64,000 nucleotides of DNA, from positions 529,997 to 593,996 of the forward strand of contig CAYYDR010000001.1 in assembly GCA_964470695.1 (NCBI GenBank). Direction: 5' to 3'. The notes beneath the pieces are model-generated. The model did no database searches and had not been told where the DNA came from. It saw nothing but the letters and a program-made list of their open reading frames with translations. Numbering within the stretch: the first letter of the stretch is position 1; each line of letters begins with the position of its first letter. The DNA is from an uncultured Gammaproteobacteria bacterium (GTDB lineage: Bacteria > Patescibacteriota > Patescibacteriia > Patescibacteriales > UBA12465). Position numbers and translations under genes: made by a program. Below, one piece after another: positions 1 to 64,000 of this stretch.

Positions 1-242
1 AATTCGGCCTTTTTAATTTCTTCGCCTAAAATTTTCATTTCCGCAATTATTTCCGGAGTTGGCTTAGTCTTTGAGGCTTTATTACGTTTAGATTGGAGGG
101 TTTCCAGAGAGGCCGTTAGACCACGGCGCTTATCGTCTAAATCTATTATTAAATTTAAATCAAATTTATCCTCTGAAGAGCGTTTTCGCAACCCCGTCTC
201 CACTTCTTTTTTATTTTCTCTAATAAATTTTATATCTAGCAT
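1..242 (-). CDS. serS: seryl-tRNA synthetase, N-terminal fragment (truncated by window edge)
   Basis: Own reverse-strand translation from ATG (242-240): MLDIKFIRENKKEVETGLRKRSSEDKFDLNLIIDLDDKRRGLTASLETLQSKRNKASK... This is the classic SerS MLDxKxxR start followed by the coiled-coil tRNA-binding arm. It is absent from the ORF track because it is truncated. Confidence 0.8.
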   Translation of the reverse strand, partial: MLDIKFIRENKKEVETGLRKRSSEDKFDLNLIIDLDDKRRGLTASLETLQSKRNKASKTKPTPEIIAEMKILGEEIKKAE

Positions 243-251
243 ATGTTTCTA

Positions 252-1883
252 TTAATTTATTATTTCGCCACCAAAAGTTTTTAGTAAATCAGCCATTAGG
301 CCGCCCGCGGGCTTATTGTCCGGAGCGGCCGGTGTAGATGAGGCGGGCGTTAAAGGGGTTAACTCTGGCGTAGCAATGGTCTCTTCGCGGACAATATTTA
401 GATTTTCATCTATTAGAGACTCGTAAGATAATCCGGGGGTAAAAACTTCGGCTAAAGTATTGTCAACAATATTCTTTATGTTAGCGTCATTAATTCTATC
501 TTGATGAAATTTATATTTAAAAGCCAAACATAAACGTCCGTCTTTTATTCCTCTTGGCTCGCAATTTTGGAGCACAAAAGACAAGGAATGATTATATTTT
601 TTTATTTTTACTAAAAATTCCGGCCATTTAGAAATGACCTCGTTAAGAGATAAATTAATATTTTTTTCTTTGACCTGATTAGAACTAATATTTGTAATTG
701 GCGACCCTGGACTACTTATCTTAGAGCTTATCGGGGCCGTTCTCATGGTTGATTGAGTGGCGGCTGGACCGGAAGTACTGGGGCGATAAGACCCTAGGCA
801 GAGCTCTACTACCGCCAATTCTAAAGGTAATTGAGGAATAAGCGGGCTCTTATTATCATTAGCCGCTTCTAATAGCCGACGACTAAAAGTAATAATTTGG
901 TCCCAACTTAATAAATCAGTAATTTGCACTAGGCGTTTTTCTAAATGCTCCCCTAAATCCAAACCTAAATTATCAGCTAATTCGGGATTCATTTTAGCTA
1001 GCATTACCTGTCTAAGTAAACCGATAATTTCCACCGTAAAAGTCTTAACGCTGATTCCGCTGTCAACTAGGCTATTAATTAAGGCCACTGCCTTAGCGGC
1101 GTCTTTCTTCGCCAGGCACTCAATAAGGCTAATTGCTTCATTGCTGTTATAATGAGGAATTATAAGTTCAGCCTGTTCACTACTTATTTCTTTATCGCCT
1201 AGAGAAAATATCTGACCTAATAAGCTCTCGGCGTCGCGTAAATGGCCGCCGCTCCGCCTAGCAACTGCCTCTAGGACTTCGGTTGCAATAGTAATTTTTT
1301 CCTGGCCGGAAATATAGGATAATTTTTTAACTATTTCCTTTACGCTTATTCTCTTAAAATCAAAACGTTCGCAGCGCGAAATTATCGTACCAGGCACTTT
1401 TTGAATTTCAGTTGTACATAAAATAAAGACTACATAAGCTGGCGGTTCCTCAATAATTTTTAGGAGAGCATTAAAAGCCGAGATAGATAGCATGTGGACC
1501 TCGTCTATTATAAAAACTTTGAATTTTGTTTTAGACGGAGTAAGGCGGGAGAAAGCGATGATATTTTCTCGGACATTATCAACGCCGGTATTACTGGCCG
1601 CGTCTATTTCTATAATATCAAGATTCTGTCCGGCGGTAATAGTTTTACAACTAGGACAGGCATTACACGGTTCATATTCACCAGTTTTTCTTTTTTCACA
1701 GTTGAGAGCTTTCGCTAAAATTCTAGCTAAAGTTGTCTTGCCAACCGCTCGCGGTCCACAAAAAAGATAGGCATTGGCCGGACGGCCAGCGCCAACTTCA
1801 TTTTGCAGGCTTATTTTAACATGATTCTGACCGAGAACGTCAGAAAAATTTTGAGGACGATAATCGCGGTATAAGGTAGACAT
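252..1883 (-). CDS. dnaX: DNA polymerase III subunit gamma/tau
   Basis: Walker A GPRAVGKTT, Zn module CEKRKTGEYEPCNACPSCK, Walker B IIDEVHML, sensor SRCERF. C-terminal half is P/S/T-rich. Confidence 0.95.
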   Translation of the reverse strand: MSTLYRDYRPQNFSDVLGQNHVKISLQNEVGAGRPANAYLFCGPRAVGKTTLARILAKALNCEKRKTGEYEPCNACPSCKTITAGQNLDIIEIDAASNTGVDNVRENIIAFSRLTPSKTKFKVFIIDEVHMLSISAFNALLKIIEEPPAYVVFILCTTEIQKVPGTIISRCERFDFKRISVKEIVKKLSYISGQEKITIATEVLEAVARRSGGHLRDAESLLGQIFSLGDKEISSEQAELIIPHYNSNEAISLIECLAKKDAAKAVALINSLVDSGISVKTFTVEIIGLLRQVMLAKMNPELADNLGLDLGEHLEKRLVQITDLLSWDQIITFSRRLLEAANDNKSPLIPQLPLELAVVELCLGSYRPSTSGPAATQSTMRTAPISSKISSPGSPITNISSNQVKEKNINLSLNEVISKWPEFLVKIKKYNHSLSFVLQNCEPRGIKDGRLCLAFKYKFHQDRINDANIKNIVDNTLAEVFTPGLSYESLIDENLNIVREETIATPELTPLTPASSTPAAPDNKPAGGLMADLLKTFGGEIIN

Positions 1884-1899
1884 AATTCTTAATTATTAT

Positions 1900-4374
1900 T
1901 TAACTAGCGCGGCGGCTTATTTCCGCTTCCACTAATTTTACATTTTGGCCATACTTTAAACGGCTTAAAGACCTAATCTGGTCAGCGATGCCTGGTTGCT
2001 TTGCGCCTAAGAGGGGCCAGATAGTTTTAAGGGAAAAAGGACGGGCCGCACTATTATCAACTAGTAACTTAATATAAGCCGTACCCTTATCAGCATTTAT
2101 CAAATCATATTCATTAAAAACTGGGGCGAATTCTTTCACTAAAAATTCAGCGTCATCAGAGCCAATTTTAAAACTTACCATTGTCCCGACATTACCAAAA
2201 ACAGCGTCTTTAATTTCATGATTATTATTTTTACTTAATTGCCCTATGTACTGATGGGCAATCACTAAATTAAGGGCATATTTTCTAGCTTCTGATAAGA
2301 TTTGGCAGATTGAATTGGTGGTGAAATTTTGAAATTCATCAATATATAAATAAAAATCTTTACGTCCCTCGCTAGGCATATCGGTCCGTGATAAAGCCGC
2401 CATTAAGATCTTGCCGACTAAAATCATGCCCAAAAGATAGGCATTCATTTCTCCGACTAGGCCTTTTGGCAAATCAATAAGCAAAATTTTCTGCTTATCC
2501 ATTACTTCTCGTAAATTAAAAGCACTCTTTTGCTGCCCGATTATCGGGCGCATCATGTCGTTAGATATAAAAGAAGTTAATTTAGAGGTTATATAAGGAA
2601 CAATATTAGCTAAAGCGGCTTCCCCACCGGCCTTTTCCGCCTCCTTCTTCCAGAAATCTACTACAGTCTGATTTTTACAATTATTTAATTTTAAGCGACG
2701 AAAATTTTCATCAGCTAAGACTTTCGGGATTTCCATTAAAGTTGAACCGGTTGAAGGATCATCCATCACTAAAAGCATGGCGTTACGCATATACTGTTCA
2801 AACATTGGCCCGCCGGTAGCTTTTAGGTCATAGAGTTTATCAAAAATACCAATCATCTCATTAATTACAAAACTCTTTTGTTCCGGATAATGCGGGTCAT
2901 AATCCAAAAGATTAAGCGCTAGCGGCCGCTCTAAATCTCCAGGCGAAAAAATAATAACGTCCTCAGCTCTTTCGGGCGGGATTCTATCAAGAATATCAGC
3001 GATAAGATCGCCGTGCGGATCAAGTACACAAACGCCTTCCCCGTTCTGAATATCCTGGATGGCCATATTAGCAAGCAGTACTGATTTACCAGTTCCTGAT
3101 TTACCAATTATATAAGTATGGCGACGCCTATCAGCTCGCTTCATCCTGATTTCTTTTTTGACGCCGCGATAAACATTCTCGCCCAGAGAAATTCCTTGCT
3201 CCGGCAGATTTGCTGGCGCAGGGGCAATTTTAGCATTAAGCCAAAGTATATTAGGGGTTTCGGTAGTACTAAGAGGAAAATGAAAAAGGCTGGCTAATTC
3301 TTCACTATTAAGGATAAAACTAGCCTCCTCGCGAAAATGGCGATAAATATAATCTTTAATAATCGCTTCCGGCCGTCTTTTATTTAAACGAACAAAAACA
3401 TTACCATAGCTGAAATTATTGTACTCGGTAAAAGCGCTACCGACATTTTCTAAATAAACATTAGCTTGTTCTTTAGTTTTAGCGCAAGCCACGACTCTAA
3501 TGTTAACATCCAGGCCAGCCTTCATGTTTTTTTCCTCAATTGATTTTAACATCTCCTCTTCTATGGCTGTTAACCGTTTCATCCGGGGATCATTAAGCCT
3601 ATTTTGATCATTATTGCTTTTTTTAGTTACAAACATTTCTCCTAAAAAACTGCTAATCATGCCCCATAGGCCGGCGGCTTTTAACCCGTCTTTAACGGAA
3701 TTTTTTTGATGAATTTTGGTCACTACCAGACGGGAATGCCGGTGCCAAGAACTATGGGCGCTGCGAACCGTATATTGGATTGCCAAGCTTTCATCTTTAT
3801 CTAATTTAGACAAAACATTGATTAAGGAATTAAGCGGATCAACATCCATTTTCTGGTAAGTCTTAAGGGGAAAAATAAAACTTTTGGCAGTTTTTAAATA
3901 ACCAGCCGCTACCGCCCCCCTAAGGCTAAAAGAGTTATAATCCTGAACCTCCTCTATGACCGCCTCAGGATAATGCGCGTGAATCTGCTGCTCTAAATAA
4001 CGAGCGCCATCGTAAGGAGCAACCACATAAAAAGAGATATGATTATGGCTGGCCACTATTTCAAAAGAAAATTGATCATGCCTGCCAGATAACCAATGAA
4101 ATAAACCGCGTTGCGCCCTTAATCCTCCAACGGCCGAAAAAATAGTTTCTCCTTTAGATATTTCCTCCCTTAATTGTTGCGTGGTGTCCTCTTTATTATC
4201 GTCATTAGGCTTTTCTTTAGGCAAGCGAACCAAAAAGACTTTATGATGATAGTAACGGCGGCCGGACCAAAAAAATTTTATGACTCTTAAAATTAAAAAT
4301 AATAAAAAAGCCATTGCCACGCCGCCTAGAAAATAAGGAAGAAACTCGCCGAAATCTAAAGATATCTCAATCAT
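1900..4374 (-). CDS. membrane-anchored VirD4/TraD/HerA-like P-loop ATPase (type IV secretion coupling-protein-like)
   Basis: N-terminal TM helix (FLGGVAMAFLLFLILRVI). Walker A GKSGTGKS, Walker B LYIDEFQNF. About 400-aa N-terminal domain of unknown function. Family assignment is from motif and architecture recall only. Confidence 0.7.
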   Translation of the reverse strand: MIEISLDFGEFLPYFLGGVAMAFLLFLILRVIKFFWSGRRYYHHKVFLVRLPKEKPNDDNKEDTTQQLREEISKGETIFSAVGGLRAQRGLFHWLSGRHDQFSFEIVASHNHISFYVVAPYDGARYLEQQIHAHYPEAVIEEVQDYNSFSLRGAVAAGYLKTAKSFIFPLKTYQKMDVDPLNSLINVLSKLDKDESLAIQYTVRSAHSSWHRHSRLVVTKIHQKNSVKDGLKAAGLWGMISSFLGEMFVTKKSNNDQNRLNDPRMKRLTAIEEEMLKSIEEKNMKAGLDVNIRVVACAKTKEQANVYLENVGSAFTEYNNFSYGNVFVRLNKRRPEAIIKDYIYRHFREEASFILNSEELASLFHFPLSTTETPNILWLNAKIAPAPANLPEQGISLGENVYRGVKKEIRMKRADRRRHTYIIGKSGTGKSVLLANMAIQDIQNGEGVCVLDPHGDLIADILDRIPPERAEDVIIFSPGDLERPLALNLLDYDPHYPEQKSFVINEMIGIFDKLYDLKATGGPMFEQYMRNAMLLVMDDPSTGSTLMEIPKVLADENFRRLKLNNCKNQTVVDFWKKEAEKAGGEAALANIVPYITSKLTSFISNDMMRPIIGQQKSAFNLREVMDKQKILLIDLPKGLVGEMNAYLLGMILVGKILMAALSRTDMPSEGRKDFYLYIDEFQNFTTNSICQILSEARKYALNLVIAHQYIGQLSKNNNHEIKDAVFGNVGTMVSFKIGSDDAEFLVKEFAPVFNEYDLINADKGTAYIKLLVDNSAARPFSLKTIWPLLGAKQPGIADQIRSLSRLKYGQNVKLVEAEISRRAS

Positions 4375-4375
4375 A

Positions 4376-4858
4376 TTAAAATTTATCCTTTATTTTGATA
4401 ATTCTATCAGCTTTAATTTTAACTTCTTGCTCTAAAAAAAATTTATTAACACCGGGAATTAACTTTAACCAAGACCTAATTAAATCAATAATTTTATTAA
4501 CTTTAACTTTGGTTTGTCCTAATAGTTCATTTATTTTAGCCACAGTCTCCTCTCCCTTTTTTTTGAATTCTGATTGTTGTTTAGGATTCATCTTTAAAAA
4601 AACTTCATTTAAACCCTCGGCTAAAATACTATCAATAGCGTCGGCTCGTTTTTTTTGATAGCTTTGCGCCTGACTAACGGCTATAATATTCCCTTCGCTA
4701 GATTTTTCTAAAGGCTGGCTGGCCTTTTTAGAAAAAGCCTCTGGCTTAAGTAAAATTTTTTCTGCCTTATTCTCTTGGGCGCCGCCCTTTTCAACCGAGA
4801 CGGGTGTCGCCTCTTTACTATCGGGCCGTAAATTTTCAAAAACTTTTTCTATGGCCAT
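4376..4858 (-). CDS. hypothetical protein, translationally coupled to the VirD4-like ATPase
   Basis: 160-aa ORF. Its stop (4376-4378) lies 1 nt from the ATPase ATG (4372-4374). The charged, helical C-terminal half ends in an amphipathic segment. No family recognised. Confidence 0.6.
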   Translation of the reverse strand: MAIEKVFENLRPDSKEATPVSVEKGGAQENKAEKILLKPEAFSKKASQPLEKSSEGNIIAVSQAQSYQKKRADAIDSILAEGLNEVFLKMNPKQQSEFKKKGEETVAKINELLGQTKVKVNKIIDLIRSWLKLIPGVNKFFLEQEVKIKADRIIKIKDKF

Positions 4859-4876
4859 AAAAACTAATTAGGCGAT

Positions 4877-5050
4877 TTAATTAATTAGAATTGCTTCCAC
4901 TGGACAATTCACAGCGGCATTTTTAGCACAATCACTATCAGTACTATTAACTACCTCGGATTTACCATCTAAATTCATTTGAAAAGTATCCGGACATAGG
5001 CTGGCGCATAGACCGCAGCCTATACATTTGTTCTCATCAACTTTTACCAT
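4877..5050 (-). CDS. small single-cluster [4Fe-4S]/[3Fe-4S] ferredoxin (57 aa, below ORF-track cutoff)
   Basis: Own translation: MVKVDENKCIGCGLCASLCPDTFQMNLDGKSEVVNSTDSDCAKNAAVNCPVEAILIN. It has the CxxCxxCxxxCP motif plus a distal C...CP, typical of monocluster ferredoxins. Confidence 0.8.
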   Translation of the reverse strand: MVKVDENKCIGCGLCASLCPDTFQMNLDGKSEVVNSTDSDCAKNAAVNCPVEAILIN

Positions 5051-5208
5051 AAAGATAAGACACAGACAAACAAGCCAAAACGGCTAATTAGCCCGTGTTT
5101 TTTATAAATTATAAATAAAATTCTGTTATTTTTATTTGATTGTATTATAACATATTTTATAAAAAATAAAACCTTTTTTAAAGCCAATAATGGCGATATT
5201 TTTACTAT

Positions 5209-5237
5209 TTGACAATTATAAGTTCTTTTGTTATATT
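5209..5237 (+). promoter_or_regulatory. sigma70-like promoter upstream of rpmA
   Basis: TTGACA (5209-5214), 17-nt spacer, TATATT (5232-5237). Lies about 85 nt upstream of the rpmA ATG. Confidence 0.5.
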
Positions 5238-5322
5238 ATTTAGGTAAAATAAAATAATTAACCAAAATACAGCATGTTATCATCTCGGTTTGTGTTACGC
5301 GTGCAGTATTATTCTAATCATT

Positions 5323-5631
5323 ATGGCACATAAGAAGGCCGCCGGGTCTACTTCCTTAGGACGAGAGTCAGAAAGCAAGCGCCTAGGCATAAAAATTACT
5401 GATGGTCAGTGGGCTAAAGTTGGCTCTATTATCATTAGACAACGTGGCACTAAATATCATCCTGGTCAAAACGTTAAAAAAGGTAGCGATGATACCCTGT
5501 TTTCTATGAAAGTAGGAGTCGTTAAATTCTCCACTAAAAAACTTAAAAAATTTGATAATTCCTTAAAGACTTGTAAAGTTGTCAGCGTTATAGTTCCTGA
5601 CGCCAAACCGGTGGCTAAAGCCAAAAAATAA
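5323..5631 (+). CDS. rpmA: 50S ribosomal protein L27
   Basis: [24 protein letters not shown]...[10 protein letters not shown]. Start set at ATG 5323; the track start at 5290 adds an implausible [11 protein letters not shown] extension. Confidence 0.95.
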
Positions 5632-5650
5632 TTTTTTTGAACACTTAAAT

Positions 5651-5682
5651 AAAAAATAGCTCTTTTTAAGAGCTATTTTTTT
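5651..5682. terminator. bidirectional intrinsic terminator between rpmA (+) and pyrG (-)
   Basis: Stem ATAGCTCTT (5656-5664) pairs with AAGAGCTAT (5668-5676). An A-run lies upstream and a T-run downstream. Confidence 0.6.
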
Positions 5683-5695
5683 ATTGATTAGTTGA

Positions 5696-7378
5696 TTATT
5701 TGCCAGTATTTTTGGCGGCTTTAATAAATTCTACAAACAGAGGATGGGGCGCTAGCGGCCGAGAAATATACTCTGGATGGAATTGAACGCCGACGAAGAA
5801 AGGGTGATCTTTTAATTCAATCGCCTCAACTATCTGGCCGTCTGGAGATGTACCGCTAATAGTCAGTCCCAGGTTCTCAAACATTTCCCGATAATCATTG
5901 TTAAATTCATAACGATGGCGATGACGCTCAGAGACAACCTTTTTATTAGTAAATTGGCTATAAGCTTTAGCCAGATGAGTACCAGATTTTAATAAACACG
6001 GCCAACCACCCAGCCGGATAGTCCCGCCATAGCCCTTTTCTTTAATAAGCTTTTCTTGACCAGGCATGATATGAATAACTGGATTTTTTGTTTTAGGATC
6101 AACTTCGGCAGAATTAGCGTCTTTTAAATTAGCCACATGGCGAGCAAATTCAATCACCGCCATTTGCATGCCATAACAGAGACCAAAATAAGGAATACCT
6201 TTTTCGCGGCAATATTTAATAGTCTTTATTTTTCCCTCTGAACCTCGGCCACCCCAACCCTGAGGGACGATAATACCATCTAGTCCAGACAGAGCCTTAA
6301 TTCCCTCCTTATCAACATCCTCAGCTCCTAGCCACTTAATTTTGACCTTACAGCGAGCTGAAGCCCCAGCATGCTTAATAGCCTCAATTACCGAAATATA
6401 AGAGTCACCAAGAGAAAAGTCACCACTAGCAAAATATTTACCAACAATACCAATATTGACTACTGGGCTGGTTATTTTAGTGGCTGCTACCATTTTTTTC
6501 CAGGCCTCATTATCGCTTTTGCGGCGAATAGGCAAAGAAAATTTTTCTAAGATTCTTTGGCTCAAATTGTCTTTTTCAAAATTCAAAGGGATATCATAAA
6601 TAGAGTCAATATCAGGAGCGGATATTACCGCCTCAATCGGGACATTGCAATTAATAGATAATTTCTCCCGTCGCGCCAAATCAATCGGCCTTTCACTACG
6701 GGCGATAACGAAATCTGGCTGGATGCCAGCGCTCTGCAAGTTACGGACAGCGTGCTGGGTCGGCTTAGTTTTCATTTCCCCAATCTTATTAGGAATAGGC
6801 AAATAAGAAACAATAACAAATAAAACATCTCTAGGATGGTAGAGTTTCATAACTCTAGCGGCCTCTAAAAATAGCAAATTCTCGTATTCGCCGACCGTGC
6901 CGCCTATCTCAATAATCATAATTTCGGCGCCGGTTTTCTCAACCGCTTTTTCAATTCTGTCTCTAATTTCTTGAGGAATATGAGGAACAACTTGGACACA
7001 TTTCCCTTTATATTCTAAATTGCGCTCTCTAGTAATTACTGACTGGTATACCCGGCCAGTCGTCATATAATTTTCCTTATAGATATTGGTATTTAAAAAC
7101 CGTTCATAATTACCGATATCCTGATCGGTTTCATCTCCATCTTCAGTGACAAAAACCTCGCCATGCTCAACCGGGTTCATAGTGCCAGCATCAACGTTAA
7201 TATAGGGGTCCATCTTAATAGCGCTAACCTTATAGCCCCTGGCTTGCAATATCTGTCCGACAGAGGCAGTGGTAACGCCTTTACCAACGCCAGACATAAC
7301 GCCGCCGACAACGAAGATATACTTAACATCATCCTTTTCCGGCTGTTTTTTTAACTTAAGATTTTTTGATGGAGTCAT
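5696..7378 (-). CDS. pyrG: CTP synthase
   Basis: GGVMSGVGKG N-terminal synthetase motif. GATase triad region GLCYGMQ ... HRHRYEFN. Confidence 0.97.
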   Translation of the reverse strand: MTPSKNLKLKKQPEKDDVKYIFVVGGVMSGVGKGVTTASVGQILQARGYKVSAIKMDPYINVDAGTMNPVEHGEVFVTEDGDETDQDIGNYERFLNTNIYKENYMTTGRVYQSVITRERNLEYKGKCVQVVPHIPQEIRDRIEKAVEKTGAEIMIIEIGGTVGEYENLLFLEAARVMKLYHPRDVLFVIVSYLPIPNKIGEMKTKPTQHAVRNLQSAGIQPDFVIARSERPIDLARREKLSINCNVPIEAVISAPDIDSIYDIPLNFEKDNLSQRILEKFSLPIRRKSDNEAWKKMVAATKITSPVVNIGIVGKYFASGDFSLGDSYISVIEAIKHAGASARCKVKIKWLGAEDVDKEGIKALSGLDGIIVPQGWGGRGSEGKIKTIKYCREKGIPYFGLCYGMQMAVIEFARHVANLKDANSAEVDPKTKNPVIHIMPGQEKLIKEKGYGGTIRLGGWPCLLKSGTHLAKAYSQFTNKKVVSERHRHRYEFNNDYREMFENLGLTISGTSPDGQIVEAIELKDHPFFVGVQFHPEYISRPLAPHPLFVEFIKAAKNTGK

Positions 7379-7392
7379 AGATATTTAAAACA

Positions 7393-8619
7393 TTATTTTC
7401 TCTTGGCTTTTAACAATTCCAAGGCCTTATTTAATTGGGGATCAAGGCCTTTATCTAGGTCGGTCGTTGTCATTTTTACTTCAATATTAGGCTTTAATCC
7501 TTTTTCATTAATAAAATCACCCGCTGGCGTCAGCCACTTAGCAACCGTTACTTTAAGCATGGCTCCCTCAGATAAATCACTTAAAGTCTGAACCGAGCCT
7601 TTTCCAAAAGTAGTTTCTCCAACAATGGTCGCTTTTTTATAGTCACGCAGGGCGCCAGCTAATATCTCAGAAGCGGAGGCGCTACCGCCATTTACTAAAA
7701 CTATGGTCGGAAAATTCTTTAAACGTGCGTTACCTTTGGCGGGATATTCATTACGCCTGTTATCACTAAATTGCTCAGCTACTATTGGCCCTTCTTCCAC
7801 CCACTCACTAGCTAACTTAACAGCTGTTTCTAAGTAACCGCCCGGGTTGTTGCGCAAATCCAAAATTATGCCCTTAGGATTTTTTAAAAGAATAGTGTTA
7901 ACAGTTTCATTAAACAGGCCCTCCGTATCATTGTTAAAATTACTAATTCTGACTAAGAAAAATCCGTCAGCCCGCATTTCTGCCTTAACACTCTTAGTGA
8001 CTATCAGGGAGCGGATAATAGTAATATCTCTAGGCTTATCTTTACCGCTAATTATAGTTAAAGTAACTTTAGTACCCTTAGGACCTCTTATTTTTTTAAC
8101 CACTTCGTCAACCGTCAGTCCTAAAGTTGATTTTCCATCAACCGCGTATATCTTGTCACCAGGCCGCAATCCAGCCTTTTGCGCCGGCATACCGTCTAAA
8201 GGGGAAATAATTGTAGTAATATCGTTACGCATCCCCACTTCAGCTCCTATGCCCTCAAAAGTACCGGCTAAATCATCAGTAAATTCTTTAGCCTCTTTAG
8301 GACTCATAAAGACGGTATAAGGATCGCCAGTAGACTGGGCCAGGCCCTTTAATGAGCCATAAAAAAGCTCTTGATCACTAACCTTATTCTTATCAACAAA
8401 TTGATTTTTAAGGCTGTCCCAGACCTCCCAATATAAATTAAAATTAATAGCTGGATCTTGATTTTTAGGCTGAGTTAAAGCATCTTCAGAATAAGCAATA
8501 GAACGAGCCGCTAAGCTTTGCTCACGAGAACCATAATATGAACCGCCAATAAAAACGCCAGCCAAAACTATAATTAAAATTAAAGATAGGCCAATTTTTT
8601 TTAAGATATCTTTTTTCAT
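7393..8619 (-). CDS. S41 family carboxy-terminal processing peptidase
   Basis: N-terminal TM or signal segment. PDZ region (GLRPGDKIYAVDG). Catalytic region GGSASASEILAGAL ... TFGKGSVQ. Confidence 0.9.
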   Translation of the reverse strand: MKKDILKKIGLSLILIIVLAGVFIGGSYYGSREQSLAARSIAYSEDALTQPKNQDPAINFNLYWEVWDSLKNQFVDKNKVSDQELFYGSLKGLAQSTGDPYTVFMSPKEAKEFTDDLAGTFEGIGAEVGMRNDITTIISPLDGMPAQKAGLRPGDKIYAVDGKSTLGLTVDEVVKKIRGPKGTKVTLTIISGKDKPRDITIIRSLIVTKSVKAEMRADGFFLVRISNFNNDTEGLFNETVNTILLKNPKGIILDLRNNPGGYLETAVKLASEWVEEGPIVAEQFSDNRRNEYPAKGNARLKNFPTIVLVNGGSASASEILAGALRDYKKATIVGETTFGKGSVQTLSDLSEGAMLKVTVAKWLTPAGDFINEKGLKPNIEVKMTTTDLDKGLDPQLNKALELLKAKRK

Positions 8620-8642
8620 AATATTTTCTTCAATTCTCTAAT

Positions 8643-9251
8643 TTACGATCGCAATATAATAGGGTTATTACTGTAACGCAAATCAATTAAACGCGACGGT
8701 TTTTTATTTCTATTTACACCATTATCCAAAACTAAATCCGGACGCCTGGCTGAAGCAGGAAAAATTTCTGGTAATTGTTTTAGATTATAAATATTTTCTC
8801 CGCCACTTAAATTAAGGCTAGTAGATACTAAAGGCGCCTTGGTCGCCCTTAATATTTTAATTAATAATTTACTTTTAGGCAAACGCACGGCTAAACCGTC
8901 TGAAGAAGCCGTTATTTCCGGCGCTAAAAGGCCGCGATGTCTTAAGATAACCGTAGTTGGACGTGACTTAGTCCCCCACAATCTTTTTAAAATTATTCCC
9001 TGCCGCTTAGATAAAAAAACGTATTTTTTAAGCATGGCTAGGCTGGATACTAAAACGATGAGAGGCTTCTTGGCAGAACGTTTCTTTAAGCTAAAAATGC
9101 GCTTAACAGCCTTTGGATGATCAGCTCGGCAACTAAGACCATAAATAGTATCAGTGGGCAAAACGGCCACCCCTCCCCTTTTTAAAGAACCGGCTATAAG
9201 ACTAATAATGGCCGGCTCCTCGGATTTTAATTTATAACGCAAAGTTTTCAT
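8643..9251 (-). CDS. tsaC: L-threonylcarbamoyladenylate synthase (YrdC/Sua5 family)
   Basis: YrdC-domain signature VAVLPTDTIYGL ... KPLIVLV ... LVSTSLNLSG. Confidence 0.85.
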   Translation of the reverse strand: MKTLRYKLKSEEPAIISLIAGSLKRGGVAVLPTDTIYGLSCRADHPKAVKRIFSLKKRSAKKPLIVLVSSLAMLKKYVFLSKRQGIILKRLWGTKSRPTTVILRHRGLLAPEITASSDGLAVRLPKSKLLIKILRATKAPLVSTSLNLSGGENIYNLKQLPEIFPASARRPDLVLDNGVNRNKKPSRLIDLRYSNNPIILRS

Positions 9252-9767
9252 TTATATTATAGATTTTAGAGCCTTAAGAGCTTCTGGCAAAAGAGGCAAA
9301 ACAATATTTACAACTTTTAAGAGATAAGGAGATACTATTGAAGCGGCTATTTGCTCGCTAAAAAAGTTACCCATGGGGATATATCTAGAAACTACATATA
9401 TTATTAATCCGAGAAATAAAGCTCCCTCAAAAATACCCAAAATACCGCCTAAAATATTATTAATATACTTACTGCCGGGTATAATCGCGATTATTTTAAA
9501 GGCTTTTTCAATTAAAGCAAAAGCTAAATCTGATAGCTTGGCGGCTAAAATAAATAAAATAATGAAGGCGATTATTTTGCCGATATTTTCATGCCCCGCC
9601 GCTAAATTATGCCACCAGCCGAAAAAAGCTAAATAAAAATGGCTAGCAACATAGGCGCCGACAATTAAACCAATAACTCGGCCCACCAGGCGAATTAAGC
9701 CTTGGAACAAGCCACTGACCAGGAAACCGCCTAAGATAACCAGCAAACTGATGTCGAAAATAGACAT
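9252..9767 (-). CDS. cvpA: CvpA family membrane protein
   Basis: 171 aa with 4 predicted TM helices. Starts with the N-terminal IFDISLLVILGGFLVSGLFQGLIR pattern typical of CvpA. Its stop abuts the tsaC start. Confidence 0.7.
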   Translation of the reverse strand: MSIFDISLLVILGGFLVSGLFQGLIRLVGRVIGLIVGAYVASHFYLAFFGWWHNLAAGHENIGKIIAFIILFILAAKLSDLAFALIEKAFKIIAIIPGSKYINNILGGILGIFEGALFLGLIIYVVSRYIPMGNFFSEQIAASIVSPYLLKVVNIVLPLLPEALKALKSII

Positions 9768-9786
9768 ACGTTTATTTGATTATAAA

Positions 9787-11235
9787 TTATATTCTGGGAA
9801 ATAATATTTCCCCTTTTTTTATATTAACCGCGCTGAATTGCTTTTGGATTTTTTGGGCTGTAGATGGTAAAAAGGGCTCTAATATATAAGCGAGATTAAG
9901 AATATCTTGGGCGAGCGGTTTTAGAATTTTAGAAATTTCAACAGCATCCGTCATTTTCCAAGGAGCAGTTCTACTTAAAGTTTCATCGCAATTTTTAATT
10001 TTAGCCCAAACGTCCTGCAATATCTCATTAAAACGATAATCTTTCATTTTTTCGGAAAGACTCTTGGCCAAATCCTCTATCCCCTTGTCTTTGAGATCAA
10101 CCGATAAATTAGTGGCGATATCATTCTTTTCTAATAAATTAGAAACTCTAGCGGCTAAATTACCTAGTCCATTAGCTAAGTCGGCATTATATCGCTCTTT
10201 AAACTTGGCCTCAGAATAATCGCCGTCTTCAAAAGGAGGAATCTCTGCTAAAAGATAATAACGAACCGCATCGGTGCCATATTTTTCTACTAATTCAAAA
10301 GGATCAACTGAATTACCTAAACTTTTGCTGATTTTTTGACCATTAGCAGTTAAAAAGCCAAAAACCAAAACTTGGCGGGAGGCCGGTAAGCCCGCTGACA
10401 TCAACATTGCTTGCCACATCGCGCTTTGGGGCCGTAAATTATCCTTACCGCAAACCTGCAAGCCGGGCCAATATTTATTAAAGTCACCGTCTTCATTTGG
10501 CCAGCCTAAGGTAGAAATATAGTTAACTAAAGCGTCAAACCAAACATACATCACCTGACTGTCATCACCCGGCACTGGAACTCCATGAGGCATTTTCTCT
10601 TTTAAACGAGAGATACTGAAATCTTGCAGGCCAGATTCTACAAAAGTTTTAATCTCTTTTAAACGGCTGGCTGGCTTAACAAAATCCGGATTACTTTCGT
10701 AGAGGTTCAGGAGATTATTTTGATATTTAGAAAACCGAAAAAAATAATTTTCCTCTTCAATTATTTCTAATTCTTGTTTAGGATGAAGTGGGCAATGCCC
10801 GTTTTCCAAATCCGAATCAGTCTTTTCCATTTCGCAGCCCACACAATACTTAACCCGATAAGATTTTTTATAAATATCACCAGCCGCTAGGCATTTTTTC
10901 CAAAAGGCTTGAGCCGCTTCCTTATGGCTAGGGTCGGTAGTTCTAATAAATTTTGTATATGATAAGTTCAATTTTTCTTTTAAAGGCAAAAATTTGGCCG
11001 AGTACTCATCGCAATATTCCTGAATATCTAAGCCTAATTCCTGGGCTTTCTGATAAATTTTTAGCCCATGCTCATCAGTTCCGGTATTAAAAAATATTGT
11101 TTTCCCTCTCTGGGCTTGATAACGGGCGACAACATCAGCCTTGATTATTTCCGCCGCGAAACCAATATGAGGATCAGAATTTATATAAGGTAAAGTAGTG
11201 GTAATATAAAAATTATTTTCTTCCCGGCTAGTCAT
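9787..11235 (-). CDS. metG: methionyl-tRNA synthetase
   Basis: HIGH-type motif (PHIGF), KMSKS-type motif (KISKSLGN), Zn knuckle CVGCEMEK...CPLHP. Confidence 0.95.
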   Translation of the reverse strand: MTSREENNFYITTTLPYINSDPHIGFAAEIIKADVVARYQAQRGKTIFFNTGTDEHGLKIYQKAQELGLDIQEYCDEYSAKFLPLKEKLNLSYTKFIRTTDPSHKEAAQAFWKKCLAAGDIYKKSYRVKYCVGCEMEKTDSDLENGHCPLHPKQELEIIEEENYFFRFSKYQNNLLNLYESNPDFVKPASRLKEIKTFVESGLQDFSISRLKEKMPHGVPVPGDDSQVMYVWFDALVNYISTLGWPNEDGDFNKYWPGLQVCGKDNLRPQSAMWQAMLMSAGLPASRQVLVFGFLTANGQKISKSLGNSVDPFELVEKYGTDAVRYYLLAEIPPFEDGDYSEAKFKERYNADLANGLGNLAARVSNLLEKNDIATNLSVDLKDKGIEDLAKSLSEKMKDYRFNEILQDVWAKIKNCDETLSRTAPWKMTDAVEISKILKPLAQDILNLAYILEPFLPSTAQKIQKQFSAVNIKKGEILFPRI

Positions 11236-11237
11236 AT

Positions 11238-11936
11238 TTATGATTCTTGCTTATTAATTAAGACAACAAATTCTCCTTTTAAATTATTAGGTTCTGTCTC
11301 TAAAGTTAATTTTACCTCAAGCGGAGGGCCAGAATATAAGCTCTCAAACATTTTAGTTAATTCCCTGGCCACTATTACTTTTATGGGACTTTTTTGTTCT
11401 TCACTCATTTGAGCCAGTTCTTCTAAAAGACGGATAATACGATGCTTAGATTCATAGGCAATAGCTGGATATTCACTGGCAAAAACTTGGCGAAGCATAG
11501 TCTGTCTGCCCTTTTTATGAGGAAAAAAACCTAGAAATAAAAAACGGTCAAAACCATTGCCGGCGATAGATAGCGCTGCTCCTAGCGCCGAGGCACCAGG
11601 CACACTCTCAATTAATACCGCAGCACCAAGCTCATTCCTAACCGCCGATACTAAAGCGCTACCAGGATCTGATATTCCGGGAGTACCGGCGTCGCTTACT
11701 AACGCTAAATTCTTGCCGTCGCGAAGCAGAGCTATAATTTTATCAAGCTTGGTCAATCCCGAGTGTTGGTGATAAGAAATAGATGGCGTTTTAATATTAT
11801 AATGATCAAGCAATCTTTTGGTTACTCTGGTATCCTCACATAAAATATAGTCGGACTCTTTTAAAACCCTTAAGGCCCGCAAAGTAATATCCTCTAAGTT
11901 GCCTATTGGCGTTCCCACTATACGTAATGTGCCCAT
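11238..11936 (-). CDS. rsmI: 16S rRNA (cytidine1402-2'-O)-methyltransferase
   Basis: GTPIGNLEDITLRAL ... CEDTR ... DAGTPGISDPG. Start moved to ATG 11936 (MGTLRIVGTP), 1 nt after the stop of the upstream gene. Confidence 0.9.
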   Translation of the reverse strand: MGTLRIVGTPIGNLEDITLRALRVLKESDYILCEDTRVTKRLLDHYNIKTPSISYHQHSGLTKLDKIIALLRDGKNLALVSDAGTPGISDPGSALVSAVRNELGAAVLIESVPGASALGAALSIAGNGFDRFLFLGFFPHKKGRQTMLRQVFASEYPAIAYESKHRIIRLLEELAQMSEEQKSPIKVIVARELTKMFESLYSGPPLEVKLTLETEPNNLKGEFVVLINKQES

Positions 11937-11937
11937 A

Positions 11938-13665
11938 TTATTCAATATTTTCCCGTCTTTCTCGGACATATTTAGTCCAATCTTCAGCAATTTGCACTAA
12001 AACCTTGAATGGCGCTTCAATAATAAAATCAAATAGAAAAATAAAAATATTTATCTTAGAAAATTTTCCCGACAGCCAGCGACCCGCCATAATAATCGGC
12101 ATATAGAAAAGATCTAATAAAAAAGTAATTATATTTTCTTTCCTATCTACCACAATCAGCTCTTTTAATCCTTTAGTCGTCATGATACTGAAGAAACTAA
12201 CAAAAGCTAAAAAGAAGAGGAAAATAATAATGCTTACCCAGTTAAACTGTATTAGGGTTAAAGCGCGGATAATAAAATAGATTGATACGAAGAAAGCGGC
12301 GGTATAAACAATGTTAAATAAAGTATTCTTTAACCAATTGCGGCTGGGAGGACGACGTAAGGCAATGGGTTGCTTCTTCTCGCTGCCAATAAAACTAATT
12401 TCCTTGATTCCATTTACGATTTTATCAGTGTTATTACTCTTAGGCATCCGAGTAAAGAAAACAATAATAAACAATAAAACGGCTGGGAAAGTCATATTGA
12501 TGCCCAGAGAGACGGGATTAATTGGCTCTTTAAAAAATTGAATGGCTGGCACCTCAATCAGAAAAACAAAAATAGACTTAGTCAAAAGAATATAAATTAT
12601 ACTACGTACCGCCGCTCGCCAGAGGCGATGCTTGGCTTTTTTATATTTTTGATCGCAAACTTTACGAATTAAAGCTACAAAGCTCTTTTCTCCTTTTTGC
12701 AGCTCATTGTATACTTTAGCTGGATCAGCCTCAATTGTTTCCGCTAAAATAGAGGAGTAAAGCGCATAACGCTTAATAATCTTATCTAATTGCTTATTTA
12801 GGGGGTGATGAAGCTGCTGATTAATTGAGGTTCTTAGAGCGGAAAAATTATTAGCGATGCTTTTAATTATTCTAAAATCGCCATCCTCTAACTTCTCCTT
12901 CTTACTCATGGCCGCCCAATCGCTATTGTAATATTTGAATAAGACAAAATTAAGCATTTCTTCATCAAACTTCAAGAAATTACGACTGATACTAAGATAA
13001 ATTTGGATTTCTAAATCTGATTCATAGGGCAAATCCTTAGGAAGTTTAATGTCCTTAGATAAAACAGAAAAAAGATTATCAACTATTACCTGCTTAACCG
13101 GATTAGGCCCTAAATTCTCCTCTATTTCGCAAGCCGCCTGAATTAAAATCCAATGAATTGAATCATTTTTATTATCAATCAGCTCTTTCGCTTTGCCAAC
13201 ATCAGTTTTTATGTTTAATTCCTGATTAATTGTCTCCGAAATACAATCCTTTAAATAAATATATTTTTCTAGCATGACTGCCAGCTCAGCAATTTTTGAC
13301 TCTGGGATAGAATTATTAGCCAAATAGCTCCCTCTAATTAATTCCACCAGTAAATGTTCGGATATTTTAACGCTATCAACCGCCTTAACTACGCCCTCAA
13401 TTACTATCTGGCGCCGCAAAATACGTAAAATAGCATTCTTACGCAATAAATGTTCTTCATCATAATCAATCGCGTTTCTTATTTTTTCGTAAAAGAAGGA
13501 AAGACGGGAAATTAAAGTAGAGACATTAATCCGAGGCGTATCCTCGTCTCTTTCTTCTTGGCGAGTTTTTTCACTATAAATAACCTGAAACAGCTTTTTG
13601 GTTTTTTCATTGATTTCCACGGCTGGGCTGTCTTCGGTTTTTTTGATTAGATTTGGGCTAACCAT
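11938..13665 (-). CDS. hypothetical multi-pass membrane protein (about 340-aa soluble N-domain plus about 5 TM helices)
   Basis: 575-aa ORF. TM segments include IIYILLTKSIFVFLIEV, MTFPAVLLFIIVFF, VYTAAFFVSIYFII and VSIIIFLFFLAFVSFFSI. Its stop lies 1 nt from the rsmI start. Family not recognised. Confidence 0.7.
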   Translation of the reverse strand: MVSPNLIKKTEDSPAVEINEKTKKLFQVIYSEKTRQEERDEDTPRINVSTLISRLSFFYEKIRNAIDYDEEHLLRKNAILRILRRQIVIEGVVKAVDSVKISEHLLVELIRGSYLANNSIPESKIAELAVMLEKYIYLKDCISETINQELNIKTDVGKAKELIDNKNDSIHWILIQAACEIEENLGPNPVKQVIVDNLFSVLSKDIKLPKDLPYESDLEIQIYLSISRNFLKFDEEMLNFVLFKYYNSDWAAMSKKEKLEDGDFRIIKSIANNFSALRTSINQQLHHPLNKQLDKIIKRYALYSSILAETIEADPAKVYNELQKGEKSFVALIRKVCDQKYKKAKHRLWRAAVRSIIYILLTKSIFVFLIEVPAIQFFKEPINPVSLGINMTFPAVLLFIIVFFTRMPKSNNTDKIVNGIKEISFIGSEKKQPIALRRPPSRNWLKNTLFNIVYTAAFFVSIYFIIRALTLIQFNWVSIIIFLFFLAFVSFFSIMTTKGLKELIVVDRKENIITFLLDLFYMPIIMAGRWLSGKFSKINIFIFLFDFIIEAPFKVLVQIAEDWTKYVRERRENIE

Positions 13666-13825
13666 AAATAAATTAAGAATTAATACTAAAAATTAAGCTC
13701 AAAATAAGCCTATTTACTTAATATATTACTTATTTTTTATTTTACCTTGTCTTCCCATAAAAAGCAACCAAAAACCGCTTACTTATCCCTTTATTTCCCG
13801 ATACCACAATACCCACGAAAAGGAC

Positions 13826-13854
13826 TTGACATTGGGGCTAAGATTTTGTATTAT
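13826..13854 (+). promoter_or_regulatory. sigma70-like promoter of the secE-nusG-rplK-rplA cluster
   Basis: TTGACA (13826-13831), 17-nt spacer ending in TG, TATTAT (13849-13854). Confidence 0.55.
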
Positions 13855-13913
13855 TTCAATAGATAAAAAAGTGGCCTTGAGGGCTATTTTTAAATACCGA
13901 AACAAATAATTAT

Positions 13914-14099
13914 ATGAACAAAATCGCGACCTATATCCGCGAATCTATCGCTGAAATGAAAAAGGTCACTTGGCCGACCAAGAAAGAAACTTATAACTAT
14001 ACCCTACTCGTCATTGGGATAAGTTTGGGCGTCGCTATCTTTTTAGGAGTTTTAGATTATATTTTTGCACAAGGTTTTCAATTTATCATTAGTAGATAA
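13914..14099 (+). CDS. secE: preprotein translocase subunit SecE
   Basis: 61 aa with KVTWPTKKE followed by a single TM helix. Sits in the canonical position before nusG. Confidence 0.9.
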   Translation: MNKIATYIRESIAEMKKVTWPTKKETYNYTLLVIGISLGVAIFLGVLDYIFAQGFQFIISR

Positions 14100-14132
14100 A
14101 TTAACGGATAATAATATTCGTTCTTAAATTTT

Positions 14133-14678
14133 ATGGCCAAGCAACTATTAAACCAAGGCCGGCGCTGGTATGTCATCCATACCTATTCCGGTTACGAAGA
14201 AAACGTCACTCAGAATTTAAAACAGAGAGTGGAATCTCTGGACATGGAAGACAAAATTTTTAACATTCTGATTCCGACGGAAAAGAAAATTAAAATTAAA
14301 AATGGCAAACGCAAGGTAATGGAAGAAAAAATCTTTCCTGGTTATATTTTAGTAGAAATGGAAGTAACTGATGAATCCTGGTATATTGTCCGCAATACCC
14401 CTAATGTTACCGGTTTTATTGGTACTGGCACTATTCCGACCCCAATCAGTGATGCTGAAGTTAAGGCTCTGCAGAAAAGAATGGGAGTTGAGGATCCTAA
14501 ATTCCAAATTGACGTCAGCGTCGGCACTCCAGTTCGTATTAACGAAGGTCCTTTCAAGAATATGGAGGGCAAGGTCACTGTTGTTGATGAAGCTAAAGGA
14601 AAAGTTAAGGTTTCTGTTTCCATGTTTGGCCGCGAAACGCCGGTTGAACTTGATTTCTTGCAGATTAAGAAAATATAA
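14133..14678 (+). CDS. nusG: transcription termination/antitermination factor NusG
   Basis: NGN domain (WYVIHTYSGYE). KOW motif (GTPVRINEGPFKNMEGKV). Confidence 0.95.
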   Translation: MAKQLLNQGRRWYVIHTYSGYEENVTQNLKQRVESLDMEDKIFNILIPTEKKIKIKNGKRKVMEEKIFPGYILVEMEVTDESWYIVRNTPNVTGFIGTGTIPTPISDAEVKALQKRMGVEDPKFQIDVSVGTPVRINEGPFKNMEGKVTVVDEAKGKVKVSVSMFGRETPVELDFLQIKKI

Positions 14679-14718
14679 ATATTTATAAACCAGCGTTGCT
14701 TCTGCGCTAATAAATAAT

Positions 14719-15141
14719 ATGGCTAAAAAAATAAAGACTAAAATAAAATTACAGATTGCGGGCGGCCAAGCTAACCCTGCCCCTCCAGTCGGCCCAGCTT
14801 TAGGCCAACACGGCTTAAACATTGCCGGTTTTTGTAAAGAATTTAATGATAAAACCAAAGATAAAATGGGTGATATCATTCCGGTTGAAATTACTGTTTA
14901 TGAAGACAGAAGCTATGACTTTATCCTTAAAACCCCTCCCGCCGCTGAGCTAATTAAAAAAGCCGCTGGCATTAAAAAGGGATCAGGCAAACCATTAACC
15001 GATAAAGTTGGTAAAATCACCTCTGCCCAGTTAGAAGAAATTGCTAAAACTAAGATGCCTGATTTGAATGCTAACGATCTAGAGGCGGCTAAAAAGATTA
15101 TTGCTGGCACCGCTAGACAAATGGGTGTTGAAATAAAATAA
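14719..15141 (+). CDS. rplK: 50S ribosomal protein L11
   Basis: [26 protein letters not shown]. Confidence 0.97.
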
Positions 15142-15214
15142 TAATAATTATTAATTGTGGGAGCTAGCTACTTTATTACTCAAGTTAACTAGCGCTATAC
15201 CACGACAAAAAACT

Positions 15215-15958
15215 ATGGCTAAAGAAAAAGAAGTTAAAGAAATTAAAAAGACTACTAAAAAAGTAGCCGCCCCTAAAAAGGTTAAAACCAAAAAAACCGA
15301 TTACTCGGCTATTTACGATCGTTTTAAAGCCTATTCAGCTGAAGAAGCTTTAGAGATAATCAAAAAATTAACCAAAACTAAATTTGATGCTTCAATTGAA
15401 GTCCACTTCCGTCTCGGCATTAATACTAAAAAAGGCGACCAGCAAGTTCGCGGCGCAGTTAGCCTGCCCAATGGTACCGGTAAAACCGTTAAAGTAGCGG
15501 CCTTTGTTTCTCCAGAAAATGAAGCGGCTGTTAAAGCGGCGGGAGCCGATTTCTGCGGCGGCGAAGAACTTATTAATGAGATTAAAAAAACAGAAAAGAC
15601 TGATTTCCAAGTGGCCATTGCTGAACCGGCTATCATGAAAAATTTAGCTATTATCGCTAAAATCTTAGGCACCCGCGGTTTAATGCCGTCGCCTAAAAAT
15701 GACACCGTCACCACTAACCCAGCCAAAACCGTTGAGGAACTAAAGAAAGGTAAAATAAGTTTTAAAAATGATGATACAGCTAACGTCCACACTGTTATCG
15801 GCAAAATAAGTTTTGATAATAAGAAGCTGCTAGAAAATTACCAAGTTCTTCTTGATACTGTAAAAAAGACTAAACCCGCCTCTTCTAAGGGCGTATTCAT
15901 CAAGAATATCAGCCTTTCTTCTTCCATGAGCCCGGGCGTTAAAGTCTCCCTGTCATAA
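15215..15958 (+). CDS. rplA: 50S ribosomal protein L1 (with Lys-rich N-terminal extension)
   Basis: FDASIEVHFRLGINTKKGDQQVRG ... LMPSPKNDTVT. Start placed at ATG 15215 (MAKEKEV...) rather than the track start at 15155. Confidence 0.92.
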   Translation: MAKEKEVKEIKKTTKKVAAPKKVKTKKTDYSAIYDRFKAYSAEEALEIIKKLTKTKFDASIEVHFRLGINTKKGDQQVRGAVSLPNGTGKTVKVAAFVSPENEAAVKAAGADFCGGEELINEIKKTEKTDFQVAIAEPAIMKNLAIIAKILGTRGLMPSPKNDTVTTNPAKTVEELKKGKISFKNDDTANVHTVIGKISFDNKKLLENYQVLLDTVKKTKPASSKGVFIKNISLSSSMSPGVKVSLS

Positions 15959-15984
15959 GTTAAATCTGCTAAATATCCTCAAAA

Positions 15985-16009
15985 ATAGGGCTAAATGCCC
16001 TATTTTTTT
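15985..16009 (+). terminator. intrinsic terminator after rplA
   Basis: ATAGGGC (15985-15991), loop TAAAT, GCCCTAT (15997-16003), then a T7 run. Confidence 0.65.
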
Positions 16010-16012
16010 GAT

Positions 16013-16041
16013 TTGACTTATAGGCTAAAACCGGATATACT
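16013..16041 (+). promoter_or_regulatory. sigma70-like promoter upstream of the RRM protein gene
   Basis: TTGACT (16013-16018), 17-nt spacer, TATACT (16036-16041). Confidence 0.45.
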
Positions 16042-16069
16042 ATTTTCAGGTAAGCAATTTTTAAAGAAA

Positions 16070-16092
16070 AGCGGACCATCCGCTCTTTTTTT
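16070..16092 (+). terminator. short hairpin plus T-run inside the leader of the RRM gene (possible attenuator)
   Basis: AGCGGA (16070-16075), loop CCA, TCCGCT (16079-16084), then CTTTTTTT. Lies about 25 nt after the predicted start site and 48 nt before the ATG. Confidence 0.35.
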
Positions 16093-16139
16093 AAGAAAAA
16101 GGTCGTCTTACGTTTAATAAAAATTTAGACAGAAAGAAA

Positions 16140-16397
16140 ATGAAAAAATTATTTGTCGGCGGCTTGTCTTTCAAGACTACCGAACAAGGTTTAGCGGACG
16201 CTTTCGCTAAAGCTGGTAAGGTTCTCTCAGCCGTCATCATCATGGACCGGATGACCCATCGCTCAAAAGGCTTTGGCTTCGTAGAAATGGAAAATGACGA
16301 TGAAGCGGAAGCGGCTATCGCCATGTACAACGAACAGGAACTAGACGGACGCAAAGTGGTTGTTAATGAAGCTCGTCCTCTAGAAAAGAGATTCTAA
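16140..16397 (+). CDS. RRM-type RNA-binding protein
   Basis: RNP2 LFVGGL and RNP1 KGFGFVEM. 85 aa, a single RRM. Confidence 0.9.
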   Translation: MKKLFVGGLSFKTTEQGLADAFAKAGKVLSAVIIMDRMTHRSKGFGFVEMENDDEAEAAIAMYNEQELDGRKVVVNEARPLEKRF

Positions 16398-16414
16398 TAA
16401 AATCTTAGATATGG

Positions 16415-16445
16415 AAAAAACACCGGCTATAAGCCGGTGTTTTTG
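16415..16445. terminator. bidirectional intrinsic terminator (RRM gene / nifU-like gene)
   Basis: CACCGGCT (16421-16428) pairs with AGCCGGTG (16432-16439). A6 run upstream, T-run downstream. Confidence 0.7.
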
Positions 16446-16470
16446 TTTTACTATTTTAAATTAGTTTAAT

Positions 16471-16914
16471 TTAAGATTTTTTACTCTTTTTGATTTTTAC
16501 CGGAGCTTTCTTTACTGAGATGGGCGCTTTCTTAGTCGTTAATTGCTTCTTCTCGTAGTCAGCAATGGCTTTTTTAAGCCCCTCTACCGCCATTATTGAA
16601 CAGTGAGTCTTCTGATGCGGCAAGCCGCCAAGTTCCTTAACGATTGACTGCCAATTGTATTTTTTAGCCTGTAGAATGGTCTTCCCTTTTATTTTCTCGG
16701 TTAAAACCGAAGCGGTAGCAATATTAGAAGCACAGCCAAAAGATAAAAACTTAACATCCTTAATCTTGCCTTTTTCAACCTTAAGAAAAAAGTTTAACTG
16801 ATCGCCACAGACCATATTGCCAATTTGCGCTTGACCATCCGGCTTCTTAATAGAACCAATATTTTTCGGTTTCAAGAAATGCTTAATAGTCTTTTTAGTA
16901 TAATTTAAAGCCAT
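16471..16914 (-). CDS. NifU/IscU-type Fe-S cluster scaffold with Lys-rich C-terminal tail
   Basis: The three scaffold cysteines sit in NMVCGD, SFGCAS and THCS contexts. The tail reads KKAPISVKKAPVKIKKSKKS. Confidence 0.9.
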   Translation of the reverse strand: MALNYTKKTIKHFLKPKNIGSIKKPDGQAQIGNMVCGDQLNFFLKVEKGKIKDVKFLSFGCASNIATASVLTEKIKGKTILQAKKYNWQSIVKELGGLPHQKTHCSIMAVEGLKKAIADYEKKQLTTKKAPISVKKAPVKIKKSKKS

Positions 16915-16931
16915 ATATTTTTAATAGATAT

Positions 16932-18086
16932 TTATTTTATCGGGCTAAAACTTCTTAGTCGCTTAATAGTATTTTTTAAACATTTAATAGTATAAACTAT
17001 TTCCGCCTTAGTATTGAAGCGGCCTAAGGAAAAGCGGATGTTACTATTTAAATAATTTTTATCAAGTCCAATTGCTCTAAGCACATAGGAAGCTTTGAGA
17101 TTAGTGGCCGAACAAGCTGAGCCAGTTGAAACGGCAATCCCCCGATGAGACAAATCCATTAAAATTGCTTCCCCTTCTACATAGCTAAACATTATGTTTA
17201 AATTAGCCGGCACCCGTTTAATTAATGAGCCATTTAATTTCAGACCCGGTATTTCTCGGTTTACGGTTTGCCAAAAATATTTTTGTAGGCTGCTAATCTT
17301 ATTTAGGTAGGCTTTTCTCTCCTTATAAGCTAACTCTAAAGCATAGGCCATGCCCATAATACCAGGCAAATTATAAGTTCCGGAGCGTTTTCCGTCCTCT
17401 TGGCCACCGCCACTAATAAGAGGCCTTATTTTAATTCCTTTCTTAGCATAGACTAAACCGACTCCTTTAGGGCCATAAAATTTATGAGCGGAAAGACTAA
17501 TAAAATCCAAACCCATTTTTTTAGCGTCTATTTCCAGATAAGGAACAGCCTGGACCATATCGCTATGGAAATAAGCGCCATTATCATGAGCTATTTTAGC
17601 GAGCGCCTTAATGTCTTGAATAGTCCCGATTTCGTTATTAACGGCCATCACAGAGACCAAAATAGTAGTATCATCAATAGCCGCCTGAAGCGCCTCAGGG
17701 CTTATTAGGCCGTCTTTATCAGGCCTAATAACCTCTAATTTAAAGCCCTCTTTTTCTAACTCAAAAGCTGACTCGCGCACACAGGGGTGTTCAATTTCGG
17801 AAATAATTATCTTATTTCTCTTGTCAGTACGGTTAGCCAGCGCCACTCCCTTAATAATAAAATTATTAGACTCGGTCGCGCCAGAAGTAAAAATAATATT
17901 TTCCGACTCTCCATTAATAATTTTAGCAACTATTTTTTTGGCGGCCAAAAGTTCACTATTGGCTTTTTGCCCTAGCCAATGAATAGAAGAGGCGTTAGCG
18001 TACTCGGTCGTTAAATATGGCTTCATTTTTGCTAAGACGCGCGGGTCAAGGCGCGTAGTAGCGGCATTATCTAAATAAACCTGCAT
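16932..18086 (-). CDS. cysteine desulfurase (NifS/IscS class I)
   Basis: PLP-lysine motif SAHKFYGPKG. Catalytic loop STGSACSA. Confidence 0.93.
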   Translation of the reverse strand: MQVYLDNAATTRLDPRVLAKMKPYLTTEYANASSIHWLGQKANSELLAAKKIVAKIINGESENIIFTSGATESNNFIIKGVALANRTDKRNKIIISEIEHPCVRESAFELEKEGFKLEVIRPDKDGLISPEALQAAIDDTTILVSVMAVNNEIGTIQDIKALAKIAHDNGAYFHSDMVQAVPYLEIDAKKMGLDFISLSAHKFYGPKGVGLVYAKKGIKIRPLISGGGQEDGKRSGTYNLPGIMGMAYALELAYKERKAYLNKISSLQKYFWQTVNREIPGLKLNGSLIKRVPANLNIMFSYVEGEAILMDLSHRGIAVSTGSACSATNLKASYVLRAIGLDKNYLNSNIRFSLGRFNTKAEIVYTIKCLKNTIKRLRSFSPIK

Positions 18087-18178
18087 ATTTCAATTTATTC
18101 TTATTTTATTAAAAATTTAAATATAGCAACATATTAAGGTTATATTTATTATAGCCTAATTATTACTATTTTTACAAT

Positions 18179-18209
18179 AAAAAAGCGCCTGTTTGTAAAA
18201 TCGGCGCTT
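18179..18209 (-). terminator. intrinsic terminator of the small basic-protein gene
   Basis: AAGCGCC (18183-18189) pairs with GGCGCTT (18203-18209). The A-run at 18179-18184 gives a U-run on the minus-strand RNA. Confidence 0.5.
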
Positions 18210-18234
18210 CAAATCTTAGAGGAATCCTAACTAT

Positions 18235-18486
18235 CTACCAACCAAGATAGGATGATCTAGAATTGCGGTTTCTCCATTCATCTTCTTTTTTCTTTAATGC
18301 TAATTCCTGTCTCTTACGTTCTTCAATCATCAGAAGAGCTTCATTGCATTTTTTTGTTTTGAGCTGTTCAACGGAGATTCCTAAAGCTGCAGCCTCAGCT
18401 TTTTCGGAGGCCGATCTTACAATCTTATTTCTCTTCTTTCTTGCTTGGCTTTTTAGCATACCGGGGGTCGTTTTGTTTTTTTGCAT
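18235..18486 (-). CDS. small highly basic hypothetical protein (83 aa)
   Basis: Own promoter-like element, a GGAG 9 nt before the ATG, and its own terminator. Sequence is K/R/E-rich and helical, ending in YLGW. The equally long plus-strand ORF 18263-18514 lacks such signals. Confidence 0.55.
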   Translation of the reverse strand: MQKNKTTPGMLKSQARKKRNKIVRSASEKAEAAALGISVEQLKTKKCNEALLMIEERKRQELALKKKEDEWRNRNSRSSYLGW

Positions 18487-18556
18487 CAGACTATCTCCTA
18501 TTGGTTTTTGTTGAGTTATTTATGTACAAATTTAAAACAATTTTTTCTGTTAATAA

Positions 18557-18585
18557 ATATTAATATTATATTAGATATTTGTCAA
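18557..18585 (-). promoter_or_regulatory. candidate promoter of the small basic-protein gene
   Basis: Minus strand: TTGACA (18585-18580), 17-nt spacer, TAATAT (18562-18557). Confidence 0.4.
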
Positions 18586-18591
18586 TATTAT

Positions 18592-18623
18592 AAAAAACCA
18601 GGCATAAACATGTCTGGTTTTTT
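18592..18623. terminator. hairpin with flanking A/T runs downstream of the cca-PPIase-HiPIP-like string
   Basis: AAAAAACCAG (18592-18601) pairs with CTGGTTTTTT (18614-18623). Confidence 0.5.
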
Positions 18624-18645
18624 ATTTTGGGCAAAGTTCTGTTAT

Positions 18646-18813
18646 TTAATCTCGTGACTTAAAATAGTCACAATGCGCTGTTGGCGCCACTTCTCCCTTG
18701 GCTTCACTGCAATAGCCAACATTGTCTTTTATCTCAAAACTAGTACATTTAGAGCACTGAGTCTCTTCATTGTCCCAGTCAATGGTATATTCGGCGTCGC
18801 TTTCTGGCCGCAT
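18646..18813 (-). CDS. HiPIP-like small 4-Cys protein (55 aa, below ORF-track cutoff)
   Basis: Own translation: MRPESDAEYTIDWDNEETQCSKCTSFEIKDNVGYCSEAKGEVAPTAHCDYFKSRD. The pattern CxxCxxF-x8-GxC-x4-GxV-x5-C-x-[YF] resembles high-potential iron-sulfur proteins. The ATG (18813) lies 1 nt after the PPIase stop (18815). Confidence 0.55.
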   Translation of the reverse strand: MRPESDAEYTIDWDNEETQCSKCTSFEIKDNVGYCSEAKGEVAPTAHCDYFKSRD

Positions 18814-18814
18814 A

Positions 18815-19585
18815 TTATTTTAATAATTCTATGCTATTGATCACCACATCAGCTAGCGGCCTATCATTAGCGCCAGTAGCCACGCCTTCAATTTTTTTAA
18901 CAATATCCATGCCTGAAACAACTTCACCAAAATTAGTATGATGACCATCTAACCAAGGAGTTTCCGGGGCGGTGACAATAAAGAATTGTGAACCATTAGT
19001 CCCTGGCCCGGCATTAGCCATCGCAAAGCTACCTAATACTAATTTATGAGTATTAATTTCATCTTTAAACTGGTAACCTGGGCCACCAGTGCCCCAGGCT
19101 GAAGAGTCTGACTCCTTGCTTAAAGGATCACCACCCTGAATCATAAAATCCTTAATAATACGATGAAATTTAACACCGTTGTAGAAGCCACTCTTGGCTA
19201 AGTTTAAAAAATTGTTAACAGTTACTGGGGAGTCGGCGCCATAAAATTTAACTTTTATGTCACCCTGATTGGTTTTAATAATAGCCTGGGAATATTCTTT
19301 AAGAAGATTCTCCTGCTGGTCTGGGCTGACTGGCATAGTGGTTTTATTTTCAACCGGCGTCGGAACAGTCACCGTCCCAGGGACTGATGTTGCTGTTTCT
19401 GAGGCTGGTGCGGCCACGCTAGGCGTTTCCGCTGATTTATTATTTTCGTTTTGAGAAGCAGATTCCTCCGTATTTTCTGTTTCCGGAATATAGCTATTTT
19501 TACTGGATTTGTCATCCGACTTAGAACAAGCGGATAAAGAAATAGTTAGCCCTAAAATGGCTAAAATCAAAAAGATTTTCTTCAT
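18815..19585 (-). CDS. cyclophilin-type peptidyl-prolyl isomerase, lipoprotein
   Basis: Lipobox LSACS, S/T/P-rich linker, FHRIIKDFMIQGGDP ... GSQFFI. Confidence 0.92.
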   Translation of the reverse strand: MKKIFLILAILGLTISLSACSKSDDKSSKNSYIPETENTEESASQNENNKSAETPSVAAPASETATSVPGTVTVPTPVENKTTMPVSPDQQENLLKEYSQAIIKTNQGDIKVKFYGADSPVTVNNFLNLAKSGFYNGVKFHRIIKDFMIQGGDPLSKESDSSAWGTGGPGYQFKDEINTHKLVLGSFAMANAGPGTNGSQFFIVTAPETPWLDGHHTNFGEVVSGMDIVKKIEGVATGANDRPLADVVINSIELLK

Positions 19586-19614
19586 AATTTTTTATTTAAA
19601 TTTATTATTGAAAT

Positions 19615-21072
19615 TTAAACTTTAAACTGCCTTTTAATACTTTTATCTTCCTCCTGCCGCTTTTCTTCTATTACTTCCTTAGCTTTAACCCTTAATTCCT
19701 CTAACTCTAAATCGGCCAATTCCCTAGAGCGTTTTTCTAATAAATTTTCCACGTTCAACTCCGGATCCTCAATTACTTCGCTTAATAATACGTCTAAAAT
19801 TGCCCCTATCTTCGGGCCGGGAGCGATGCCCAAAATATTCATTAAACGATCGCCATTTATTTTTAACATCTTAACAGAGACTGGATCATTTTGGACCTTT
19901 TCTAGCATGTACTGGAGATGACGGAGCTTATAAGGCATAGCCTTAGGCGTACCGGAACCTAATCTATCGCCAACTCGCAAATGAATAAGGTCCTGTAAAT
20001 TTTCCCGGCCGACTTTTACTATTAAACGTCTAACCGAGGCGGCCGTAACCTCTCCGACATTATAATAAAACATGTGATTCTTAACCAGATTAACTACGCG
20101 ATATCTATCTTCATTAGAAAATTTCAGGCGAGTCATTATTTTATCAACCATTTTAGCGCCTAAATATTCATGATTATAAAAAGTCGCGACCCCTTTGATT
20201 ACTTTATGGGTTTTAGGCTTAGCCACGTCATGCAACAAAGCGGCTAAGCGAACCGGCCATTCCGAGCTCGGACAAAATTTCATTGTCAAAACATTATGTT
20301 GAAAGACGGGATAGAGATGATGACGCGCGGGGGCCACCTTTAGACCCTGCTCTAATTCGGGCAATATGTATTGTAATAGTTTACACTCCTGGAGAAGCAT
20401 TATTCCTTCTGAGGGACGGCTAGAACTTAAAATTTTAATTAACTCATCACGGATCCTTTCTGGGGAAACAAATTTTAAACTGCCAGCTAGTTTAACGATT
20501 GCCCTTTGAGTCTTCGGCTCTAATTCAAAACCTAGCTGAGCGCTAAAACGAACTGCTCTGAGCATTCGCAAGGCATCTTCCTTAAATCTATCGCTAGGCT
20601 CGCCAACGGCTCTAATAATTTTATGTTTGATATCTTTCTGCCCGCCAAAAAGATCAATCACTTCCTCCGGCTTAACGGGATTAACGGCTAAAGCATTGAT
20701 GGTAAAGTCGCGACGCTCCAAATCTTTATCTAATTCTGTTTCAAATTTTACTTCATCAGGATGGCGACGATCAGAGTAGCCTTGTTCGCTGCGATAAGTA
20801 GTTATTTCTACCACATCCTCTAGTTCTCCTTTAACCCCTTTCTCTTGGCTAGGAGACCTAACCGGCAATAAAACTGTGCCAAAAACATTCTCATATTTAG
20901 CATCTTTAAGAACAGTTAAAATTTGCTCTGGCCTGGCGCTCGTCGTAATGTCCCAGTCTTTTGGCTCCTTACCCAAAAAAATATCACGGACGCAGCCACC
21001 AACAATATAGGCCTCGTAGCCCGAGGCCTGCAGATCTTCAGCTATTTTTTTGATATAAACTGGAATGGTCAT
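19615..21072 (-). CDS. cca: CCA-adding tRNA nucleotidyltransferase with HD domain
   Basis: GGCVRD ... DWDI head domain, RDFTINA, then an HD region (LLHDVAKP). Confidence 0.9.
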   Translation of the reverse strand: MTIPVYIKKIAEDLQASGYEAYIVGGCVRDIFLGKEPKDWDITTSARPEQILTVLKDAKYENVFGTVLLPVRSPSQEKGVKGELEDVVEITTYRSEQGYSDRRHPDEVKFETELDKDLERRDFTINALAVNPVKPEEVIDLFGGQKDIKHKIIRAVGEPSDRFKEDALRMLRAVRFSAQLGFELEPKTQRAIVKLAGSLKFVSPERIRDELIKILSSSRPSEGIMLLQECKLLQYILPELEQGLKVAPARHHLYPVFQHNVLTMKFCPSSEWPVRLAALLHDVAKPKTHKVIKGVATFYNHEYLGAKMVDKIMTRLKFSNEDRYRVVNLVKNHMFYYNVGEVTAASVRRLIVKVGRENLQDLIHLRVGDRLGSGTPKAMPYKLRHLQYMLEKVQNDPVSVKMLKINGDRLMNILGIAPGPKIGAILDVLLSEVIEDPELNVENLLEKRSRELADLELEELRVKAKEVIEEKRQEEDKSIKRQFKV

Positions 21073-21084
21073 CTTAAAATTTAT

Positions 21085-22845
21085 CTAAAATAAGAAATTA
21101 AAAATTGATTTTTTATTACTAGCTGTAGTTAAAACTGAGCCAGTCGTCTTATTAAATTTAGTATGTAAAACCCGCGCTGTCAAATGGTTCTCTTTAGCCC
21201 AATTATAATAGTCAGTCATCGCTTTATTTTCATGGGCCCGGCGCACTGTTCGGCTAGCATCAATTTTATATAATCCCTCCATCCTTTTTTGACGAATTGC
21301 CTTAGTGGTTGGTAGGGGTTGCCCGCCGCCGCCTAAGCAGCCCCCCGGACAGGCCATCACTTCTATGTAATGATATTTTTTTAACTTTGGTAAAACACGA
21401 TGAAAATTTCCCAGGCCATTTACTACGCCGATTTTTAATTTACGGCCGGCTAGCTCAAAAGAGGCCTCTTTAAAACCAGTCAAACCACGCACCTCTTTAA
21501 ACTCTAAGCGATCAATTTTAGATTTAAGAGTTTTCTTTGTTCTAGCCTTATTATTTAAAAGAGAAACCGTTGTTCTTAAGGCTGACTCCATGACCCCGCC
21601 TGAAGCAGCATAAATAGCCGCGGCGCCAGAGCCTTTATTAAATAAAGGAATCCCCTCGCTGTCGGGCAACTTTTTAAAATCAATCTGATAGCGTTTAATT
21701 AAAAAGGCTAATTCGCGAGCAGTTAAAACATGATCAACCAAGGGGCGGCCATTAATCCCTAATTCCGGACGAGCCGCTTCATATTTTTTAGCGGTACAAG
21801 GCACAATAGAAACCACGACAATATTCTTAGGATTAAACTTATTTTTTTTAGCCCAATAAGTTTTTATAGCGCCCGCGCTATGAATATGAGGGGATCGGGC
21901 AGTCGTTAAATGAGGAATGAGTTCGGGGTGATAATATTCAACATAAGCGACCCAGGCCGGACAACAAGAAGTAGTCATGGGCCAAACCGCTTTTTTATTA
22001 TTCAGCCTTTCCACTAATTCCTCGGCCTCGGTCATGGTGGTAATGTCGGCCCCAAAATTAATATCAGTAACGTAATTAAAACCCAATTTTTTCAAAGCCG
22101 TATAAATTTTCCCCTCGCAATTAGCGCCATAAGGCAAGCCGAATTCTTCGCCCAAACTAACTCTAACGGCCGGGGCGAACTGAGCCACCACTATTTTACT
22201 TTTATCCTTAAGGGCTTTTTCAACGGCCGGCCAAGCGCTTTGCTCCTGGGCAGAAGCCGATGGGCAATGCAAAGCGCATTGGCCGCAATAAACGCAAGCG
22301 CTCTTATTATCGCGATTAGGCACTATTTCCTGATTAATCCCCGTCCCTGCTATTTTTAGATAACTAATACCCTGCTTATCGCAGGCCTCAACGCAATTGC
22401 GACAATCAATACACTGCTCACCATCTATTTCCACGGCATTAGCAAAGCGGTAAATCTTACGCTGTTTTTTACGATTAACTAAGCGATCAGATTTAACCTT
22501 ATATTTCTTAGCTAAATTAAGTAGCTCGCAGTCATGAACCGAAATACAGTCAGCGCACTTTTTAGTGTGAGTAGCGAATAATAATTCTAAATTAGTAGCC
22601 CTAGCCTTCTTAACGCGCGGGCTATCAGTATATATTTCTAAGCCCTCCTGTGCCAAAGTAGAACAGGCGGTTGCTAGCCTGTCATGGCCTTTAATTTCTA
22701 CGACGCAGATGCGGCAATTAGCCTTGATTTCTAGATCTGGATGATAACACAGAGCAGGAATTTTTATTCCCTCTTGACGAGCAATTTCAATGATAGTCTG
22801 GCCGCTAGAAGCGGTAACTACCTTGTCATTAATTCTTAACTTCAT
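21085..22845 (-). CDS. hydA: [FeFe]-hydrogenase catalytic subunit (HydA/HndD-like, M3-type architecture)
   Basis: N-terminal 2Fe-2S (CYHPDL...CRICVVE...C). His-ligated cluster HTKKCADCISVHDC. Two ferredoxin motifs, CIDCRNCVEAC and CVYCGQCALHCP. H-cluster motifs L1 TSCCPAW, L2 VPCTAKKYE and L3 EVMACPGGCLGGGGQP are all intact. Confidence 0.9.
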   Translation of the reverse strand: MKLRINDKVVTASSGQTIIEIARQEGIKIPALCYHPDLEIKANCRICVVEIKGHDRLATACSTLAQEGLEIYTDSPRVKKARATNLELLFATHTKKCADCISVHDCELLNLAKKYKVKSDRLVNRKKQRKIYRFANAVEIDGEQCIDCRNCVEACDKQGISYLKIAGTGINQEIVPNRDNKSACVYCGQCALHCPSASAQEQSAWPAVEKALKDKSKIVVAQFAPAVRVSLGEEFGLPYGANCEGKIYTALKKLGFNYVTDINFGADITTMTEAEELVERLNNKKAVWPMTTSCCPAWVAYVEYYHPELIPHLTTARSPHIHSAGAIKTYWAKKNKFNPKNIVVVSIVPCTAKKYEAARPELGINGRPLVDHVLTARELAFLIKRYQIDFKKLPDSEGIPLFNKGSGAAAIYAASGGVMESALRTTVSLLNNKARTKKTLKSKIDRLEFKEVRGLTGFKEASFELAGRKLKIGVVNGLGNFHRVLPKLKKYHYIEVMACPGGCLGGGGQPLPTTKAIRQKRMEGLYKIDASRTVRRAHENKAMTDYYNWAKENHLTARVLHTKFNKTTGSVLTTASNKKSIFNFLF

Positions 22846-23582
22846 TATTTTTTAATCTTTACTAAATCCTGATACATCTGGTAAGTAAACAACATATAAA
22901 TAGGACCGATTAAATAGCTCACGATTTGAATAACGATCCCCCAAATAGCCGCGAATAAGCTATTAGCTGGAGCAAAACTCAAAGGGATGGCAATAATTAC
23001 CATAAACAGCCAGGCAACTAATCCTAATAAAAGGAAGCGTCCAAAAATAGCCCACCAATAACCTCTTACTAACTCCTGGCTTCTTTTGACAGCGTCAAAA
23101 TCTCTTTTATTTTCAAAAACAAAAGCATAAATAGTAAAACAGTAGAATACCGAAAAAATTATGGCCGGAATAACTAAGGCTAAAAACCAAAGCAACATCA
23201 GGATGGTGGTCAGAGAAACGATGGCAATGTACGACCAAAAATACTTGGCGGATTCTTTATAAATATCTAATTCTTTTCCAACATACTCCTTCTTAATTAG
23301 AATGAACATCGCCAAATAAACTCTAATAGCAAAATAAATAGCCAAAATAACCGCCCAAAAACCAAGGAAACCGCCGATAATCATAAAAGGAAGCGACTCC
23401 TCTAGTCCAGCTAATAAACCGAGTCCCAAAATTAAGCCAAAAGCCAGAATCGGCGCTAAAGTAAAGACTAGTCCCCAGAGATAAAGGCGTGCAAATTTTA
23501 TTAAATTTTTCCACCAAGTTTTAAGCGCGGTTTCAAAATTTTCAAAAACCGGTCTTAACTTAGCTTTTTTTTCTTCGGCCAT
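22845..23582 (-). CDS. polytopic membrane protein of unknown function embedded between hydrogenase subunits
   Basis: 245 aa with about 6 TM helices. Its TAA shares one nucleotide with the hydA ATG (TAATG at 22847-22843). Its start lies 10 nt after the NuoF-like stop. Confidence 0.7.
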   Translation of the reverse strand: MAEEKKAKLRPVFENFETALKTWWKNLIKFARLYLWGLVFTLAPILAFGLILGLGLLAGLEESLPFMIIGGFLGFWAVILAIYFAIRVYLAMFILIKKEYVGKELDIYKESAKYFWSYIAIVSLTTILMLLWFLALVIPAIIFSVFYCFTIYAFVFENKRDFDAVKRSQELVRGYWWAIFGRFLLLGLVAWLFMVIIAIPLSFAPANSLFAAIWGIVIQIVSYLIGPIYMLFTYQMYQDLVKIKK

Positions 23583-23592
23583 AGGATTACAA

Positions 23593-24621
23593 TTAATTTT
23601 TTAATATATTATTAAAATAACTTTTTAAGGGAACTGGTAATGAAGCACCCAAGGCACAGAAGCTTGATTCTTCTAGAGTGCTAATAATTTCCCAGAATAA
23701 CTTTTTATCAAAATTTTTAGCATTAATAATTTCGTCCAATCTATACGTTCCTTCGCGGCAGACCGTACACTGGCCGCAGCTTTGTTCTCTATAAAATTTT
23801 AACCAGTATTTAAGCAGCTTATCGTGATTAGTTTTTTTCTTATCATAAACCATGATAGACCCGGCCCCTTCTACGGGGCGCTCCAGCTGAGTACTATCTA
23901 AAACTTCGCCGCTAGCCTCTCCGCCTACTTGGACAAAAAATTGATCTTTAGGAAGATTGTTTGTCTGGCGCAGAACCTCCTCAATCATTAAATGAGCAGA
24001 CAAATCATAAACACCAGGACGCTTAACCGAGCCAGTAACGGTATAAAATCTTTTCTCATGATATTTATCCTGATCCACCAGACTGACATTATATAAAGTC
24101 TCAATATTATTAATCAGGGTCGGGGCGCCATGCAAGCCATGCTCGGTCGGATAAGGCGGCTTAAGGCGAGGCTCTGCTCTTTTCCCTTCTAATAAATTAC
24201 AGATAGCTGTCTCTTCACCGCTAATATAAGTTAAATTTTCAGGCTTAACAAAAAATTCTATCTTTTGCCTCAAGGCGAAAAACTTTTTAACTTCTAAAAG
24301 CTTTTTTAATTTTACCGCCGAATCATTATAGGCATGGCGGTTCAAAAATATATATATCTTTTTTATTTTAATCGGACCTAAAAACTGATCAGCTAAATAA
24401 AGACCATTTAAAACTTCTTCGGGAAAATGACTGAGAATATAGGCGTCTTTTTTTATTCCCGGCTCACCCTCGGCCCCGTTAGCAATAATATAGCCGATTT
24501 TCTTGCTAGCCAAGGCTTTTTTAACTGCCAGCCATTTACTAGCCGTGGGATATGAGGCTCCCCCTCGCCCGACTAGGCCAGCGTTAGAAATTTTATTAAT
24601 GATATTATTAGTTTTCGGCAT
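23593..24621 (-). CDS. NuoF/HydB-like flavoprotein subunit (short form, 342 aa)
   Basis: GRGGASYPTASKW (FMN site), NGAEGEPGIKKD (NADH-site-like), 4Fe-4S N3-type motif SCGQCTVCREG ... FCALG. It lacks the extra ferredoxin and thioredoxin-like domains of long HydB/HndC proteins. Confidence 0.85.
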   Translation of the reverse strand: MPKTNNIINKISNAGLVGRGGASYPTASKWLAVKKALASKKIGYIIANGAEGEPGIKKDAYILSHFPEEVLNGLYLADQFLGPIKIKKIYIFLNRHAYNDSAVKLKKLLEVKKFFALRQKIEFFVKPENLTYISGEETAICNLLEGKRAEPRLKPPYPTEHGLHGAPTLINNIETLYNVSLVDQDKYHEKRFYTVTGSVKRPGVYDLSAHLMIEEVLRQTNNLPKDQFFVQVGGEASGEVLDSTQLERPVEGAGSIMVYDKKKTNHDKLLKYWLKFYREQSCGQCTVCREGTYRLDEIINAKNFDKKLFWEIISTLEESSFCALGASLPVPLKSYFNNILKN

Positions 24622-24653
24622 TCTGATGTTTTACTTTAATATCTTGAATTAGC

Positions 24654-25385
24654 TTATCGCGCTGTCCAGCCGCCATCAACATAAATTACTGTGCCAGTTA
24701 CATATTTAGAATCGTCGCTAGCTAAATATAAAGCCGCTTGAGCGATATCATTAGGCTCACCGACATAGCCCAGTGGTGTATTATCTTTAACCATTTTCTG
24801 AAAAACTTCATTTTCTAAAACTCCCTTGGTCATATTAGTAGCGATAAAACCAGGTGCTATTCCGTTAATTCTGATGCCATACGGAGCTAAATCTAAAGCG
24901 CCGGCATGAGTTAACTGGACTACTCCGCCCTTAGAAGAACTATAAGAAACTGTACTGGCCAAGCCAACTTTGCCTAAAATAGAGCTCATATTAATAATAC
25001 TACCCTTAATGCCCGCTGTTTTCATTATATTAGCAGCGGCCCGAGAACCATAAAATACGCCCGATAAGTTAACGCCTATCACTTTAGCCCAGGCGTCGTC
25101 AGTTGTATCTAATAGGCTGCCCAGAGCGCCAATACCAGCATTGTTAACCATGATATCTAAATGTCCGAATTTATCTAAAGCGGTTTTAACTAAAGCATTA
25201 ACAGCCGCTGGGTCAGAAACATCGCATTTTACAAATATCGCCTTAGAGGAATCTAAGGCTAGGCCGCCATCATTAACATCAGAATAAACTACTTTAGCGC
25301 CTTCGGCTACAAACAGGTTGGCAATTGCTAAACCGATACCAGACGAAGCACCGGTTACTACCGCCACTTTATTATCTAATTTCAT
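24654..25385 (-). CDS. SDR family NAD(P)-dependent oxidoreductase
   Basis: TGASSGIG, NNAG, catalytic S...YSSSK. Confidence 0.9.
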   Translation of the reverse strand: MKLDNKVAVVTGASSGIGLAIANLFVAEGAKVVYSDVNDGGLALDSSKAIFVKCDVSDPAAVNALVKTALDKFGHLDIMVNNAGIGALGSLLDTTDDAWAKVIGVNLSGVFYGSRAAANIMKTAGIKGSIINMSSILGKVGLASTVSYSSSKGGVVQLTHAGALDLAPYGIRINGIAPGFIATNMTKGVLENEVFQKMVKDNTPLGYVGEPNDIAQAALYLASDDSKYVTGTVIYVDGGWTAR

Positions 25386-25429
25386 ATTATTATTAATAAG
25401 AACTGCTAATAATATTTCTTCGCTAAAAT

Positions 25430-25477
25430 GATTTCTGTGGCAAAAACTCTCTTTGTTCGTTTTTGCTCTACGAAATC
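25430..25477 (-). terminator. imperfect long hairpin between gap and the SDR gene (weak terminator or processing/attenuation site)
   Basis: GATTTC/GAAATC (25430-35 with 25472-77) and GCAAAAAC/GTTTTTGC (25440-47 with 25459-66), with an internal loop. Only a short U-tract follows on the minus strand. Confidence 0.35.
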
Positions 25478-25517
25478 ATATACGCTCAGAAACATTATTA
25501 TCATTTCTAAATTATTC

Positions 25518-26528
25518 TTAAATAAACTTTTTTAAATAATCAGCCAGTTCCACAAAACGGTTAGAATAGCCCCATTCATTGTCATACCAGGAAATTACTT
25601 TCAATAAATCGCCACCGACAATTTTAGTAGTCTTTAAATCAACAATAGCACTGTGAGAATTGCCAATAATATCAGACGAAACTAATTCCTCGTTAGAAGC
25701 TTCAATAATTCCGCGCATCTTACCGCGAGCCGCTTTAACAAAAGCTTTATTAATGGCCTCAACAGTGGTTTTTTTATTCAATAAATAAACGGTATCGCAA
25801 AGCGAACCAACTGGCGTAGGGACTCGGACCGCTAAACCATCAAATTTATCTTTTAAGGATGGGATGGTTTCGGTTGTGGCGATAGCAGCGCCAGTCGTAG
25901 TCGGAATCATATTAACTGCTGCCGCTCGCGCCCGGCGCAAATCTTTATGCGGCCCATCAACTAAATTCTGATCCGCGGTGTAAGAATGAACCGTGGTCAT
26001 AATCGCCTTCTTAATACCAAAGGCATCCTTAATAACTTTAGTTACCGGTGCTAAACAATTAGTCGTACATGACGCCGCTGATAATAAATGATCATTTTTA
26101 GTGACTTTATCTAAATTAACGCCAGGAACAATAGTCTTAACTCCGCCCTTTTTAGCCGGAGCTGATAAAACCACTTTCTTAGCTCCTGCTTTAAGATGTA
26201 AGCTAAGACCTTCTTTATTAGTAAAACGGCCAGTACATTCAAGAACTATATCAACCTTCATGGCCTTCCAGGGCAGTTCACTAGGATCTTTAACAGCCAA
26301 GACTGGTATCTTTTGGCCGTTAATAATTAAGGCGTCTTTAGTGGCGCTAATTTTTTGTTCAGTGGAACCATAGCAAGAATCATATTTCAAAAGATGGGCT
26401 AAAGTAGCCGGGTCGGTTAAATCATTAATTGCTACCACATTTAAATGAGGAAAACGCATCCAAATGACCTTCAAAGCAGCACGACCGATTCGGCCAAAGC
26501 CATTAATAGCAATATTGATTTTTTTCAT
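25518..26528 (-). CDS. gap: type I glyceraldehyde-3-phosphate dehydrogenase
   Basis: INGFGRIGR; catalytic SCTTNCLAP; WYDNEWGYS. Confidence 0.96.
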   Translation of the reverse strand: MKKINIAINGFGRIGRAALKVIWMRFPHLNVVAINDLTDPATLAHLLKYDSCYGSTEQKISATKDALIINGQKIPVLAVKDPSELPWKAMKVDIVLECTGRFTNKEGLSLHLKAGAKKVVLSAPAKKGGVKTIVPGVNLDKVTKNDHLLSAASCTTNCLAPVTKVIKDAFGIKKAIMTTVHSYTADQNLVDGPHKDLRRARAAAVNMIPTTTGAAIATTETIPSLKDKFDGLAVRVPTPVGSLCDTVYLLNKKTTVEAINKAFVKAARGKMRGIIEASNEELVSSDIIGNSHSAIVDLKTTKIVGGDLLKVISWYDNEWGYSNRFVELADYLKKFI

Positions 26529-26610
26529 ATGGATATAAAAAATTAATAAATTATTTATGGACTAATTATAGCATATTTATTAAAAATCTTAAAATTAGAT
26601 TGAACAACAA

Positions 26611-26636
26611 AAAACCGCTCCTAGGAGCGGTTTTTT
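26611..26636. terminator. bidirectional intrinsic terminator downstream of ricT
   Basis: Perfect 16-nt palindrome CCGCTCCTAGGAGCGG (26615-26630), flanked by an A-run and a T-run. Confidence 0.65.
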
Positions 26637-26652
26637 ATATTAACAAATGTTT

Positions 26653-27468
26653 CTATTTTTTCTTTTTGTTCCGATTAATATCTACTTCAATAGTTAAATC
26701 TCTCTCATCTGGTTTTTCGCTAGGAATTCGGACATCAACTGTTTGCTTTAAGATATGGTGGCCGACGACTGTACCCCGCAAGCCGTCAACATTCACTTTA
26801 GTGCCAATGGGCGGCAACTCGCCAGCCATTTCCTTATATCCCTCATATTCGTAAGACAAACAGCACATTAGGCGTCCGCACATACCTGATATTCTTTCGC
26901 TACCGCGATGGACTACCTGCTGAGCCTCAGCCATTTCTGAGGTAATGGAGGAAAATTGCGTCATAAAGCCGCGGCAACAAAGTCCCCGTCCGCAAGAACC
27001 GCAATCACCGGAAATTTTAGCCTCATCGCGCGTTCCAATTTGGGTTAAACGGATGTTGGCATTAAAACGACCTGATAAATCCTTTACTAGTTCCCGAAAA
27101 TCAACCCGGCCATCAGAAATAAAAGCAAAATTCATCCGATTACCTTTAAAAGAAGAGTGGACATCAACAAGCTTCATCGGCAGGTCATGCTTCTTAATCA
27201 TTTCGCGACAGAACTCCATTATTTCTTCTTTCTTTTCCGGGCTAGCTAACTGGGCAATATCATCATACTCCGCCTTTCTAATAACCGGTTTTATTTCCCT
27301 AGCCTCCGCTCCCGCTTCTTCCCCTTCTAAAATCGTAATTATTTTACCTAGCTCCATGCCTAATTCAGTCTTAACAATTACAAAATCTCCAACCGAGAGC
27401 GCAAGAGTTCCGGCGGAGAAATTATAAACTTTATCCCAAGGAGCGAATTGTACCTGGGCAATTAACAT
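26653..27468 (-). CDS. ricT: PSP1 domain protein (RicT/YaaT-like)
   Basis: PSP1-type N-domain and a Cys-rich segment SGDCGSCGRGLCCRGF ... GMCGRLMCCLSYE. Confidence 0.85.
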   Translation of the reverse strand: MLIAQVQFAPWDKVYNFSAGTLALSVGDFVIVKTELGMELGKIITILEGEEAGAEAREIKPVIRKAEYDDIAQLASPEKKEEIMEFCREMIKKHDLPMKLVDVHSSFKGNRMNFAFISDGRVDFRELVKDLSGRFNANIRLTQIGTRDEAKISGDCGSCGRGLCCRGFMTQFSSITSEMAEAQQVVHRGSERISGMCGRLMCCLSYEYEGYKEMAGELPPIGTKVNVDGLRGTVVGHHILKQTVDVRIPSEKPDERDLTIEVDINRNKKKK

Positions 27469-27485
27469 GGTTTAAAATTATTTAA

Positions 27486-28280
27486 TTAGAGAGAGTAGCG
27501 GACGAATTTTAAGATATTAGCACCGCCTAAAATGTCTTTAACTTTTTTCTTATCGTCCTTAATATATTCCTGTTCTACCAAACAAACTTCCGAATAATAT
27601 TTGCCCATTTTTCCTTCCACAATCTTATCAACCATATTTTCCGGTTTTCCTTCCTTAAGAAGTTGAGCTTTATATATTTCTTTTTCTTTGTCCATTTCTG
27701 CGGCGTCTACTTCGGCCGGCACTAAATATTTAGGATTAGAAGCGGCGACCTGCATGGCGATATCAGCCGCTAGAGTTTCCTGGCCCGCTTTATCAAGAGC
27801 AACTAAAACGCCTAAACGGCCACCTAAATGAGAATAAGCGGCAACAGTCGCGCCAGTTAAAATCTCAAATTTTTTAATACCCATCTTTTCACCGATAGTA
27901 CCGCTCAAGTTAGCAAGAGTTTCTTCAACCGAACCACTAGCCATCGGCAACGCTAAAAGAGCCGCTAAATCAGCCGGTTTCTGAGTCTTAACTAGGGTAA
28001 GAATTTCCTCAGCTAAAGCTAAGAATTTTTCATTGCGAGATACGAAATCAGTCTCGGAATTCATTTCTAAGATATAGGCTTCAGTCTTAGCATCGTTAGT
28101 ACCAACTTTTACTACGCCCTCATTAGCTTCGCGGTCTGTTCGCTTAGCCGCCTTAGAAATGCCTTTCTTACGTAATATTTCTACTGCTTTATTTAAATCA
28201 TTACCAGCCTCATCTAGAGCTTTTTTACAGTCAACCATACCAGCGCCGGTCATCTCACGTAATTGTTTTATAAGTTCCAT
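27486..28280 (-). CDS. tsf: translation elongation factor Ts
   Basis: IKQLREMTGAGMVDCKKAL. Start placed at ATG 28280, since the track start at 28292 is a TTG. Confidence 0.95.
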   Translation of the reverse strand: MELIKQLREMTGAGMVDCKKALDEAGNDLNKAVEILRKKGISKAAKRTDREANEGVVKVGTNDAKTEAYILEMNSETDFVSRNEKFLALAEEILTLVKTQKPADLAALLALPMASGSVEETLANLSGTIGEKMGIKKFEILTGATVAAYSHLGGRLGVLVALDKAGQETLAADIAMQVAASNPKYLVPAEVDAAEMDKEKEIYKAQLLKEGKPENMVDKIVEGKMGKYYSEVCLVEQEYIKDDKKKVKDILGGANILKFVRYSL

Positions 28281-28310
28281 ATATATTAACAATTATATTT
28301 TAACTTTTTT

Positions 28311-29006
28311 TTAATTTTTTATATTTTTTTTGCCTTCAAGTAAAGCGCTTTTAATCGCTTCTAAAACTAGTTTAATAGTCTTAGTAGAGTCGTCATTAGC
28401 CGGAATCGGATAATTAACTTCCTCTGGATTAACATTAGTATCGCAGATAGCGATAATCGGGATATTTTTCTGACGAGCCTCCTTAACTGCTGTTTCTTCT
28501 TCTTTGATATCCCAAACGAATAAAGCGTCTGGCAATTTATTTAAAGCCGCTAAACCACCGACGCGAACTTCTAACTTCTTAATTTCGCGATCAAAGTTTA
28601 AGCGTTCTTTCTTAGTATATTTTTCTAATTTGCCGGTTTCTCTCTTTTCAATCAAATCCAAATATTTTTTAACAGATTTTTTAACAATCGGAAAATTAGT
28701 TAAGTAACCGCCTAGCCATTTACCAACGACATAGGACTGTCCGGTTTCTTCAACCATTTTTTTAAGAGGGCCAGCCACCTGGCTCTTAGTACCGACAAAG
28801 AGGATACTCTTCCCTTCGGCTACTAATTTAGCCATAAATTCTAAGGCCTCCTGTAATTTTTCCTGCGACTTCTTAAGATCAATAATGTAAATACCGTTCT
28901 TAGAAGTAAAGATAAATTGCTTCATCTTTGGGTGCCAGCGGTTAGTCCGGTGGCCGAAGTGCATGCCAGCTTTTAGCATGTCTTCAAGTTTTGGTGTGTT
29001 GATCAT
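28311..29006 (-). CDS. rpsB: 30S ribosomal protein S2
   Basis: MLKAGMHFGHRTNRWHPKM ... FVGTK. Confidence 0.97.
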   Translation of the reverse strand: MINTPKLEDMLKAGMHFGHRTNRWHPKMKQFIFTSKNGIYIIDLKKSQEKLQEALEFMAKLVAEGKSILFVGTKSQVAGPLKKMVEETGQSYVVGKWLGGYLTNFPIVKKSVKKYLDLIEKRETGKLEKYTKKERLNFDREIKKLEVRVGGLAALNKLPDALFVWDIKEEETAVKEARQKNIPIIAICDTNVNPEEVNYPIPANDDSTKTIKLVLEAIKSALLEGKKNIKN

Positions 29007-29020
29007 ATTTTTTCTTTTCG

Positions 29021-29176
29021 GGATTATATCCCTTAGCTTCTGCTCTGCCGCTCGCTTAATGCGAGAAGAAAAAAATCAGAGCATGATAATTAATTAATTT
29101 TTCTAACATAAAAAGAGGTTGCTTTTAGAGGCAAATCCTCTTTTCTAAAGATATCGCAAAATTAAATTATTGTCAA
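29021..29176 (-). promoter_or_regulatory. structured rpsB-tsf leader with candidate promoter
   Basis: Minus strand: TTGACA (29176-29171), 17 nt, TATCTT. Three hairpins follow. They are AAAGAGG/CCTCTTT (29112-18 with 29137-43), nested GCTCTG/CAGAGC (29042-47 with 29077-82) around CTCGC/GCGAG (29051-55 with 29061-65), and GGGAT/ATCCC (29021-33). Confidence 0.35.
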
Positions 29177-29222
29177 GAAAGACTTGGCTTCTAAACTATA
29201 ATTATATTTGTTTAATATTAGC

Positions 29223-30710
29223 CTATTTTTGGTAAAATTCATTTAAATAGCGGTTAAACTCAGCTACCTTACTATTATGTTCACTAATTTTAGATTGATA
29301 AACCGCTAAATCACTATTATACTGATTGACAGCAACATTATAACTTGGCACTAGCCCATTATACTCCTGAATTTGCCCAGCCGCATAATAAGTATCCATG
29401 GTTGCTTTTAATTCTTTCAAATTGCTTTCCTGAGACTTAATATTGGGCTCTAAAGTATTAATTTCTGTCTGAAGAGCATTAAGAGCGTCTTTAATTGCTT
29501 TTAAGTTCGCCACCCTAACCTTAGTTATGGTTAAGCCCTGATAAATTTTACCAGTTGTCTTTTGATATATTTCCATTTGGCCCAAACCCGAAGAATTAAA
29601 AAGATTAGAAAATCCGTCCGATGGCGCCTGGGCTTGACCAGAGCTAATGCTTTGTGGAATAACGCCTAAAGGAAAATAATTAGTTGTTTCAACATAACAG
29701 TAGCCCGAACCATTAATAGAACCAGCCGTGGGACAAGCCAACCCGACAGCACTATGGTTCTTATCAGGAAAATCTAGCATAGCCGCGCCATAACCCAGCT
29801 TACGTAAGAGAGCTAAACCGAGAAAACTTTTATCCGAACACACTCCGCGACCGAGATAAAGGGTCTCATATGGATAATAGGGGTTTGTATTACGATTAGG
29901 GTCATCAGCTAACTTAGCTTTATCATAAGGCAAATATTGAACTAGCGCTAAGCTAAATTCCGCCAGCTGATCATCGCTCCAAGAACGCTCAAGGGCAATA
30001 GCCTTTAACTTAGCTGCTAAATCATCCAACGAAGTATCGCCTGACTTAGTTTTTAAAAATAATCCGTAAAAAGATTCTCGTAAATCAGCCGGCTCAATTG
30101 AGCCATAATAAGTAAATATTTTTGGTGCCGTCCGATAAGATTCATAAAGAGCAGCCGAAAGATCCTGGACTACTTCGTAGCTGGCATTCTGATATTTAAA
30201 AGTAAAATGACCAATTTTACTTGCAGCGCTAATTGGCTGATAAACAGGAATTTTGGCTAAATCTAAATTAGTGATGCCTAAGCCCTGGCTACGCATCAAA
30301 TTAAAAGCATCGGCCGGGCGACCTAAATAATATAATTTTAAATCAAGAGGGCTAATATAATAAGCCTGCCCTCTATCCTCTACTTTTAAAAGAATGCGGC
30401 CCGATAACCTTTGCGGCGCCCGATTATTAAAAGATGCTAAATCTTTATTAGAAATACCTAGGCCCAGAGAACGAATAAGCTGATAGGCGTCGTCAGGTCG
30501 GCCTAAATAGTAACGGCTGCTATTAAGGGGATTAACATACCAGGCTTGCCCCCTATCTTGTACCTGTAAAAGGATGCGACCGTTTAGATTAGCGGCGGCA
30601 ACGGTCTGCCCTGTTCCTAGGCCGACCGCATTAAAATCAGCCATAAACAACAAAAGGCTGATACAGCTAAAAAAAATCCGATTAGCTAGTTTAATAAAAC
30701 GAGGGTGCAT
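29223..30710 (-). CDS. secreted transglutaminase-like (Cys-protease fold) protein with tandem N-terminal repeats and C-terminal coiled coil
   Basis: Signal or anchor segment. Two 60-aa-period repeats (GRILLxVxDRGQAxYxxPL...YYLGRPxDAxxLxRSxGLGIxNxDLA). Core GRGVCSDKSFLGLALLRKLGY...NHSAVGL resembles the transglutaminase C/H core. The C-terminal 100 aa form a heptad-like coiled coil. Confidence 0.7.
   Translation of the reverse strand: MHPRFIKLANRIFFSCISLLLFMADFNAVGLGTGQTVAAANLNGRILLQVQDRGQAWYVNPLNSSRYYLGRPDDAYQLIRSLGLGISNKDLASFNNRAPQRLSGRILLKVEDRGQAYYISPLDLKLYYLGRPADAFNLMRSQGLGITNLDLAKIPVYQPISAASKIGHFTFKYQNASYEVVQDLSAALYESYRTAPKIFTYYGSIEPADLRESFYGLFLKTKSGDTSLDDLAAKLKAIALERSWSDDQLAEFSLALVQYLPYDKAKLADDPNRNTNPYYPYETLYLGRGVCSDKSFLGLALLRKLGYGAAMLDFPDKNHSAVGLACPTAGSINGSGYCYVETTNYFPLGVIPQSISSGQAQAPSDGFSNLFNSSGLGQMEIYQKTTGKIYQGLTITKVRVANLKAIKDALNALQTEINTLEPNIKSQESNLKELKATMDTYYAAGQIQEYNGLVPSYNVAVNQYNSDLAVYQSKISEHNSKVAEFNRYLNEFYQK
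30252..30581 (-). repeat. two diverged ~50-aa tandem repeat motifs (period 60 aa) inside the transglutaminase-like protein
   Basis: aa 44-93 versus aa 104-153 align by eye without gaps. The DNA copies are diverged. Confidence 0.7.
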
Positions 30711-30732
30711 ATTTAATTATTAGTTAATTTCC

Positions 30733-31404
30733 TTAATCAAGCAGAGTAACAAACAAATCTTCGCTAGGGGGTGCTTGCAGATGACCGACGTCATTGATAA
30801 AAGAAATCTTAATATAACCGTCGCGGTCTATGACTAACTTACTAATAGAGGACTGGAATATTTCTAAAGAAAGGAAGCCAATAACATCGGTATTTAAAAT
30901 ACTGGTAAGCAAAGCTTTAATAAAATTACCATGGGAAAAAACCGCTATTTTACGCCCCCGATTACGCTTGAAAAGGTCAGCCAGCGCTCTCCGGGCAGTT
31001 GTCTGCATTTTATCTAATTCTTTATCTAGGCGGAGATGAGGTTTAAATTTCTTTTCCCGCGTTTTTTCCGACATATTAAAGTATTTAATGCGGTACCAAT
31101 CTTTCCAGTCAATTTCATCTAAACGAGGATCAATAATTAAGCTCTTCTCAGTCTTATTAGCATAGGCGGCACCAGTCTCTTGCGCCCTGACTAAACCGCT
31201 AGCATAAAGCTTATCAATATCCATTCTTAATAATTTAGCCGTTAAAAGTTTTCGCTGTTTAATCCCTGCGGCTGACAAGGGCATATTGCGTTCACCAACT
31301 TTTTTTTCTTGACTATAATCGGGGTGGCAATGACGGATTAAATAAATTTCCGTATAGGGTCGCCGGACTGGCGGCCTGAGCTTAGCATAAGGATTCTGAT
31401 ACAT
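30733..31404 (-). CDS. histidine phosphatase family protein (phosphoglycerate-mutase-like)
   Basis: IYLIRHC (RHG-type motif) and downstream SHGNFI. Confidence 0.8.
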   Translation of the reverse strand: MYQNPYAKLRPPVRRPYTEIYLIRHCHPDYSQEKKVGERNMPLSAAGIKQRKLLTAKLLRMDIDKLYASGLVRAQETGAAYANKTEKSLIIDPRLDEIDWKDWYRIKYFNMSEKTREKKFKPHLRLDKELDKMQTTARRALADLFKRNRGRKIAVFSHGNFIKALLTSILNTDVIGFLSLEIFQSSISKLVIDRDGYIKISFINDVGHLQAPPSEDLFVTLLD

Positions 31405-31434
31405 AAGATCTAGATAATATAGAAAAAATATTAA

Positions 31435-32025
31435 TTAAAGATTGCGGCTGACAAAATTCCAATTTACCAAATTTTTAAGAATCGCCTCCACAAAATCGCC
31501 GCGGCGATTCTGATAATCTAAATAATAAGAATGTTCCCAGACATCAAGCGCGAATAAAGGCTTTAAGCCATGAGCGATTGGATTATCAGCGTTAGCAGTC
31601 TTCATTATTTTTAAACTATCACCATCTCTGACTAGCCAAACCCAGCCGCTACCGAACTGACCGAGAGCGGCGGCCTTAAACTCCGCCTGGAAAGATTCTA
31701 GAGAACTGAAAGACTTATTAATTAAGTCTAGAAGACTAGCTGGTATCTCTAAATGCAAGTCAACCGGCTTTAGACATTGCCAAAAAAATTCATGATTATA
31801 AGACTGGGCGGCATTATTAAATATAGCAATTTTTTCTTGATTATTAGCTGTTTTTAAAATAATACCTTCCAAGGTCTCTGACTCTAGCTCCGTCCCCGCG
31901 ATTAGCTTATTAAGATTATCAATATAAGCCTGATGATGCTTGCCGTAATGAAACTCCAAAGTTCTAGCTGACATGTGCGGCTCTAGAGCTGATAATTCAT
32001 AACTTAGGGCTGGTAAAGTAAACAT
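31435..32025 (-). CDS. sod: Fe/Mn superoxide dismutase
   Basis: LEFHYGKHH ... DVWEHSYYLDYQNRR. Confidence 0.95.
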   Translation of the reverse strand: MFTLPALSYELSALEPHMSARTLEFHYGKHHQAYIDNLNKLIAGTELESETLEGIILKTANNQEKIAIFNNAAQSYNHEFFWQCLKPVDLHLEIPASLLDLINKSFSSLESFQAEFKAAALGQFGSGWVWLVRDGDSLKIMKTANADNPIAHGLKPLFALDVWEHSYYLDYQNRRGDFVEAILKNLVNWNFVSRNL

Positions 32026-32063
32026 ATGTTTAAAAATTAAATTATTAGTAAGGTAATTATAAC

Positions 32064-32096
32064 AAAAAAATTAGCTGATAGCTAATTTTATTTTTC
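32064..32096. terminator. bidirectional terminator between the YgjP-like gene and sod
   Basis: AAATTAGCT (32068-32076), loop GAT, AGCTAATTT (32080-32088), with A7 and T runs. On the minus strand, TGTTATAAT follows immediately as the sod -10 element. Confidence 0.6.
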
Positions 32097-32112
32097 CGGA
32101 GATTAAATATTT

Positions 32113-32679
32113 TTAAACTATTTTTTGCCTCAACCGAGCCCGATAATTCTGGTAGTCCGGCAGAGACTCAGACACTAATTTCCAAAAACGGATTGAATGA
32201 TTAAATTCCTTTAAATGGCAGAGCTCATGGACAATAACATAATCGGCAACCTCAGGCGGCAAATCCAACAAACGATAATTAAAATTCAAGCGTCCCCGCC
32301 TAGAACAGCTGCCCCAGCGAGTGCGCTGATTACGGACGCTAAAACTAGAATAAGAAAAATTATAAAATTGATTAAAATGAATTAAACGAGAATTTATTAA
32401 GCTACGGGCCGCTTCTTTACGTTTTAAATAATCTTTATTAGACAATACCCTCCCGGAGATTAAAGCTGGCGGCCAAGATTTATAATAACTTAACTTCGCT
32501 ATAATCCAATTAGCTTTAGCTAAGAGAAAATCTTGCACAAATTTTAAACTAACCGAGGTCGGCCTACTGACAGAGAGGCGGCCATCCAAGTAAATAGCTA
32601 AACGCAAATGACGGGTCCGACGGCTAGAACGGATCGTATAATCAATTTTTTTACCACCGATAATAATCTGTCTCTGCAT
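32113..32679 (-). CDS. YgjP-like (DUF45/M48-type) zinc metallohydrolase
   Basis: HELCHLKEFNHS zinc motif. Size and layout are typical of YgjP. Confidence 0.85.
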   Translation of the reverse strand: MQRQIIIGGKKIDYTIRSSRRTRHLRLAIYLDGRLSVSRPTSVSLKFVQDFLLAKANWIIAKLSYYKSWPPALISGRVLSNKDYLKRKEAARSLINSRLIHFNQFYNFSYSSFSVRNQRTRWGSCSRRGRLNFNYRLLDLPPEVADYVIVHELCHLKEFNHSIRFWKLVSESLPDYQNYRARLRQKIV

Positions 32680-32759
32680 CTAATTTAATGAAATTAATTT
32701 AAGACAAATTCATTTTACCATGAATTATATTTTAAGACACCGTAACGCCAGATAATGAT

Positions 32760-32788
32760 TAGTAACGATAATTAAATTATGTTATAAT
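32760..32788 (+). promoter_or_regulatory. extended -10 promoter of the pilMN-pilO-like operon
   Basis: TAGTAA, 17 nt, TGT-TATAAT (32780-32788). Confidence 0.45.
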
Positions 32789-32815
32789 AAAACCATCAGT
32801 TCGGAACTCATAAAT

Positions 32816-34264
32816 ATGAATTTAACAAATATAATTTCCAACGAGGAGCCAGTCGGGGGACTTGAATTATCCGACAATACTATTAAATTTTCCCTGCTCA
32901 AAAAAAATGGATCTAGCTTAGAGGTAATTACCTTAGTCACGGCTGAAGAATCCAAGCAGGATAAGACGGGATATTTTATTAAAGACGAGGCCTCTCTAAC
33001 TAGTAAAATTAAAGAATTTGCCAATAAATACGGGATAAATTATGTTATTTTATCCATCCCCTCTGACTTAACTTTTGCTAAAACTTATTCTTTCCCGGGC
33101 ATAATGCCCGATGAAAAAGTGACGGATTCTATTAAGTTAATTGCCGAGCTTCAACTGCCGCAAAAACCAGCGGATATCTACTGGGATTCCCTTAACTACG
33201 ATAGTAAGCGAGAAGGAAAAAGCGAAAAATCGGTCCTGTTATCTTTTGCCAAAAAATCCTTAATTGATAATCTAATCGCTAATACTAAAAAAGCTGGGCT
33301 GAAAGTTATTGCCGTAGAAAGCCGCGCCATTAGTCTAGCTAGAGCTATAGAGCAAAAACCCGAAGAAGTGCTTTTAGTCGTTGAACGCGATAAAACAGCT
33401 ACTTCTTTTTATGTTATCAAAAATAATCAATTATTATTTTTACAATCATTAGATAATAAAAAAATAGGGGCAAATTTAAACCGGGAAATAAAACAAATCA
33501 TTAAATACTTTGAATGGCTAAGCCAACCTATTACCGGCCTATTCTTAAACGGACGCTTTGAAGCTAAGGAAATTAAAAGCTTGCCGATTAAACTAATTAA
33601 GCCGGAATTAAATAAAAAGATAAAAGCCATTAAGGCCATAAATCCTTCCTCGTTTGTTGTTTTAGGCGCCGCCCTGAGAGGGTCTTTACCGCGCCAAAGT
33701 GACAATAATATTAGTTTAATGGATGTTGGCACTGAAGAGGCCTACGAACAGGCTAAGGCGCAGGCGGGCGTTAATTTTTTGATGAGCATTACTATCGCCC
33801 TCGCCGCTTTTTTTATTATTGCTTTTTATTCCACCTGGACGCTTATCGCCATGACTCAGCGCAATTTCAATGAAGAAATAATATCCTTTAACAACACGGC
33901 TGAATCAGACCCCTATACTTTATCTAGCCGCGCCCAATCTTTTAACAAGATAATCCAGCAGGCTAGCGCCCTAGCCAAAACCAGTCCACACTGGAGTCTC
34001 GTCGTTAGCGAAATAAAATCCAGAATAAGCCCTAATATAACTATTAAAAACCTGGCTCTGACTGGCCCAGAAGATGTTTTATCATTAACTGGCACGGCTA
34101 AAAGCCGGGAAGATATTAACTCCCTAAGGCGAACTCTGGAAGAATCTAGATTACTAAAAAATGTTAATATTCCTTTAGATAACCTAGGCAAAAAAGAAGA
34201 TATTCCTTTTGCCGCAACCTTCCAAATTAAGAATTCTAAATTGATTTATAGCCAAAATCAATAA
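32816..34264 (+). CDS. pilM: type IV pilus assembly PilM-PilN fusion protein
   Basis: About 320-aa actin-like PilM-type N-domain. A TM helix follows (FLMSITIALAAFFIIAFYSTWTLIAM), then an ~135-aa external PilN-like domain. Confidence 0.8.
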   Translation: MNLTNIISNEEPVGGLELSDNTIKFSLLKKNGSSLEVITLVTAEESKQDKTGYFIKDEASLTSKIKEFANKYGINYVILSIPSDLTFAKTYSFPGIMPDEKVTDSIKLIAELQLPQKPADIYWDSLNYDSKREGKSEKSVLLSFAKKSLIDNLIANTKKAGLKVIAVESRAISLARAIEQKPEEVLLVVERDKTATSFYVIKNNQLLFLQSLDNKKIGANLNREIKQIIKYFEWLSQPITGLFLNGRFEAKEIKSLPIKLIKPELNKKIKAIKAINPSSFVVLGAALRGSLPRQSDNNISLMDVGTEEAYEQAKAQAGVNFLMSITIALAAFFIIAFYSTWTLIAMTQRNFNEEIISFNNTAESDPYTLSSRAQSFNKIIQQASALAKTSPHWSLVVSEIKSRISPNITIKNLALTGPEDVLSLTGTAKSREDINSLRRTLEESRLLKNVNIPLDNLGKKEDIPFAATFQIKNSKLIYSQNQ

Positions 34265-34277
34265 AATCTACACTAAA

Positions 34278-34838
34278 ATGAAAAATAAGAAATTCATCAT
34301 AAAATTAGGCTTAAAAATATTTTTTATCTTTTTAGTTATGGCTGTAACGGCTGTTAATATTAACTTTGCGGTTCGGGGTATAAAAAAAATAAATTTGACC
34401 ATGCAGGAAAAGAAGGAAATGAATTATCTCATTAAAAACCAAAGCGAAATAAATGCCAACATACAAAAAGATTTCAAAAATATTGACCCTGACTACGAAA
34501 AGAAAATAATGAATTCCCTGCCCTCCGTATATAATATCTTGACGTTTGTAGCGGTTATGGATGATCTAGCCGCTCGCCATTCCTTAGAACAAGTTATAAA
34601 TTTTAGCCAGCCGACTGGCCCTCTAGAACCTACTGAACCCTTAAAAATTTTTACCATTAATTTTACTCTAACTTTAAATAAAGTTACTATAGATAATTTT
34701 ATCAACTACTTAAAAGAATTTGAGGAATTGCCCTATTTTGCCTCAATTGATAATGCTAGTTTGGTCGGATCGGGCGCTAGCGGCTGGCTAGATAATTCAT
34801 CTCTTACCTTAAGCGGAAAACTATATGCTCGCCAATGA
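34278..34838 (+). CDS. PilO-like bitopic membrane protein (tentative)
   Basis: N-terminal TM helix, coiled-coil segment and ~100-aa C-domain. Position directly after pilMN. Assignment rests on synteny and topology only. Confidence 0.45.
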   Translation: MKNKKFIIKLGLKIFFIFLVMAVTAVNINFAVRGIKKINLTMQEKKEMNYLIKNQSEINANIQKDFKNIDPDYEKKIMNSLPSVYNILTFVAVMDDLAARHSLEQVINFSQPTGPLEPTEPLKIFTINFTLTLNKVTIDNFINYLKEFEELPYFASIDNASLVGSGASGWLDNSSLTLSGKLYARQ

Positions 34839-35484
34839 ATTAAAAAATGCCAAAATATTTAAATCAGGCGGACTAATTTATAGTGCGATTGGTATTTTAT
34901 ACTTAGTTGCTTTAGTCATAGCTTTTGTTTATGCCCTAGATTTCTTAACAAAGAATTTAAATATGACTTTTGCGCCTGTTGCCCCCCAAAATATTAATCA
35001 AAATTATACTTCTTTAAACATGGTGGAATATAACAGCCTGGCTCCTAAATTTAAATTCAGTCCTCAAAGTTCCCCTGCCCTACCAGCCGTGACTGACGAT
35101 CAAGCCAAAAGAGAAACAATTTTAGAGGCAACCCCGGCGCCCGAGTCGCTGGAGATTTCACCGGAAATGACCCCCGAACAATCACCGATCAACCCGCCTG
35201 AACAAAGAACTCAACTAAAAATATCAGTTATTAACTCCACCTCTAAAAATGGTTTAGCAGCTGAACTAAAAAAGCAGCTTAACGCCGCCGGCTATCCGGT
35301 AGAAAAAATTGGCAATCAAAAGCTCACGGAGATAAACACTATAATAAAAATGAAATCAGATCTTGATAATAATCCAACAGCCCTAGAAATAAAGCGAATT
35401 GTCGCAGGAAAATATTCGCCTATAACGGCCTTATTGCCAAATAGTAGTCCCTATGATTTAGAAATTGTAATCGGCCAAAAATAA
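34825..35484 (+). CDS. bitopic membrane protein with LytR_C-like C-terminal domain
   Basis: TM helix, Pro-rich linker, then KISVINSTSKNGLAAELKKQLNAAGYPVEKIGNQ, which resembles the LytR/CpsA/Psr C-terminal domain. Overlaps the pilO-like stop by 14 nt. Confidence 0.6.
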   Translation: MLANELKNAKIFKSGGLIYSAIGILYLVALVIAFVYALDFLTKNLNMTFAPVAPQNINQNYTSLNMVEYNSLAPKFKFSPQSSPALPAVTDDQAKRETILEATPAPESLEISPEMTPEQSPINPPEQRTQLKISVINSTSKNGLAAELKKQLNAAGYPVEKIGNQKLTEINTIIKMKSDLDNNPTALEIKRIVAGKYSPITALLPNSSPYDLEIVIGQK

Positions 35485-35502
35485 CCGCCAATAAAAATAA
35501 CC

Positions 35503-35532
35503 AAAAAGGAGCTTTTTAGAAAGCTCCTTTTT
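35503..35532. terminator. bidirectional terminator between the convergent pilus operons
   Basis: AAAAAGGAGCTTT pairs with AAAGCTCCTTTTT. Confidence 0.65.
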
Positions 35533-35552
35533 ATAATCTGGTTAAATCCAAA

Positions 35553-35966
35553 TTATTGCCAGGTATAACTACTAAACAATCCTTCCGCGTCTAAATTCAG
35601 ATTGACCTGGACAGATCTTCTTATCCCGCCTATCCGACCCTCCGATATTATCACTTTAGGGCTGCTACTAGCATCAACACTGACTGAAGCACAGCCCAGA
35701 TAAGAGCCGGAGCAACCAGAGGCAACTAAATCAATTGTATAGGAACCGGTATAATTTTTATTTCTTACCACCTTTTCTAAAGCGTCTTTAGCGCCCACTT
35801 GAGCAAAATTTAAGGCCTGGTTAGAATTCTGAAGACTGCTGGCGGACAAACTATCCGATAAACTAATGGAACTAATAAATAGGCCGATAGAAATTATTAA
35901 AACCAATAAACCCATAATTATGGGGATAGAGGCCACGCCTGGTTTTTCTATTTTAGGCATCAACAT
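35553..35966 (-). CDS. PilX-like / atypical minor pilin (no Glu+5)
   Basis: N-terminal KPGVASIPIIMGLLVLIISIGLFI hydrophobic segment. Last gene of the minor-pilin operon. Confidence 0.5.
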   Translation of the reverse strand: MLMPKIEKPGVASIPIIMGLLVLIISIGLFISSISLSDSLSASSLQNSNQALNFAQVGAKDALEKVVRNKNYTGSYTIDLVASGCSGSYLGCASVSVDASSSPKVIISEGRIGGIRRSVQVNLNLDAEGLFSSYTWQ

Positions 35967-35967
35967 A

Positions 35968-36501
35968 TTAAAAATCTTGATTCAAATCAACAGTAGTCTT
36001 CTGACCCTGACTATAATTTAAATCTGGGCTAAGACTATTATAAACACCTAATAAATTGATTTCTACGCTAATTCTTTTTTTATTTAAGACAATATTAGTA
36101 TTTTCTAGACGTAAAAAGTTAAGGTTAATAATATTAACTAAGTCGGAGCTAATATATTCAAGCGGCTGAGCACCCACTTGCCTGGTAATACGATTACCAG
36201 TAACGGTGTATTTTATTGATTGGCCGCCGACAGTAATGTCCAACAAGGTTGAGTTGGCGCCAACTACCGCGGGGCTACTAATAGCGGTAGCGGCTGAGAC
36301 ATCGCGCTTAATTTTTTCTATCACAAAATGAAAATTAGAATTCAGCTCGCTCTTTGCCTCAACATTAGAACCCCCTTTATTTAAAATTAAAAAAGTATTG
36401 GATACAATAATAGTCATGACGGCTAAAACAGCAATATATAAAGTCAGCTCCATTATCGTGAAGCCCGGCAACTTATTTTTTTTAGTCTGACTGAGTAACA
36501 T
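35968..36501 (-). CDS. prepilin-type minor pilin / pseudopilin
   Basis: Class III signal KLPG|FTIMELTLYIAVLAV with Glu at +5. Confidence 0.8.
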   Translation of the reverse strand: MLLSQTKKNKLPGFTIMELTLYIAVLAVMTIIVSNTFLILNKGGSNVEAKSELNSNFHFVIEKIKRDVSAATAISSPAVVGANSTLLDITVGGQSIKYTVTGNRITRQVGAQPLEYISSDLVNIINLNFLRLENTNIVLNKKRISVEINLLGVYNSLSPDLNYSQGQKTTVDLNQDF

Positions 36502-36525
36502 AATAAAATACGATCATCTTACGAA

Positions 36526-39500
36526 TTAAGGACTCCAATTAATTATAATATCATTGACTGTCGGCGTATAAGTGCCGCCGGTTGAGCAATCGGTAGAACA
36601 AATTTGCACTTTATATCTAAAATAACGTTTATTATTGAAAGAAGAAAAACAATTAAGCTCAATCGGGATGTCAGGATTCATATCATACCAATCGCTAGCG
36701 CCGCCCGCGCAGCTACTGCCAACATATGTCCAGGGGCCGCCAGAATTATCGGAAGCAGCCACCTGAAAACGGACCTTACCCTGATCAAAACTAGGGCCGC
36801 CTAGCAAACCGCGCCACATAATTGAATTATAGGCGGGACCATCAGCCACTCCGGTTGAATCAAATATAATAGAAGTTAATTCCCCATAGGCTGGGTAGCC
36901 AACCGCTACACTCGGCTTCCTCCATGTCACATAAAAATAAACACCAGAAGCCTGGTTAACTTCGGTCTGAGTACCAAGCTGGAAGCCGTTGGTAACGAAG
37001 GCCTTGATGCGCCCGGCCGCTTGAGCGGTCGTGATAAAATATTGGGTTAAGTCTCCGGCTAAAGTTTTTGGCCTTAGAACACCAGCCACAGCCGTATTTC
37101 TCTTTATCCAAGCGAGATCCGGATCAAGCCCGGGAGTAGTAATACTAAGATTATCAACTCCCGTACCAGTATAAGTACCAACCTTGAAGTTAGTGCCATT
37201 CTTGAATCCAAAATAAAAGAACAAACCAGCCGCACTATTAACGCTGGTACTATTACCAACTTGAAAACCATCCGTCGCAAAAGATTGAATATGATTAGCC
37301 GCATCAGCGGTCGCTGCATAAGAGCTAGTTAAGTCCCCAACGTGGCTAGAGGTTCTAAATACACCAGCTACAGCCGCTCCAGCTACTTTAACTGCCAACA
37401 TATCGGCCTGGAATGGCAGACGAGTAATACTACGATTATCAATGCCGTTGCCATAGAAGGAGCCAATAAAAAAATCTGACGATCCAGAATTAGTTTCTGG
37501 ATTCCAGGCATTACCAAAAGCCTGCCAATGATAGACAACGCCAACGGAATTAGTAGAGGCATGGGTATAGACGGTAAAACCATCAGAATTGATTGAAGTT
37601 ATTCCGCCCGCAAAGTTAGCTGTCGCCGCATCCAAATAGGCAGTGTAATCACCCGCCATTTGGCTGGTCCTAAATACTCCAGCCGTCGCGCCAGTGGTTT
37701 TAATCATGACTAAATCCGGTTTGAAATCTAACCCAGTAATATTTAGATACTGCCCGGTGCCTGTATATGTTCCAGTGGCCATCTTGAAAGTACCGGTAGA
37801 GTTACGGGTATTATTAGAACCGCCGAAGGCGGCGTAATAAATAGCATTGCCCGATCCATTAGAAGTAGCATTAGCGCCAATTTGAAAACCATCAGTGCGC
37901 AGAGCCTGAATAGAATCAACTAAATTAGCAGTGGCGGTAAAATAACTGGTACTATCACCATACGATTCGTCAATATTAAAAACTCCAGAAACAGCGGTAG
38001 TAGCATTGCCATTTTTTAGAAAAACAAAATCAGGAATAAAACCAACTCCAGTAATATTAGTATTATCAGTGGCATTGCCAGTATAGGTGCCCACTTTCAT
38101 AGAGCCAACCACCGCCTTGAAGGCCACAAAATAATAGATACCAGCACTGGCGTTATTGGTAGCGCCAACCGTAAACCCCGTGGCATCTAAAGTAGTAAAT
38201 AGGGCGCCGGCCGTATTCTGCGTCGTCGCCATAAAATATTGCCCGTAACTAGCGGGCATGGCCGAAGAACGCCAATTGGCCGCTACGGCCGTACTCTGTT
38301 TAGCAATCACTAGATCGGGCTGAAATCCAATAGTAACTGCTCTAGGGCTCGTTCCCGTGCCAGTATAGGAACCAACACAGAACTTCCCTGTCGCCGAGCA
38401 ATCTGAACCAGTAACCGCAATCCAGGTATATCTGGCGTTAGCGGTGTTAGCTAAAGTGGTGGTAACTGTAAAACCATCACTATTGATTATAATCGCGCCA
38501 GCAGTGTTGTCAGCGGTCGCCGAACCCAAATAGGCGGTGTTGAGAGCTGGCATAGCGCTCGTTTTCATGAGAGCTACGGCAGCATTGGTATTTGATTTCA
38601 AAATAATCATTTCTGGCTTAAAACCTAATCCGGTAATAGTTTTGGCTCCGCCGTTACCGATGTAATAACCGGTTTGAATGTTGTAGACTGGGGTAACGAC
38701 AGTCTGAGTAGAATTTTTCCTCCATGTCACATAAAAATAAACACCAGAAGCCTGGTTAACTTCGGTCTGAGTACCAAGCTGGAAGCCGTTGGTAACGAAG
38801 GCCTTGATGCGCCCGGCCGCTTGAGCGGTCGTGATAAAATATTGGGTTAAGTCTCCGGCTAAAGTTTTTGGCCTTAGAACACCAGCCACAGCCGTATTTC
38901 TCTTTATCCAAGCGAGATCCGGATCAAGCCCGGGAGTAGTAATACTAAGATTATCAACTCCCGTACCAGTATAAGTACCAACCTTGAAGTTAGTGCCATT
39001 CTTGAATCCAAAATAAAAGAACAAACCAGCCGCACTATTAACGCTGGTACTATTACCAACTTGAAAACCATCCGTCGCAAAAGATTGAATATGATTAGCC
39101 GCATCAGCGGTCGCTGCATAAGAGCTAGTTAAGTCCCCAACGTGGCTAGAGGTTCTAAATACACCAGCTACAGCCGCTCCAGCTACTTTAACTGCCAACA
39201 TATCGGCCTGGAATGGCAGACGAGTAATACTACGATTATCAATGCCGTTGCCATAGAAGGAGCCAATAAAAAAATCTGACGATCCAGAATTAGTTTCTGG
39301 ATTCCAGGCATTACCAAAAGCCTGCCAATGATAGACAACGCCAACGGAATTAGTAGAGGCATGGGTATAGACGGTAAAACCATCAGAATTGATTGAAGTT
39401 ATTCCGCCCGCAAAGTTAGCTGTCGCCGCATCCAAATAGGCAGTGTAATCACCCGCCATTTGGCTGGTCCTAAATACTCCAGCCGTCGCGCCAGTGGTTT

Positions 39501-40722
39501 TAATCATGACTAAATCCGGTTTGAAATCTAACCCAGTAATATTTAGATACTGCCCGGTGCCTGTATATGTTCCAGTGGCCATCTTGAAAGTACCGGTAGA
39601 GTTACGGGTATTATTAGAACCGCCGAAGGCGGCGTAATAAATAGCATTGCCCGATCCATTAGAAGTAGCATTAGCGCCAATTTGAAAACCATCAGTGCGC
39701 AGAGCCTGAATAGAATCAACTAAATTAGCAGTGGCGGTAAAATAACTGGTACTATCACCATACGATTCGTCAATATTAAAAACTCCAGAAACAGCGGTAG
39801 TAGCATTGCCATTTTTTAGAAAAACAAAATCAGGAATAAAACCAACTCCAGTAATATTAGTATTATCAGTGGCATTGCCAGTATAGGTGCCCACTTTCAT
39901 AGAGCCAACCACCGCCTTGAAGGCCACAAAATAATAGATACCAGCACTGGCGTTATTGGTAGCGCCAACCGTAAACCCCGTGGCATCTAAAGTAGTAAAT
40001 AGGGCGCCGGCCGTATTCTGCGTCGTCGCCATAAAATATTGCCCGTAACTAGCGGGCATGGCCGAAGAACGCCAATTGGCCGCTACGGCCGTACTCTGTT
40101 TAGCAATCACTAGATCGGGCTGAAATCCAATAGTAACTGCTCTAGGGCTCGTTCCCGTGCCAGTATAGGAACCAACACAGAACTTCCCTGTCGCCGAGCA
40201 ATCTGAACCAGTAACCGCAATCCAGGTATATCTGGCGTTAGCGGTGTTAGCTAAAGTGGTGGTAACTGTAAAACCATCACTATTGATTATAATCGCGCCA
40301 GCAGTGTTGTCAGCGGTCGCCGAACCCAAATAGGCGGTGTTGAGAGCTGGCATAGCGCTCGTTTTCATGAGAGCTACGGCAGCATTGGTATTTGATTTCA
40401 AAATAATCATTTCTGGCTTAAAACCTAATCCGGTAATAGTTTTGGCTCCGCCGTTACCGATGTAATAACCGGTTTGAATGTTGTAAATAGCCGCTTCAGT
40501 CTTATTAATCTGAGAAGAAAAAATATTACTCATCTTCCTATCTATAACATTAGGATCTTTTAAGGAAAGGTAAAGGGAGTCAACAACATTATGGTCACTA
40601 ATTACCTGAGATATTTCTTTAATCAAAGGTTCCGAAGGAAAGCCGGAAATAAAAAAGACAATAATTAGAATAAAGGCTGATGCAGATTTTAAAAATTTTC
40701 TAATTATTGGCGACATAATCAT
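36526..40722 (-). CDS. giant (1,398 aa) pilus-operon surface protein: N-terminal anchor, 12 ~100-aa modules (6 x 2), Cys-rich C-terminal domain
   Basis: Single uninterrupted ORF. N-terminal hydrophobic segment SASAFILIIVFFISGF. Recurrent module [FY]xxG[ST]YTG[TN]G...ITG[LV]GFxP[DE]hhxhK...AGVFR[TS]S...ATA...DGF[TQ][VIL]G...N...YY/FxxF. C-terminal ~130 aa carry 6 Cys. Start overlaps the upstream gene by 23 nt. Confidence 0.85.
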   Translation of the reverse strand: MIMSPIIRKFLKSASAFILIIVFFISGFPSEPLIKEISQVISDHNVVDSLYLSLKDPNVIDRKMSNIFSSQINKTEAAIYNIQTGYYIGNGGAKTITGLGFKPEMIILKSNTNAAVALMKTSAMPALNTAYLGSATADNTAGAIIINSDGFTVTTTLANTANARYTWIAVTGSDCSATGKFCVGSYTGTGTSPRAVTIGFQPDLVIAKQSTAVAANWRSSAMPASYGQYFMATTQNTAGALFTTLDATGFTVGATNNASAGIYYFVAFKAVVGSMKVGTYTGNATDNTNITGVGFIPDFVFLKNGNATTAVSGVFNIDESYGDSTSYFTATANLVDSIQALRTDGFQIGANATSNGSGNAIYYAAFGGSNNTRNSTGTFKMATGTYTGTGQYLNITGLDFKPDLVMIKTTGATAGVFRTSQMAGDYTAYLDAATANFAGGITSINSDGFTVYTHASTNSVGVVYHWQAFGNAWNPETNSGSSDFFIGSFYGNGIDNRSITRLPFQADMLAVKVAGAAVAGVFRTSSHVGDLTSSYAATADAANHIQSFATDGFQVGNSTSVNSAAGLFFYFGFKNGTNFKVGTYTGTGVDNLSITTPGLDPDLAWIKRNTAVAGVLRPKTLAGDLTQYFITTAQAAGRIKAFVTNGFQLGTQTEVNQASGVYFYVTWRKNSTQTVVTPVYNIQTGYYIGNGGAKTITGLGFKPEMIILKSNTNAAVALMKTSAMPALNTAYLGSATADNTAGAIIINSDGFTVTTTLANTANARYTWIAVTGSDCSATGKFCVGSYTGTGTSPRAVTIGFQPDLVIAKQSTAVAANWRSSAMPASYGQYFMATTQNTAGALFTTLDATGFTVGATNNASAGIYYFVAFKAVVGSMKVGTYTGNATDNTNITGVGFIPDFVFLKNGNATTAVSGVFNIDESYGDSTSYFTATANLVDSIQALRTDGFQIGANATSNGSGNAIYYAAFGGSNNTRNSTGTFKMATGTYTGTGQYLNITGLDFKPDLVMIKTTGATAGVFRTSQMAGDYTAYLDAATANFAGGITSINSDGFTVYTHASTNSVGVVYHWQAFGNAWNPETNSGSSDFFIGSFYGNGIDNRSITRLPFQADMLAVKVAGAAVAGVFRTSSHVGDLTSSYAATADAANHIQSFATDGFQVGNSTSVNSAAGLFFYFGFKNGTNFKVGTYTGTGVDNLSITTPGLDPDLAWIKRNTAVAGVLRPKTLAGDLTQYFITTAQAAGRIKAFVTNGFQLGTQTEVNQASGVYFYVTWRKPSVAVGYPAYGELTSIIFDSTGVADGPAYNSIMWRGLLGGPSFDQGKVRFQVAASDNSGGPWTYVGSSCAGGASDWYDMNPDIPIELNCFSSFNNKRYFRYKVQICSTDCSTGGTYTPTVNDIIINWSP
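36917..38685 (-). repeat. copy 2 (protein order) of a perfect 1,769-bp in-frame direct repeat
   Basis: Every sequence line from 36917-38685 was compared with 38717-40485 and is identical. The duplicated shadow ORFs in the track (37104-37319 = 38904-39119; 37383-37583 = 39183-39383) confirm the 1,800-bp period. Confidence 0.95.
38717..40485 (-). repeat. copy 1 (protein order) of a perfect 1,769-bp in-frame direct repeat
   Basis: As above. Identity begins exactly at the Tyr80 codon (40485-40483). The 31-bp spacer 38686-38716 encodes NSTQTVVTPV. Confidence 0.95.
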
Positions 40723-41689
40723 AAGCTGTCTTTGCTAATTCTCTCATAATTTCCTGCGCTCTAGCTACGCCACCGTTATCTTCAACCTCAACCATCACTG
40801 TTATTAAACAAGGGCGATTGGGGATATAGATAATCCCAGAATCTAAAAATACCACTTCTTTATATTCTTCTCCGATTTTATGAGAGAAAACAGCGCCTTG
40901 AGGTAGACCGGATCCTAAAAATTCATTAAATTTTGTTTCCGACAACCAGCGTAAAATTTTCTGAGAATTATCTCTGTTTAAATAACTAGCATTATAAAGA
41001 GCCCGAAAAATACGAGAATATTCTTTAGCCGTGATGTTATAATCCTTATCAAATAACTCCTCCATGCCTAGGGCCTCAAACATATTAGTATAATCTTCAC
41101 TACTTAGATTACGAACTAAAATTTTATGAGAGGTATTATCAGAATTAATTAAAGTTTCCCTAATTAATTCCTCAATCGTAAATTTAGTACCAGCCGACTT
41201 TTTATATAATTCGCCAAAACGCTCGTCCTTATCCTCGGGAAAAAGCACTAATTCATTAGACAATTTCCACTCACCGTCTTCCACTTTTTTCATAGCCGCA
41301 AAAACAGTCGGCATTTTACTTAATGAGGCCGGCCAAAAACGCGAATCCTGATTAATAGAAATATTGGCGCCAGTATTTAAAAACTCAAAATAAACGCCTA
41401 TTCTATTGCCGCTTGCCTCATACTTAGCGACAATTTCTTTCATTTTTTTACGAACTGGCTCAATCGTACTAAAAAAATATTTTTGCTCAATCACGCTTCT
41501 TGCCGGGTCTATTAAAGGATACTGATTAATTTCCTCAATAACAGAGCTGGGGTTATTGTTTTTCGTTACCAAAAAAATAGCTAATATATTTATTAATAAT
41601 AAAACCGATATTCCGGCAATAAATCTAATCTTGTTTTTATCTATTTTTGGCTGGCTTTCAGGGCCAGCTTGTTTAAATTTATGTCCCAT
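40700..41689 (-). CDS. membrane-anchored class-A beta-lactamase-like serine hydrolase
   Basis: N-terminal TM helix. SxxK (ASLSKM), SDN (INSDNT) and a KTG-like HKIG motif in the correct order and spacing. Confidence 0.7.
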   Translation of the reverse strand: MGHKFKQAGPESQPKIDKNKIRFIAGISVLLLINILAIFLVTKNNNPSSVIEEINQYPLIDPARSVIEQKYFFSTIEPVRKKMKEIVAKYEASGNRIGVYFEFLNTGANISINQDSRFWPASLSKMPTVFAAMKKVEDGEWKLSNELVLFPEDKDERFGELYKKSAGTKFTIEELIRETLINSDNTSHKILVRNLSSEDYTNMFEALGMEELFDKDYNITAKEYSRIFRALYNASYLNRDNSQKILRWLSETKFNEFLGSGLPQGAVFSHKIGEEYKEVVFLDSGIIYIPNRPCLITVMVEVEDNGGVARAQEIMRELAKTAYDYVANN

Positions 41690-41699
41690 AAATATTTTA

Positions 41700-42353
41700 T
41701 TAATTCGCTTGTATTTTTAAACTACCGGGCGTACTAATATCAATACTGGTGGCGCTATCATAAACTGTGCTAGGGCAAACAGCCGGCCCAGCCCCGGTCC
41801 CAGTCCAAGTAGTTTGGCCGCAAACCTTATTGCGCCAACGAGTTAAATAAGTATCTTTACTAATAGTCCGCCCATTCCAAGCAACGGTAATGGTAAGCTC
41901 TTGAGTTGAGGGGTCGTCACTATTACCAGCTGTACAGGGTGGCACGCCAGCTGTCGTTATGATATTTCTAGTAGTATTATCACGACAAACATTACTAACG
42001 GAAAAATAACGGGTATACACGCGGTCATTAACAAGAATAGTCTCTTCTCCACTGTTAACTATCCAAGCTCCGCCTAATTTTGACGGATAATAATGACTGG
42101 CCGGACTCTTAGTTAAATTATAGATATTCTGCCACTTAGAAAATCCAATACTTTCTGTCGCCTCAATTGCTTCATCAATCAAATTAACGGCCGCCATATT
42201 CTCCATGGCAATTTTATTGGCATTTATGCTAGAAACAATAATCTGCGCCACTAAGGGGGCAATAATAGCAAAAACGCCAATAACTACTAAGAGCTCTAAT
42301 AATAAAGCTCCTGGTAATTTACGACTCTTAAAGTTTTGATAGCTTATGCTCAT
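41700..42353 (-). CDS. prepilin-type minor pilin (PilV/PilW-like position)
   Basis: KLPG|ALLLELLVVIGVFAIIA with Glu+5. Cys-containing C-terminal domain. Confidence 0.75.
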   Translation of the reverse strand: MSISYQNFKSRKLPGALLLELLVVIGVFAIIAPLVAQIIVSSINANKIAMENMAAVNLIDEAIEATESIGFSKWQNIYNLTKSPASHYYPSKLGGAWIVNSGEETILVNDRVYTRYFSVSNVCRDNTTRNIITTAGVPPCTAGNSDDPSTQELTITVAWNGRTISKDTYLTRWRNKVCGQTTWTGTGAGPAVCPSTVYDSATSIDISTPGSLKIQAN

Positions 42354-42355
42354 GA

Positions 42356-42826
42356 TTAATTAATAAGCCCCTGAGTTTTGACGGAAATTATTTTTTGATT
42401 TGCCCCAAAAATTAAAACAATGTCAGCGACGTTGGTAGTCCCGGTTATTTTATTAAAAATAATATCAATATTATTCCCTTCCGCCGGCGAACTAAATTTT
42501 ATATTATTGTTCAAATAATTATCGCTTTCAATCACCTTGGCAACATCCGAGTAATTAGTTGGCGTGGAAAAAATCTGATAATAATCCGAGCTAGAATTTA
42601 TAAAGCGTATCCCCCAGTTGTTATTATCCTGCCCGTTCATAGCCCTGTCCCGAACATTTCTTAAATCAAAAGCGATAGTTCTGGCCTGATTATCAATCAT
42701 ATTATCCAGGGCAAAACTACCATAAAAATCTTTACTAAAAAGAGCGATGCCGACCAGAATAGCAATAACCAGCATTAACTCCAATAAAGTAAAGCCCGGC
42801 TTATTTTGGCAATAACGCTTAGTCAT
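42356..42826 (-). CDS. prepilin-type minor pilin (FimT/GspH-like)
   Basis: KPG|FTLLELMLVIAILVG class III signal. Confidence 0.85.
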   Translation of the reverse strand: MTKRYCQNKPGFTLLELMLVIAILVGIALFSKDFYGSFALDNMIDNQARTIAFDLRNVRDRAMNGQDNNNWGIRFINSSSDYYQIFSTPTNYSDVAKVIESDNYLNNNIKFSSPAEGNNIDIIFNKITGTTNVADIVLIFGANQKIISVKTQGLIN

Positions 42827-42836
42827 TAAATACTGC

Positions 42837-44069
42837 TTAATATTTAAAACTACCTACCATCTGATAAACGGGCATTAAAATTGCTAAAGCAATCAACCCA
42901 ACCGTTAGGCCCATAAATAAAAGCAAAGCGGGCTCTAAAAATGTAGTTAAATCCTTTAAAGCATTATCAACATCATCTTCATAAAAATCCGAAAAATTCT
43001 TTAAAACTTTCCCTAAAGTGCCGGTTTTTTCCCCCACGCCGACTAAACTAACTAATATCCGAGGAAATAAATCAGGCTCTTTCTTTAAGGCCTGGGATAA
43101 AGGAACACCGTTTCTAATTTCCTTATCAACTTTAGCCACCGCCTTTTCATAGCGGCTATTGCCGATTGACTTAGCACTTAAATTAAGAGCTTCGGAAATA
43201 GACAAAGAGCTATCAACTAAGCCGCCTAAAGTCCGAGCCAAACGAACTAAAATTATTTTTTTAACTAAAGTATTCACAACTGGCACTCTAAAAACGAGGT
43301 GGGAAAAAAATTTTTGGCCTGCCAATGTCCTTTTAAAATAAATAATTAAGGCGCTTAAACCGCCTACTAGTAATAAATCCAGCCAAAAGCTATAAGTTAA
43401 AAAGTTACTAATTTGCACCAAGATTCTAGTTAAAAGAGGCAGCTCAATATTATTCTGCGTAAAGGTCTTAGCTAATTTAGGTAAAACAAAAACCAGCATT
43501 AAAACTACTATGCCGATAGAAGTTAGCACCAGGATCAAAGGATAAGCTAAAGCCGACTTAACTCTCTTAATTAGTTTATACTCACGGGATAAATGACTGC
43601 TTAACTCTTCCAGGGCCTCGCTTAAACGGCCCGAAACTTCACCGGCCTTAATCATACCGATAAAAAGAGGTGAGAAATAACGGCTGTTTTTTTCAAACGC
43701 CTTAGAAAGAGGCTGACCGTTTTGAATATCAGTCTGGGCATCAACTAAAAATTTCTTAACAACTTTTTTTCCTGAATCAGCGATAAGGATATCTAAGGCT
43801 TCATTAAGACTTAATCCGGATTTTATAGTGGCCGTCAGGTTACGAATTAAAATTATCTTATCTTGAAAACTAAAACTTTCAAAAATAGCCCGTGAAGTAA
43901 AGGGCGTAATCATTAATTCTGAACCACGCGCGTTTTTCAGAGAAATTTTAACAGGGATAAGACGTTTTTGATTCAGGGCGGCGGCAGCTTCCTCGCTATT
44001 TAAGGCGTTAATTTCGTCATTAACTATACTGCCCTCCTCATTAACCGCCTCATAGATAAATAAACTCAT
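42837..44069 (-). CDS. pilC: type IV pilus platform protein (GspF/PilC family)
   Basis: Two GspF-type repeats with 3 TM helices. Sits directly after pilB. Confidence 0.93.
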   Translation of the reverse strand: MSLFIYEAVNEEGSIVNDEINALNSEEAAAALNQKRLIPVKISLKNARGSELMITPFTSRAIFESFSFQDKIILIRNLTATIKSGLSLNEALDILIADSGKKVVKKFLVDAQTDIQNGQPLSKAFEKNSRYFSPLFIGMIKAGEVSGRLSEALEELSSHLSREYKLIKRVKSALAYPLILVLTSIGIVVLMLVFVLPKLAKTFTQNNIELPLLTRILVQISNFLTYSFWLDLLLVGGLSALIIYFKRTLAGQKFFSHLVFRVPVVNTLVKKIILVRLARTLGGLVDSSLSISEALNLSAKSIGNSRYEKAVAKVDKEIRNGVPLSQALKKEPDLFPRILVSLVGVGEKTGTLGKVLKNFSDFYEDDVDNALKDLTTFLEPALLLFMGLTVGLIALAILMPVYQMVGSFKY

Positions 44070-44085
44070 AAATCAATAGCTAATT

Positions 44086-45813
44086 TTATTCGCTAGTCAC
44101 TCGCAATACTTCTTCAATCGTGGTTACTCCCCGACGCACCTTATCCAGGCCATCCTCAAACATAGAAACCATGCCGCTAGAAATAGCGGCCTTTCTTATA
44201 TCGTTAGATGATAACGACTTAGAAATAGAGTCTCTAATATCGTCATTGACGGCTAAAATTTCAAAAATACCAATCTGCCCGGAGAAACCGCTCCCTTCAC
44301 AGACTTTACAGCCCCGGCCGCGGAAAATTTCTTTAGGCAAAAGTTTATTTCTAGCACTAAGAGATTTCTTCAGCCCCGAAAAAGCTAACTGCCTAAGTAC
44401 CTCTTCTTTTTGAAGCTTAGGTAACTTATAGGATTCAATGCAAGAAGAACATATTTTTCGCACCAAGCGCTGAGCGATAACAATGTTTAAAGTAGAAGAA
44501 AGTAAAAATGGCATGGTCCCCATGTCTAAAAGCCGCGGAATAGCCGAGGGGGCGTCATTAGTATGCAAGGAAGACAAAACTAAATGGCCAGTTAAAGCCG
44601 AGTGGACGGCAATATCCGCCGTTTCATTATCTCTAATTTCGCCGATCATGATGATATCCGGATTCTGACGCAATAAGCTACGCAGGCCATTAGAAAAAGT
44701 GATGCCCGCCTTAACATTGACCTGAGTTTGGTTAATATTAGAAACTTCATACTCAATCGGATCTTCAATCGTCGTAATATTTACTTTCGGGGTATTTAAA
44801 ACATGGAGAATTGAATACAAAGTCGTGGTTTTCCCGTGCCCAGTCGGACCAGTCACTAATATCATGCCGTGCGGCTTTTTAATTTCCTCTAGGATTATCT
44901 TCTCGGATTTTTCGCTAACGCCTAAGTCTATCAGAGAAAGCGGCTTAGAAGAGCTCTTTAAAAGGCGCATCTCCACCTTCTCGCCATTTAAAACCGGCAT
45001 GACATTCACGCGGATATCTATTTCGTTCTTATCCTCAATATTAAAATGAAAACGGCCATCTTGCGGGACGCGGTGCTCGTCAATCTGCATGTTAGCCAAA
45101 ATTTTAACGCGCGCGATTAAAATCGGGTCTATGTCTTTTGGCAAAGAAAGAATTTCCTGCATAATACCATCAACCCGATAACGAACTAGTAACTTTTTAG
45201 CTAGCGGCTCAAAATGAATATCAGAAGCATTCATAATCGCGGCATTTTCTAAAATGCTATTAAGGATGGTAATAATAGGCAGGGCCTCGGCCATTCTAGA
45301 TAAATCATTTTCTGACCCTAGAGAGGCAGACTGCTTCAAATTTTCTTCAATAATCTGATTAAAGCTAAAGCCCATTTTTTTCTTATACTGTTTAAAGGTA
45401 TAGGCAAGACTAGATGATGACGTTAAATAAACTTCCAGCCAGACATCGTATTTATTGCGCAAGAAATTGAGCGTGTCTAAATCCAGAGGATTAAGCATGG
45501 CTAATTTAGCTGTTTTTTTGGTCTTATCAAAATCAAAAAAAATCACTCCTTTATTCTTAACAAAGGCTTCCGGTAATAAGTCCAAAACCTCTGGAGCAAT
45601 TACTACTTTTTTTAAATTGACTATTGGAACGTCAAAATAAGGCGCTAAAAGCTCCAATAAGTAATCTTCCGTTATTTCCTCCTGACCTATTAATATTTCC
45701 GCGATATCTTGGCCAGAATGGGAGGCTTCGGCTTTAGCGGCCGAAAAAACTTTTTCGCTAATTAGGCCTGAATCCAATAAAATCTTTTTCAAGACTTCAT
45801 CCTTGATAAACAT
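44086..45813 (-). CDS. pilB: type IV pilus assembly ATPase (GspE/PilB family)
   Basis: Walker A GPTGHGKTT, Asp box, Walker B MIGEIRD, His box, tetracysteine CSSC...CKVC. Confidence 0.95.
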   Translation of the reverse strand: MFIKDEVLKKILLDSGLISEKVFSAAKAEASHSGQDIAEILIGQEEITEDYLLELLAPYFDVPIVNLKKVVIAPEVLDLLPEAFVKNKGVIFFDFDKTKKTAKLAMLNPLDLDTLNFLRNKYDVWLEVYLTSSSSLAYTFKQYKKKMGFSFNQIIEENLKQSASLGSENDLSRMAEALPIITILNSILENAAIMNASDIHFEPLAKKLLVRYRVDGIMQEILSLPKDIDPILIARVKILANMQIDEHRVPQDGRFHFNIEDKNEIDIRVNVMPVLNGEKVEMRLLKSSSKPLSLIDLGVSEKSEKIILEEIKKPHGMILVTGPTGHGKTTTLYSILHVLNTPKVNITTIEDPIEYEVSNINQTQVNVKAGITFSNGLRSLLRQNPDIIMIGEIRDNETADIAVHSALTGHLVLSSLHTNDAPSAIPRLLDMGTMPFLLSSTLNIVIAQRLVRKICSSCIESYKLPKLQKEEVLRQLAFSGLKKSLSARNKLLPKEIFRGRGCKVCEGSGFSGQIGIFEILAVNDDIRDSISKSLSSNDIRKAAISSGMVSMFEDGLDKVRRGVTTIEEVLRVTSE

Positions 45814-45851
45814 CTGATAAAAATTTAATTTATACTAAAGTTTCTTTTAAA

Positions 45852-45880
45852 ATTATAACACATTTTTCATAAAAACTATA
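45852..45880 (-). promoter_or_regulatory. extended -10 promoter of the pilB-to-pilX-like operon
   Basis: Minus strand TGT-TATAAT (45860-45852) with a weak -35 element. Confidence 0.4.
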
Positions 45881-45910
45881 TCGCCGTGGCGGAAAATCAC
45901 GGCCTAGCTC

Positions 45911-46525
45911 CTAAACGACAAACATGAAAAAATAAATCAAATAATTGCCGCCCGACAAAGCTAACAAAAGGCTAATTATTAACGGCCAAAAAATATCTAT
46001 TTTCTTATTTTTAAAAATAAATAAATTAACAATTGAACTAAAGATAGATAATAAGAAAAATAAAGGAATTAATATAAGCAGTTTAGGCCAACCAACTAGC
46101 AGGCAAGCTAAAGAAATTAGGGCCGCTTCTTCCAGGCTAACGGCTTCTTGGTTATAAAATCTAACTAGGCGAAAAATACCATAAAAAACAGCCGCCACAA
46201 CCAGACTCAATAAAACGGCCTGCCAAAGATGAATATAAATATAGCCAATAAAGTAGCTAATAGGCTGGGTAGGCGGCAAAAATAATCTACTCAAAGGCGA
46301 GGAAGACCAAACGTAATACTGGAGCCAGCTTAAAAATAAATTAAATAAAATAATAAAAATAGACCAAATGCAGATTAGTTTTTGGTGGGTTAAAAAACCT
46401 AATTTAATAGTCTTAGAATAATTACTATTTCTTAAAATACGCCTAATAATTATTAAGATAACAACCACTAAACTCAAAACAAAGGGCAACCAAATTAAAA
46501 AATGGCCTAATATATAATTTCCCAT
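45911..46525 (-). CDS. polytopic membrane protein of unknown function (between pilA and pilB)
   Basis: 204 aa with about 6 TM helices. Contains a single Asp, so it is not a canonical A24 prepilin peptidase. Confidence 0.6.
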   Translation of the reverse strand: MGNYILGHFLIWLPFVLSLVVVILIIIRRILRNSNYSKTIKLGFLTHQKLICIWSIFIILFNLFLSWLQYYVWSSSPLSRLFLPPTQPISYFIGYIYIHLWQAVLLSLVVAAVFYGIFRLVRFYNQEAVSLEEAALISLACLLVGWPKLLILIPLFFLLSIFSSIVNLFIFKNKKIDIFWPLIISLLLALSGGNYLIYFFMFVV

Positions 46526-46590
46526 ATTAACTGCACGGATTAACTATACAAAAATTAACTATTAATAAACTTTTATAGATTAACTATATC

Positions 46591-46620
46591 AAAAAATGGC
46601 CCCTTTTAAAAGAGGCCATT
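46591..46620 (-). terminator. intrinsic terminator after the major pilin gene
   Basis: Minus strand: ATGGCCTCTTTT pairs with AAAAGGGGCCAT (one mismatch), followed by U6. Confidence 0.6.
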
Positions 46621-46642
46621 TTAAATAAGAATCTACTAGAAA

Positions 46643-47341
46643 CTAGAAATCAGTTCCGGCGCCCAATAAGGACAAATCAGTACCAACTTCGTAATAAGCC
46701 GAGTTATTGCCGCCATCCTTAGTCATTTTAGGATCATCGGTTTTAAAGGCAGTGCTCTCTAAAACAGCGTCAATTTCGTATCTTAGAGTTTTTTCGCTGC
46801 AAACATAGCGATAAACCAAATCGGTGCTGGTCGGAGCAGAGGCTGTGGTAACGGTGTTAATCGGATCAGTCGGCATATTAGAAATTGGCGAACCGCCGGC
46901 CATGGTTGTTAAATTAACCGGCAACCAGCCAGTTCCATCTACTTTACCAGAGTTAGCCGCGGTAACCTGACCAGGAGTAACAAGCGCCGCTGCTGCGCCG
47001 TCAAGAGTAGTACCGTTAGTCAAAGTCTTAGCGCCGCTGTCAATACTGTAGAAAATTTTATCGCCAGCAACATACGAGGTGTCCGCGCTGGCATTACCCT
47101 TACAAGTAGCGTTAGTAGCCGCACCGCCCATCATAGGAGTGGTTGTGCTAGTAGAATACAGGCCTAGAGCGGTCTTAACCGTCGCTAAATCTGACATTCT
47201 TTGTGAGTCACGAGACTTTTTTAAAGCTTCTGCCGGATCTAATACCAAAATCAGAATAACTGATAAAACAGCGATAATCGCTATCACAATCAATAATTCC
47301 AACAGAGTAAAGCCCGATTTTTTTAAAGTTTTTGTGTCCAT
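46643..47341 (-). CDS. pilA: major type IV pilin (prepilin-type N-terminal methylation domain)
   Basis: KSG|FTLLELLIVIAIIAVLSVIL. Monocistronic with its own promoter and terminator. T/S/A-rich globular part with two Cys. Confidence 0.88.
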   Translation of the reverse strand: MDTKTLKKSGFTLLELLIVIAIIAVLSVILILVLDPAEALKKSRDSQRMSDLATVKTALGLYSTSTTTPMMGGAATNATCKGNASADTSYVAGDKIFYSIDSGAKTLTNGTTLDGAAAALVTPGQVTAANSGKVDGTGWLPVNLTTMAGGSPISNMPTDPINTVTTASAPTSTDLVYRYVCSEKTLRYEIDAVLESTAFKTDDPKMTKDGGNNSAYYEVGTDLSLLGAGTDF

Positions 47342-47398
47342 AAATTTTAATAAAATGTTTCAAATAAATTTATGAAACGATTTTACTTTTATTTATTA

Positions 47399-47428
47399 AT
47401 TATATAAAAAATGGTAACAAATTTTCAA
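47399..47428 (-). promoter_or_regulatory. candidate sigma70 promoter of pilA
   Basis: Minus strand: TTGAAA (47428-47423), 18 nt, TATAAT (47404-47399). Confidence 0.45.
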
Positions 47429-47434
47429 ACAAAG

Positions 47435-47449
47435 GACAATATAATTGTC
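47435..47449. promoter_or_regulatory. perfect palindrome GACAAT-ATA-ATTGTC just upstream of the pilA -35 element
   Basis: 6-bp arms with a 3-bp spacer, read directly from the sequence. Confidence 0.3.
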
Positions 47450-47464
47450 AAAAGATAATTAGAC

Positions 47465-47848
47465 TTAAGACAGTATTTTCTTTATTCTATCAATTATACC
47501 TTGAATAGGGGTATCGGATTTAATAATATAATCTTTAACGCCAAGCTCCATTACCCTTTTTCTATCCTCTTCTTGGCCTAAATTAGTCGCGACAATAACC
47601 GGAATGGTACGAAAAATTTTATTTTTACTCATTTCATCTAGGACCTCAAACCCGGTTTTAAGGGGCATAATAAGATCAAGCAAAACCAAATCAGGCTTTT
47701 CTTTTTTTATTAATTCCAGGCCCTCAGCTCCATTAGAAGCAATGACAGGCAAAAACCCTTCTAAAGAAAGCTTGGTTTCATAAATTTTCTTCAAAAATTT
47801 ATCATCCTCAACTACTAATATCTTATTTTTCTTTTGAGCTTTAGCCAT
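47465..47848 (-). CDS. single-domain response regulator (receiver only)
   Basis: ILVVEDD ... LVLLDLIMP ... ATNLG ... IIKS. No output domain. Confidence 0.9.
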   Translation of the reverse strand: MAKAQKKNKILVVEDDKFLKKIYETKLSLEGFLPVIASNGAEGLELIKKEKPDLVLLDLIMPLKTGFEVLDEMSKNKIFRTIPVIVATNLGQEEDRKRVMELGVKDYIIKSDTPIQGIIDRIKKILS

Positions 47849-47968
47849 AGGGCGCCTTAAAATAGTATAATTCTCTCCTCATATAATAACATAGGCCAGA
47901 AATAAAGGGAAGTTTTGGCGGGTTTTTTCTTTATATGATATAATAAATTTAATCATAAATTAATTAAA

Positions 47969-49591
47969 ATGATTTTAAAAACTATAAAAAGAAAAATAAT
48001 TTTTCAAGTTCTTGCCATCACTATTATTTTAGGCTTAACTATCTCTCTATTTTTAATTAAGCTGTCTCATCTCCCCTGGATTCAGAATTTTTTAGCATAT
48101 ACCAGCCAAAGCGCCCTTAACCTATCCATCATCATCTCTTTAATGATTGCTATTGGCTTCTTTTTAGCCTCTGTTTATATAATCCACGCCGGCTACATAC
48201 TCCTAAAGCCAATCCGAATTATAAGAGAGATGATTGAAAATATTGGCAAGGGTCAGTTTGAGGCTGTTAAACCAATTGATAATAATAGTGAATTTAAAGA
48301 ACTATCTAGTATAATATCGGATATAGCCAAAAAATTTAAAAATGAACAACTAGACTTAAAGACGGAAATCAGCAAACGGACAATGGAAATAAGCAAACAA
48401 AATCTCAAGGCCGTTAACACTAATAAAGCAATTCTAAATATTTTGGAAGATATAGAAAAAGAAAAAACCAAGGCCGCTTCCCTGGCTAAAAGCTTAGAAA
48501 AATTTAAACTAGCCCTTGATAGCACTATTGAATATGTCGTTATAACCGACGCTAAGGGCGAAGTAGTTTATGCTAATAAGGGGGTAGAAGATATTACTGG
48601 ATATAAAATTAATGAAATACTAGGAAAAAAAATTAAAGAAATGTGGGATTTACATCTAAATAAAGAGAAAGCAAACGAGATGCAGCATGCCCTGGAAGTA
48701 GACAAAAAACCTTTTGTAACCGAGCTAATTGTCCCACAAAAAAATGGCTCACAATATAATTTGTCCCTAACCGTTTCCCCGGTTTTAAATAACAAAAATG
48801 AGCTAGAATTTTTGGTTAATATCGCTAGAGACATAACTAAGGAAAAAGAAGTGGACAAGGCTAAAACCGAGTTTGTCTCCCTGGCCTCCCATCAGCTACG
48901 CACCCCTCTGTCCAGTATTAATTGGTACACAGAAATGCTCATCGCTAACGATATCGGCAAGCTTAATAAAAAACAAACGGAATTTATTAAAGAAATCTAT
49001 GACTCCAATAAACGAATGATAGATTTAGTTAATTCCCTTTTAAGTGCCTCACGCTTAGAATTAGGGACCTTCTCTAATAACCCCGAGCCAACAAATATCG
49101 TAGAATTAGCCTCTAGCGTGCTTGATGAATTAAAGCCCGATATTACAACTAAAAAATTAAAAATAATTTTTTCCGCGTCTAAAGACTGGCCGCTTATTGA
49201 AGCCGACCCGAAATTCATCAGAATAATCTTCCAAAATATATTGTCTAACGCCGTGAAATACACCCCCAATAAAGGGGAAATAAAATTAACAATAGATAAG
49301 GATGATAAAAAGATATCTATTAAGATATCTGATACCGGTTATGGCATCCCAGCCAGCCAGACTGACAAGATTTTTGAAAAACTATTTCGGGCCGATAATA
49401 TCCGGCAAAAGGATACTGAGGGTACGGGCTTGGGCCTTTACCTAGTTAAATCTATTGTAAATAAATGCGGCGGCAGAATTTGGTTTGAATCCAAGGAAAA
49501 TCAAGGAACAACCTTCTTTATTGAGCTCCCCTTTAACGGCCTAAAATCAGCCGAAGAATTTAATCTGCCAGAAAATAGCGGTAAGCAATAA
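47969..49591 (+). CDS. sensor histidine kinase (2 TM - HAMP - coiled coil - PAS - HisKA - HATPase_c)
   Basis: H-box SHQLRTPL, N-box NAVKYTP, G1 DTGYGI, G2 GTGLGL. PAS region VVITDAKGEVVYANKG. Confidence 0.92.
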   Translation: MILKTIKRKIIFQVLAITIILGLTISLFLIKLSHLPWIQNFLAYTSQSALNLSIIISLMIAIGFFLASVYIIHAGYILLKPIRIIREMIENIGKGQFEAVKPIDNNSEFKELSSIISDIAKKFKNEQLDLKTEISKRTMEISKQNLKAVNTNKAILNILEDIEKEKTKAASLAKSLEKFKLALDSTIEYVVITDAKGEVVYANKGVEDITGYKINEILGKKIKEMWDLHLNKEKANEMQHALEVDKKPFVTELIVPQKNGSQYNLSLTVSPVLNNKNELEFLVNIARDITKEKEVDKAKTEFVSLASHQLRTPLSSINWYTEMLIANDIGKLNKKQTEFIKEIYDSNKRMIDLVNSLLSASRLELGTFSNNPEPTNIVELASSVLDELKPDITTKKLKIIFSASKDWPLIEADPKFIRIIFQNILSNAVKYTPNKGEIKLTIDKDDKKISIKISDTGYGIPASQTDKIFEKLFRADNIRQKDTEGTGLGLYLVKSIVNKCGGRIWFESKENQGTTFFIELPFNGLKSAEEFNLPENSGKQ

Positions 49592-49623
49592 AAATAATTA
49601 TAAATTACAACCGATACCTAAAT

Positions 49624-49651
49624 AAAAAAACTGCCTATCGGCAGTTTTTTT
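49624..49651. terminator. bidirectional terminator (kinase / hemerythrin)
   Basis: A7, CTGCC, TATC, GGCAG, T7. Confidence 0.7.
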
Positions 49652-49690
49652 ATTTTTCCACTTAATTACTTTTAACCATGCTTAATCCTC

Positions 49691-50101
49691 CTAGCGCAAA
49701 CCATGCTCGTGAAAACAATCTACATATTTTTTATCCATAGCATCTAAATGATCAACTAGCCAATTCTCCAAAAAATCAATTAATTCAAAAGAAAGATCAG
49801 CCTGATTATTAATAAATTGCTGATGTAAATAAGTTAATTTATCCAATAATTTCTGGTGCTCCTCTTCATGCTCTTCCCGTCCCTCATAATTAAAAGCCTT
49901 AAAATATTTTTCCTCAGTTGAAAAATGATCAACAGCATAGGCCATTAATTTATCTAGGACACCGGCCATTACCGATCTGTCGGCACTGTCTAATATCGTT
50001 TTATAAAGGTCATTCAAGAGGGAGACAAAATACTGATGTTGGTCGTCAATCTCTTTAATATCCAGCTTATATTTGTCATCCCATTTAAAATAATCAGCCA
50101 T
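49691..50101 (-). CDS. hemerythrin-like (bacteriohemerythrin) protein
   Basis: FKWDDKYKLDIKEIDDQHQYF ... HFSTEEKYF ... EHEEEH ... WLVDHL metal-ligand pattern. Confidence 0.88.
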   Translation of the reverse strand: MADYFKWDDKYKLDIKEIDDQHQYFVSLLNDLYKTILDSADRSVMAGVLDKLMAYAVDHFSTEEKYFKAFNYEGREEHEEEHQKLLDKLTYLHQQFINNQADLSFELIDFLENWLVDHLDAMDKKYVDCFHEHGLR

Positions 50102-50127
50102 AAATTTAAAATATTATAATTTTTCTG

Positions 50128-51294
50128 TTAGTTTTTCCGTTCTTTTAAATCAGAAATTTCTTTCTTAAGTTCTATCATTTTGAGTTCACGCCCAATCATT
50201 AAATTATTTAAATCCTCTAATTCCTTTTTTTTCTTTTTCAGTTCATCAATTTTTTTCTTTCTCTCTGAAATATCCTTAAAAGCGCCAATAGCTAACTTCT
50301 GCTTTCCTAGCTCAGTAAAAGACAGGGATAATTCTATAACTAAACGCTGGCCTGATCTATTAATCATAACTAATTCAAATAGCCTAGCCCCCATATCATT
50401 CCCGCCTGAAAAAATAAAATTATCAATCTTGTGTGCCCCTTCCACATCAACTATATTCGTAAAACTTACTAATTCGCTAAATTTACGGCCGATCGCCTCA
50501 GAAATTCCTACGCCAAAGAGATTTTCGCTTGCCTTATTCCAAAAAATAATATTTTCTTTTTCATCAACTACAACTATACCATTAAGTACTGTGTCTATAA
50601 TACGACTGATTTTCTCCTCATTATCTTTAATCTGCAGCCGAGCCGCGGCCTGTTTACTATAGGAAATAAAAACCAATAAAGTTAAGAGATAAAATAAAAA
50701 ACAGCCCAACCAAAAATTTATTTTTAACTTAGTCAGAGCTGCCCAATAATAATTATAATCAACATCTACGCCTAAAACAGCCACTAATTCGTTATTGCTA
50801 AAAAGGCGAACCGGGCTGAATTCAGATATGTATGTTCCGTATTCATCCGTGTATTTTTCAGTATAAGTGGAATTTCCTTCTTTAAAGACCTGGGCCACTT
50901 CCGGAGGCGCCTCTTGATAAACCGCGCCGGGCACCACATAACCCGGATCACTGGGACGACTTGACTCAGCTATAAAAAAAACCTGCCCATCTTTTTCAGC
51001 CAGAAGATAAACGGCATCAATACCTTTTAAACGAAATAAGTCTCCCAGCAGTAAAATTTGCTCCCTAACTCGCTTATAATCTTCGGAAGCGACTGCGTCG
51101 GCCGGCCACTCCGCCAGCCTTTTTACTCTTTCCGGGTTAATAGCCGCTAAAGAAATATCAGACGACCAACCTATCTCCTCCAAAAAATTCTGCTCATCAT
51201 TCTTAGCAATAAAATAAGAGATGGTTATGCCAAAAATAATAAAAACTATTGTGATTATGAGTATCCAAATTATGACGCGAGCTTTTTTAAGCAT
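50128..51294 (-). CDS. membrane sensor: TM - ~170-aa external domain - TM - PAS - coiled coil, no transmitter domain
   Basis: Two TM helices (VIIWILIITIVFIIFGITISYFI; FWLGCFLFYLLTLLVFISY). PAS (IDTVLNGIVVVDEKENIIFWNKASENLFG). The C-terminus is only a K/E-rich coiled coil. Confidence 0.75.
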   Translation of the reverse strand: MLKKARVIIWILIITIVFIIFGITISYFIAKNDEQNFLEEIGWSSDISLAAINPERVKRLAEWPADAVASEDYKRVREQILLLGDLFRLKGIDAVYLLAEKDGQVFFIAESSRPSDPGYVVPGAVYQEAPPEVAQVFKEGNSTYTEKYTDEYGTYISEFSPVRLFSNNELVAVLGVDVDYNYYWAALTKLKINFWLGCFLFYLLTLLVFISYSKQAAARLQIKDNEEKISRIIDTVLNGIVVVDEKENIIFWNKASENLFGVGISEAIGRKFSELVSFTNIVDVEGAHKIDNFIFSGGNDMGARLFELVMINRSGQRLVIELSLSFTELGKQKLAIGAFKDISERKKKIDELKKKKKELEDLNNLMIGRELKMIELKKEISDLKERKN

Positions 51295-51373
51295 TGGAAG
51301 TTTAATATATTATCTATTATACAATTTATACTAAGATTGGTCAAAGAAAAAAAGGCTTGTGGATATCACAGTA

Positions 51374-51402
51374 TTGACATAAATTAAAAAATTTGATATA
51401 TT
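51374..51402 (+). promoter_or_regulatory. near-consensus sigma70 promoter of a small orphan transcription unit
   Basis: TTGACA (51374-51379), 17 nt, TATATT (51397-51402). Confidence 0.45.
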
Positions 51403-51507
51403 ATAATGTTCTTTAAAAGTGGTGGAGCCTCTCCGAACTTCAACGTTATAAAAAATAACTAGAAGCTCGAGATTGGTCTCTTGAGCTATTTAATAAAAAC
51501 TAAACAT

Positions 51508-51666
51508 ATGTTTAGAACATTAAATGGTTTTTTGGGAATTATCATTTTAATTGTCATATTAAAATGGGTTCTACCACTAGAGGCAGTTGAGCTAGCTAAT
51601 CAAATCTTAGTTAAGATATTAACTCTTATCCGAGATTTGCTAATGCAAGTCAACTTGCCCCAATAA
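51508..51666 (+). CDS. possible 52-aa hydrophobic small protein
   Basis: MFRTLNGFLGIIILIVILKWVLPLEAVELANQILVKILTLIRDLLMQVNLPQ. Bracketed by a promoter and a terminator, but has no obvious Shine-Dalgarno sequence. Confidence 0.3.
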   Translation: MFRTLNGFLGIIILIVILKWVLPLEAVELANQILVKILTLIRDLLMQVNLPQ

Positions 51667-51672
51667 ATTTTA

Positions 51673-51698
51673 AAAGGATTCCTCACGGAATCCTTTTT
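51673..51698. terminator. intrinsic terminator (small unit; possibly also the ABC-F gene)
   Basis: AAAGGATTCC, TCAC, GGAATCCTTT, then a T-run. Confidence 0.6.
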
Positions 51699-51754
51699 GC
51701 TTATCTATTATATTTTTAACTTTAATTAAATAATATATAAAATTTGCCTAGAAG

Positions 51755-53218
51755 CTAATCATTTAATAGCTTCCCCAGATCTAATTCCTCGGTAATTTTT
51801 ATTTCCTTAACAAAATCCGGCATATGGCTAACCATAATCAAAGCCCCCTCATAATTATTAATCGCCTCGGCAATAACCGGAATATGGCGGAAATTAATAT
51901 GGTTAGTCGGCTCATCTAAAATTAAGAGCCCCGGTTTCATCATTACTAGGCGGGTAAAAGACAGAAGTCCTTTTTGCCCCTCTGATAAATCGCCGACCCG
52001 ATGCGCCATTAAATCACCGGTAATTAGAAAACCGGCCGCGATAGAGCGCAAATCTTGCTCATCTAAACCGTCAGCCATAATATTTTTCAAGGAATCCCAG
52101 ACTGTTTCACTAAAATCTAAAGTAGAAAAATCCTGGCTATAATAACCAACTCTAATGCCGGGCTGAATAGTCTGGCCCGGATGAGAGCCTGATACGAGCG
52201 ATCTGAGCAGAGTGCTTTTGCCGACGCCGTTAGGCCCAACCACCAGCAGCTTGTCTTTCTTTCTGATAATCCTATTAATATCTTTAAGAATCGGGTTATG
52301 ATTTTTAATTATTTTAACTTGCCGCAAATTAACAACTTCCCCGCCGATTTCCTCCTGCATAGGAATATCAAAATCCCTAATAGTCCTGTCTTCCTGTCGG
52401 ACATCAACTTTATTTTCCTCAAGCTCTTCAGTTTCATCCTTAAGCTTCTTAGCTAATTTGCGCATCTTACCGCCCTTATGAGCAAAGAAATTAACCTTTT
52501 CCTTCCTATCTTTAATTTGCTTTTCCAGCTGGGCATTTTCCCGCTGCTCTCTTTCAACCCGGCGCGTTATTTCTTCTACCACCGAGAAATAATCACCGAC
52601 ATACATTTCGGTCTTATGGGTAAAATTATTTAAATAAATAACACCTTCCGTAAAACAATTTAAAAAATCAGCGTCATGGGAAATAACAATAACCGTCTTA
52701 TCATACATGACTAAGAAGGTTATCAAATGGTCAATCCCAGCCTGATCTAAATTATTAGTCGGCTCGTCTAAAAGGAGAATATCGGGATTTTGGATAAGGG
52801 CGTAGGCCAATAGAAGCCTGGCCTGCTGGCCGCCGGAAAGCTGGCGAACTGTTCTGTCTAGCGGAATATCAAAATTAACGGCCTCTAGGGCCTTATTAAT
52901 ACGACTTTTAATATTCCCTGGCACCGGATTAAAAGCCTTGGAAAAATATTCCTCAACATTTAAATCCAAGTCTTCAGGGGCGATAGTTTGGCGGGCGGTA
53001 CCGATAGTTGCATCTGCCGCCGTAGATATGCGGCCGCTTTTCGGCTCTAACTCTTTCTTAATCAGACCGAAAATAGTGCTTTTACCCGCCCCGTTTTGGC
53101 CCATTAAAGTTATCTTGGCGCCCCGCCGGACGCTAAAAGAAGCCTCATCCAAAATAGGCTTTTTCAATCTATATTCAAATTTTACTTCATCAAATCTTAA
53201 AACAACTTCTTCGGCCAT
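51755..53218 (-). CDS. ABC-F family ATPase (two ABC domains, no TMD)
   Basis: Walker A GQNGAGKS and GPNGVGKS. Signatures LSGGQQ and LSEGQK. Charged inter-domain linker. Confidence 0.92.
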   Translation of the reverse strand: MAEEVVLRFDEVKFEYRLKKPILDEASFSVRRGAKITLMGQNGAGKSTIFGLIKKELEPKSGRISTAADATIGTARQTIAPEDLDLNVEEYFSKAFNPVPGNIKSRINKALEAVNFDIPLDRTVRQLSGGQQARLLLAYALIQNPDILLLDEPTNNLDQAGIDHLITFLVMYDKTVIVISHDADFLNCFTEGVIYLNNFTHKTEMYVGDYFSVVEEITRRVEREQRENAQLEKQIKDRKEKVNFFAHKGGKMRKLAKKLKDETEELEENKVDVRQEDRTIRDFDIPMQEEIGGEVVNLRQVKIIKNHNPILKDINRIIRKKDKLLVVGPNGVGKSTLLRSLVSGSHPGQTIQPGIRVGYYSQDFSTLDFSETVWDSLKNIMADGLDEQDLRSIAAGFLITGDLMAHRVGDLSEGQKGLLSFTRLVMMKPGLLILDEPTNHINFRHIPVIAEAINNYEGALIMVSHMPDFVKEIKITEELDLGKLLND

Positions 53219-53336
53219 ATTAAATAAAAATTAAAATAAACTAACTTGTATAGGATAACGGATAATAGAAGAAATTACAATACTGCGGCGGATAAATAAT
53301 TAATGAAAAAGGATAGCCGAAACTACCCCTGACTTT

Positions 53337-53771
53337 CTAACTCACATTAGATTTTGTTTCTTCTAATAACTTTACTGCTTTCCACCAATGTTCCGCCGTA
53401 TCAAGCAAGAGCTCTTTGTCAGTCGGTTTAATTAAACACTGACTAAATAACCCGTCTTGGAAAATTTCCTGGGGATTCTTGTACCAAGAAGCCGTCCAGG
53501 CAATTATGGGAATATTTTGATATTTTCCCGTCATCCCTCTTATTTTCTCGGCCGCTTCTAAACCATTCATATGTGGCATAATAATGTCCATAAATATTAT
53601 ATCAACATGGACATATTCACCTTGCAGCACGTCAAGGGCTTCGCAACCGTTTTCAGCTAACAATATTCTGGCACCCGTTGTCTTTAAAGAACTTTGAAAA
53701 ACTAGTTGAGCGAGTTTATCGTCTTCAACTAATAATATTACGCAATCTTTTAAATTAATCTCCCGTTTCAT
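53337..53771 (-). CDS. single-domain response regulator (receiver only)
   Basis: ILLVEDD ... IIFMDIIMP ... AWTAS ... LIKP. Confidence 0.88.
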   Translation of the reverse strand: MKREINLKDCVILLVEDDKLAQLVFQSSLKTTGARILLAENGCEALDVLQGEYVHVDIIFMDIIMPHMNGLEAAEKIRGMTGKYQNIPIIAWTASWYKNPQEIFQDGLFSQCLIKPTDKELLLDTAEHWWKAVKLLEETKSNVS

Positions 53772-53825
53772 TACCCAGACCTCCCTTATAATTACTAAAT
53801 ATAAATCAATGTAATATTGGCTATA

Positions 53826-53854
53826 TTATTACAGATAGGAACCGGCTCTGTCAA
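53826..53854 (-). promoter_or_regulatory. candidate promoter of the receiver gene
   Basis: Minus strand: TTGACA (53854-53849), 17 nt ending in TG, TAATAA. Confidence 0.4.
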
Positions 53855-53855
53855 A

Positions 53856-53882
53856 TAAAAAACCCGACTCCTTAGAATCGGG
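53856..53882 (-). terminator. terminator of the two-gene unknown module
   Basis: Minus strand: CCCGA, 10-nt loop, TCGGG, then U7. Confidence 0.5.
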
Positions 53883-53907
53883 ATTATTGTGAGGGAATAA
53901 AAATTGT

Positions 53908-54255
53908 TTACCAGAAACTCATGGCCGCTTGAGCAGCTCTAAATTCCTGGTCAGTTCCGTCTGGAGCCGCGCGGTAAACCCGCTCCGCTCTCATTACATC
54001 TTTAAGTTTCTTAGCCGCTTTTAGCAAAAACTGGAAAACTGTCTCATCATAATTAACTGAATAAAGACTTAACAGTTTTTCTTCTGGAGTATTTTCAAAC
54101 AATCTTTGCATTCTCTCAGCGTCGCCCATCTTTTTAGATAGAGCTATCAGACCGAGTAGCTGCTGATCTTTTAATTCATCCAAATAACACTGGAATTTGA
54201 ACTCAAAGATGAACACTTGAAACCATCTCACGACAACAAATTTGATTTTTTTCAC
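53908..54255 (-). CDS. hypothetical protein (115 aa, helical)
   Basis: ORF with matching transcription signals. No family recognised. Confidence 0.55.
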   Translation of the reverse strand: MKKIKFVVVRWFQVFIFEFKFQCYLDELKDQQLLGLIALSKKMGDAERMQRLFENTPEEKLLSLYSVNYDETVFQFLLKAAKKLKDVMRAERVYRAAPDGTDQEFRAAQAAMSFW

Positions 54256-54281
54256 CTTTATTTCTCCTTTGATATACGTTA

Positions 54282-54554
54282 TTAATTAGTTAACAATTTT
54301 TTCTTATTTGCTAAAAATTTTTTTGCCAGCGCTATTTCACCGGCAAGATCCTTAAGGCCTATTTCATAGCCCTTCATGCTAAAGGGAAATAAAGTCATGA
54401 CGGCTTCTTTGGCTATCTTTTTTGATAATTTAAAAGATGTATTGTGCCAGATAATAAAGGCCTGAAAATATTCATCAGTCCCGTATTCGGCATCAATATA
54501 TGCCTTTTTAGCCAAATTTAGTTCTTCTAATTCATCTTCATTAATGCTATGCAT
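54282..54554 (-). CDS. hypothetical protein (90 aa, helical)
   Basis: First gene after a near-consensus promoter. No family recognised. Confidence 0.55.
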   Translation of the reverse strand: MHSINEDELEELNLAKKAYIDAEYGTDEYFQAFIIWHNTSFKLSKKIAKEAVMTLFPFSMKGYEIGLKDLAGEIALAKKFLANKKKLLTN

Positions 54555-54642
54555 GTTTCGCTCTCTTTTTATGGTTAAAATTGTTAATTTACTATTTAAA
54601 TTAAGCTTTTTAGCTTATAATACTAACTTTTGCTTAATAAAA

Positions 54643-54672
54643 TATTATAATATAATAACTTATTATTGTCAA
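54643..54672 (-). promoter_or_regulatory. near-consensus promoter of the two-gene unknown module
   Basis: Minus strand: TTGACA (54672-54667), 18 nt, TATAAT (54648-54643). The 5' UTR hairpin TAAGCT-TTTT-AGCTTA lies at 54601-54616. Confidence 0.5.
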
Positions 54673-54707
54673 TAGACCAATAACCAACTCTATACAAAAA
54701 TTATCAT

Positions 54708-55421
54708 TTAACTGCCCCCAAACCGTCTCTGCCGTTTAGCATACTCCTGTAAAGCGCGATCTAAATCTTTAATTCCGAAAGCTGGCCAATGTTTTTTAGC
54801 GAAATACAATTCACTATATACCGCTTGCCATGTTAAAAAGCCGGACAGACGCTGCTCCCCAGAAGTTCTAATAATAAAATCCGGATCAGGAATACCGACT
54901 GAGTCAAGGCTCTGGCTAATTAATTCTTCCGTTATCTCCGAAACTGATTTTTTTGTCTTAACAACTTTTTTAACCGCCCGAATTATCTCATCGCGACCGC
55001 CATAGCTAAGACAGACATTAAGCTGCCCCGAGGAACCGCTCTTAGTCCTTACCTCCGCCTCTTTCATGGCCAGCCGCATTTCTTGATTAAAGTCTGATAG
55101 ACGACCTAAAAATTTAATTTTTATACCCTCTTTAGCTAGCAATCCTACTTCCCTTTTTATAAAGATTTTAAATAATTTCATTAAATAGATAACCTCCTGT
55201 TTATCCCGCCGCCAATTTTCCGTAGAAAAAGCAAAAATCGTTATCACTTTAACGCCACGCCTAAAAGCCTGACGAGCGATAATTTTAATATTATTTAGAC
55301 CCTGGCGATGTCCCTCTAAGGGCGGCAAGCCCAACCCCCTGGCCCAGCGCCTATTACCATCCATGATTATTCCGACATGGAGAGGTAATTGAAGCTTTTT
55401 ACTGGCTTTAGCTATAGTCAT
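54708..55421 (-). CDS. uppS: undecaprenyl-diphosphate synthase (cis-isoprenyl transferase)
   Basis: HVGIIMDGNRRWA ... FSTENW ... RTSGEQRLSGFL. Start moved to ATG 55421. Confidence 0.93.
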   Translation of the reverse strand: MTIAKASKKLQLPLHVGIIMDGNRRWARGLGLPPLEGHRQGLNNIKIIARQAFRRGVKVITIFAFSTENWRRDKQEVIYLMKLFKIFIKREVGLLAKEGIKIKFLGRLSDFNQEMRLAMKEAEVRTKSGSSGQLNVCLSYGGRDEIIRAVKKVVKTKKSVSEITEELISQSLDSVGIPDPDFIIRTSGEQRLSGFLTWQAVYSELYFAKKHWPAFGIKDLDRALQEYAKRQRRFGGS

Positions 55422-55639
55422 ATAGATGCAAATATAGTATAAAAATAACACAATTTAACATTTCTAGCAAAAATAGCCTGATACAAAAATTAAAACTAAG
55501 TTATCAACTTGTATTTCGTGCCACCTTGGATAATAATTATAGTAAAGGAGGTAAAAAGATCTTTAAAATCATAATAGATTTAGATAAAAGAAAATATTGT
55601 TCTCTTAACCCACAAAAACTCACAAAATCGGAGGGCTTT

Positions 55640-57211
55640 ATGCGTGCCAAAGTAAGGATTAGATTTTTAGGCGGAGTAGCGGATGACCCCAATAACAACC
55701 TAACCGGTTCTTGTTCCCTACTCCAAGTGGAGCAAGGTAAAAAAAGAACCTCAATCCTCATTGATTCTGGACTTATACAATGCGGTTTTAATGATTCCCT
55801 GGAAAAAAACCAGGCCATTTTAAAACAGCTTAAGCCAGATAGCCTTGATTATATAATTCTGACTCATGCTCATATTGATCATATCGGACGCTTACCATTA
55901 TTTGTCCGGCATGGTTTCCAGGGCCGAATAATTTGTACTGAAGGCTCACGCAGTCTGCTAAATGTTATGTTAGAAGACAGCGCCAAGATTCAAATGTTGG
56001 AAGCTGGTTATTTAAGTGCTAAGGCTTTAAAAGAGTTGGATAACCATTCCGGCAAAAATGGTACTCGTGATAGGCTGACGCGCGGCAATTTTGACCGCAT
56101 CCAAAGAAAAACCAAAAACCAAAAAGTAAAAGCTCGCTGTCTGCCTCTTTACACCCAAAAAGATGTGGAGGCAACTGACGAATTAATTAAAAATGGAGGT
56201 TACGAATATTACAATTGGTTAAAGTTAGCTCATGGTATTAGTATAAAGTTCTATCCGTCCGGACACGTCATGGGCGGAGCAATCGTAGTTTTTAGAATAG
56301 ATAGCAAGCCTAAAGACATCTATTTATGTTTCAGCGGCGATTTGGGCCGACGGGACGGAATAATTTTACCGCCCCCGGAAGTAGTTGATGAAGAAATTGA
56401 CCACTTAATTTTGGAGTCCACCTATGGAGGAAAAAGTCATCCTCCTCGGGACGAAGAAATTAACAAAATTCTTAATCTAATTAAAAAAGCCGCCAAGAAC
56501 AAACAAAGGGTTATTATTCCTTCTTTCGCCCTAGAGCGATCGCAAGAAATAATCTATTTATTATCTTACTATATGGAACAAGGGGAAATCCCTCGCGTAC
56601 CCATATATTTAGATTCTCCTCTAGCGAGCCGGATAACTTCGGTCTTCGCTAATGGTTGGGACCAGGGCATGTTTTCTGACCAAAACCGGCTCGGGTTTAA
56701 CCCATTCAACCCTTTCAAAAATCCCTACTTTGGGATTATTACTGGCCAAGAAGAATCAGACGCCCTAATTGCTCAACCGGGCAGCTACATAGTGATTGCG
56801 GGCTCTGGTATGTGCGATGCCGGTCGAGTCCGTGGTCATTTACGAGCTAATCTAGATAAAACTGATACTATTGTCTGCTTAGTCGGCTATATGGCGGAAA
56901 ACAGTTTGGGGCGACGCCTTAAGGATGGCGCTCCGACAGTTAAGATGAACAGCCAGGAAATTATTGTCAAAGCCGAGATAGTGAGCTTTGATAGTTTTTC
57001 CGCTCATGCTGACGGCCTCTTCTTAGCTGATTATGCTCAAGCGGTACTAGCTAAAAATCCCGATGTTTACAAGCAAATATTTCTAGTCCACGGCGAAAAA
57101 AACAGCGCCTATGATCTAAAGACATATTTAGAAGAAAATTTGCCCAAAAGACTGAAGGAAAAAACTAGGATAAACGTTCCTAAAATTAATCAAGAAGAAA
57201 CGCTAAACTAA
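55640..57211 (+). CDS. MBL-fold beta-CASP RNA-metabolising hydrolase
   Basis: HAHIDHIGRLP motif 2 and beta-CASP motifs downstream. Start set at ATG 55640, which has GGAGG 5 nt upstream (the track start at 55526 is a TTG). Confidence 0.88.
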   Translation: MRAKVRIRFLGGVADDPNNNLTGSCSLLQVEQGKKRTSILIDSGLIQCGFNDSLEKNQAILKQLKPDSLDYIILTHAHIDHIGRLPLFVRHGFQGRIICTEGSRSLLNVMLEDSAKIQMLEAGYLSAKALKELDNHSGKNGTRDRLTRGNFDRIQRKTKNQKVKARCLPLYTQKDVEATDELIKNGGYEYYNWLKLAHGISIKFYPSGHVMGGAIVVFRIDSKPKDIYLCFSGDLGRRDGIILPPPEVVDEEIDHLILESTYGGKSHPPRDEEINKILNLIKKAAKNKQRVIIPSFALERSQEIIYLLSYYMEQGEIPRVPIYLDSPLASRITSVFANGWDQGMFSDQNRLGFNPFNPFKNPYFGIITGQEESDALIAQPGSYIVIAGSGMCDAGRVRGHLRANLDKTDTIVCLVGYMAENSLGRRLKDGAPTVKMNSQEIIVKAEIVSFDSFSAHADGLFLADYAQAVLAKNPDVYKQIFLVHGEKNSAYDLKTYLEENLPKRLKEKTRINVPKINQEETLN

Positions 57212-57249
57212 ACAAATAATTAATTACGGAGGAAATTCCCTTTAAGATA

Positions 57250-57279
57250 ATCCCGGCTCAAGCTAAGCCGGGATTTTTA
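57250..57279 (+). terminator. intrinsic terminator after the beta-CASP gene
   Basis: ATCCCGGCT (57250-58) pairs with AGCCGGGAT (57266-74), followed by T5. Confidence 0.65.
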
Positions 57280-57319
57280 TTTTAAGAAGGAGTTTCTGTT
57301 TTATCAGGAAGCCTTTATT

Positions 57320-57709
57320 TTAGTGGGGCCTTTTTATTTTTAAATTATTTTTTTCAACCAAAGCTTTCTGAACAGCTCTTAAGCCAAGCATGGCGCAATT
57401 ATAGCGACGTTCACTAATAGCAATACCAAAAATTTTCTTAATATAATCAAAATCGTAAGACAGAATTTGATTAACGGTCTGGCCTATCAGTTCCTCGCTT
57501 AAAATAGAAATTCCGGCTTGAGAAATAGCACAACCCTGACCCGTAAAAGTTATTTTTTTAACCTTGGAAGCGGATACTTTTAAAAAAACCGTAATATCAT
57601 CCCCGCAGGAATGATTTATTTCCCGCTCAGAGTGGGTCGCGCCCGCCAAAACCCCTTGATGACGAGGACGCTTATAATGGTCCATGATGTTTTGAGCGTA
57701 AATATCCAT
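57320..57709 (-). CDS. sufU: SUF-system Fe-S scaffold SufU
   Basis: NHSCGD ... GQGCAIS ... NCAM cysteine pattern. Last gene of the suf operon. Confidence 0.9.
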   Translation of the reverse strand: MDIYAQNIMDHYKRPRHQGVLAGATHSEREINHSCGDDITVFLKVSASKVKKITFTGQGCAISQAGISILSEELIGQTVNQILSYDFDYIKKIFGIAISERRYNCAMLGLRAVQKALVEKNNLKIKRPH

Positions 57710-57710
57710 A

Positions 57711-58949
57711 TTATTTTAAACGGGCAGATTTATTAAAAGCCTGGTGTAACTCTTTAAGCTTAGTAGTAAAAAAATCTATTTCCTTAGTGGTATTATAAAA
57801 ACTTAAACTAGCTCTAAGGCTGGCCGATACTTTAAAAAAACTATGCAGCGGCTGGGCGCAGTGATGGCCGGCGCGTAAAATAATTCCTTCCTGTCCCAAT
57901 AAATCAGAGGCATCATGAGGATGAACGCCGTTTATTATTAAAGAAAAAACTGGTAATTTAGGCCGCGCTGAGCCTAAAATTTTAACAAATTTTAAAGGCT
58001 TTATCCGCTTTAAAAAATAAGCGGTTAATTGCTTTTCCCGCGCCTGAATATTCTTATAGCCAATCTTTTCTAAATAAAGACAAGCTTCTCCCAGGCCAAT
58101 AACGCCAGCGATATTCGGCGTCCCCGCTTCAAACTTATAAGGCAAATCGTTAACGCCAAAATTATCAGTAGTGACAAAACTAATCATGTCGCCGCCGCCT
58201 AAAAAGGGCGGCATTTTCTCTAAAATTTCCCGACGGCCATAAAGAACACCGATGCCAGTCGGACCGCCGATTTTATGCCCGGAAAAAACTAAAAAATCAC
58301 AAGCTAATTTTTTTACAGAAATTTTTAAATGAGCGCTGCTTTGTGCCGCGTCTACTAAAGTAACCAAGCCTTTCTTCTTGGCCAAAGCTATCAATTCTTT
58401 AACGGGATTAACTATGCCCAAGACGTTAGAGGCTTGGGAAATCGCTAGCAATTTAACGCGAGGCTGGGAAATTATTTTTTGGGCAGCCTTTAAATCCCAA
58501 GAACCATTTGATAGTAAAGGTATATACTCAATTTTAATATTCAATTTATTTTTTAACTGCAGCCAAGGGACAATGTTAGCGTGATGTTCGGCTAGACTTA
58601 AAACTACAATATCTCCGGCGCGTAAGTTTTCTTGCCCCCAAGTCCGAGCAACCAGATTAATAGACTCCGTGGTTCCGCGCGTAAAAATAATTTCTTCCCG
58701 CGCCGCACCAATAAAATTAGCGACAATATCGCGCGCATGTTCATAGCGCTTAGTGGCCTCTTCGGCTAGCGGATTCAAACTGCGATGAACGTTGGCGTTA
58801 TAATTCTCATAATAATCATTCATGGCCTTAATAACCGAGCGTGATTTTTGGGCGGTCGCGGCGTTATCAAAATAAACCAGAGGGTGGCCCTTAATTTTTT
58901 TACTCAAAATAGGAAAATCGGACCGTTTAATTAAATTCTTATTTTTCAT
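57711..58949 (-). CDS. sufS: cysteine desulfurase SufS (class II)
   Basis: SGHKIGGPTG PLP lysine. RAGHHCAQP active-site Cys. Confidence 0.95.
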   Translation of the reverse strand: MKNKNLIKRSDFPILSKKIKGHPLVYFDNAATAQKSRSVIKAMNDYYENYNANVHRSLNPLAEEATKRYEHARDIVANFIGAAREEIIFTRGTTESINLVARTWGQENLRAGDIVVLSLAEHHANIVPWLQLKNKLNIKIEYIPLLSNGSWDLKAAQKIISQPRVKLLAISQASNVLGIVNPVKELIALAKKKGLVTLVDAAQSSAHLKISVKKLACDFLVFSGHKIGGPTGIGVLYGRREILEKMPPFLGGGDMISFVTTDNFGVNDLPYKFEAGTPNIAGVIGLGEACLYLEKIGYKNIQAREKQLTAYFLKRIKPLKFVKILGSARPKLPVFSLIINGVHPHDASDLLGQEGIILRAGHHCAQPLHSFFKVSASLRASLSFYNTTKEIDFFTTKLKELHQAFNKSARLK

Positions 58950-59752
58950 ATTTTAGGCAATACTAATAACTCTTTCTTGGCTATCTCTTTTAAAATTAAT
59001 TTCTGAGCCTCTTCACTTGCTAGGCCATCAATAAATTGATTAGCTAAAGATTTAATAACCAGGGCTTTAGCCTGCGCCTGAGATAATCCTCGCGAAGCTA
59101 AATAAAATAAGTCCTCCGGCGACAACTGAAAAGTACTGGCACCATGGCCGGCCTTAACTTCATTAGCGGCAATTTTTAGACTAGGCAGAATAACTCCCTT
59201 GGTACCAGCGTCTAAAAGATAAAGTTTCATATCAATACGGGAATCAGTCCCCTGCGCCACTGGCTTAATAATAATATCCGAATAATATTTAGTACTGGCG
59301 GTTCCGGATAGTAATCCGGTAACTGAAAAACGGCCCCGGCTATTAGGGGCGGAAAAAATATAATTATCAGTCGCCTCTAAAACTTCCGCGCCTGCTTGAT
59401 AAAAAAAGACCCGGCTATTGAATTCCGCTTCTGGGCCAATATAGGCTGTAAAATTTAGGCGGCTAAGACCAGCGCCGAAATAAGCGCCGTAATAATTAAC
59501 CCGGGAATTAGCGCCGATTATCAGTTCGCGCTGGCCTTCTGCGGCAAGCTCAATATTACTGGCTAAAATAGAGACGTATTGCACCAAGCAATTTTTCCCT
59601 ATGCTAAGAAGTAATTTTTTGGCAGCTTTTTTTGTGGACGCTATCTTATCAACTAAAATAACTTCCTCCCCGTCAGGAATAATTATCTCTGTATCTTTAT
59701 TTTTAATAATAATCTTTTTCATAATTCTCTTAACTGACATCTTAACCGACAC
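58946..59752 (-). CDS. sufD: Fe-S cluster assembly protein SufD (short form)
   Basis: C-terminal beta-helix region ...KAGHGASTFQLSPEDLFYLASRGLS. Start uncertain (M1 at 59752 or M5 at 59740). Confidence 0.8.
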   Translation of the reverse strand: MSVKMSVKRIMKKIIIKNKDTEIIIPDGEEVILVDKIASTKKAAKKLLLSIGKNCLVQYVSILASNIELAAEGQRELIIGANSRVNYYGAYFGAGLSRLNFTAYIGPEAEFNSRVFFYQAGAEVLEATDNYIFSAPNSRGRFSVTGLLSGTASTKYYSDIIIKPVAQGTDSRIDMKLYLLDAGTKGVILPSLKIAANEVKAGHGASTFQLSPEDLFYLASRGLSQAQAKALVIKSLANQFIDGLASEEAQKLILKEIAKKELLVLPKI

Positions 59753-61172
59753 TATTTTCCATTTCTAGTTCAACCATTCTATTCATTTCTACCGCATATT
59801 CTAAGGGCAGCTCCTTAACAATGGGCTCAATAAACCCGTTAACAATCATGGCGCTAGCCGCGGCTTCGCTTAAACCCCGGCTCCTTAAATAAAAAATATC
59901 ATTTTCATTTAATTTACCAGCGGTGGCCTCATGCGCCAGAACAGCGGCTTGATTCTTTATCTTAATTAGAGGAATCGTATCAGAAGAAGAGCGCGGATCA
60001 AGAATTAAGGCATCGCATTTTATATTAGAAGCGGCATTCTCGGCGTTAGCGCCAATTTCTACCAAGCCGCGATAAATCGCCTGGCCGCCATTTTTACTAA
60101 TACTCTTCATAACAATATTAGAAGTAGTATTAGGCGCTAAATGGATAACTTTCGCTCCCGTATCCTGGATTTGACCGCTATTAGCAAAGGCCACGCCTAA
60201 ATGATCGGCCGTTGATCCTTCACCCATTAAAACTGAACAGGGGTAAAGCATAGTAACATTGCTGCCGAAATTGCCGCCCACCCATTCCATATGGGCTTTT
60301 TTCTGGACTAAGGCGCGCTTGGTATTTAAATTATAAGCGTCCTTGCTCCAGCTCTCCACGCTACTGTAACGAAAGCGCGCGCCCTCGGCTACGAAGACTT
60401 CCACGCAGCCGGCATGCAAAGAATCAATGCCATAACGCGGCGCACTGCAGCCTTCAATATAATGAGCCTGAGCTTCTTCCTCCACTATAATTAAAGTATG
60501 CTCAAATTGGCCCATACCCTTGGCGTTCATGCGGAAGTAGGCCTGCAAAGGTAAATCAACCGTAACACCTTTAGGAATATATAAAAAAGTTCCCCCGCTC
60601 CAAACTGCGCCATGTAAAGCCGCAAATTTATGCAGGGTTGGCGGTACGGCCCGCATAAAATATTTTTTAACTAAGTCTTCATGACTTTTAATGGCTACAT
60701 CTAAATCTTCAAAAATTACTCCTTGAGCTTTAAACTGTTCCTTTAAGCTATGATAAATAACCGTTGACTCATACTGCGCGCCAACGCCGGCTAGCACTTC
60801 CTGCTCTGCTTTAGGGATGCCGAGCTTATTAAAAGTTTCTTTAATGTCAGCTGGAACATCATCCCAGGTCTGCGATTGCTTATCGGTGGCCCGAGCGTAA
60901 TAAGTTATTTTTTCCAAATCCAAACGGCTCAAATCTGGCCCCCAGTTCGGTAAAGGCATTTCTCTATATATTTTTAAAGCCTCTAAACGTTTAATTAGCA
61001 TCCAATCCGGTTCTTTTTTCTCCCGAGAAATAAAACGCACCAACTCTTCGTCCAGGCCAGCCCGCGCCTTAGACATATAGGCCGACTCATTAAAAGAATC
61101 CCACATTGAATCGTGGGTTATTTCATCCTTTTTAGGCTTATTTTTTTTAACTTTTTTTAATTCAATAGGCAT
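59742..61172 (-). CDS. sufB: Fe-S cluster assembly protein SufB
   Basis: ...AHEATAGKLNENDIFYLRSRGLSEAAA... plus overall length and context. Confidence 0.96.
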   Translation of the reverse strand: MPIELKKVKKNKPKKDEITHDSMWDSFNESAYMSKARAGLDEELVRFISREKKEPDWMLIKRLEALKIYREMPLPNWGPDLSRLDLEKITYYARATDKQSQTWDDVPADIKETFNKLGIPKAEQEVLAGVGAQYESTVIYHSLKEQFKAQGVIFEDLDVAIKSHEDLVKKYFMRAVPPTLHKFAALHGAVWSGGTFLYIPKGVTVDLPLQAYFRMNAKGMGQFEHTLIIVEEEAQAHYIEGCSAPRYGIDSLHAGCVEVFVAEGARFRYSSVESWSKDAYNLNTKRALVQKKAHMEWVGGNFGSNVTMLYPCSVLMGEGSTADHLGVAFANSGQIQDTGAKVIHLAPNTTSNIVMKSISKNGGQAIYRGLVEIGANAENAASNIKCDALILDPRSSSDTIPLIKIKNQAAVLAHEATAGKLNENDIFYLRSRGLSEAAASAMIVNGFIEPIVKELPLEYAVEMNRMVELEMENSVG

Positions 61173-61177
61173 AAATC

Positions 61178-61945
61178 TTATTTATCCAAGGGCTTTGAAC
61201 TAATAGCGATGTCGCCAAAACCATCTTTTTCCAAGCGAACCGCTAATTCTGGCCCGCCCGAAGCTACGACGCGCCCCTGCGACATGACAATTACTTTATC
61301 GGGCTTCAGATATTTTAAGATGCGCAAATAGTGCGTCACTATTAAAGCGCTCTGCTCTTTCTTCTTAAAACGAGCCATGGCCCGACCGACTATTTTTAAG
61401 GCATCAACATCTAAACCGGAATCAATTTCATCAAATATTGCTAGTAGCGGTTCGGCTAAAGCGAGTTGTAGCATTTCCGCCTTTTTCTTCTCCCCGCCGG
61501 AAAAGCCTTGATTTAAATAACGCCGGCTCCAATCTTCTTTAATATGCAGAGCTTTGATTTCTTTATCTAATTTTTTCTTGAAAGAAAAAACGGTCGGCAC
61601 GCTTTTCTGGCGCGCGGCGCGCAAAGATTTATAGGCGTCAAATAAAAAAGGATAAAAATCAATACCCGAAATTTCCCGAGGCTGCTGCCAGGCCAGAAAT
61701 AACCCTAAAGCGGCGCGCTCCTCCGGCTTAAGCTCGGTAATGTCCGTGCCATTAAAAATTATTTGGCCCGAGTCTATTTTATAAGCCGGGTGGCCCATTA
61801 AGATATTAGATAGGGTGCTTTTGCCTGAACCATTGGGGCCCATGATAACCGTGGCCTCGCCTTTTTTGAGCGTTAGGCTAACGTCGTTTAAAATTTGTTT
61901 ACCCTCTACAGAAACGGATAAATTTTTAATAACTAAAATGTTCAT
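61178..61945 (-). CDS. sufC: Fe-S cluster assembly ATPase SufC
   Basis: GPNGSGKS, FSGGEKK, LAIFDEIDSGLD. Confidence 0.96.
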   Translation of the reverse strand: MNILVIKNLSVSVEGKQILNDVSLTLKKGEATVIMGPNGSGKSTLSNILMGHPAYKIDSGQIIFNGTDITELKPEERAALGLFLAWQQPREISGIDFYPFLFDAYKSLRAARQKSVPTVFSFKKKLDKEIKALHIKEDWSRRYLNQGFSGGEKKKAEMLQLALAEPLLAIFDEIDSGLDVDALKIVGRAMARFKKKEQSALIVTHYLRILKYLKPDKVIVMSQGRVVASGGPELAVRLEKDGFGDIAISSKPLDK

Positions 61946-62346
61946 AATGATTTTTTTAATAAAGAAGCGAGTGTTCTCTTCTTTAAGGTTAGTCTAATGT
62001 CTGACAGAATAAGCCCCCAGACACCTCGTGCCTGGCAGCCAGAGAAGCAGGCGCATTGTTTTCCGGCCGATAGACAGCGCGCCTCAATATTGCCTTCTAG
62101 AGCCTCAATAATAGACAATAAAGAAATCTGGCCAGCCGGTTTAGCTAAAATATAGCCGCCCTGCGCGCCTTCCTTACTTTTTATCAGGCCGGCTTTAGTC
62201 AGGGATTGGGAAATTTGAATTAAATAAACCGAAGAAATGCCCAGCCTTTTAGCCAGACCAGTTAAAGACAAAATAAATTTTGGTCGACGAGCCAGCTCCA
62301 GCATAATCATTAAACCGTAGTCAACGCGGGCTTTAATTTGAAACAT
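61942..62346 (-). CDS. Rrf2 family transcriptional regulator (3 Cys, IscR/SufR-like)
   Basis: Winged HTH (LAKRLGISSVYLIQISQSLTKAGLIKSKEG) and a CxxxxxxCxCxxxC-type cluster (CLSAGKQCACFSGC). ATGA overlap with sufC. Confidence 0.9.
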   Translation of the reverse strand: MFQIKARVDYGLMIMLELARRPKFILSLTGLAKRLGISSVYLIQISQSLTKAGLIKSKEGAQGGYILAKPAGQISLLSIIEALEGNIEARCLSAGKQCACFSGCQARGVWGLILSDIRLTLKKRTLASLLKKSL

Positions 62347-62376
62347 AGTAATCTTTAAATGATAATTAATAATAGT

Positions 62377-62405
62377 TTAACTATAAGTAAACTCATTATA
62401 GTTAA
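62377..62405. promoter_or_regulatory. perfect 10-bp inverted repeat overlapping the suf-operon -10 region (candidate Rrf2 operator)
   Basis: TTAACTATAA (62377-62386), 9 nt, TTATAGTTAA (62396-62405). The minus-strand reading contains TATAAT. Confidence 0.45.
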
Positions 62406-62431
62406 AAACGATTAAAAAGTAAAGGGGGGTT

Positions 62432-62456
62432 AAAAAAACCGCCCCAGCCGGGGCGG
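62432..62456 (-). terminator. intrinsic terminator after the yceI-like gene
   Basis: CCGCCCC (62439-45) pairs with GGGGCGG (62450-56). The A7 run gives a U7 tail on the minus strand. Confidence 0.65.
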
Positions 62457-62487
62457 TTTCTCTAAAAATATCAACGGACTAGTACAA

Positions 62488-63201
62488 TTAGCGCATAGTT
62501 CTAATAACGACATCAAAAGTAATTTGATCGTCAATCATCTTATCGCCTAAATCCTGAAAGAACTTACCAGAGCCATATTTTAAGCCCCAAATCGTTCTAT
62601 CAATAGATATTCTCGCCTGAGCTTCTAATAGCTTATCAATCTGACTAACTTTAGCTACGAAATCTACAGGAGCAGTAATATCTTTAATAGTTAAATCAGC
62701 ATTAACAGCATATTCGCCGGCCTGAACGCCCGGCTTAACTGATCTAATAACTAGCTGAGCCTCGGGATAAGTTGCGGCATCAAAAAAATCCGCGCTTTTT
62801 AAATGCTTGACCAAAGCGTCAATTTTTTCATCGCTAGTAATCGTGGACATGTCCATAATAAACGATCCGCCGGTTAAAGCGTTACCCTCTACTTTTAATT
62901 CACCCGATTTCATAGACACTAGACCAGTATGAGCGGCTGTTACTTTAGCGGCGCGCCAAGAAATTAACGCATTCGCTGGCTTAATGTCATAAGAACCGTC
63001 TACCAGAGTAAAAGACGCCCCCGGAGCCAAGGGAGCCGGCGCCTCAGTCGGAGTACCGGATGCCTCAGGAGCCTGAGATAACCCCGCCGCTGTTTCCGCT
63101 GGCTTAGACTCTTGGCTATAATCGCTCTTCTTAGACAAACCGCAAGCACTTAAAGTTACTAAGCCCAGGCCTAGCACTAAAATAAAGATAATTTGCTTCA
63201 T
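62488..63201 (-). CDS. YceI family lipoprotein
   Basis: Lipobox LSACG, Ala/Pro-rich linker, YceI-like domain (...ISWRAAKVTAAHTGLV...GGSFIMDMSTI...). Confidence 0.85.
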   Translation of the reverse strand: MKQIIFILVLGLGLVTLSACGLSKKSDYSQESKPAETAAGLSQAPEASGTPTEAPAPLAPGASFTLVDGSYDIKPANALISWRAAKVTAAHTGLVSMKSGELKVEGNALTGGSFIMDMSTITSDEKIDALVKHLKSADFFDAATYPEAQLVIRSVKPGVQAGEYAVNADLTIKDITAPVDFVAKVSQIDKLLEAQARISIDRTIWGLKYGSGKFFQDLGDKMIDDQITFDVVIRTMR

Positions 63202-63347
63202 ATTTTTATGGCCGGCCGTAAACCCGAAAATTATTTCCAGATAATACGAGCGGCTAATTAAGTTAATAGTATATGTTAATTAATTGTTGTCAGATTTAAA
63301 ATTAAGTTTCAAGGCTGAAGTTTTGATATTATAACTTAAACAAGATA

Positions 63348-63377
63348 TTGACGCAAGTACCAACTTAGACGTATAAT
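63348..63377 (+). promoter_or_regulatory. sigma70-like promoter of the hxlR-type regulator operon
   Basis: TTGACG (63348-53), 18 nt, TATAAT (63372-77). Confidence 0.5.
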
Positions 63378-63405
63378 ACAGGAATAAAAGTAACTATAAA
63401 GATTT

Positions 63406-63741
63406 ATGTCTAAAAAAGATAAATTTAAATGCCATGAGGCCGTGAGCGCTGCTCTGGGCGCCATTGGCGGAAAATGGAAGCCACTTATTCTCTGGCATCT
63501 TTTAGAAAAAACCATGCGTTTCGGCGAGCTAGAGAAAAGCCTAACCAGTATTTCTCAAAAAATGCTAGCTAGCGAACTCCGCGCCTTAGAAAAATCCGGA
63601 ATTGTCCATAGAGAAATTTACCGGCAAATTCCCCCCAAAGTTGAGTACTGGATTACTCCCTACGGACTAACACTCCGGCCCGTTCTAGAAAAACTGGCTG
63701 ATTGGGGTATAAAGCATAACGCTAAAAAATTAAAAAAATAA
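63406..63741 (+). CDS. HxlR family transcriptional regulator
   Basis: GGKWKPLILWHL...MRFGELEK...ISQKMLASELRALEKSGIVHREIY...PPKVEY. Confidence 0.9.
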   Translation: MSKKDKFKCHEAVSAALGAIGGKWKPLILWHLLEKTMRFGELEKSLTSISQKMLASELRALEKSGIVHREIYRQIPPKVEYWITPYGLTLRPVLEKLADWGIKHNAKKLKK

Positions 63742-63746
63742 AGCAA

Positions 63747-64000
63747 ATGTCTAAATTATTAATTATCTACGCGCATCCTAGCCGCGCCGGTTCGCATGGT
63801 TATTTTTTGGAAAAAATATTGGAGCTACTAGGCTCTTTCCCCTCCGTTAGCCACGAATTAATAGATCTTTACGACGTAAAGTATGATCCTATTTTAAAAG
63901 ATAATGAACTATATAGTGCCGGACGACGCGCCGTCAGCCCAGAAAATCTAGCCTACCAAGAAAAAATAAAGGCGGCCAGCCATCTATTATTCATTTATCC
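63747..64000 (+). CDS. flavodoxin-like NAD(P)H dehydrogenase (quinone) family protein, N-terminal fragment (runs off window)
   Basis: Own translation from ATG 63747: MSKLLIIYAHPSRAGSHGYFLEKILELL...DLYDVKYDPIL. This is typical of the Flavodoxin_2/NQO-type fold and a common partner of HxlR regulators. Confidence 0.8.
   Translation, partial: MSKLLIIYAHPSRAGSHGYFLEKILELLGSFPSVSHELIDLYDVKYDPILKDNELYSAGRRAVSPENLAYQEKIKAASHLLFIY

What the first reader, a model, noticed from the sequence alone, without database searches (positions are those of the whole stretch)
32760..47428. 14.6-kb type IV pilus superlocus with an unusual component set
**Seen in sequence**
- Two convergent operons sit beside a monocistronic pilin gene.
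- The plus-strand operon has a PilM-PilN fusion, a PilO-like bitopic protein and a bitopic protein ending in a LytR_C-like domain.
- The minus-strand side has pilA with its own promoter and terminator, an unknown 6-TM protein, and then pilB, pilC, four pilin-like genes, a serine hydrolase and the giant protein.
- No secretin (PilQ), no PilP, no retraction ATPase (PilT) and no recognisable A24 prepilin peptidase lie in the locus. All four prepilin-type genes nevertheless carry canonical G|F/A-x-x-x-E cleavage sites.

**Inference**
- This is a monoderm-style pilus machine.
- The LytR_C-domain protein and the serine hydrolase may replace the cell-wall or alignment components.
- The prepilin peptidase must be encoded elsewhere or be non-canonical.

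**Caveat**
- Both pil operons use TGTTATAAT extended -10 elements, but so does sod. I treat this as the generic promoter form of this genome, not a pil-specific signal.
Basis: partly seen in the sequence, partly recalled or inferred. Interest (0 to 1): 0.55.

Follow-up and report, generated by a model that had tools for sequence, protein, structure and literature searches.

The report
Candidate-phyla pilus locus with uncharacterised accessory genes
This is a real type IV pilus gene cluster of an ultrasmall (Patescibacteria/Parcubacteria) bacterium. Its "odd" parts list is the normal one for that lineage, but it includes a widespread six-helix membrane protein, always next to the pilin gene, that matches nothing known.

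Summary
Window 32816-47341 holds pilM-N fusion, pilO and a LytR_C protein on the plus strand. They converge on pilB, pilC, two minor pilins, a penicillin-binding-type serine hydrolase, a 1398-aa surface protein and two more minor pilins. pilA and a 6-TM gene lie upstream. No A24 peptidase, PilT, PilQ or PilP matched among the 63 ORFs of the 64-kb window that I scanned.

The set is not unusual for its lineage. The same order recurs in dozens of 80 related Parcubacteria loci, and secretin-less pili are already described for these bacteria.

New detail:
- **6-TM protein.** It belongs to an unannotated family of at least 844 clusters, within 1 kb upstream of pilB in 46 of 59 informative loci. It has no conserved Asp, no A24 similarity and no solved-structure match, so it is not a recognisable prepilin peptidase.
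- **Giant protein.** A conserved 130-aa C-terminal domain carries a swappable payload, here two identical copies of a six-repeat beta module also seen in phage proteins.
- **Fifth pilin-like gene.** The 137-aa protein lacks Glu5 (GspK/PilX-like).
- **Regulators.** A receiver-only regulator and a PAS kinase flank pilA.

Where the peptidase is cannot be settled from this window.

The parts
32816..34264 (+). PilM-PilN fusion (482 aa): cytoplasmic actin-like PilM, one TM helix, external PilN domain. The architecture resembles GspL.
   Evidence: Pfam PilM_2 31 bits (cutoff 27) and PilN 27 bits (cutoff 22.8). NCBIfam pilM E 1.3e-8. Fused homologues occur in 38 related loci. TGTTATAAT at 32780-32788.
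34278..34838 (+). PilO-like bitopic protein (186 aa)
   Evidence: No Pfam hit alone. The family profile A3 hits M. xanthus PilO 3jc8 at E 2.2e-7 over residues 25-164. 2 of 31 homologues hit Pfam PilO.
34825..35484 (+). Bitopic protein with a Pro/Ser/Glu-rich linker and a C-terminal LytR_C domain. Its start overlaps the pilO stop by 14 nt.
   Evidence: Pfam LytR_C 32.8 bits (cutoff 22.2). The family profile hits 2m5y at E 3.1e-6. Present in 29 related loci.
35502..35533 (.). Bidirectional intrinsic terminator between the convergent operons
   Evidence: 14-bp stem. Folds at -19.0 and -19.1 kcal/mol on the two strands, z -5.1 and -4.7.
35553..35966 (-). Minor pilin-like protein (137 aa) without Glu5 (G|VASIP). 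A GspK/PilX-like cap candidate.
   Evidence: Sequence. The family N-terminus G|[VIA]A[ST]LP is conserved in 18 homologues. Found in 25 loci.
35968..36501 (-). Minor pilin (177 aa), G|FTIME
   Evidence: Sequence. Weak N_methyl and ComGF hits, all below cutoff.
36526..40722 (-). 1398-aa surface protein. It has an N-terminal signal anchor, two identical 590-aa DUF7483 blocks (DNA 36917-38685 and 38717-40485), and a conserved 130-aa C-terminal domain (residues 1267-1398).
   Evidence: DUF7483 E 8.5e-69. Exact duplication. The C-terminal domain alone is conserved in 33 loci. AF2 pLDDT above 90 with six all-beta repeats per block. Phage protein matches at E 8.8e-40.
40700..41689 (-). Membrane-anchored penicillin-binding/class A beta-lactamase-fold serine hydrolase (329 aa)
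   Evidence: Pfam Beta-lactamase2 E 7.8e-39. NCBIfam bla_class_A 86.5 bits, below the cutoff of 200. S122xxK, S183DN and K271[IV]G are invariant in 20 of 20 homologues, and no conserved Glu lies in the Glu166 region.
41700..42353 (-). Minor pilin (217 aa), G|ALLLE. Weakly PilV/ComGE-like.
   Evidence: Sequence. NCBIfam ComGE 3.6e-4 and PilV 2.5e-3, both below cutoff.
42356..42826 (-). Minor pilin (156 aa), G|FTLLE. GspH/FimU-like.
   Evidence: N_methyl 22.3 bits (cutoff 21.2). GspH E 1.8e-7 and TIGR02532 above cutoff.
42837..44069 (-). PilC platform protein (410 aa)
   Evidence: T2SSF E 5.7e-59, two domains.
44086..45813 (-). PilB extension ATPase (575 aa)
   Evidence: T2SSE E 4.8e-128 plus MshEN. 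75% identity to Ca. Falkowbacteria PilB. TGTTATAAT at 45852-45860.
45911..46525 (-). 6-TM protein of an unannotated family ('TM204'), between pilA and pilB
   Evidence: No Pfam or NCBIfam hit. AF2 pLDDT 91.6. 844 family clusters. Synteny. No fold or sequence match in PDB.
46643..47341 (-). Major pilin PilA (232 aa), G|FTLLE, with its own promoter (47428-47399) and terminator (about 46594-46622)
   Evidence: N_methyl 30 bits. Promoter matches 11 of 12 positions. Terminator -17.1 kcal/mol.
47465..47848 (-). Receiver-only response regulator next to pilA. A probable regulator of the locus.
   Evidence: Response_reg E 9.3e-21. A homologue lies in 55 related loci, usually directly upstream of pilA.
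47969..49591 (+). PAS histidine kinase, divergent from the regulator
   Evidence: HisKA, HATPase_c and PAS_9. A kinase-regulator-pilA order occurs in many related loci.

Best explanation
**What it is**
The locus is the lineage-typical type IV pilus gene cluster of a Parcubacteria-group (Patescibacteria) bacterium with a single membrane.

**How it most likely works**
- PilB powers extension on the PilC platform.
- The PilM-N fusion and PilO form the alignment ring.
- The LytR_C protein that follows them probably ties the ring to the cell wall (inferred).
- PilA, expressed from its own strong promoter and terminator, forms the fibre.
- Four minor pilins prime assembly and form the tip. They are GspH-like, PilV-like, a third with Glu5, and a Glu5-less cap.
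- A Sec-exported protein encoded among them docks on that tip through its conserved 130-aa C-terminal domain. It displays a swappable binding module, here two copies of a phage tail-fibre-like DUF7483 array (inferred from position, by analogy with PilY1 and PilX2).
- The membrane-anchored hydrolase of the penicillin-binding type, with an intact SxxK/SDN/KxG site, probably trims peptidoglycan locally so that the tip complex can pass (inferred).
- The 6-TM protein next to pilA is a conserved, lineage-specific accessory factor. It most likely acts on membrane-embedded pilin before assembly, by stabilising, presenting or modifying it. It is not the peptidase.
- Prepilin cleavage is most likely done by a canonical PilD encoded elsewhere in the genome.
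For: **Core parts**
- They are identified above curated thresholds or by profile.
- Genes are packed with gaps or overlaps of about 24 nt or less, from pilB to the last minor pilin.

**Synteny**
- The same order recurs in the 80 related loci: regulator, pilA, 6-TM gene, pilB, pilC, two minor pilins, [hydrolase], C-terminal-domain protein, two minor pilins. pilMN, pilO and LytR_C lie adjacent or convergent.
- The 6-TM family is present in 49 of 59 loci that have upstream sequence, and in 46 it lies within 1 kb of pilB on the same strand.
- Two of three family members looked up independently show regulator, pilin, 6-TM gene, PilB, PilC.

**Individual parts**
- The conserved residues of the 6-TM family (Q69, Y70, W73, Y91, F92, Y95, G145, W146, P147) lie at the predicted outer ends of its helices.
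- The hydrolase catalytic motifs are invariant.
- DUF7483 matches phage proteins, and tail-fibre and minor-tail proteins appear lower in the same list.

**Literature**
- These bacteria have widespread type IV pili without PilQ, and PilD is widespread among them (PMC6744442).
- A Saccharibacteria pilus locus without PilT carries a non-pilin tip protein, PilX2 (PMC11623550).
Against: - No experiment exists for any Parcubacteria pilus.
- PilD and PilT could not be looked for outside the 64-kb window, so a missing peptidase is not excluded.
- The roles of LytR_C, the hydrolase, the 6-TM protein and the giant protein rest only on synteny and domain type.
- The hydrolase is present in only 19 loci. 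The 6-TM gene is absent from about 10 of 59 loci, so neither is universally required.
- DUF7483 proteins also occur outside pilus loci, next to LysM/WxL proteins in Saccharibacteria.
- One 6-TM family member lies in a non-pilus context and one is fused to VKOR.
- The C-terminal domain of the giant protein was modelled with low confidence.
Confidence: 0.8

Rival explanations
1. The 6-TM protein is the missing prepilin peptidase: a non-A24 intramembrane enzyme that cleaves the G|F/A-x-x-x-E leader in these bacteria.
For: - No A24 hit was found in the window or within 10 kb of pilB in the 80 related loci.
- The gene sits between pilA and pilB, where pilD sits in many bacteria, and is strongly conserved there.
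- It is polytopic, with a confident fold that matches nothing known.
- A semi-conserved Glu lies at the start of TM4.
Against: - The family has no conserved Asp, Ser, His or Cys. Only Q, Y, W, F, G and P are invariant or nearly so.
- hhalign against GspO gives a probability of 0.1%.
- The conserved residues lie at the predicted outer face, whereas prepilin cleavage takes place at the cytoplasmic face (established for PilD).
- PilD is reported as widespread in these bacteria (PMC6744442).
- About 10 of 59 loci lack the gene.
Confidence: 0.04
2. The machine is mainly a DNA-uptake (competence) pilus rather than an adhesion or motility pilus. The hydrolase and the giant protein would then be unrelated cargo that happens to lie in the operon.
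For: - No PilT lies in the window.
- The minor pilins give weak ComGD, ComGE and ComGF hits.
- These bacteria are thought to scavenge DNA, and they encode ComEC widely (PMC6744442).
- The hydrolase is present in only 19 loci, and DUF7483 proteins occur outside pilus loci.
Against: - PilM, PilN and PilO are present, and PilA is large at 232 aa, unlike Firmicute Com systems (established knowledge).
- A C-terminal-domain protein sits among the minor pilins in 33 loci.
- The hydrolase and giant genes overlap by 23 nt inside a tight operon.
- The payload resembles phage receptor-binding arrays, which fits adhesion.
- The two functions do not exclude each other.
Confidence: 0.12
3. The 6-TM protein works in oxidative folding or modification of the pilin, for example as a membrane partner of the VKOR/MdbA disulfide pathway or as a carrier of a lipid-linked glycan. 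It would not be an assembly factor as such.
For: - One family member is fused to a VKOR domain at E 2.3e-20.
- PilA has two Cys and a Ser/Thr-rich C-terminal half.
- VKOR and MdbA have been proposed to fold pilins in these bacteria (PMC6744442).
- The conserved aromatic cluster lies at the outer membrane face.
- Pilin-modifying enzymes (TfpO, TfpW) are encoded directly after pilA in Pseudomonas (PMC11841053).
Against: - Only one fusion was seen among the 150 listed hits, and it lies in a non-pilus context.
- No VKOR gene lies in any of the 80 loci.
- The family has no conserved Cys and no glycosyltransferase signature.
Confidence: 0.2

Closest known systems
Type IV pili of Patescibacteria/CPR, as surveyed by Meheust et al. 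2019 (PMC6744442) and dissected in Saccharibacteria TM7x (PMC11623550)
   Same: - PilB, PilC, PilM, PilN, PilO and class III pilins, with no secretin.
- A locus can lack PilT, as TM7x locus 2 does.
- A large non-pilin protein with a non-canonical signal peptide acts as the tip adhesin (PilX2).
   Different: - The TM7x locus 1 carries PilD and PilT inside the locus.
- TM7x PilM and PilN are named as separate proteins.
- Those papers, as far as I could read them, do not describe a 6-TM gene after pilA, a LytR_C partner or a penicillin-binding-type hydrolase.
- PilX2 is a beta-propeller, whereas the payload here is DUF7483.
TfpY/TfpX/TfpZ/FimB pilin accessory proteins of Pseudomonadota (PMC11841053)
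   Same: - A small membrane protein of about 200-245 aa encoded directly downstream of pilA.
- No recognisable enzymatic domain.
- TfpY is needed for optimal pilus assembly and interacts with the major and minor pilins.
   Different: TfpY-like proteins have three TM helices plus a periplasmic beta-rich globular domain. The protein here is six helices with no soluble domain, and no sequence relationship was detected.
PilY1 with the FimU-PilVWX minor-pilin set (Pseudomonas, Myxococcus)
   Same: - A large non-pilin secreted protein is encoded inside the operon of four core minor pilins, one of which lacks Glu5.
- It has a variable N-terminal adhesive part and a conserved C-terminal part.
   Different: - No PilY1 (Neisseria_PilC) Pfam hit and no propeller match.
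- The conserved C-terminal domain is only about 130 aa.
- The payload is a tandem beta-repeat array shared with phage proteins.
GspL of type II secretion systems
   Same: A single polypeptide with a cytoplasmic actin-like domain, one TM helix and an external ferredoxin-like domain. This is the same layout as the PilM-PilN fusion here.
   Different: The sequence matches PilM_2 and PilN rather than GspL, and the system has a true PilA and no secretin.
Dedicated peptidoglycan-remodelling enzymes of envelope-spanning machines (for example FlgJ, EtgA and TagX; from my own knowledge)
   Same: A cell-wall-active enzyme encoded within the operon of the machine that must cross the wall.
   Different: Those are lytic transglycosylases, muramidases or L,D-endopeptidases. 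The enzyme here is a membrane-anchored serine hydrolase of the class A beta-lactamase/DD-peptidase fold, and its substrate is untested.

Membership tests
Type IV pilus system (T4aP-like, monoderm form) | PilB-type extension ATPase (T2SSE) | tested here: met
   T2SSE E 4.8e-128 plus MshEN
Type IV pilus system (T4aP-like, monoderm form) | PilC/GspF platform protein | tested here: met
   T2SSF E 5.7e-59, two domains
Type IV pilus system (T4aP-like, monoderm form) | Pilins with a class III signal peptide (G|F/A-x-x-x-E) | tested here: met
   N_methyl is above cutoff for PilA and the 156-aa pilin. The motif is visible in four genes. The fifth lacks Glu5.
Type IV pilus system (T4aP-like, monoderm form) | PilM/PilN/PilO alignment proteins | tested here: met
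   PilM_2 and PilN are above cutoff. PilO is supported by a profile match to 3jc8 at E 2.2e-7.
Type IV pilus system (T4aP-like, monoderm form) | A24 prepilin peptidase | tested here: not met
   No hit among the 63 window ORFs scanned or in the 80 related loci. The rest of the genome could not be searched.
Type IV pilus system (T4aP-like, monoderm form) | PilT retraction ATPase (defines retractile T4aP only) | tested here: not met
   The window holds no second T2SSE protein. Every PilB-like ORF in the related loci is 444 aa or longer. The rest of the genome is not testable.
A24 prepilin peptidase (candidate: 6-TM protein) | Two catalytic Asp, the second in a GxGD motif | tested here: not met
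   No conserved Asp in alignments of 41, 44 or 38 sequences
A24 prepilin peptidase (candidate: 6-TM protein) | Sequence or profile similarity to Peptidase_A24 | tested here: not met
   No Pfam hit at E up to 0.1. hhalign against E. coli GspO gives a probability of 0.1%.
TfpY/FimB-like pilin accessory proteins (candidate: 6-TM protein) | Three N-terminal TM helices plus a periplasmic beta-sheet domain | tested here: not met
   The AF2 model is six helices, all alpha, with no soluble domain. The TfpY architecture is taken from PMC11841053.
TfpY/FimB-like pilin accessory proteins (candidate: 6-TM protein) | Encoded directly downstream of the major pilin gene | tested here: met
PilY1 (candidate: 1398-aa protein) | C-terminal PilY1/PilC beta-propeller domain | tested here: not met
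   No Neisseria_PilC Pfam hit and no propeller among the Foldseek hits. The C-terminal 130 aa were modelled poorly, so their fold is unknown.
PilY1 (candidate: 1398-aa protein) | Non-pilin protein encoded within the core minor-pilin operon | tested here: met
Class A beta-lactamase (candidate: 329-aa hydrolase) | SxxK, SDN and KTG-type motifs | tested here: met
   S122xxK, S183DN and K271[IV]G are invariant in 20 of 20 homologues
Class A beta-lactamase (candidate: 329-aa hydrolase) | Omega-loop Glu166 (deacylation base), and the NCBIfam bla_class_A score above cutoff | tested here: not met
   No conserved Glu between residues 205 and 225. The score of 86.5 bits is below the cutoff of 200. It belongs to the Pfam Beta-lactamase2 superfamily only.
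LytR_C domain proteins | Pfam LytR_C above the gathering score | tested here: met
   32.8 bits against a cutoff of 22.2. Profile hit to 2m5y at E 3.1e-6.

The most novel reading that the evidence does not exclude
The 6-TM family (at least 844 clusters at 50% identity, no annotation, no solved-structure match, wedged between pilA and pilB) is a new core component of the Parcubacteria pilus machine that handles membrane-embedded pilin. At its most novel, it would be a new kind of pilin receptor, chaperone or processing factor that does part of the job done by PilD, TfpY or the PilS transmembrane domain in model bacteria.
Probability: 0.35. Interest if true: 0.7.

Novelty: new variant of a known kind. 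Interest (0 to 1): 0.45.

Why it matters
Type IV pili are thought to be the main organ by which ultrasmall episymbiotic bacteria find and hold their hosts and take up DNA. Experimental work so far exists only for Saccharibacteria.

This analysis gives a clade-wide parts list for the much larger Parcubacteria group and points to four testable additions to the textbook machine:
- a 6-TM partner of the pilin;
- a LytR_C wall-side partner of PilMNO;
- an operon-encoded hydrolase of the penicillin-binding type;
- a modular tip protein whose binding module is shared with phages and changes copy number.

If the 6-TM family proves necessary for piliation, it would be a new conserved pilus component. 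It would also serve as a marker gene for annotating these loci.

Tried and rejected
**The 6-TM protein as a divergent A24 peptidase: rejected**
- No conserved Asp.
- No Pfam or NCBIfam hit.
- hhalign against GspO gave a probability of 0.1%.

**Fold assignment for the 6-TM model: nothing found**
- Foldseek against PDB gave a best E of 3.7 and TM-scores of 0.27 or less.
- The family profile against PDB sequences gave 0 hits.

**First single-sequence homology search for the 6-TM protein: misleading**
- It found only 2 proteins, which made the protein look like an orphan.
- blastp on the related loci and a profile search then showed a large family.

**The giant protein as a PilY1-type propeller: not supported**.

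**VKOR near the 6-TM genes in the related loci: none found**.

**Extra ORFs between the 6-TM gene and pilB in seven loci: not pilus parts**
- They are IS200/RAYT-like or PaaX-like insertions.

**PilD and PilT status of Falkowbacteria from paper supplements: not available**
- No supplements are held for that paper.

**DUF7483 in the literature: no paper found**.

Full report
**1. What is in the window**

ORF listing and translation give two gene sets.

On the plus strand:

| Coordinates | Product |
|---|---|
| 32816-34264 | 482 aa |
| 34278-34838 | 186 aa |
| 34825-35484 | 219 aa |

On the minus strand, in order of transcription:

| Coordinates | Product |
|---|---|
| 47848-47465 | 127 aa |
| 47341-46643 | 232 aa |
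| 46525-45911 | 204 aa |
| 45813-44086 | 575 aa |
| 44069-42837 | 410 aa |
| 42826-42356 | 156 aa |
| 42353-41700 | 217 aa |
| 41689-40700 | 329 aa |
| 40722-36526 | 1398 aa |
| 36501-35968 | 177 aa |
| 35966-35553 | 137 aa |

From pilB to the last gene, the gaps and overlaps are about 24 nt or less. This fits a single operon of about 10.3 kb.

**2. Identities**

- Pfam places PilM_2 (residues 15-225) and PilN (398-452) in the same 482-aa protein, both above the gathering scores.
- Pfam also gives LytR_C for the 219-aa protein and Beta-lactamase2 (E 7.8e-39) for the 329-aa protein.
- The 1398-aa protein matches DUF7483 in eight stretches (E 8.5e-69).
- The 410-aa protein is T2SSF. The 575-aa protein is T2SSE plus MshEN. 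The 232-aa and 156-aa proteins carry N_methyl.
- The 186-aa protein has no Pfam hit on its own. A profile of 31 homologues from related loci matches M. xanthus PilO (3jc8) at E 2.2e-7, and two homologues reach Pfam PilO.
- The LytR_C family profile matches PDB entry 2m5y, deposited as a putative tuberculin related peptide, at E 3.1e-6.
- Four proteins show G|F/A-x-x-x-E: PilA and the 156-, 217- and 177-aa proteins.
- The 137-aa protein has G|VASIP. Its family conserves G|[VIA]A[ST]LP without Glu5. This is the hallmark of the GspK/PilX-type cap (established knowledge).
- NCBIfam gives a GspH-like signal for the 156-aa pilin (E 1.8e-7) and weak PilV, ComGE and ComGF signals for the others, all below cutoff.

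**3. Signals**

- The pilA promoter (TTGAAA-18-TATAAT, 47428-47399) is present.
- The pilA terminator folds at -17.1 kcal/mol with z -3.6.
- The bidirectional terminator at 35502-35533 folds at -19 kcal/mol on both strands.
- TGTTATAAT lies upstream of pilMN, pilB and sod. It occurs 6 times in the window against 1.26 expected.

**4. Absences**

- I scanned 63 ORFs of 83 aa or more across the whole 64-kb window against Pfam.
- There is no Peptidase_A24 hit, no second T2SSE (PilT) protein, no secretin and no PilP.
- phmmer with E. coli GspO against every ORF of 60 aa or more, in the window and in the 80 related loci, found nothing at E up to 10.
- This test uses a single sequence and has limited reach.

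**5. The layout is lineage-typical**

- A PilB-anchored scan of GTDB species representatives returned 80 loci. All are Patescibacteria, and the closest are Ca. Falkowbacteria at 75% PilB identity.
- blastp and HMM labelling show a recurring order: [kinase], regulator, pilA (one to four copies), 6-TM gene, pilB, pilC, 156-like pilin, 217-like pilin, [hydrolase], C-terminal-domain protein, 177-like pilin, 137-like pilin. pilMN, pilO and LytR_C lie adjacent or convergent.
- The counts below are limited by contig ends.

| Component | Related loci with it |
|---|---|
| pilMN fusion | 38 |
| pilO | 33 |
| LytR_C | 29 |
| Hydrolase | 19 |
| 137-like cap pilin | 25 |
| 6-TM gene | 58 |
| Receiver-only regulator | 55 |

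- No PilT-sized PilB paralogue appears in any locus.
- The literature already reports widespread secretin-less type IV pili in these bacteria, with PilD "evenly distributed and widespread" (PMC6744442). It also reports a Saccharibacteria locus without PilT (PMC11623550).
- The component set is therefore unusual only against Gram-negative models.

**6. The 6-TM protein**

- A single-sequence word-indexed search found only two relatives. Related loci showed many more.
- A profile search returned 38 proteins, all unnamed or "hypothetical" and without Pfam domains.
- An exhaustive HMMER scan of 1.84 billion representatives found 844 clusters at E up to 1e-3. Of these, 127 are at E up to 1e-30. Nearly all of the 150 listed are stand-alone proteins of about 150-250 aa.
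- The gene is present in 49 of 59 loci that have at least 1.5 kb upstream of pilB. In 46 of them it lies within 1 kb on the same strand.
- Two of three family members looked up independently show regulator, pilin, 6-TM gene, PilB, PilC. The third lies elsewhere.
- AlphaFold2 gives a confident all-helical six-TM model, with pLDDT 91.6 and pTM 0.83.
- Q69 and W73 are invariant in all three alignments. Y70, Y91 and Y95 are invariant or nearly so. F92, G145, W146 and P147 are conserved in most sequences. A Glu near residue 133 is semi-conserved. No Asp, Ser, His or Cys is conserved.
- By the positive-inside rule, the conserved residues sit at the outer ends of TM2 and TM3 and at the TM4-TM5 turn. 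This placement is an inference.
- There is no match to PDB by profile or by Foldseek, where the best E is 3.7. There is no relation to A24, with an hhalign probability of 0.1%.
- One member, P0174, is fused to a VKOR domain at E 2.3e-20, in a non-pilus context. No VKOR gene lies in the 80 loci.
- Conclusion: this is a conserved, pilin-linked accessory membrane protein of unknown biochemistry, and it is not a recognisable protease.
- The nearest functional precedent is the TfpY/FimB class, encoded after pilA in Pseudomonadota (PMC11841053). That class has a different architecture.

**7. The giant protein**

- Only its last 130 or so residues (1267-1398) are conserved across 33 loci. The upstream part ranges from about 140 to 1700 aa and is unrelated between lineages.
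- Most members have Sec-type N-termini, and two have pilin-type N-termini.
- Here the payload is two 590-aa DUF7483 blocks. They are encoded by two 100%-identical 1769-bp copies separated by a unique 31-bp spacer.
- Comparable internal duplications, at 87-100% identity, occur in five related genes. One close relative has a single block.
- This argues for real and recurrent copy-number change. The exact copy number in short-read assemblies is uncertain.
- The block has at least 1232 homologues at about 50% identity across these bacteria. In Saccharibacteria it lies next to LysM/WxL proteins and not next to pilus genes.
- Its model is confident (pLDDT above 90) and shows six all-beta repeats of about 98 aa.
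- PDB matches are weak and include no propeller.
- Predicted phage proteins match at E 8.8e-40 to 1e-28. Tail-fibre and minor-tail proteins appear further down the same list.
- I read the protein as a modular tip adhesin: a conserved docking domain plus an exchangeable receptor-binding array. It is analogous in position to PilY1 and to TM7x PilX2, but it is not a member of the PilY1 family.

**8. The hydrolase**

- It has an N-terminal membrane anchor.
- S122xxK, S183DN and K271[IV]G are invariant in 20 of 20 homologues.
- No conserved Glu lies in the Glu166 region.
- The NCBIfam class A score is far below cutoff, at 86.5 against 200 bits.
- It is best described as a serine hydrolase of the penicillin-binding/DD-peptidase type. 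A local role in peptidoglycan trimming is an inference.

**9. Verdict**

- The interpretation as a monoderm-style pilus is right and already known for these bacteria.
- "Unusual" should read "lineage-typical".
- The peptidase question cannot be closed from this window, but the one local candidate fails the A24 tests.
- The added value lies in four points: the unannotated 6-TM family, the conserved LytR_C third gene, the operon-borne hydrolase, and the modular, duplicating tip protein.

Noticed in passing
window 36917-38685 and 38717-40485; L006, L009, L010, L032 and L043 giant-gene homologues: An exact 1769-bp tandem duplication with a unique 31-bp spacer lies inside the giant gene. Similar duplications of 1.2-1.8 kb at 87-100% identity recur in five related genomes, and one close relative (L005) has a single copy. 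This suggests recurrent copy-number change or homogenisation. The true copy number may be higher than the assembly shows.
   Followed up: partly
P0174 (locus L086 51-1160): A 369-aa protein fuses a VKOR domain (E 2.3e-20) to a domain of the 6-TM family, in a non-pilus neighbourhood. It is the only clear fusion among the 150 best family hits, and it hints at a link to disulfide formation.
   Followed up: partly
window 36529-38718 (model m739444ec3ec1): The DUF7483 six-repeat beta module matches predicted structures of uncultured phage proteins at E 8.8e-40 to 1e-28. Tail-fibre and minor-tail proteins appear lower in the list. The module therefore seems to be shared between surface proteins of these bacteria and phage receptor-binding proteins.
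   Followed up: partly
L018 9113-9796, L021 9282-9833, L024 3408-4082, L025 9182-9790, L028 9084-9836, L042 9240-9794, L051 8781-9458: In seven related loci an extra ORF sits between the 6-TM gene and pilB. It is either IS200/RAYT-like (motif YCLMPNHFHLLL) or a PaaX-like protein of about 184 aa. This intergenic spot seems to be a recurrent insertion site.
   Followed up: no
window 47465-47848 (-) and 47969-49591 (+): A receiver-only response regulator and a PAS histidine kinase flank pilA.
   Followed up: partly
window 1900-4374 (-): An 824-aa protein with TrwB/VirD4-type coupling-protein domains (TrwB_AAD_bind, T4SS-DNA_transf, TraG-D_C). It may be a DNA-translocation ATPase and could bear on DNA uptake in this organism.
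   Followed up: no
window 11938-13665 (-), 4376-4858 (-), 53908-54255 (-): Three ORFs (575, 160 and 115 aa) have no Pfam hit at E up to 1e-3.
   Followed up: no
window 21085-24621 (-): An FeFe-hydrogenase large subunit and a NuoF-like flavoprotein are separated by a 245-aa protein with only a weak, sub-threshold match to a membrane-domain family. This is a small fermentative hydrogen module.
   Followed up: no
window 1145, 5144, 32056, 32780, 41035, 45852: TGTTATAAT occurs 6 times against 1.26 expected. Three copies lie directly upstream of pilMN, pilB and sod, which fits a generic extended -10 promoter form.
   Followed up: yes
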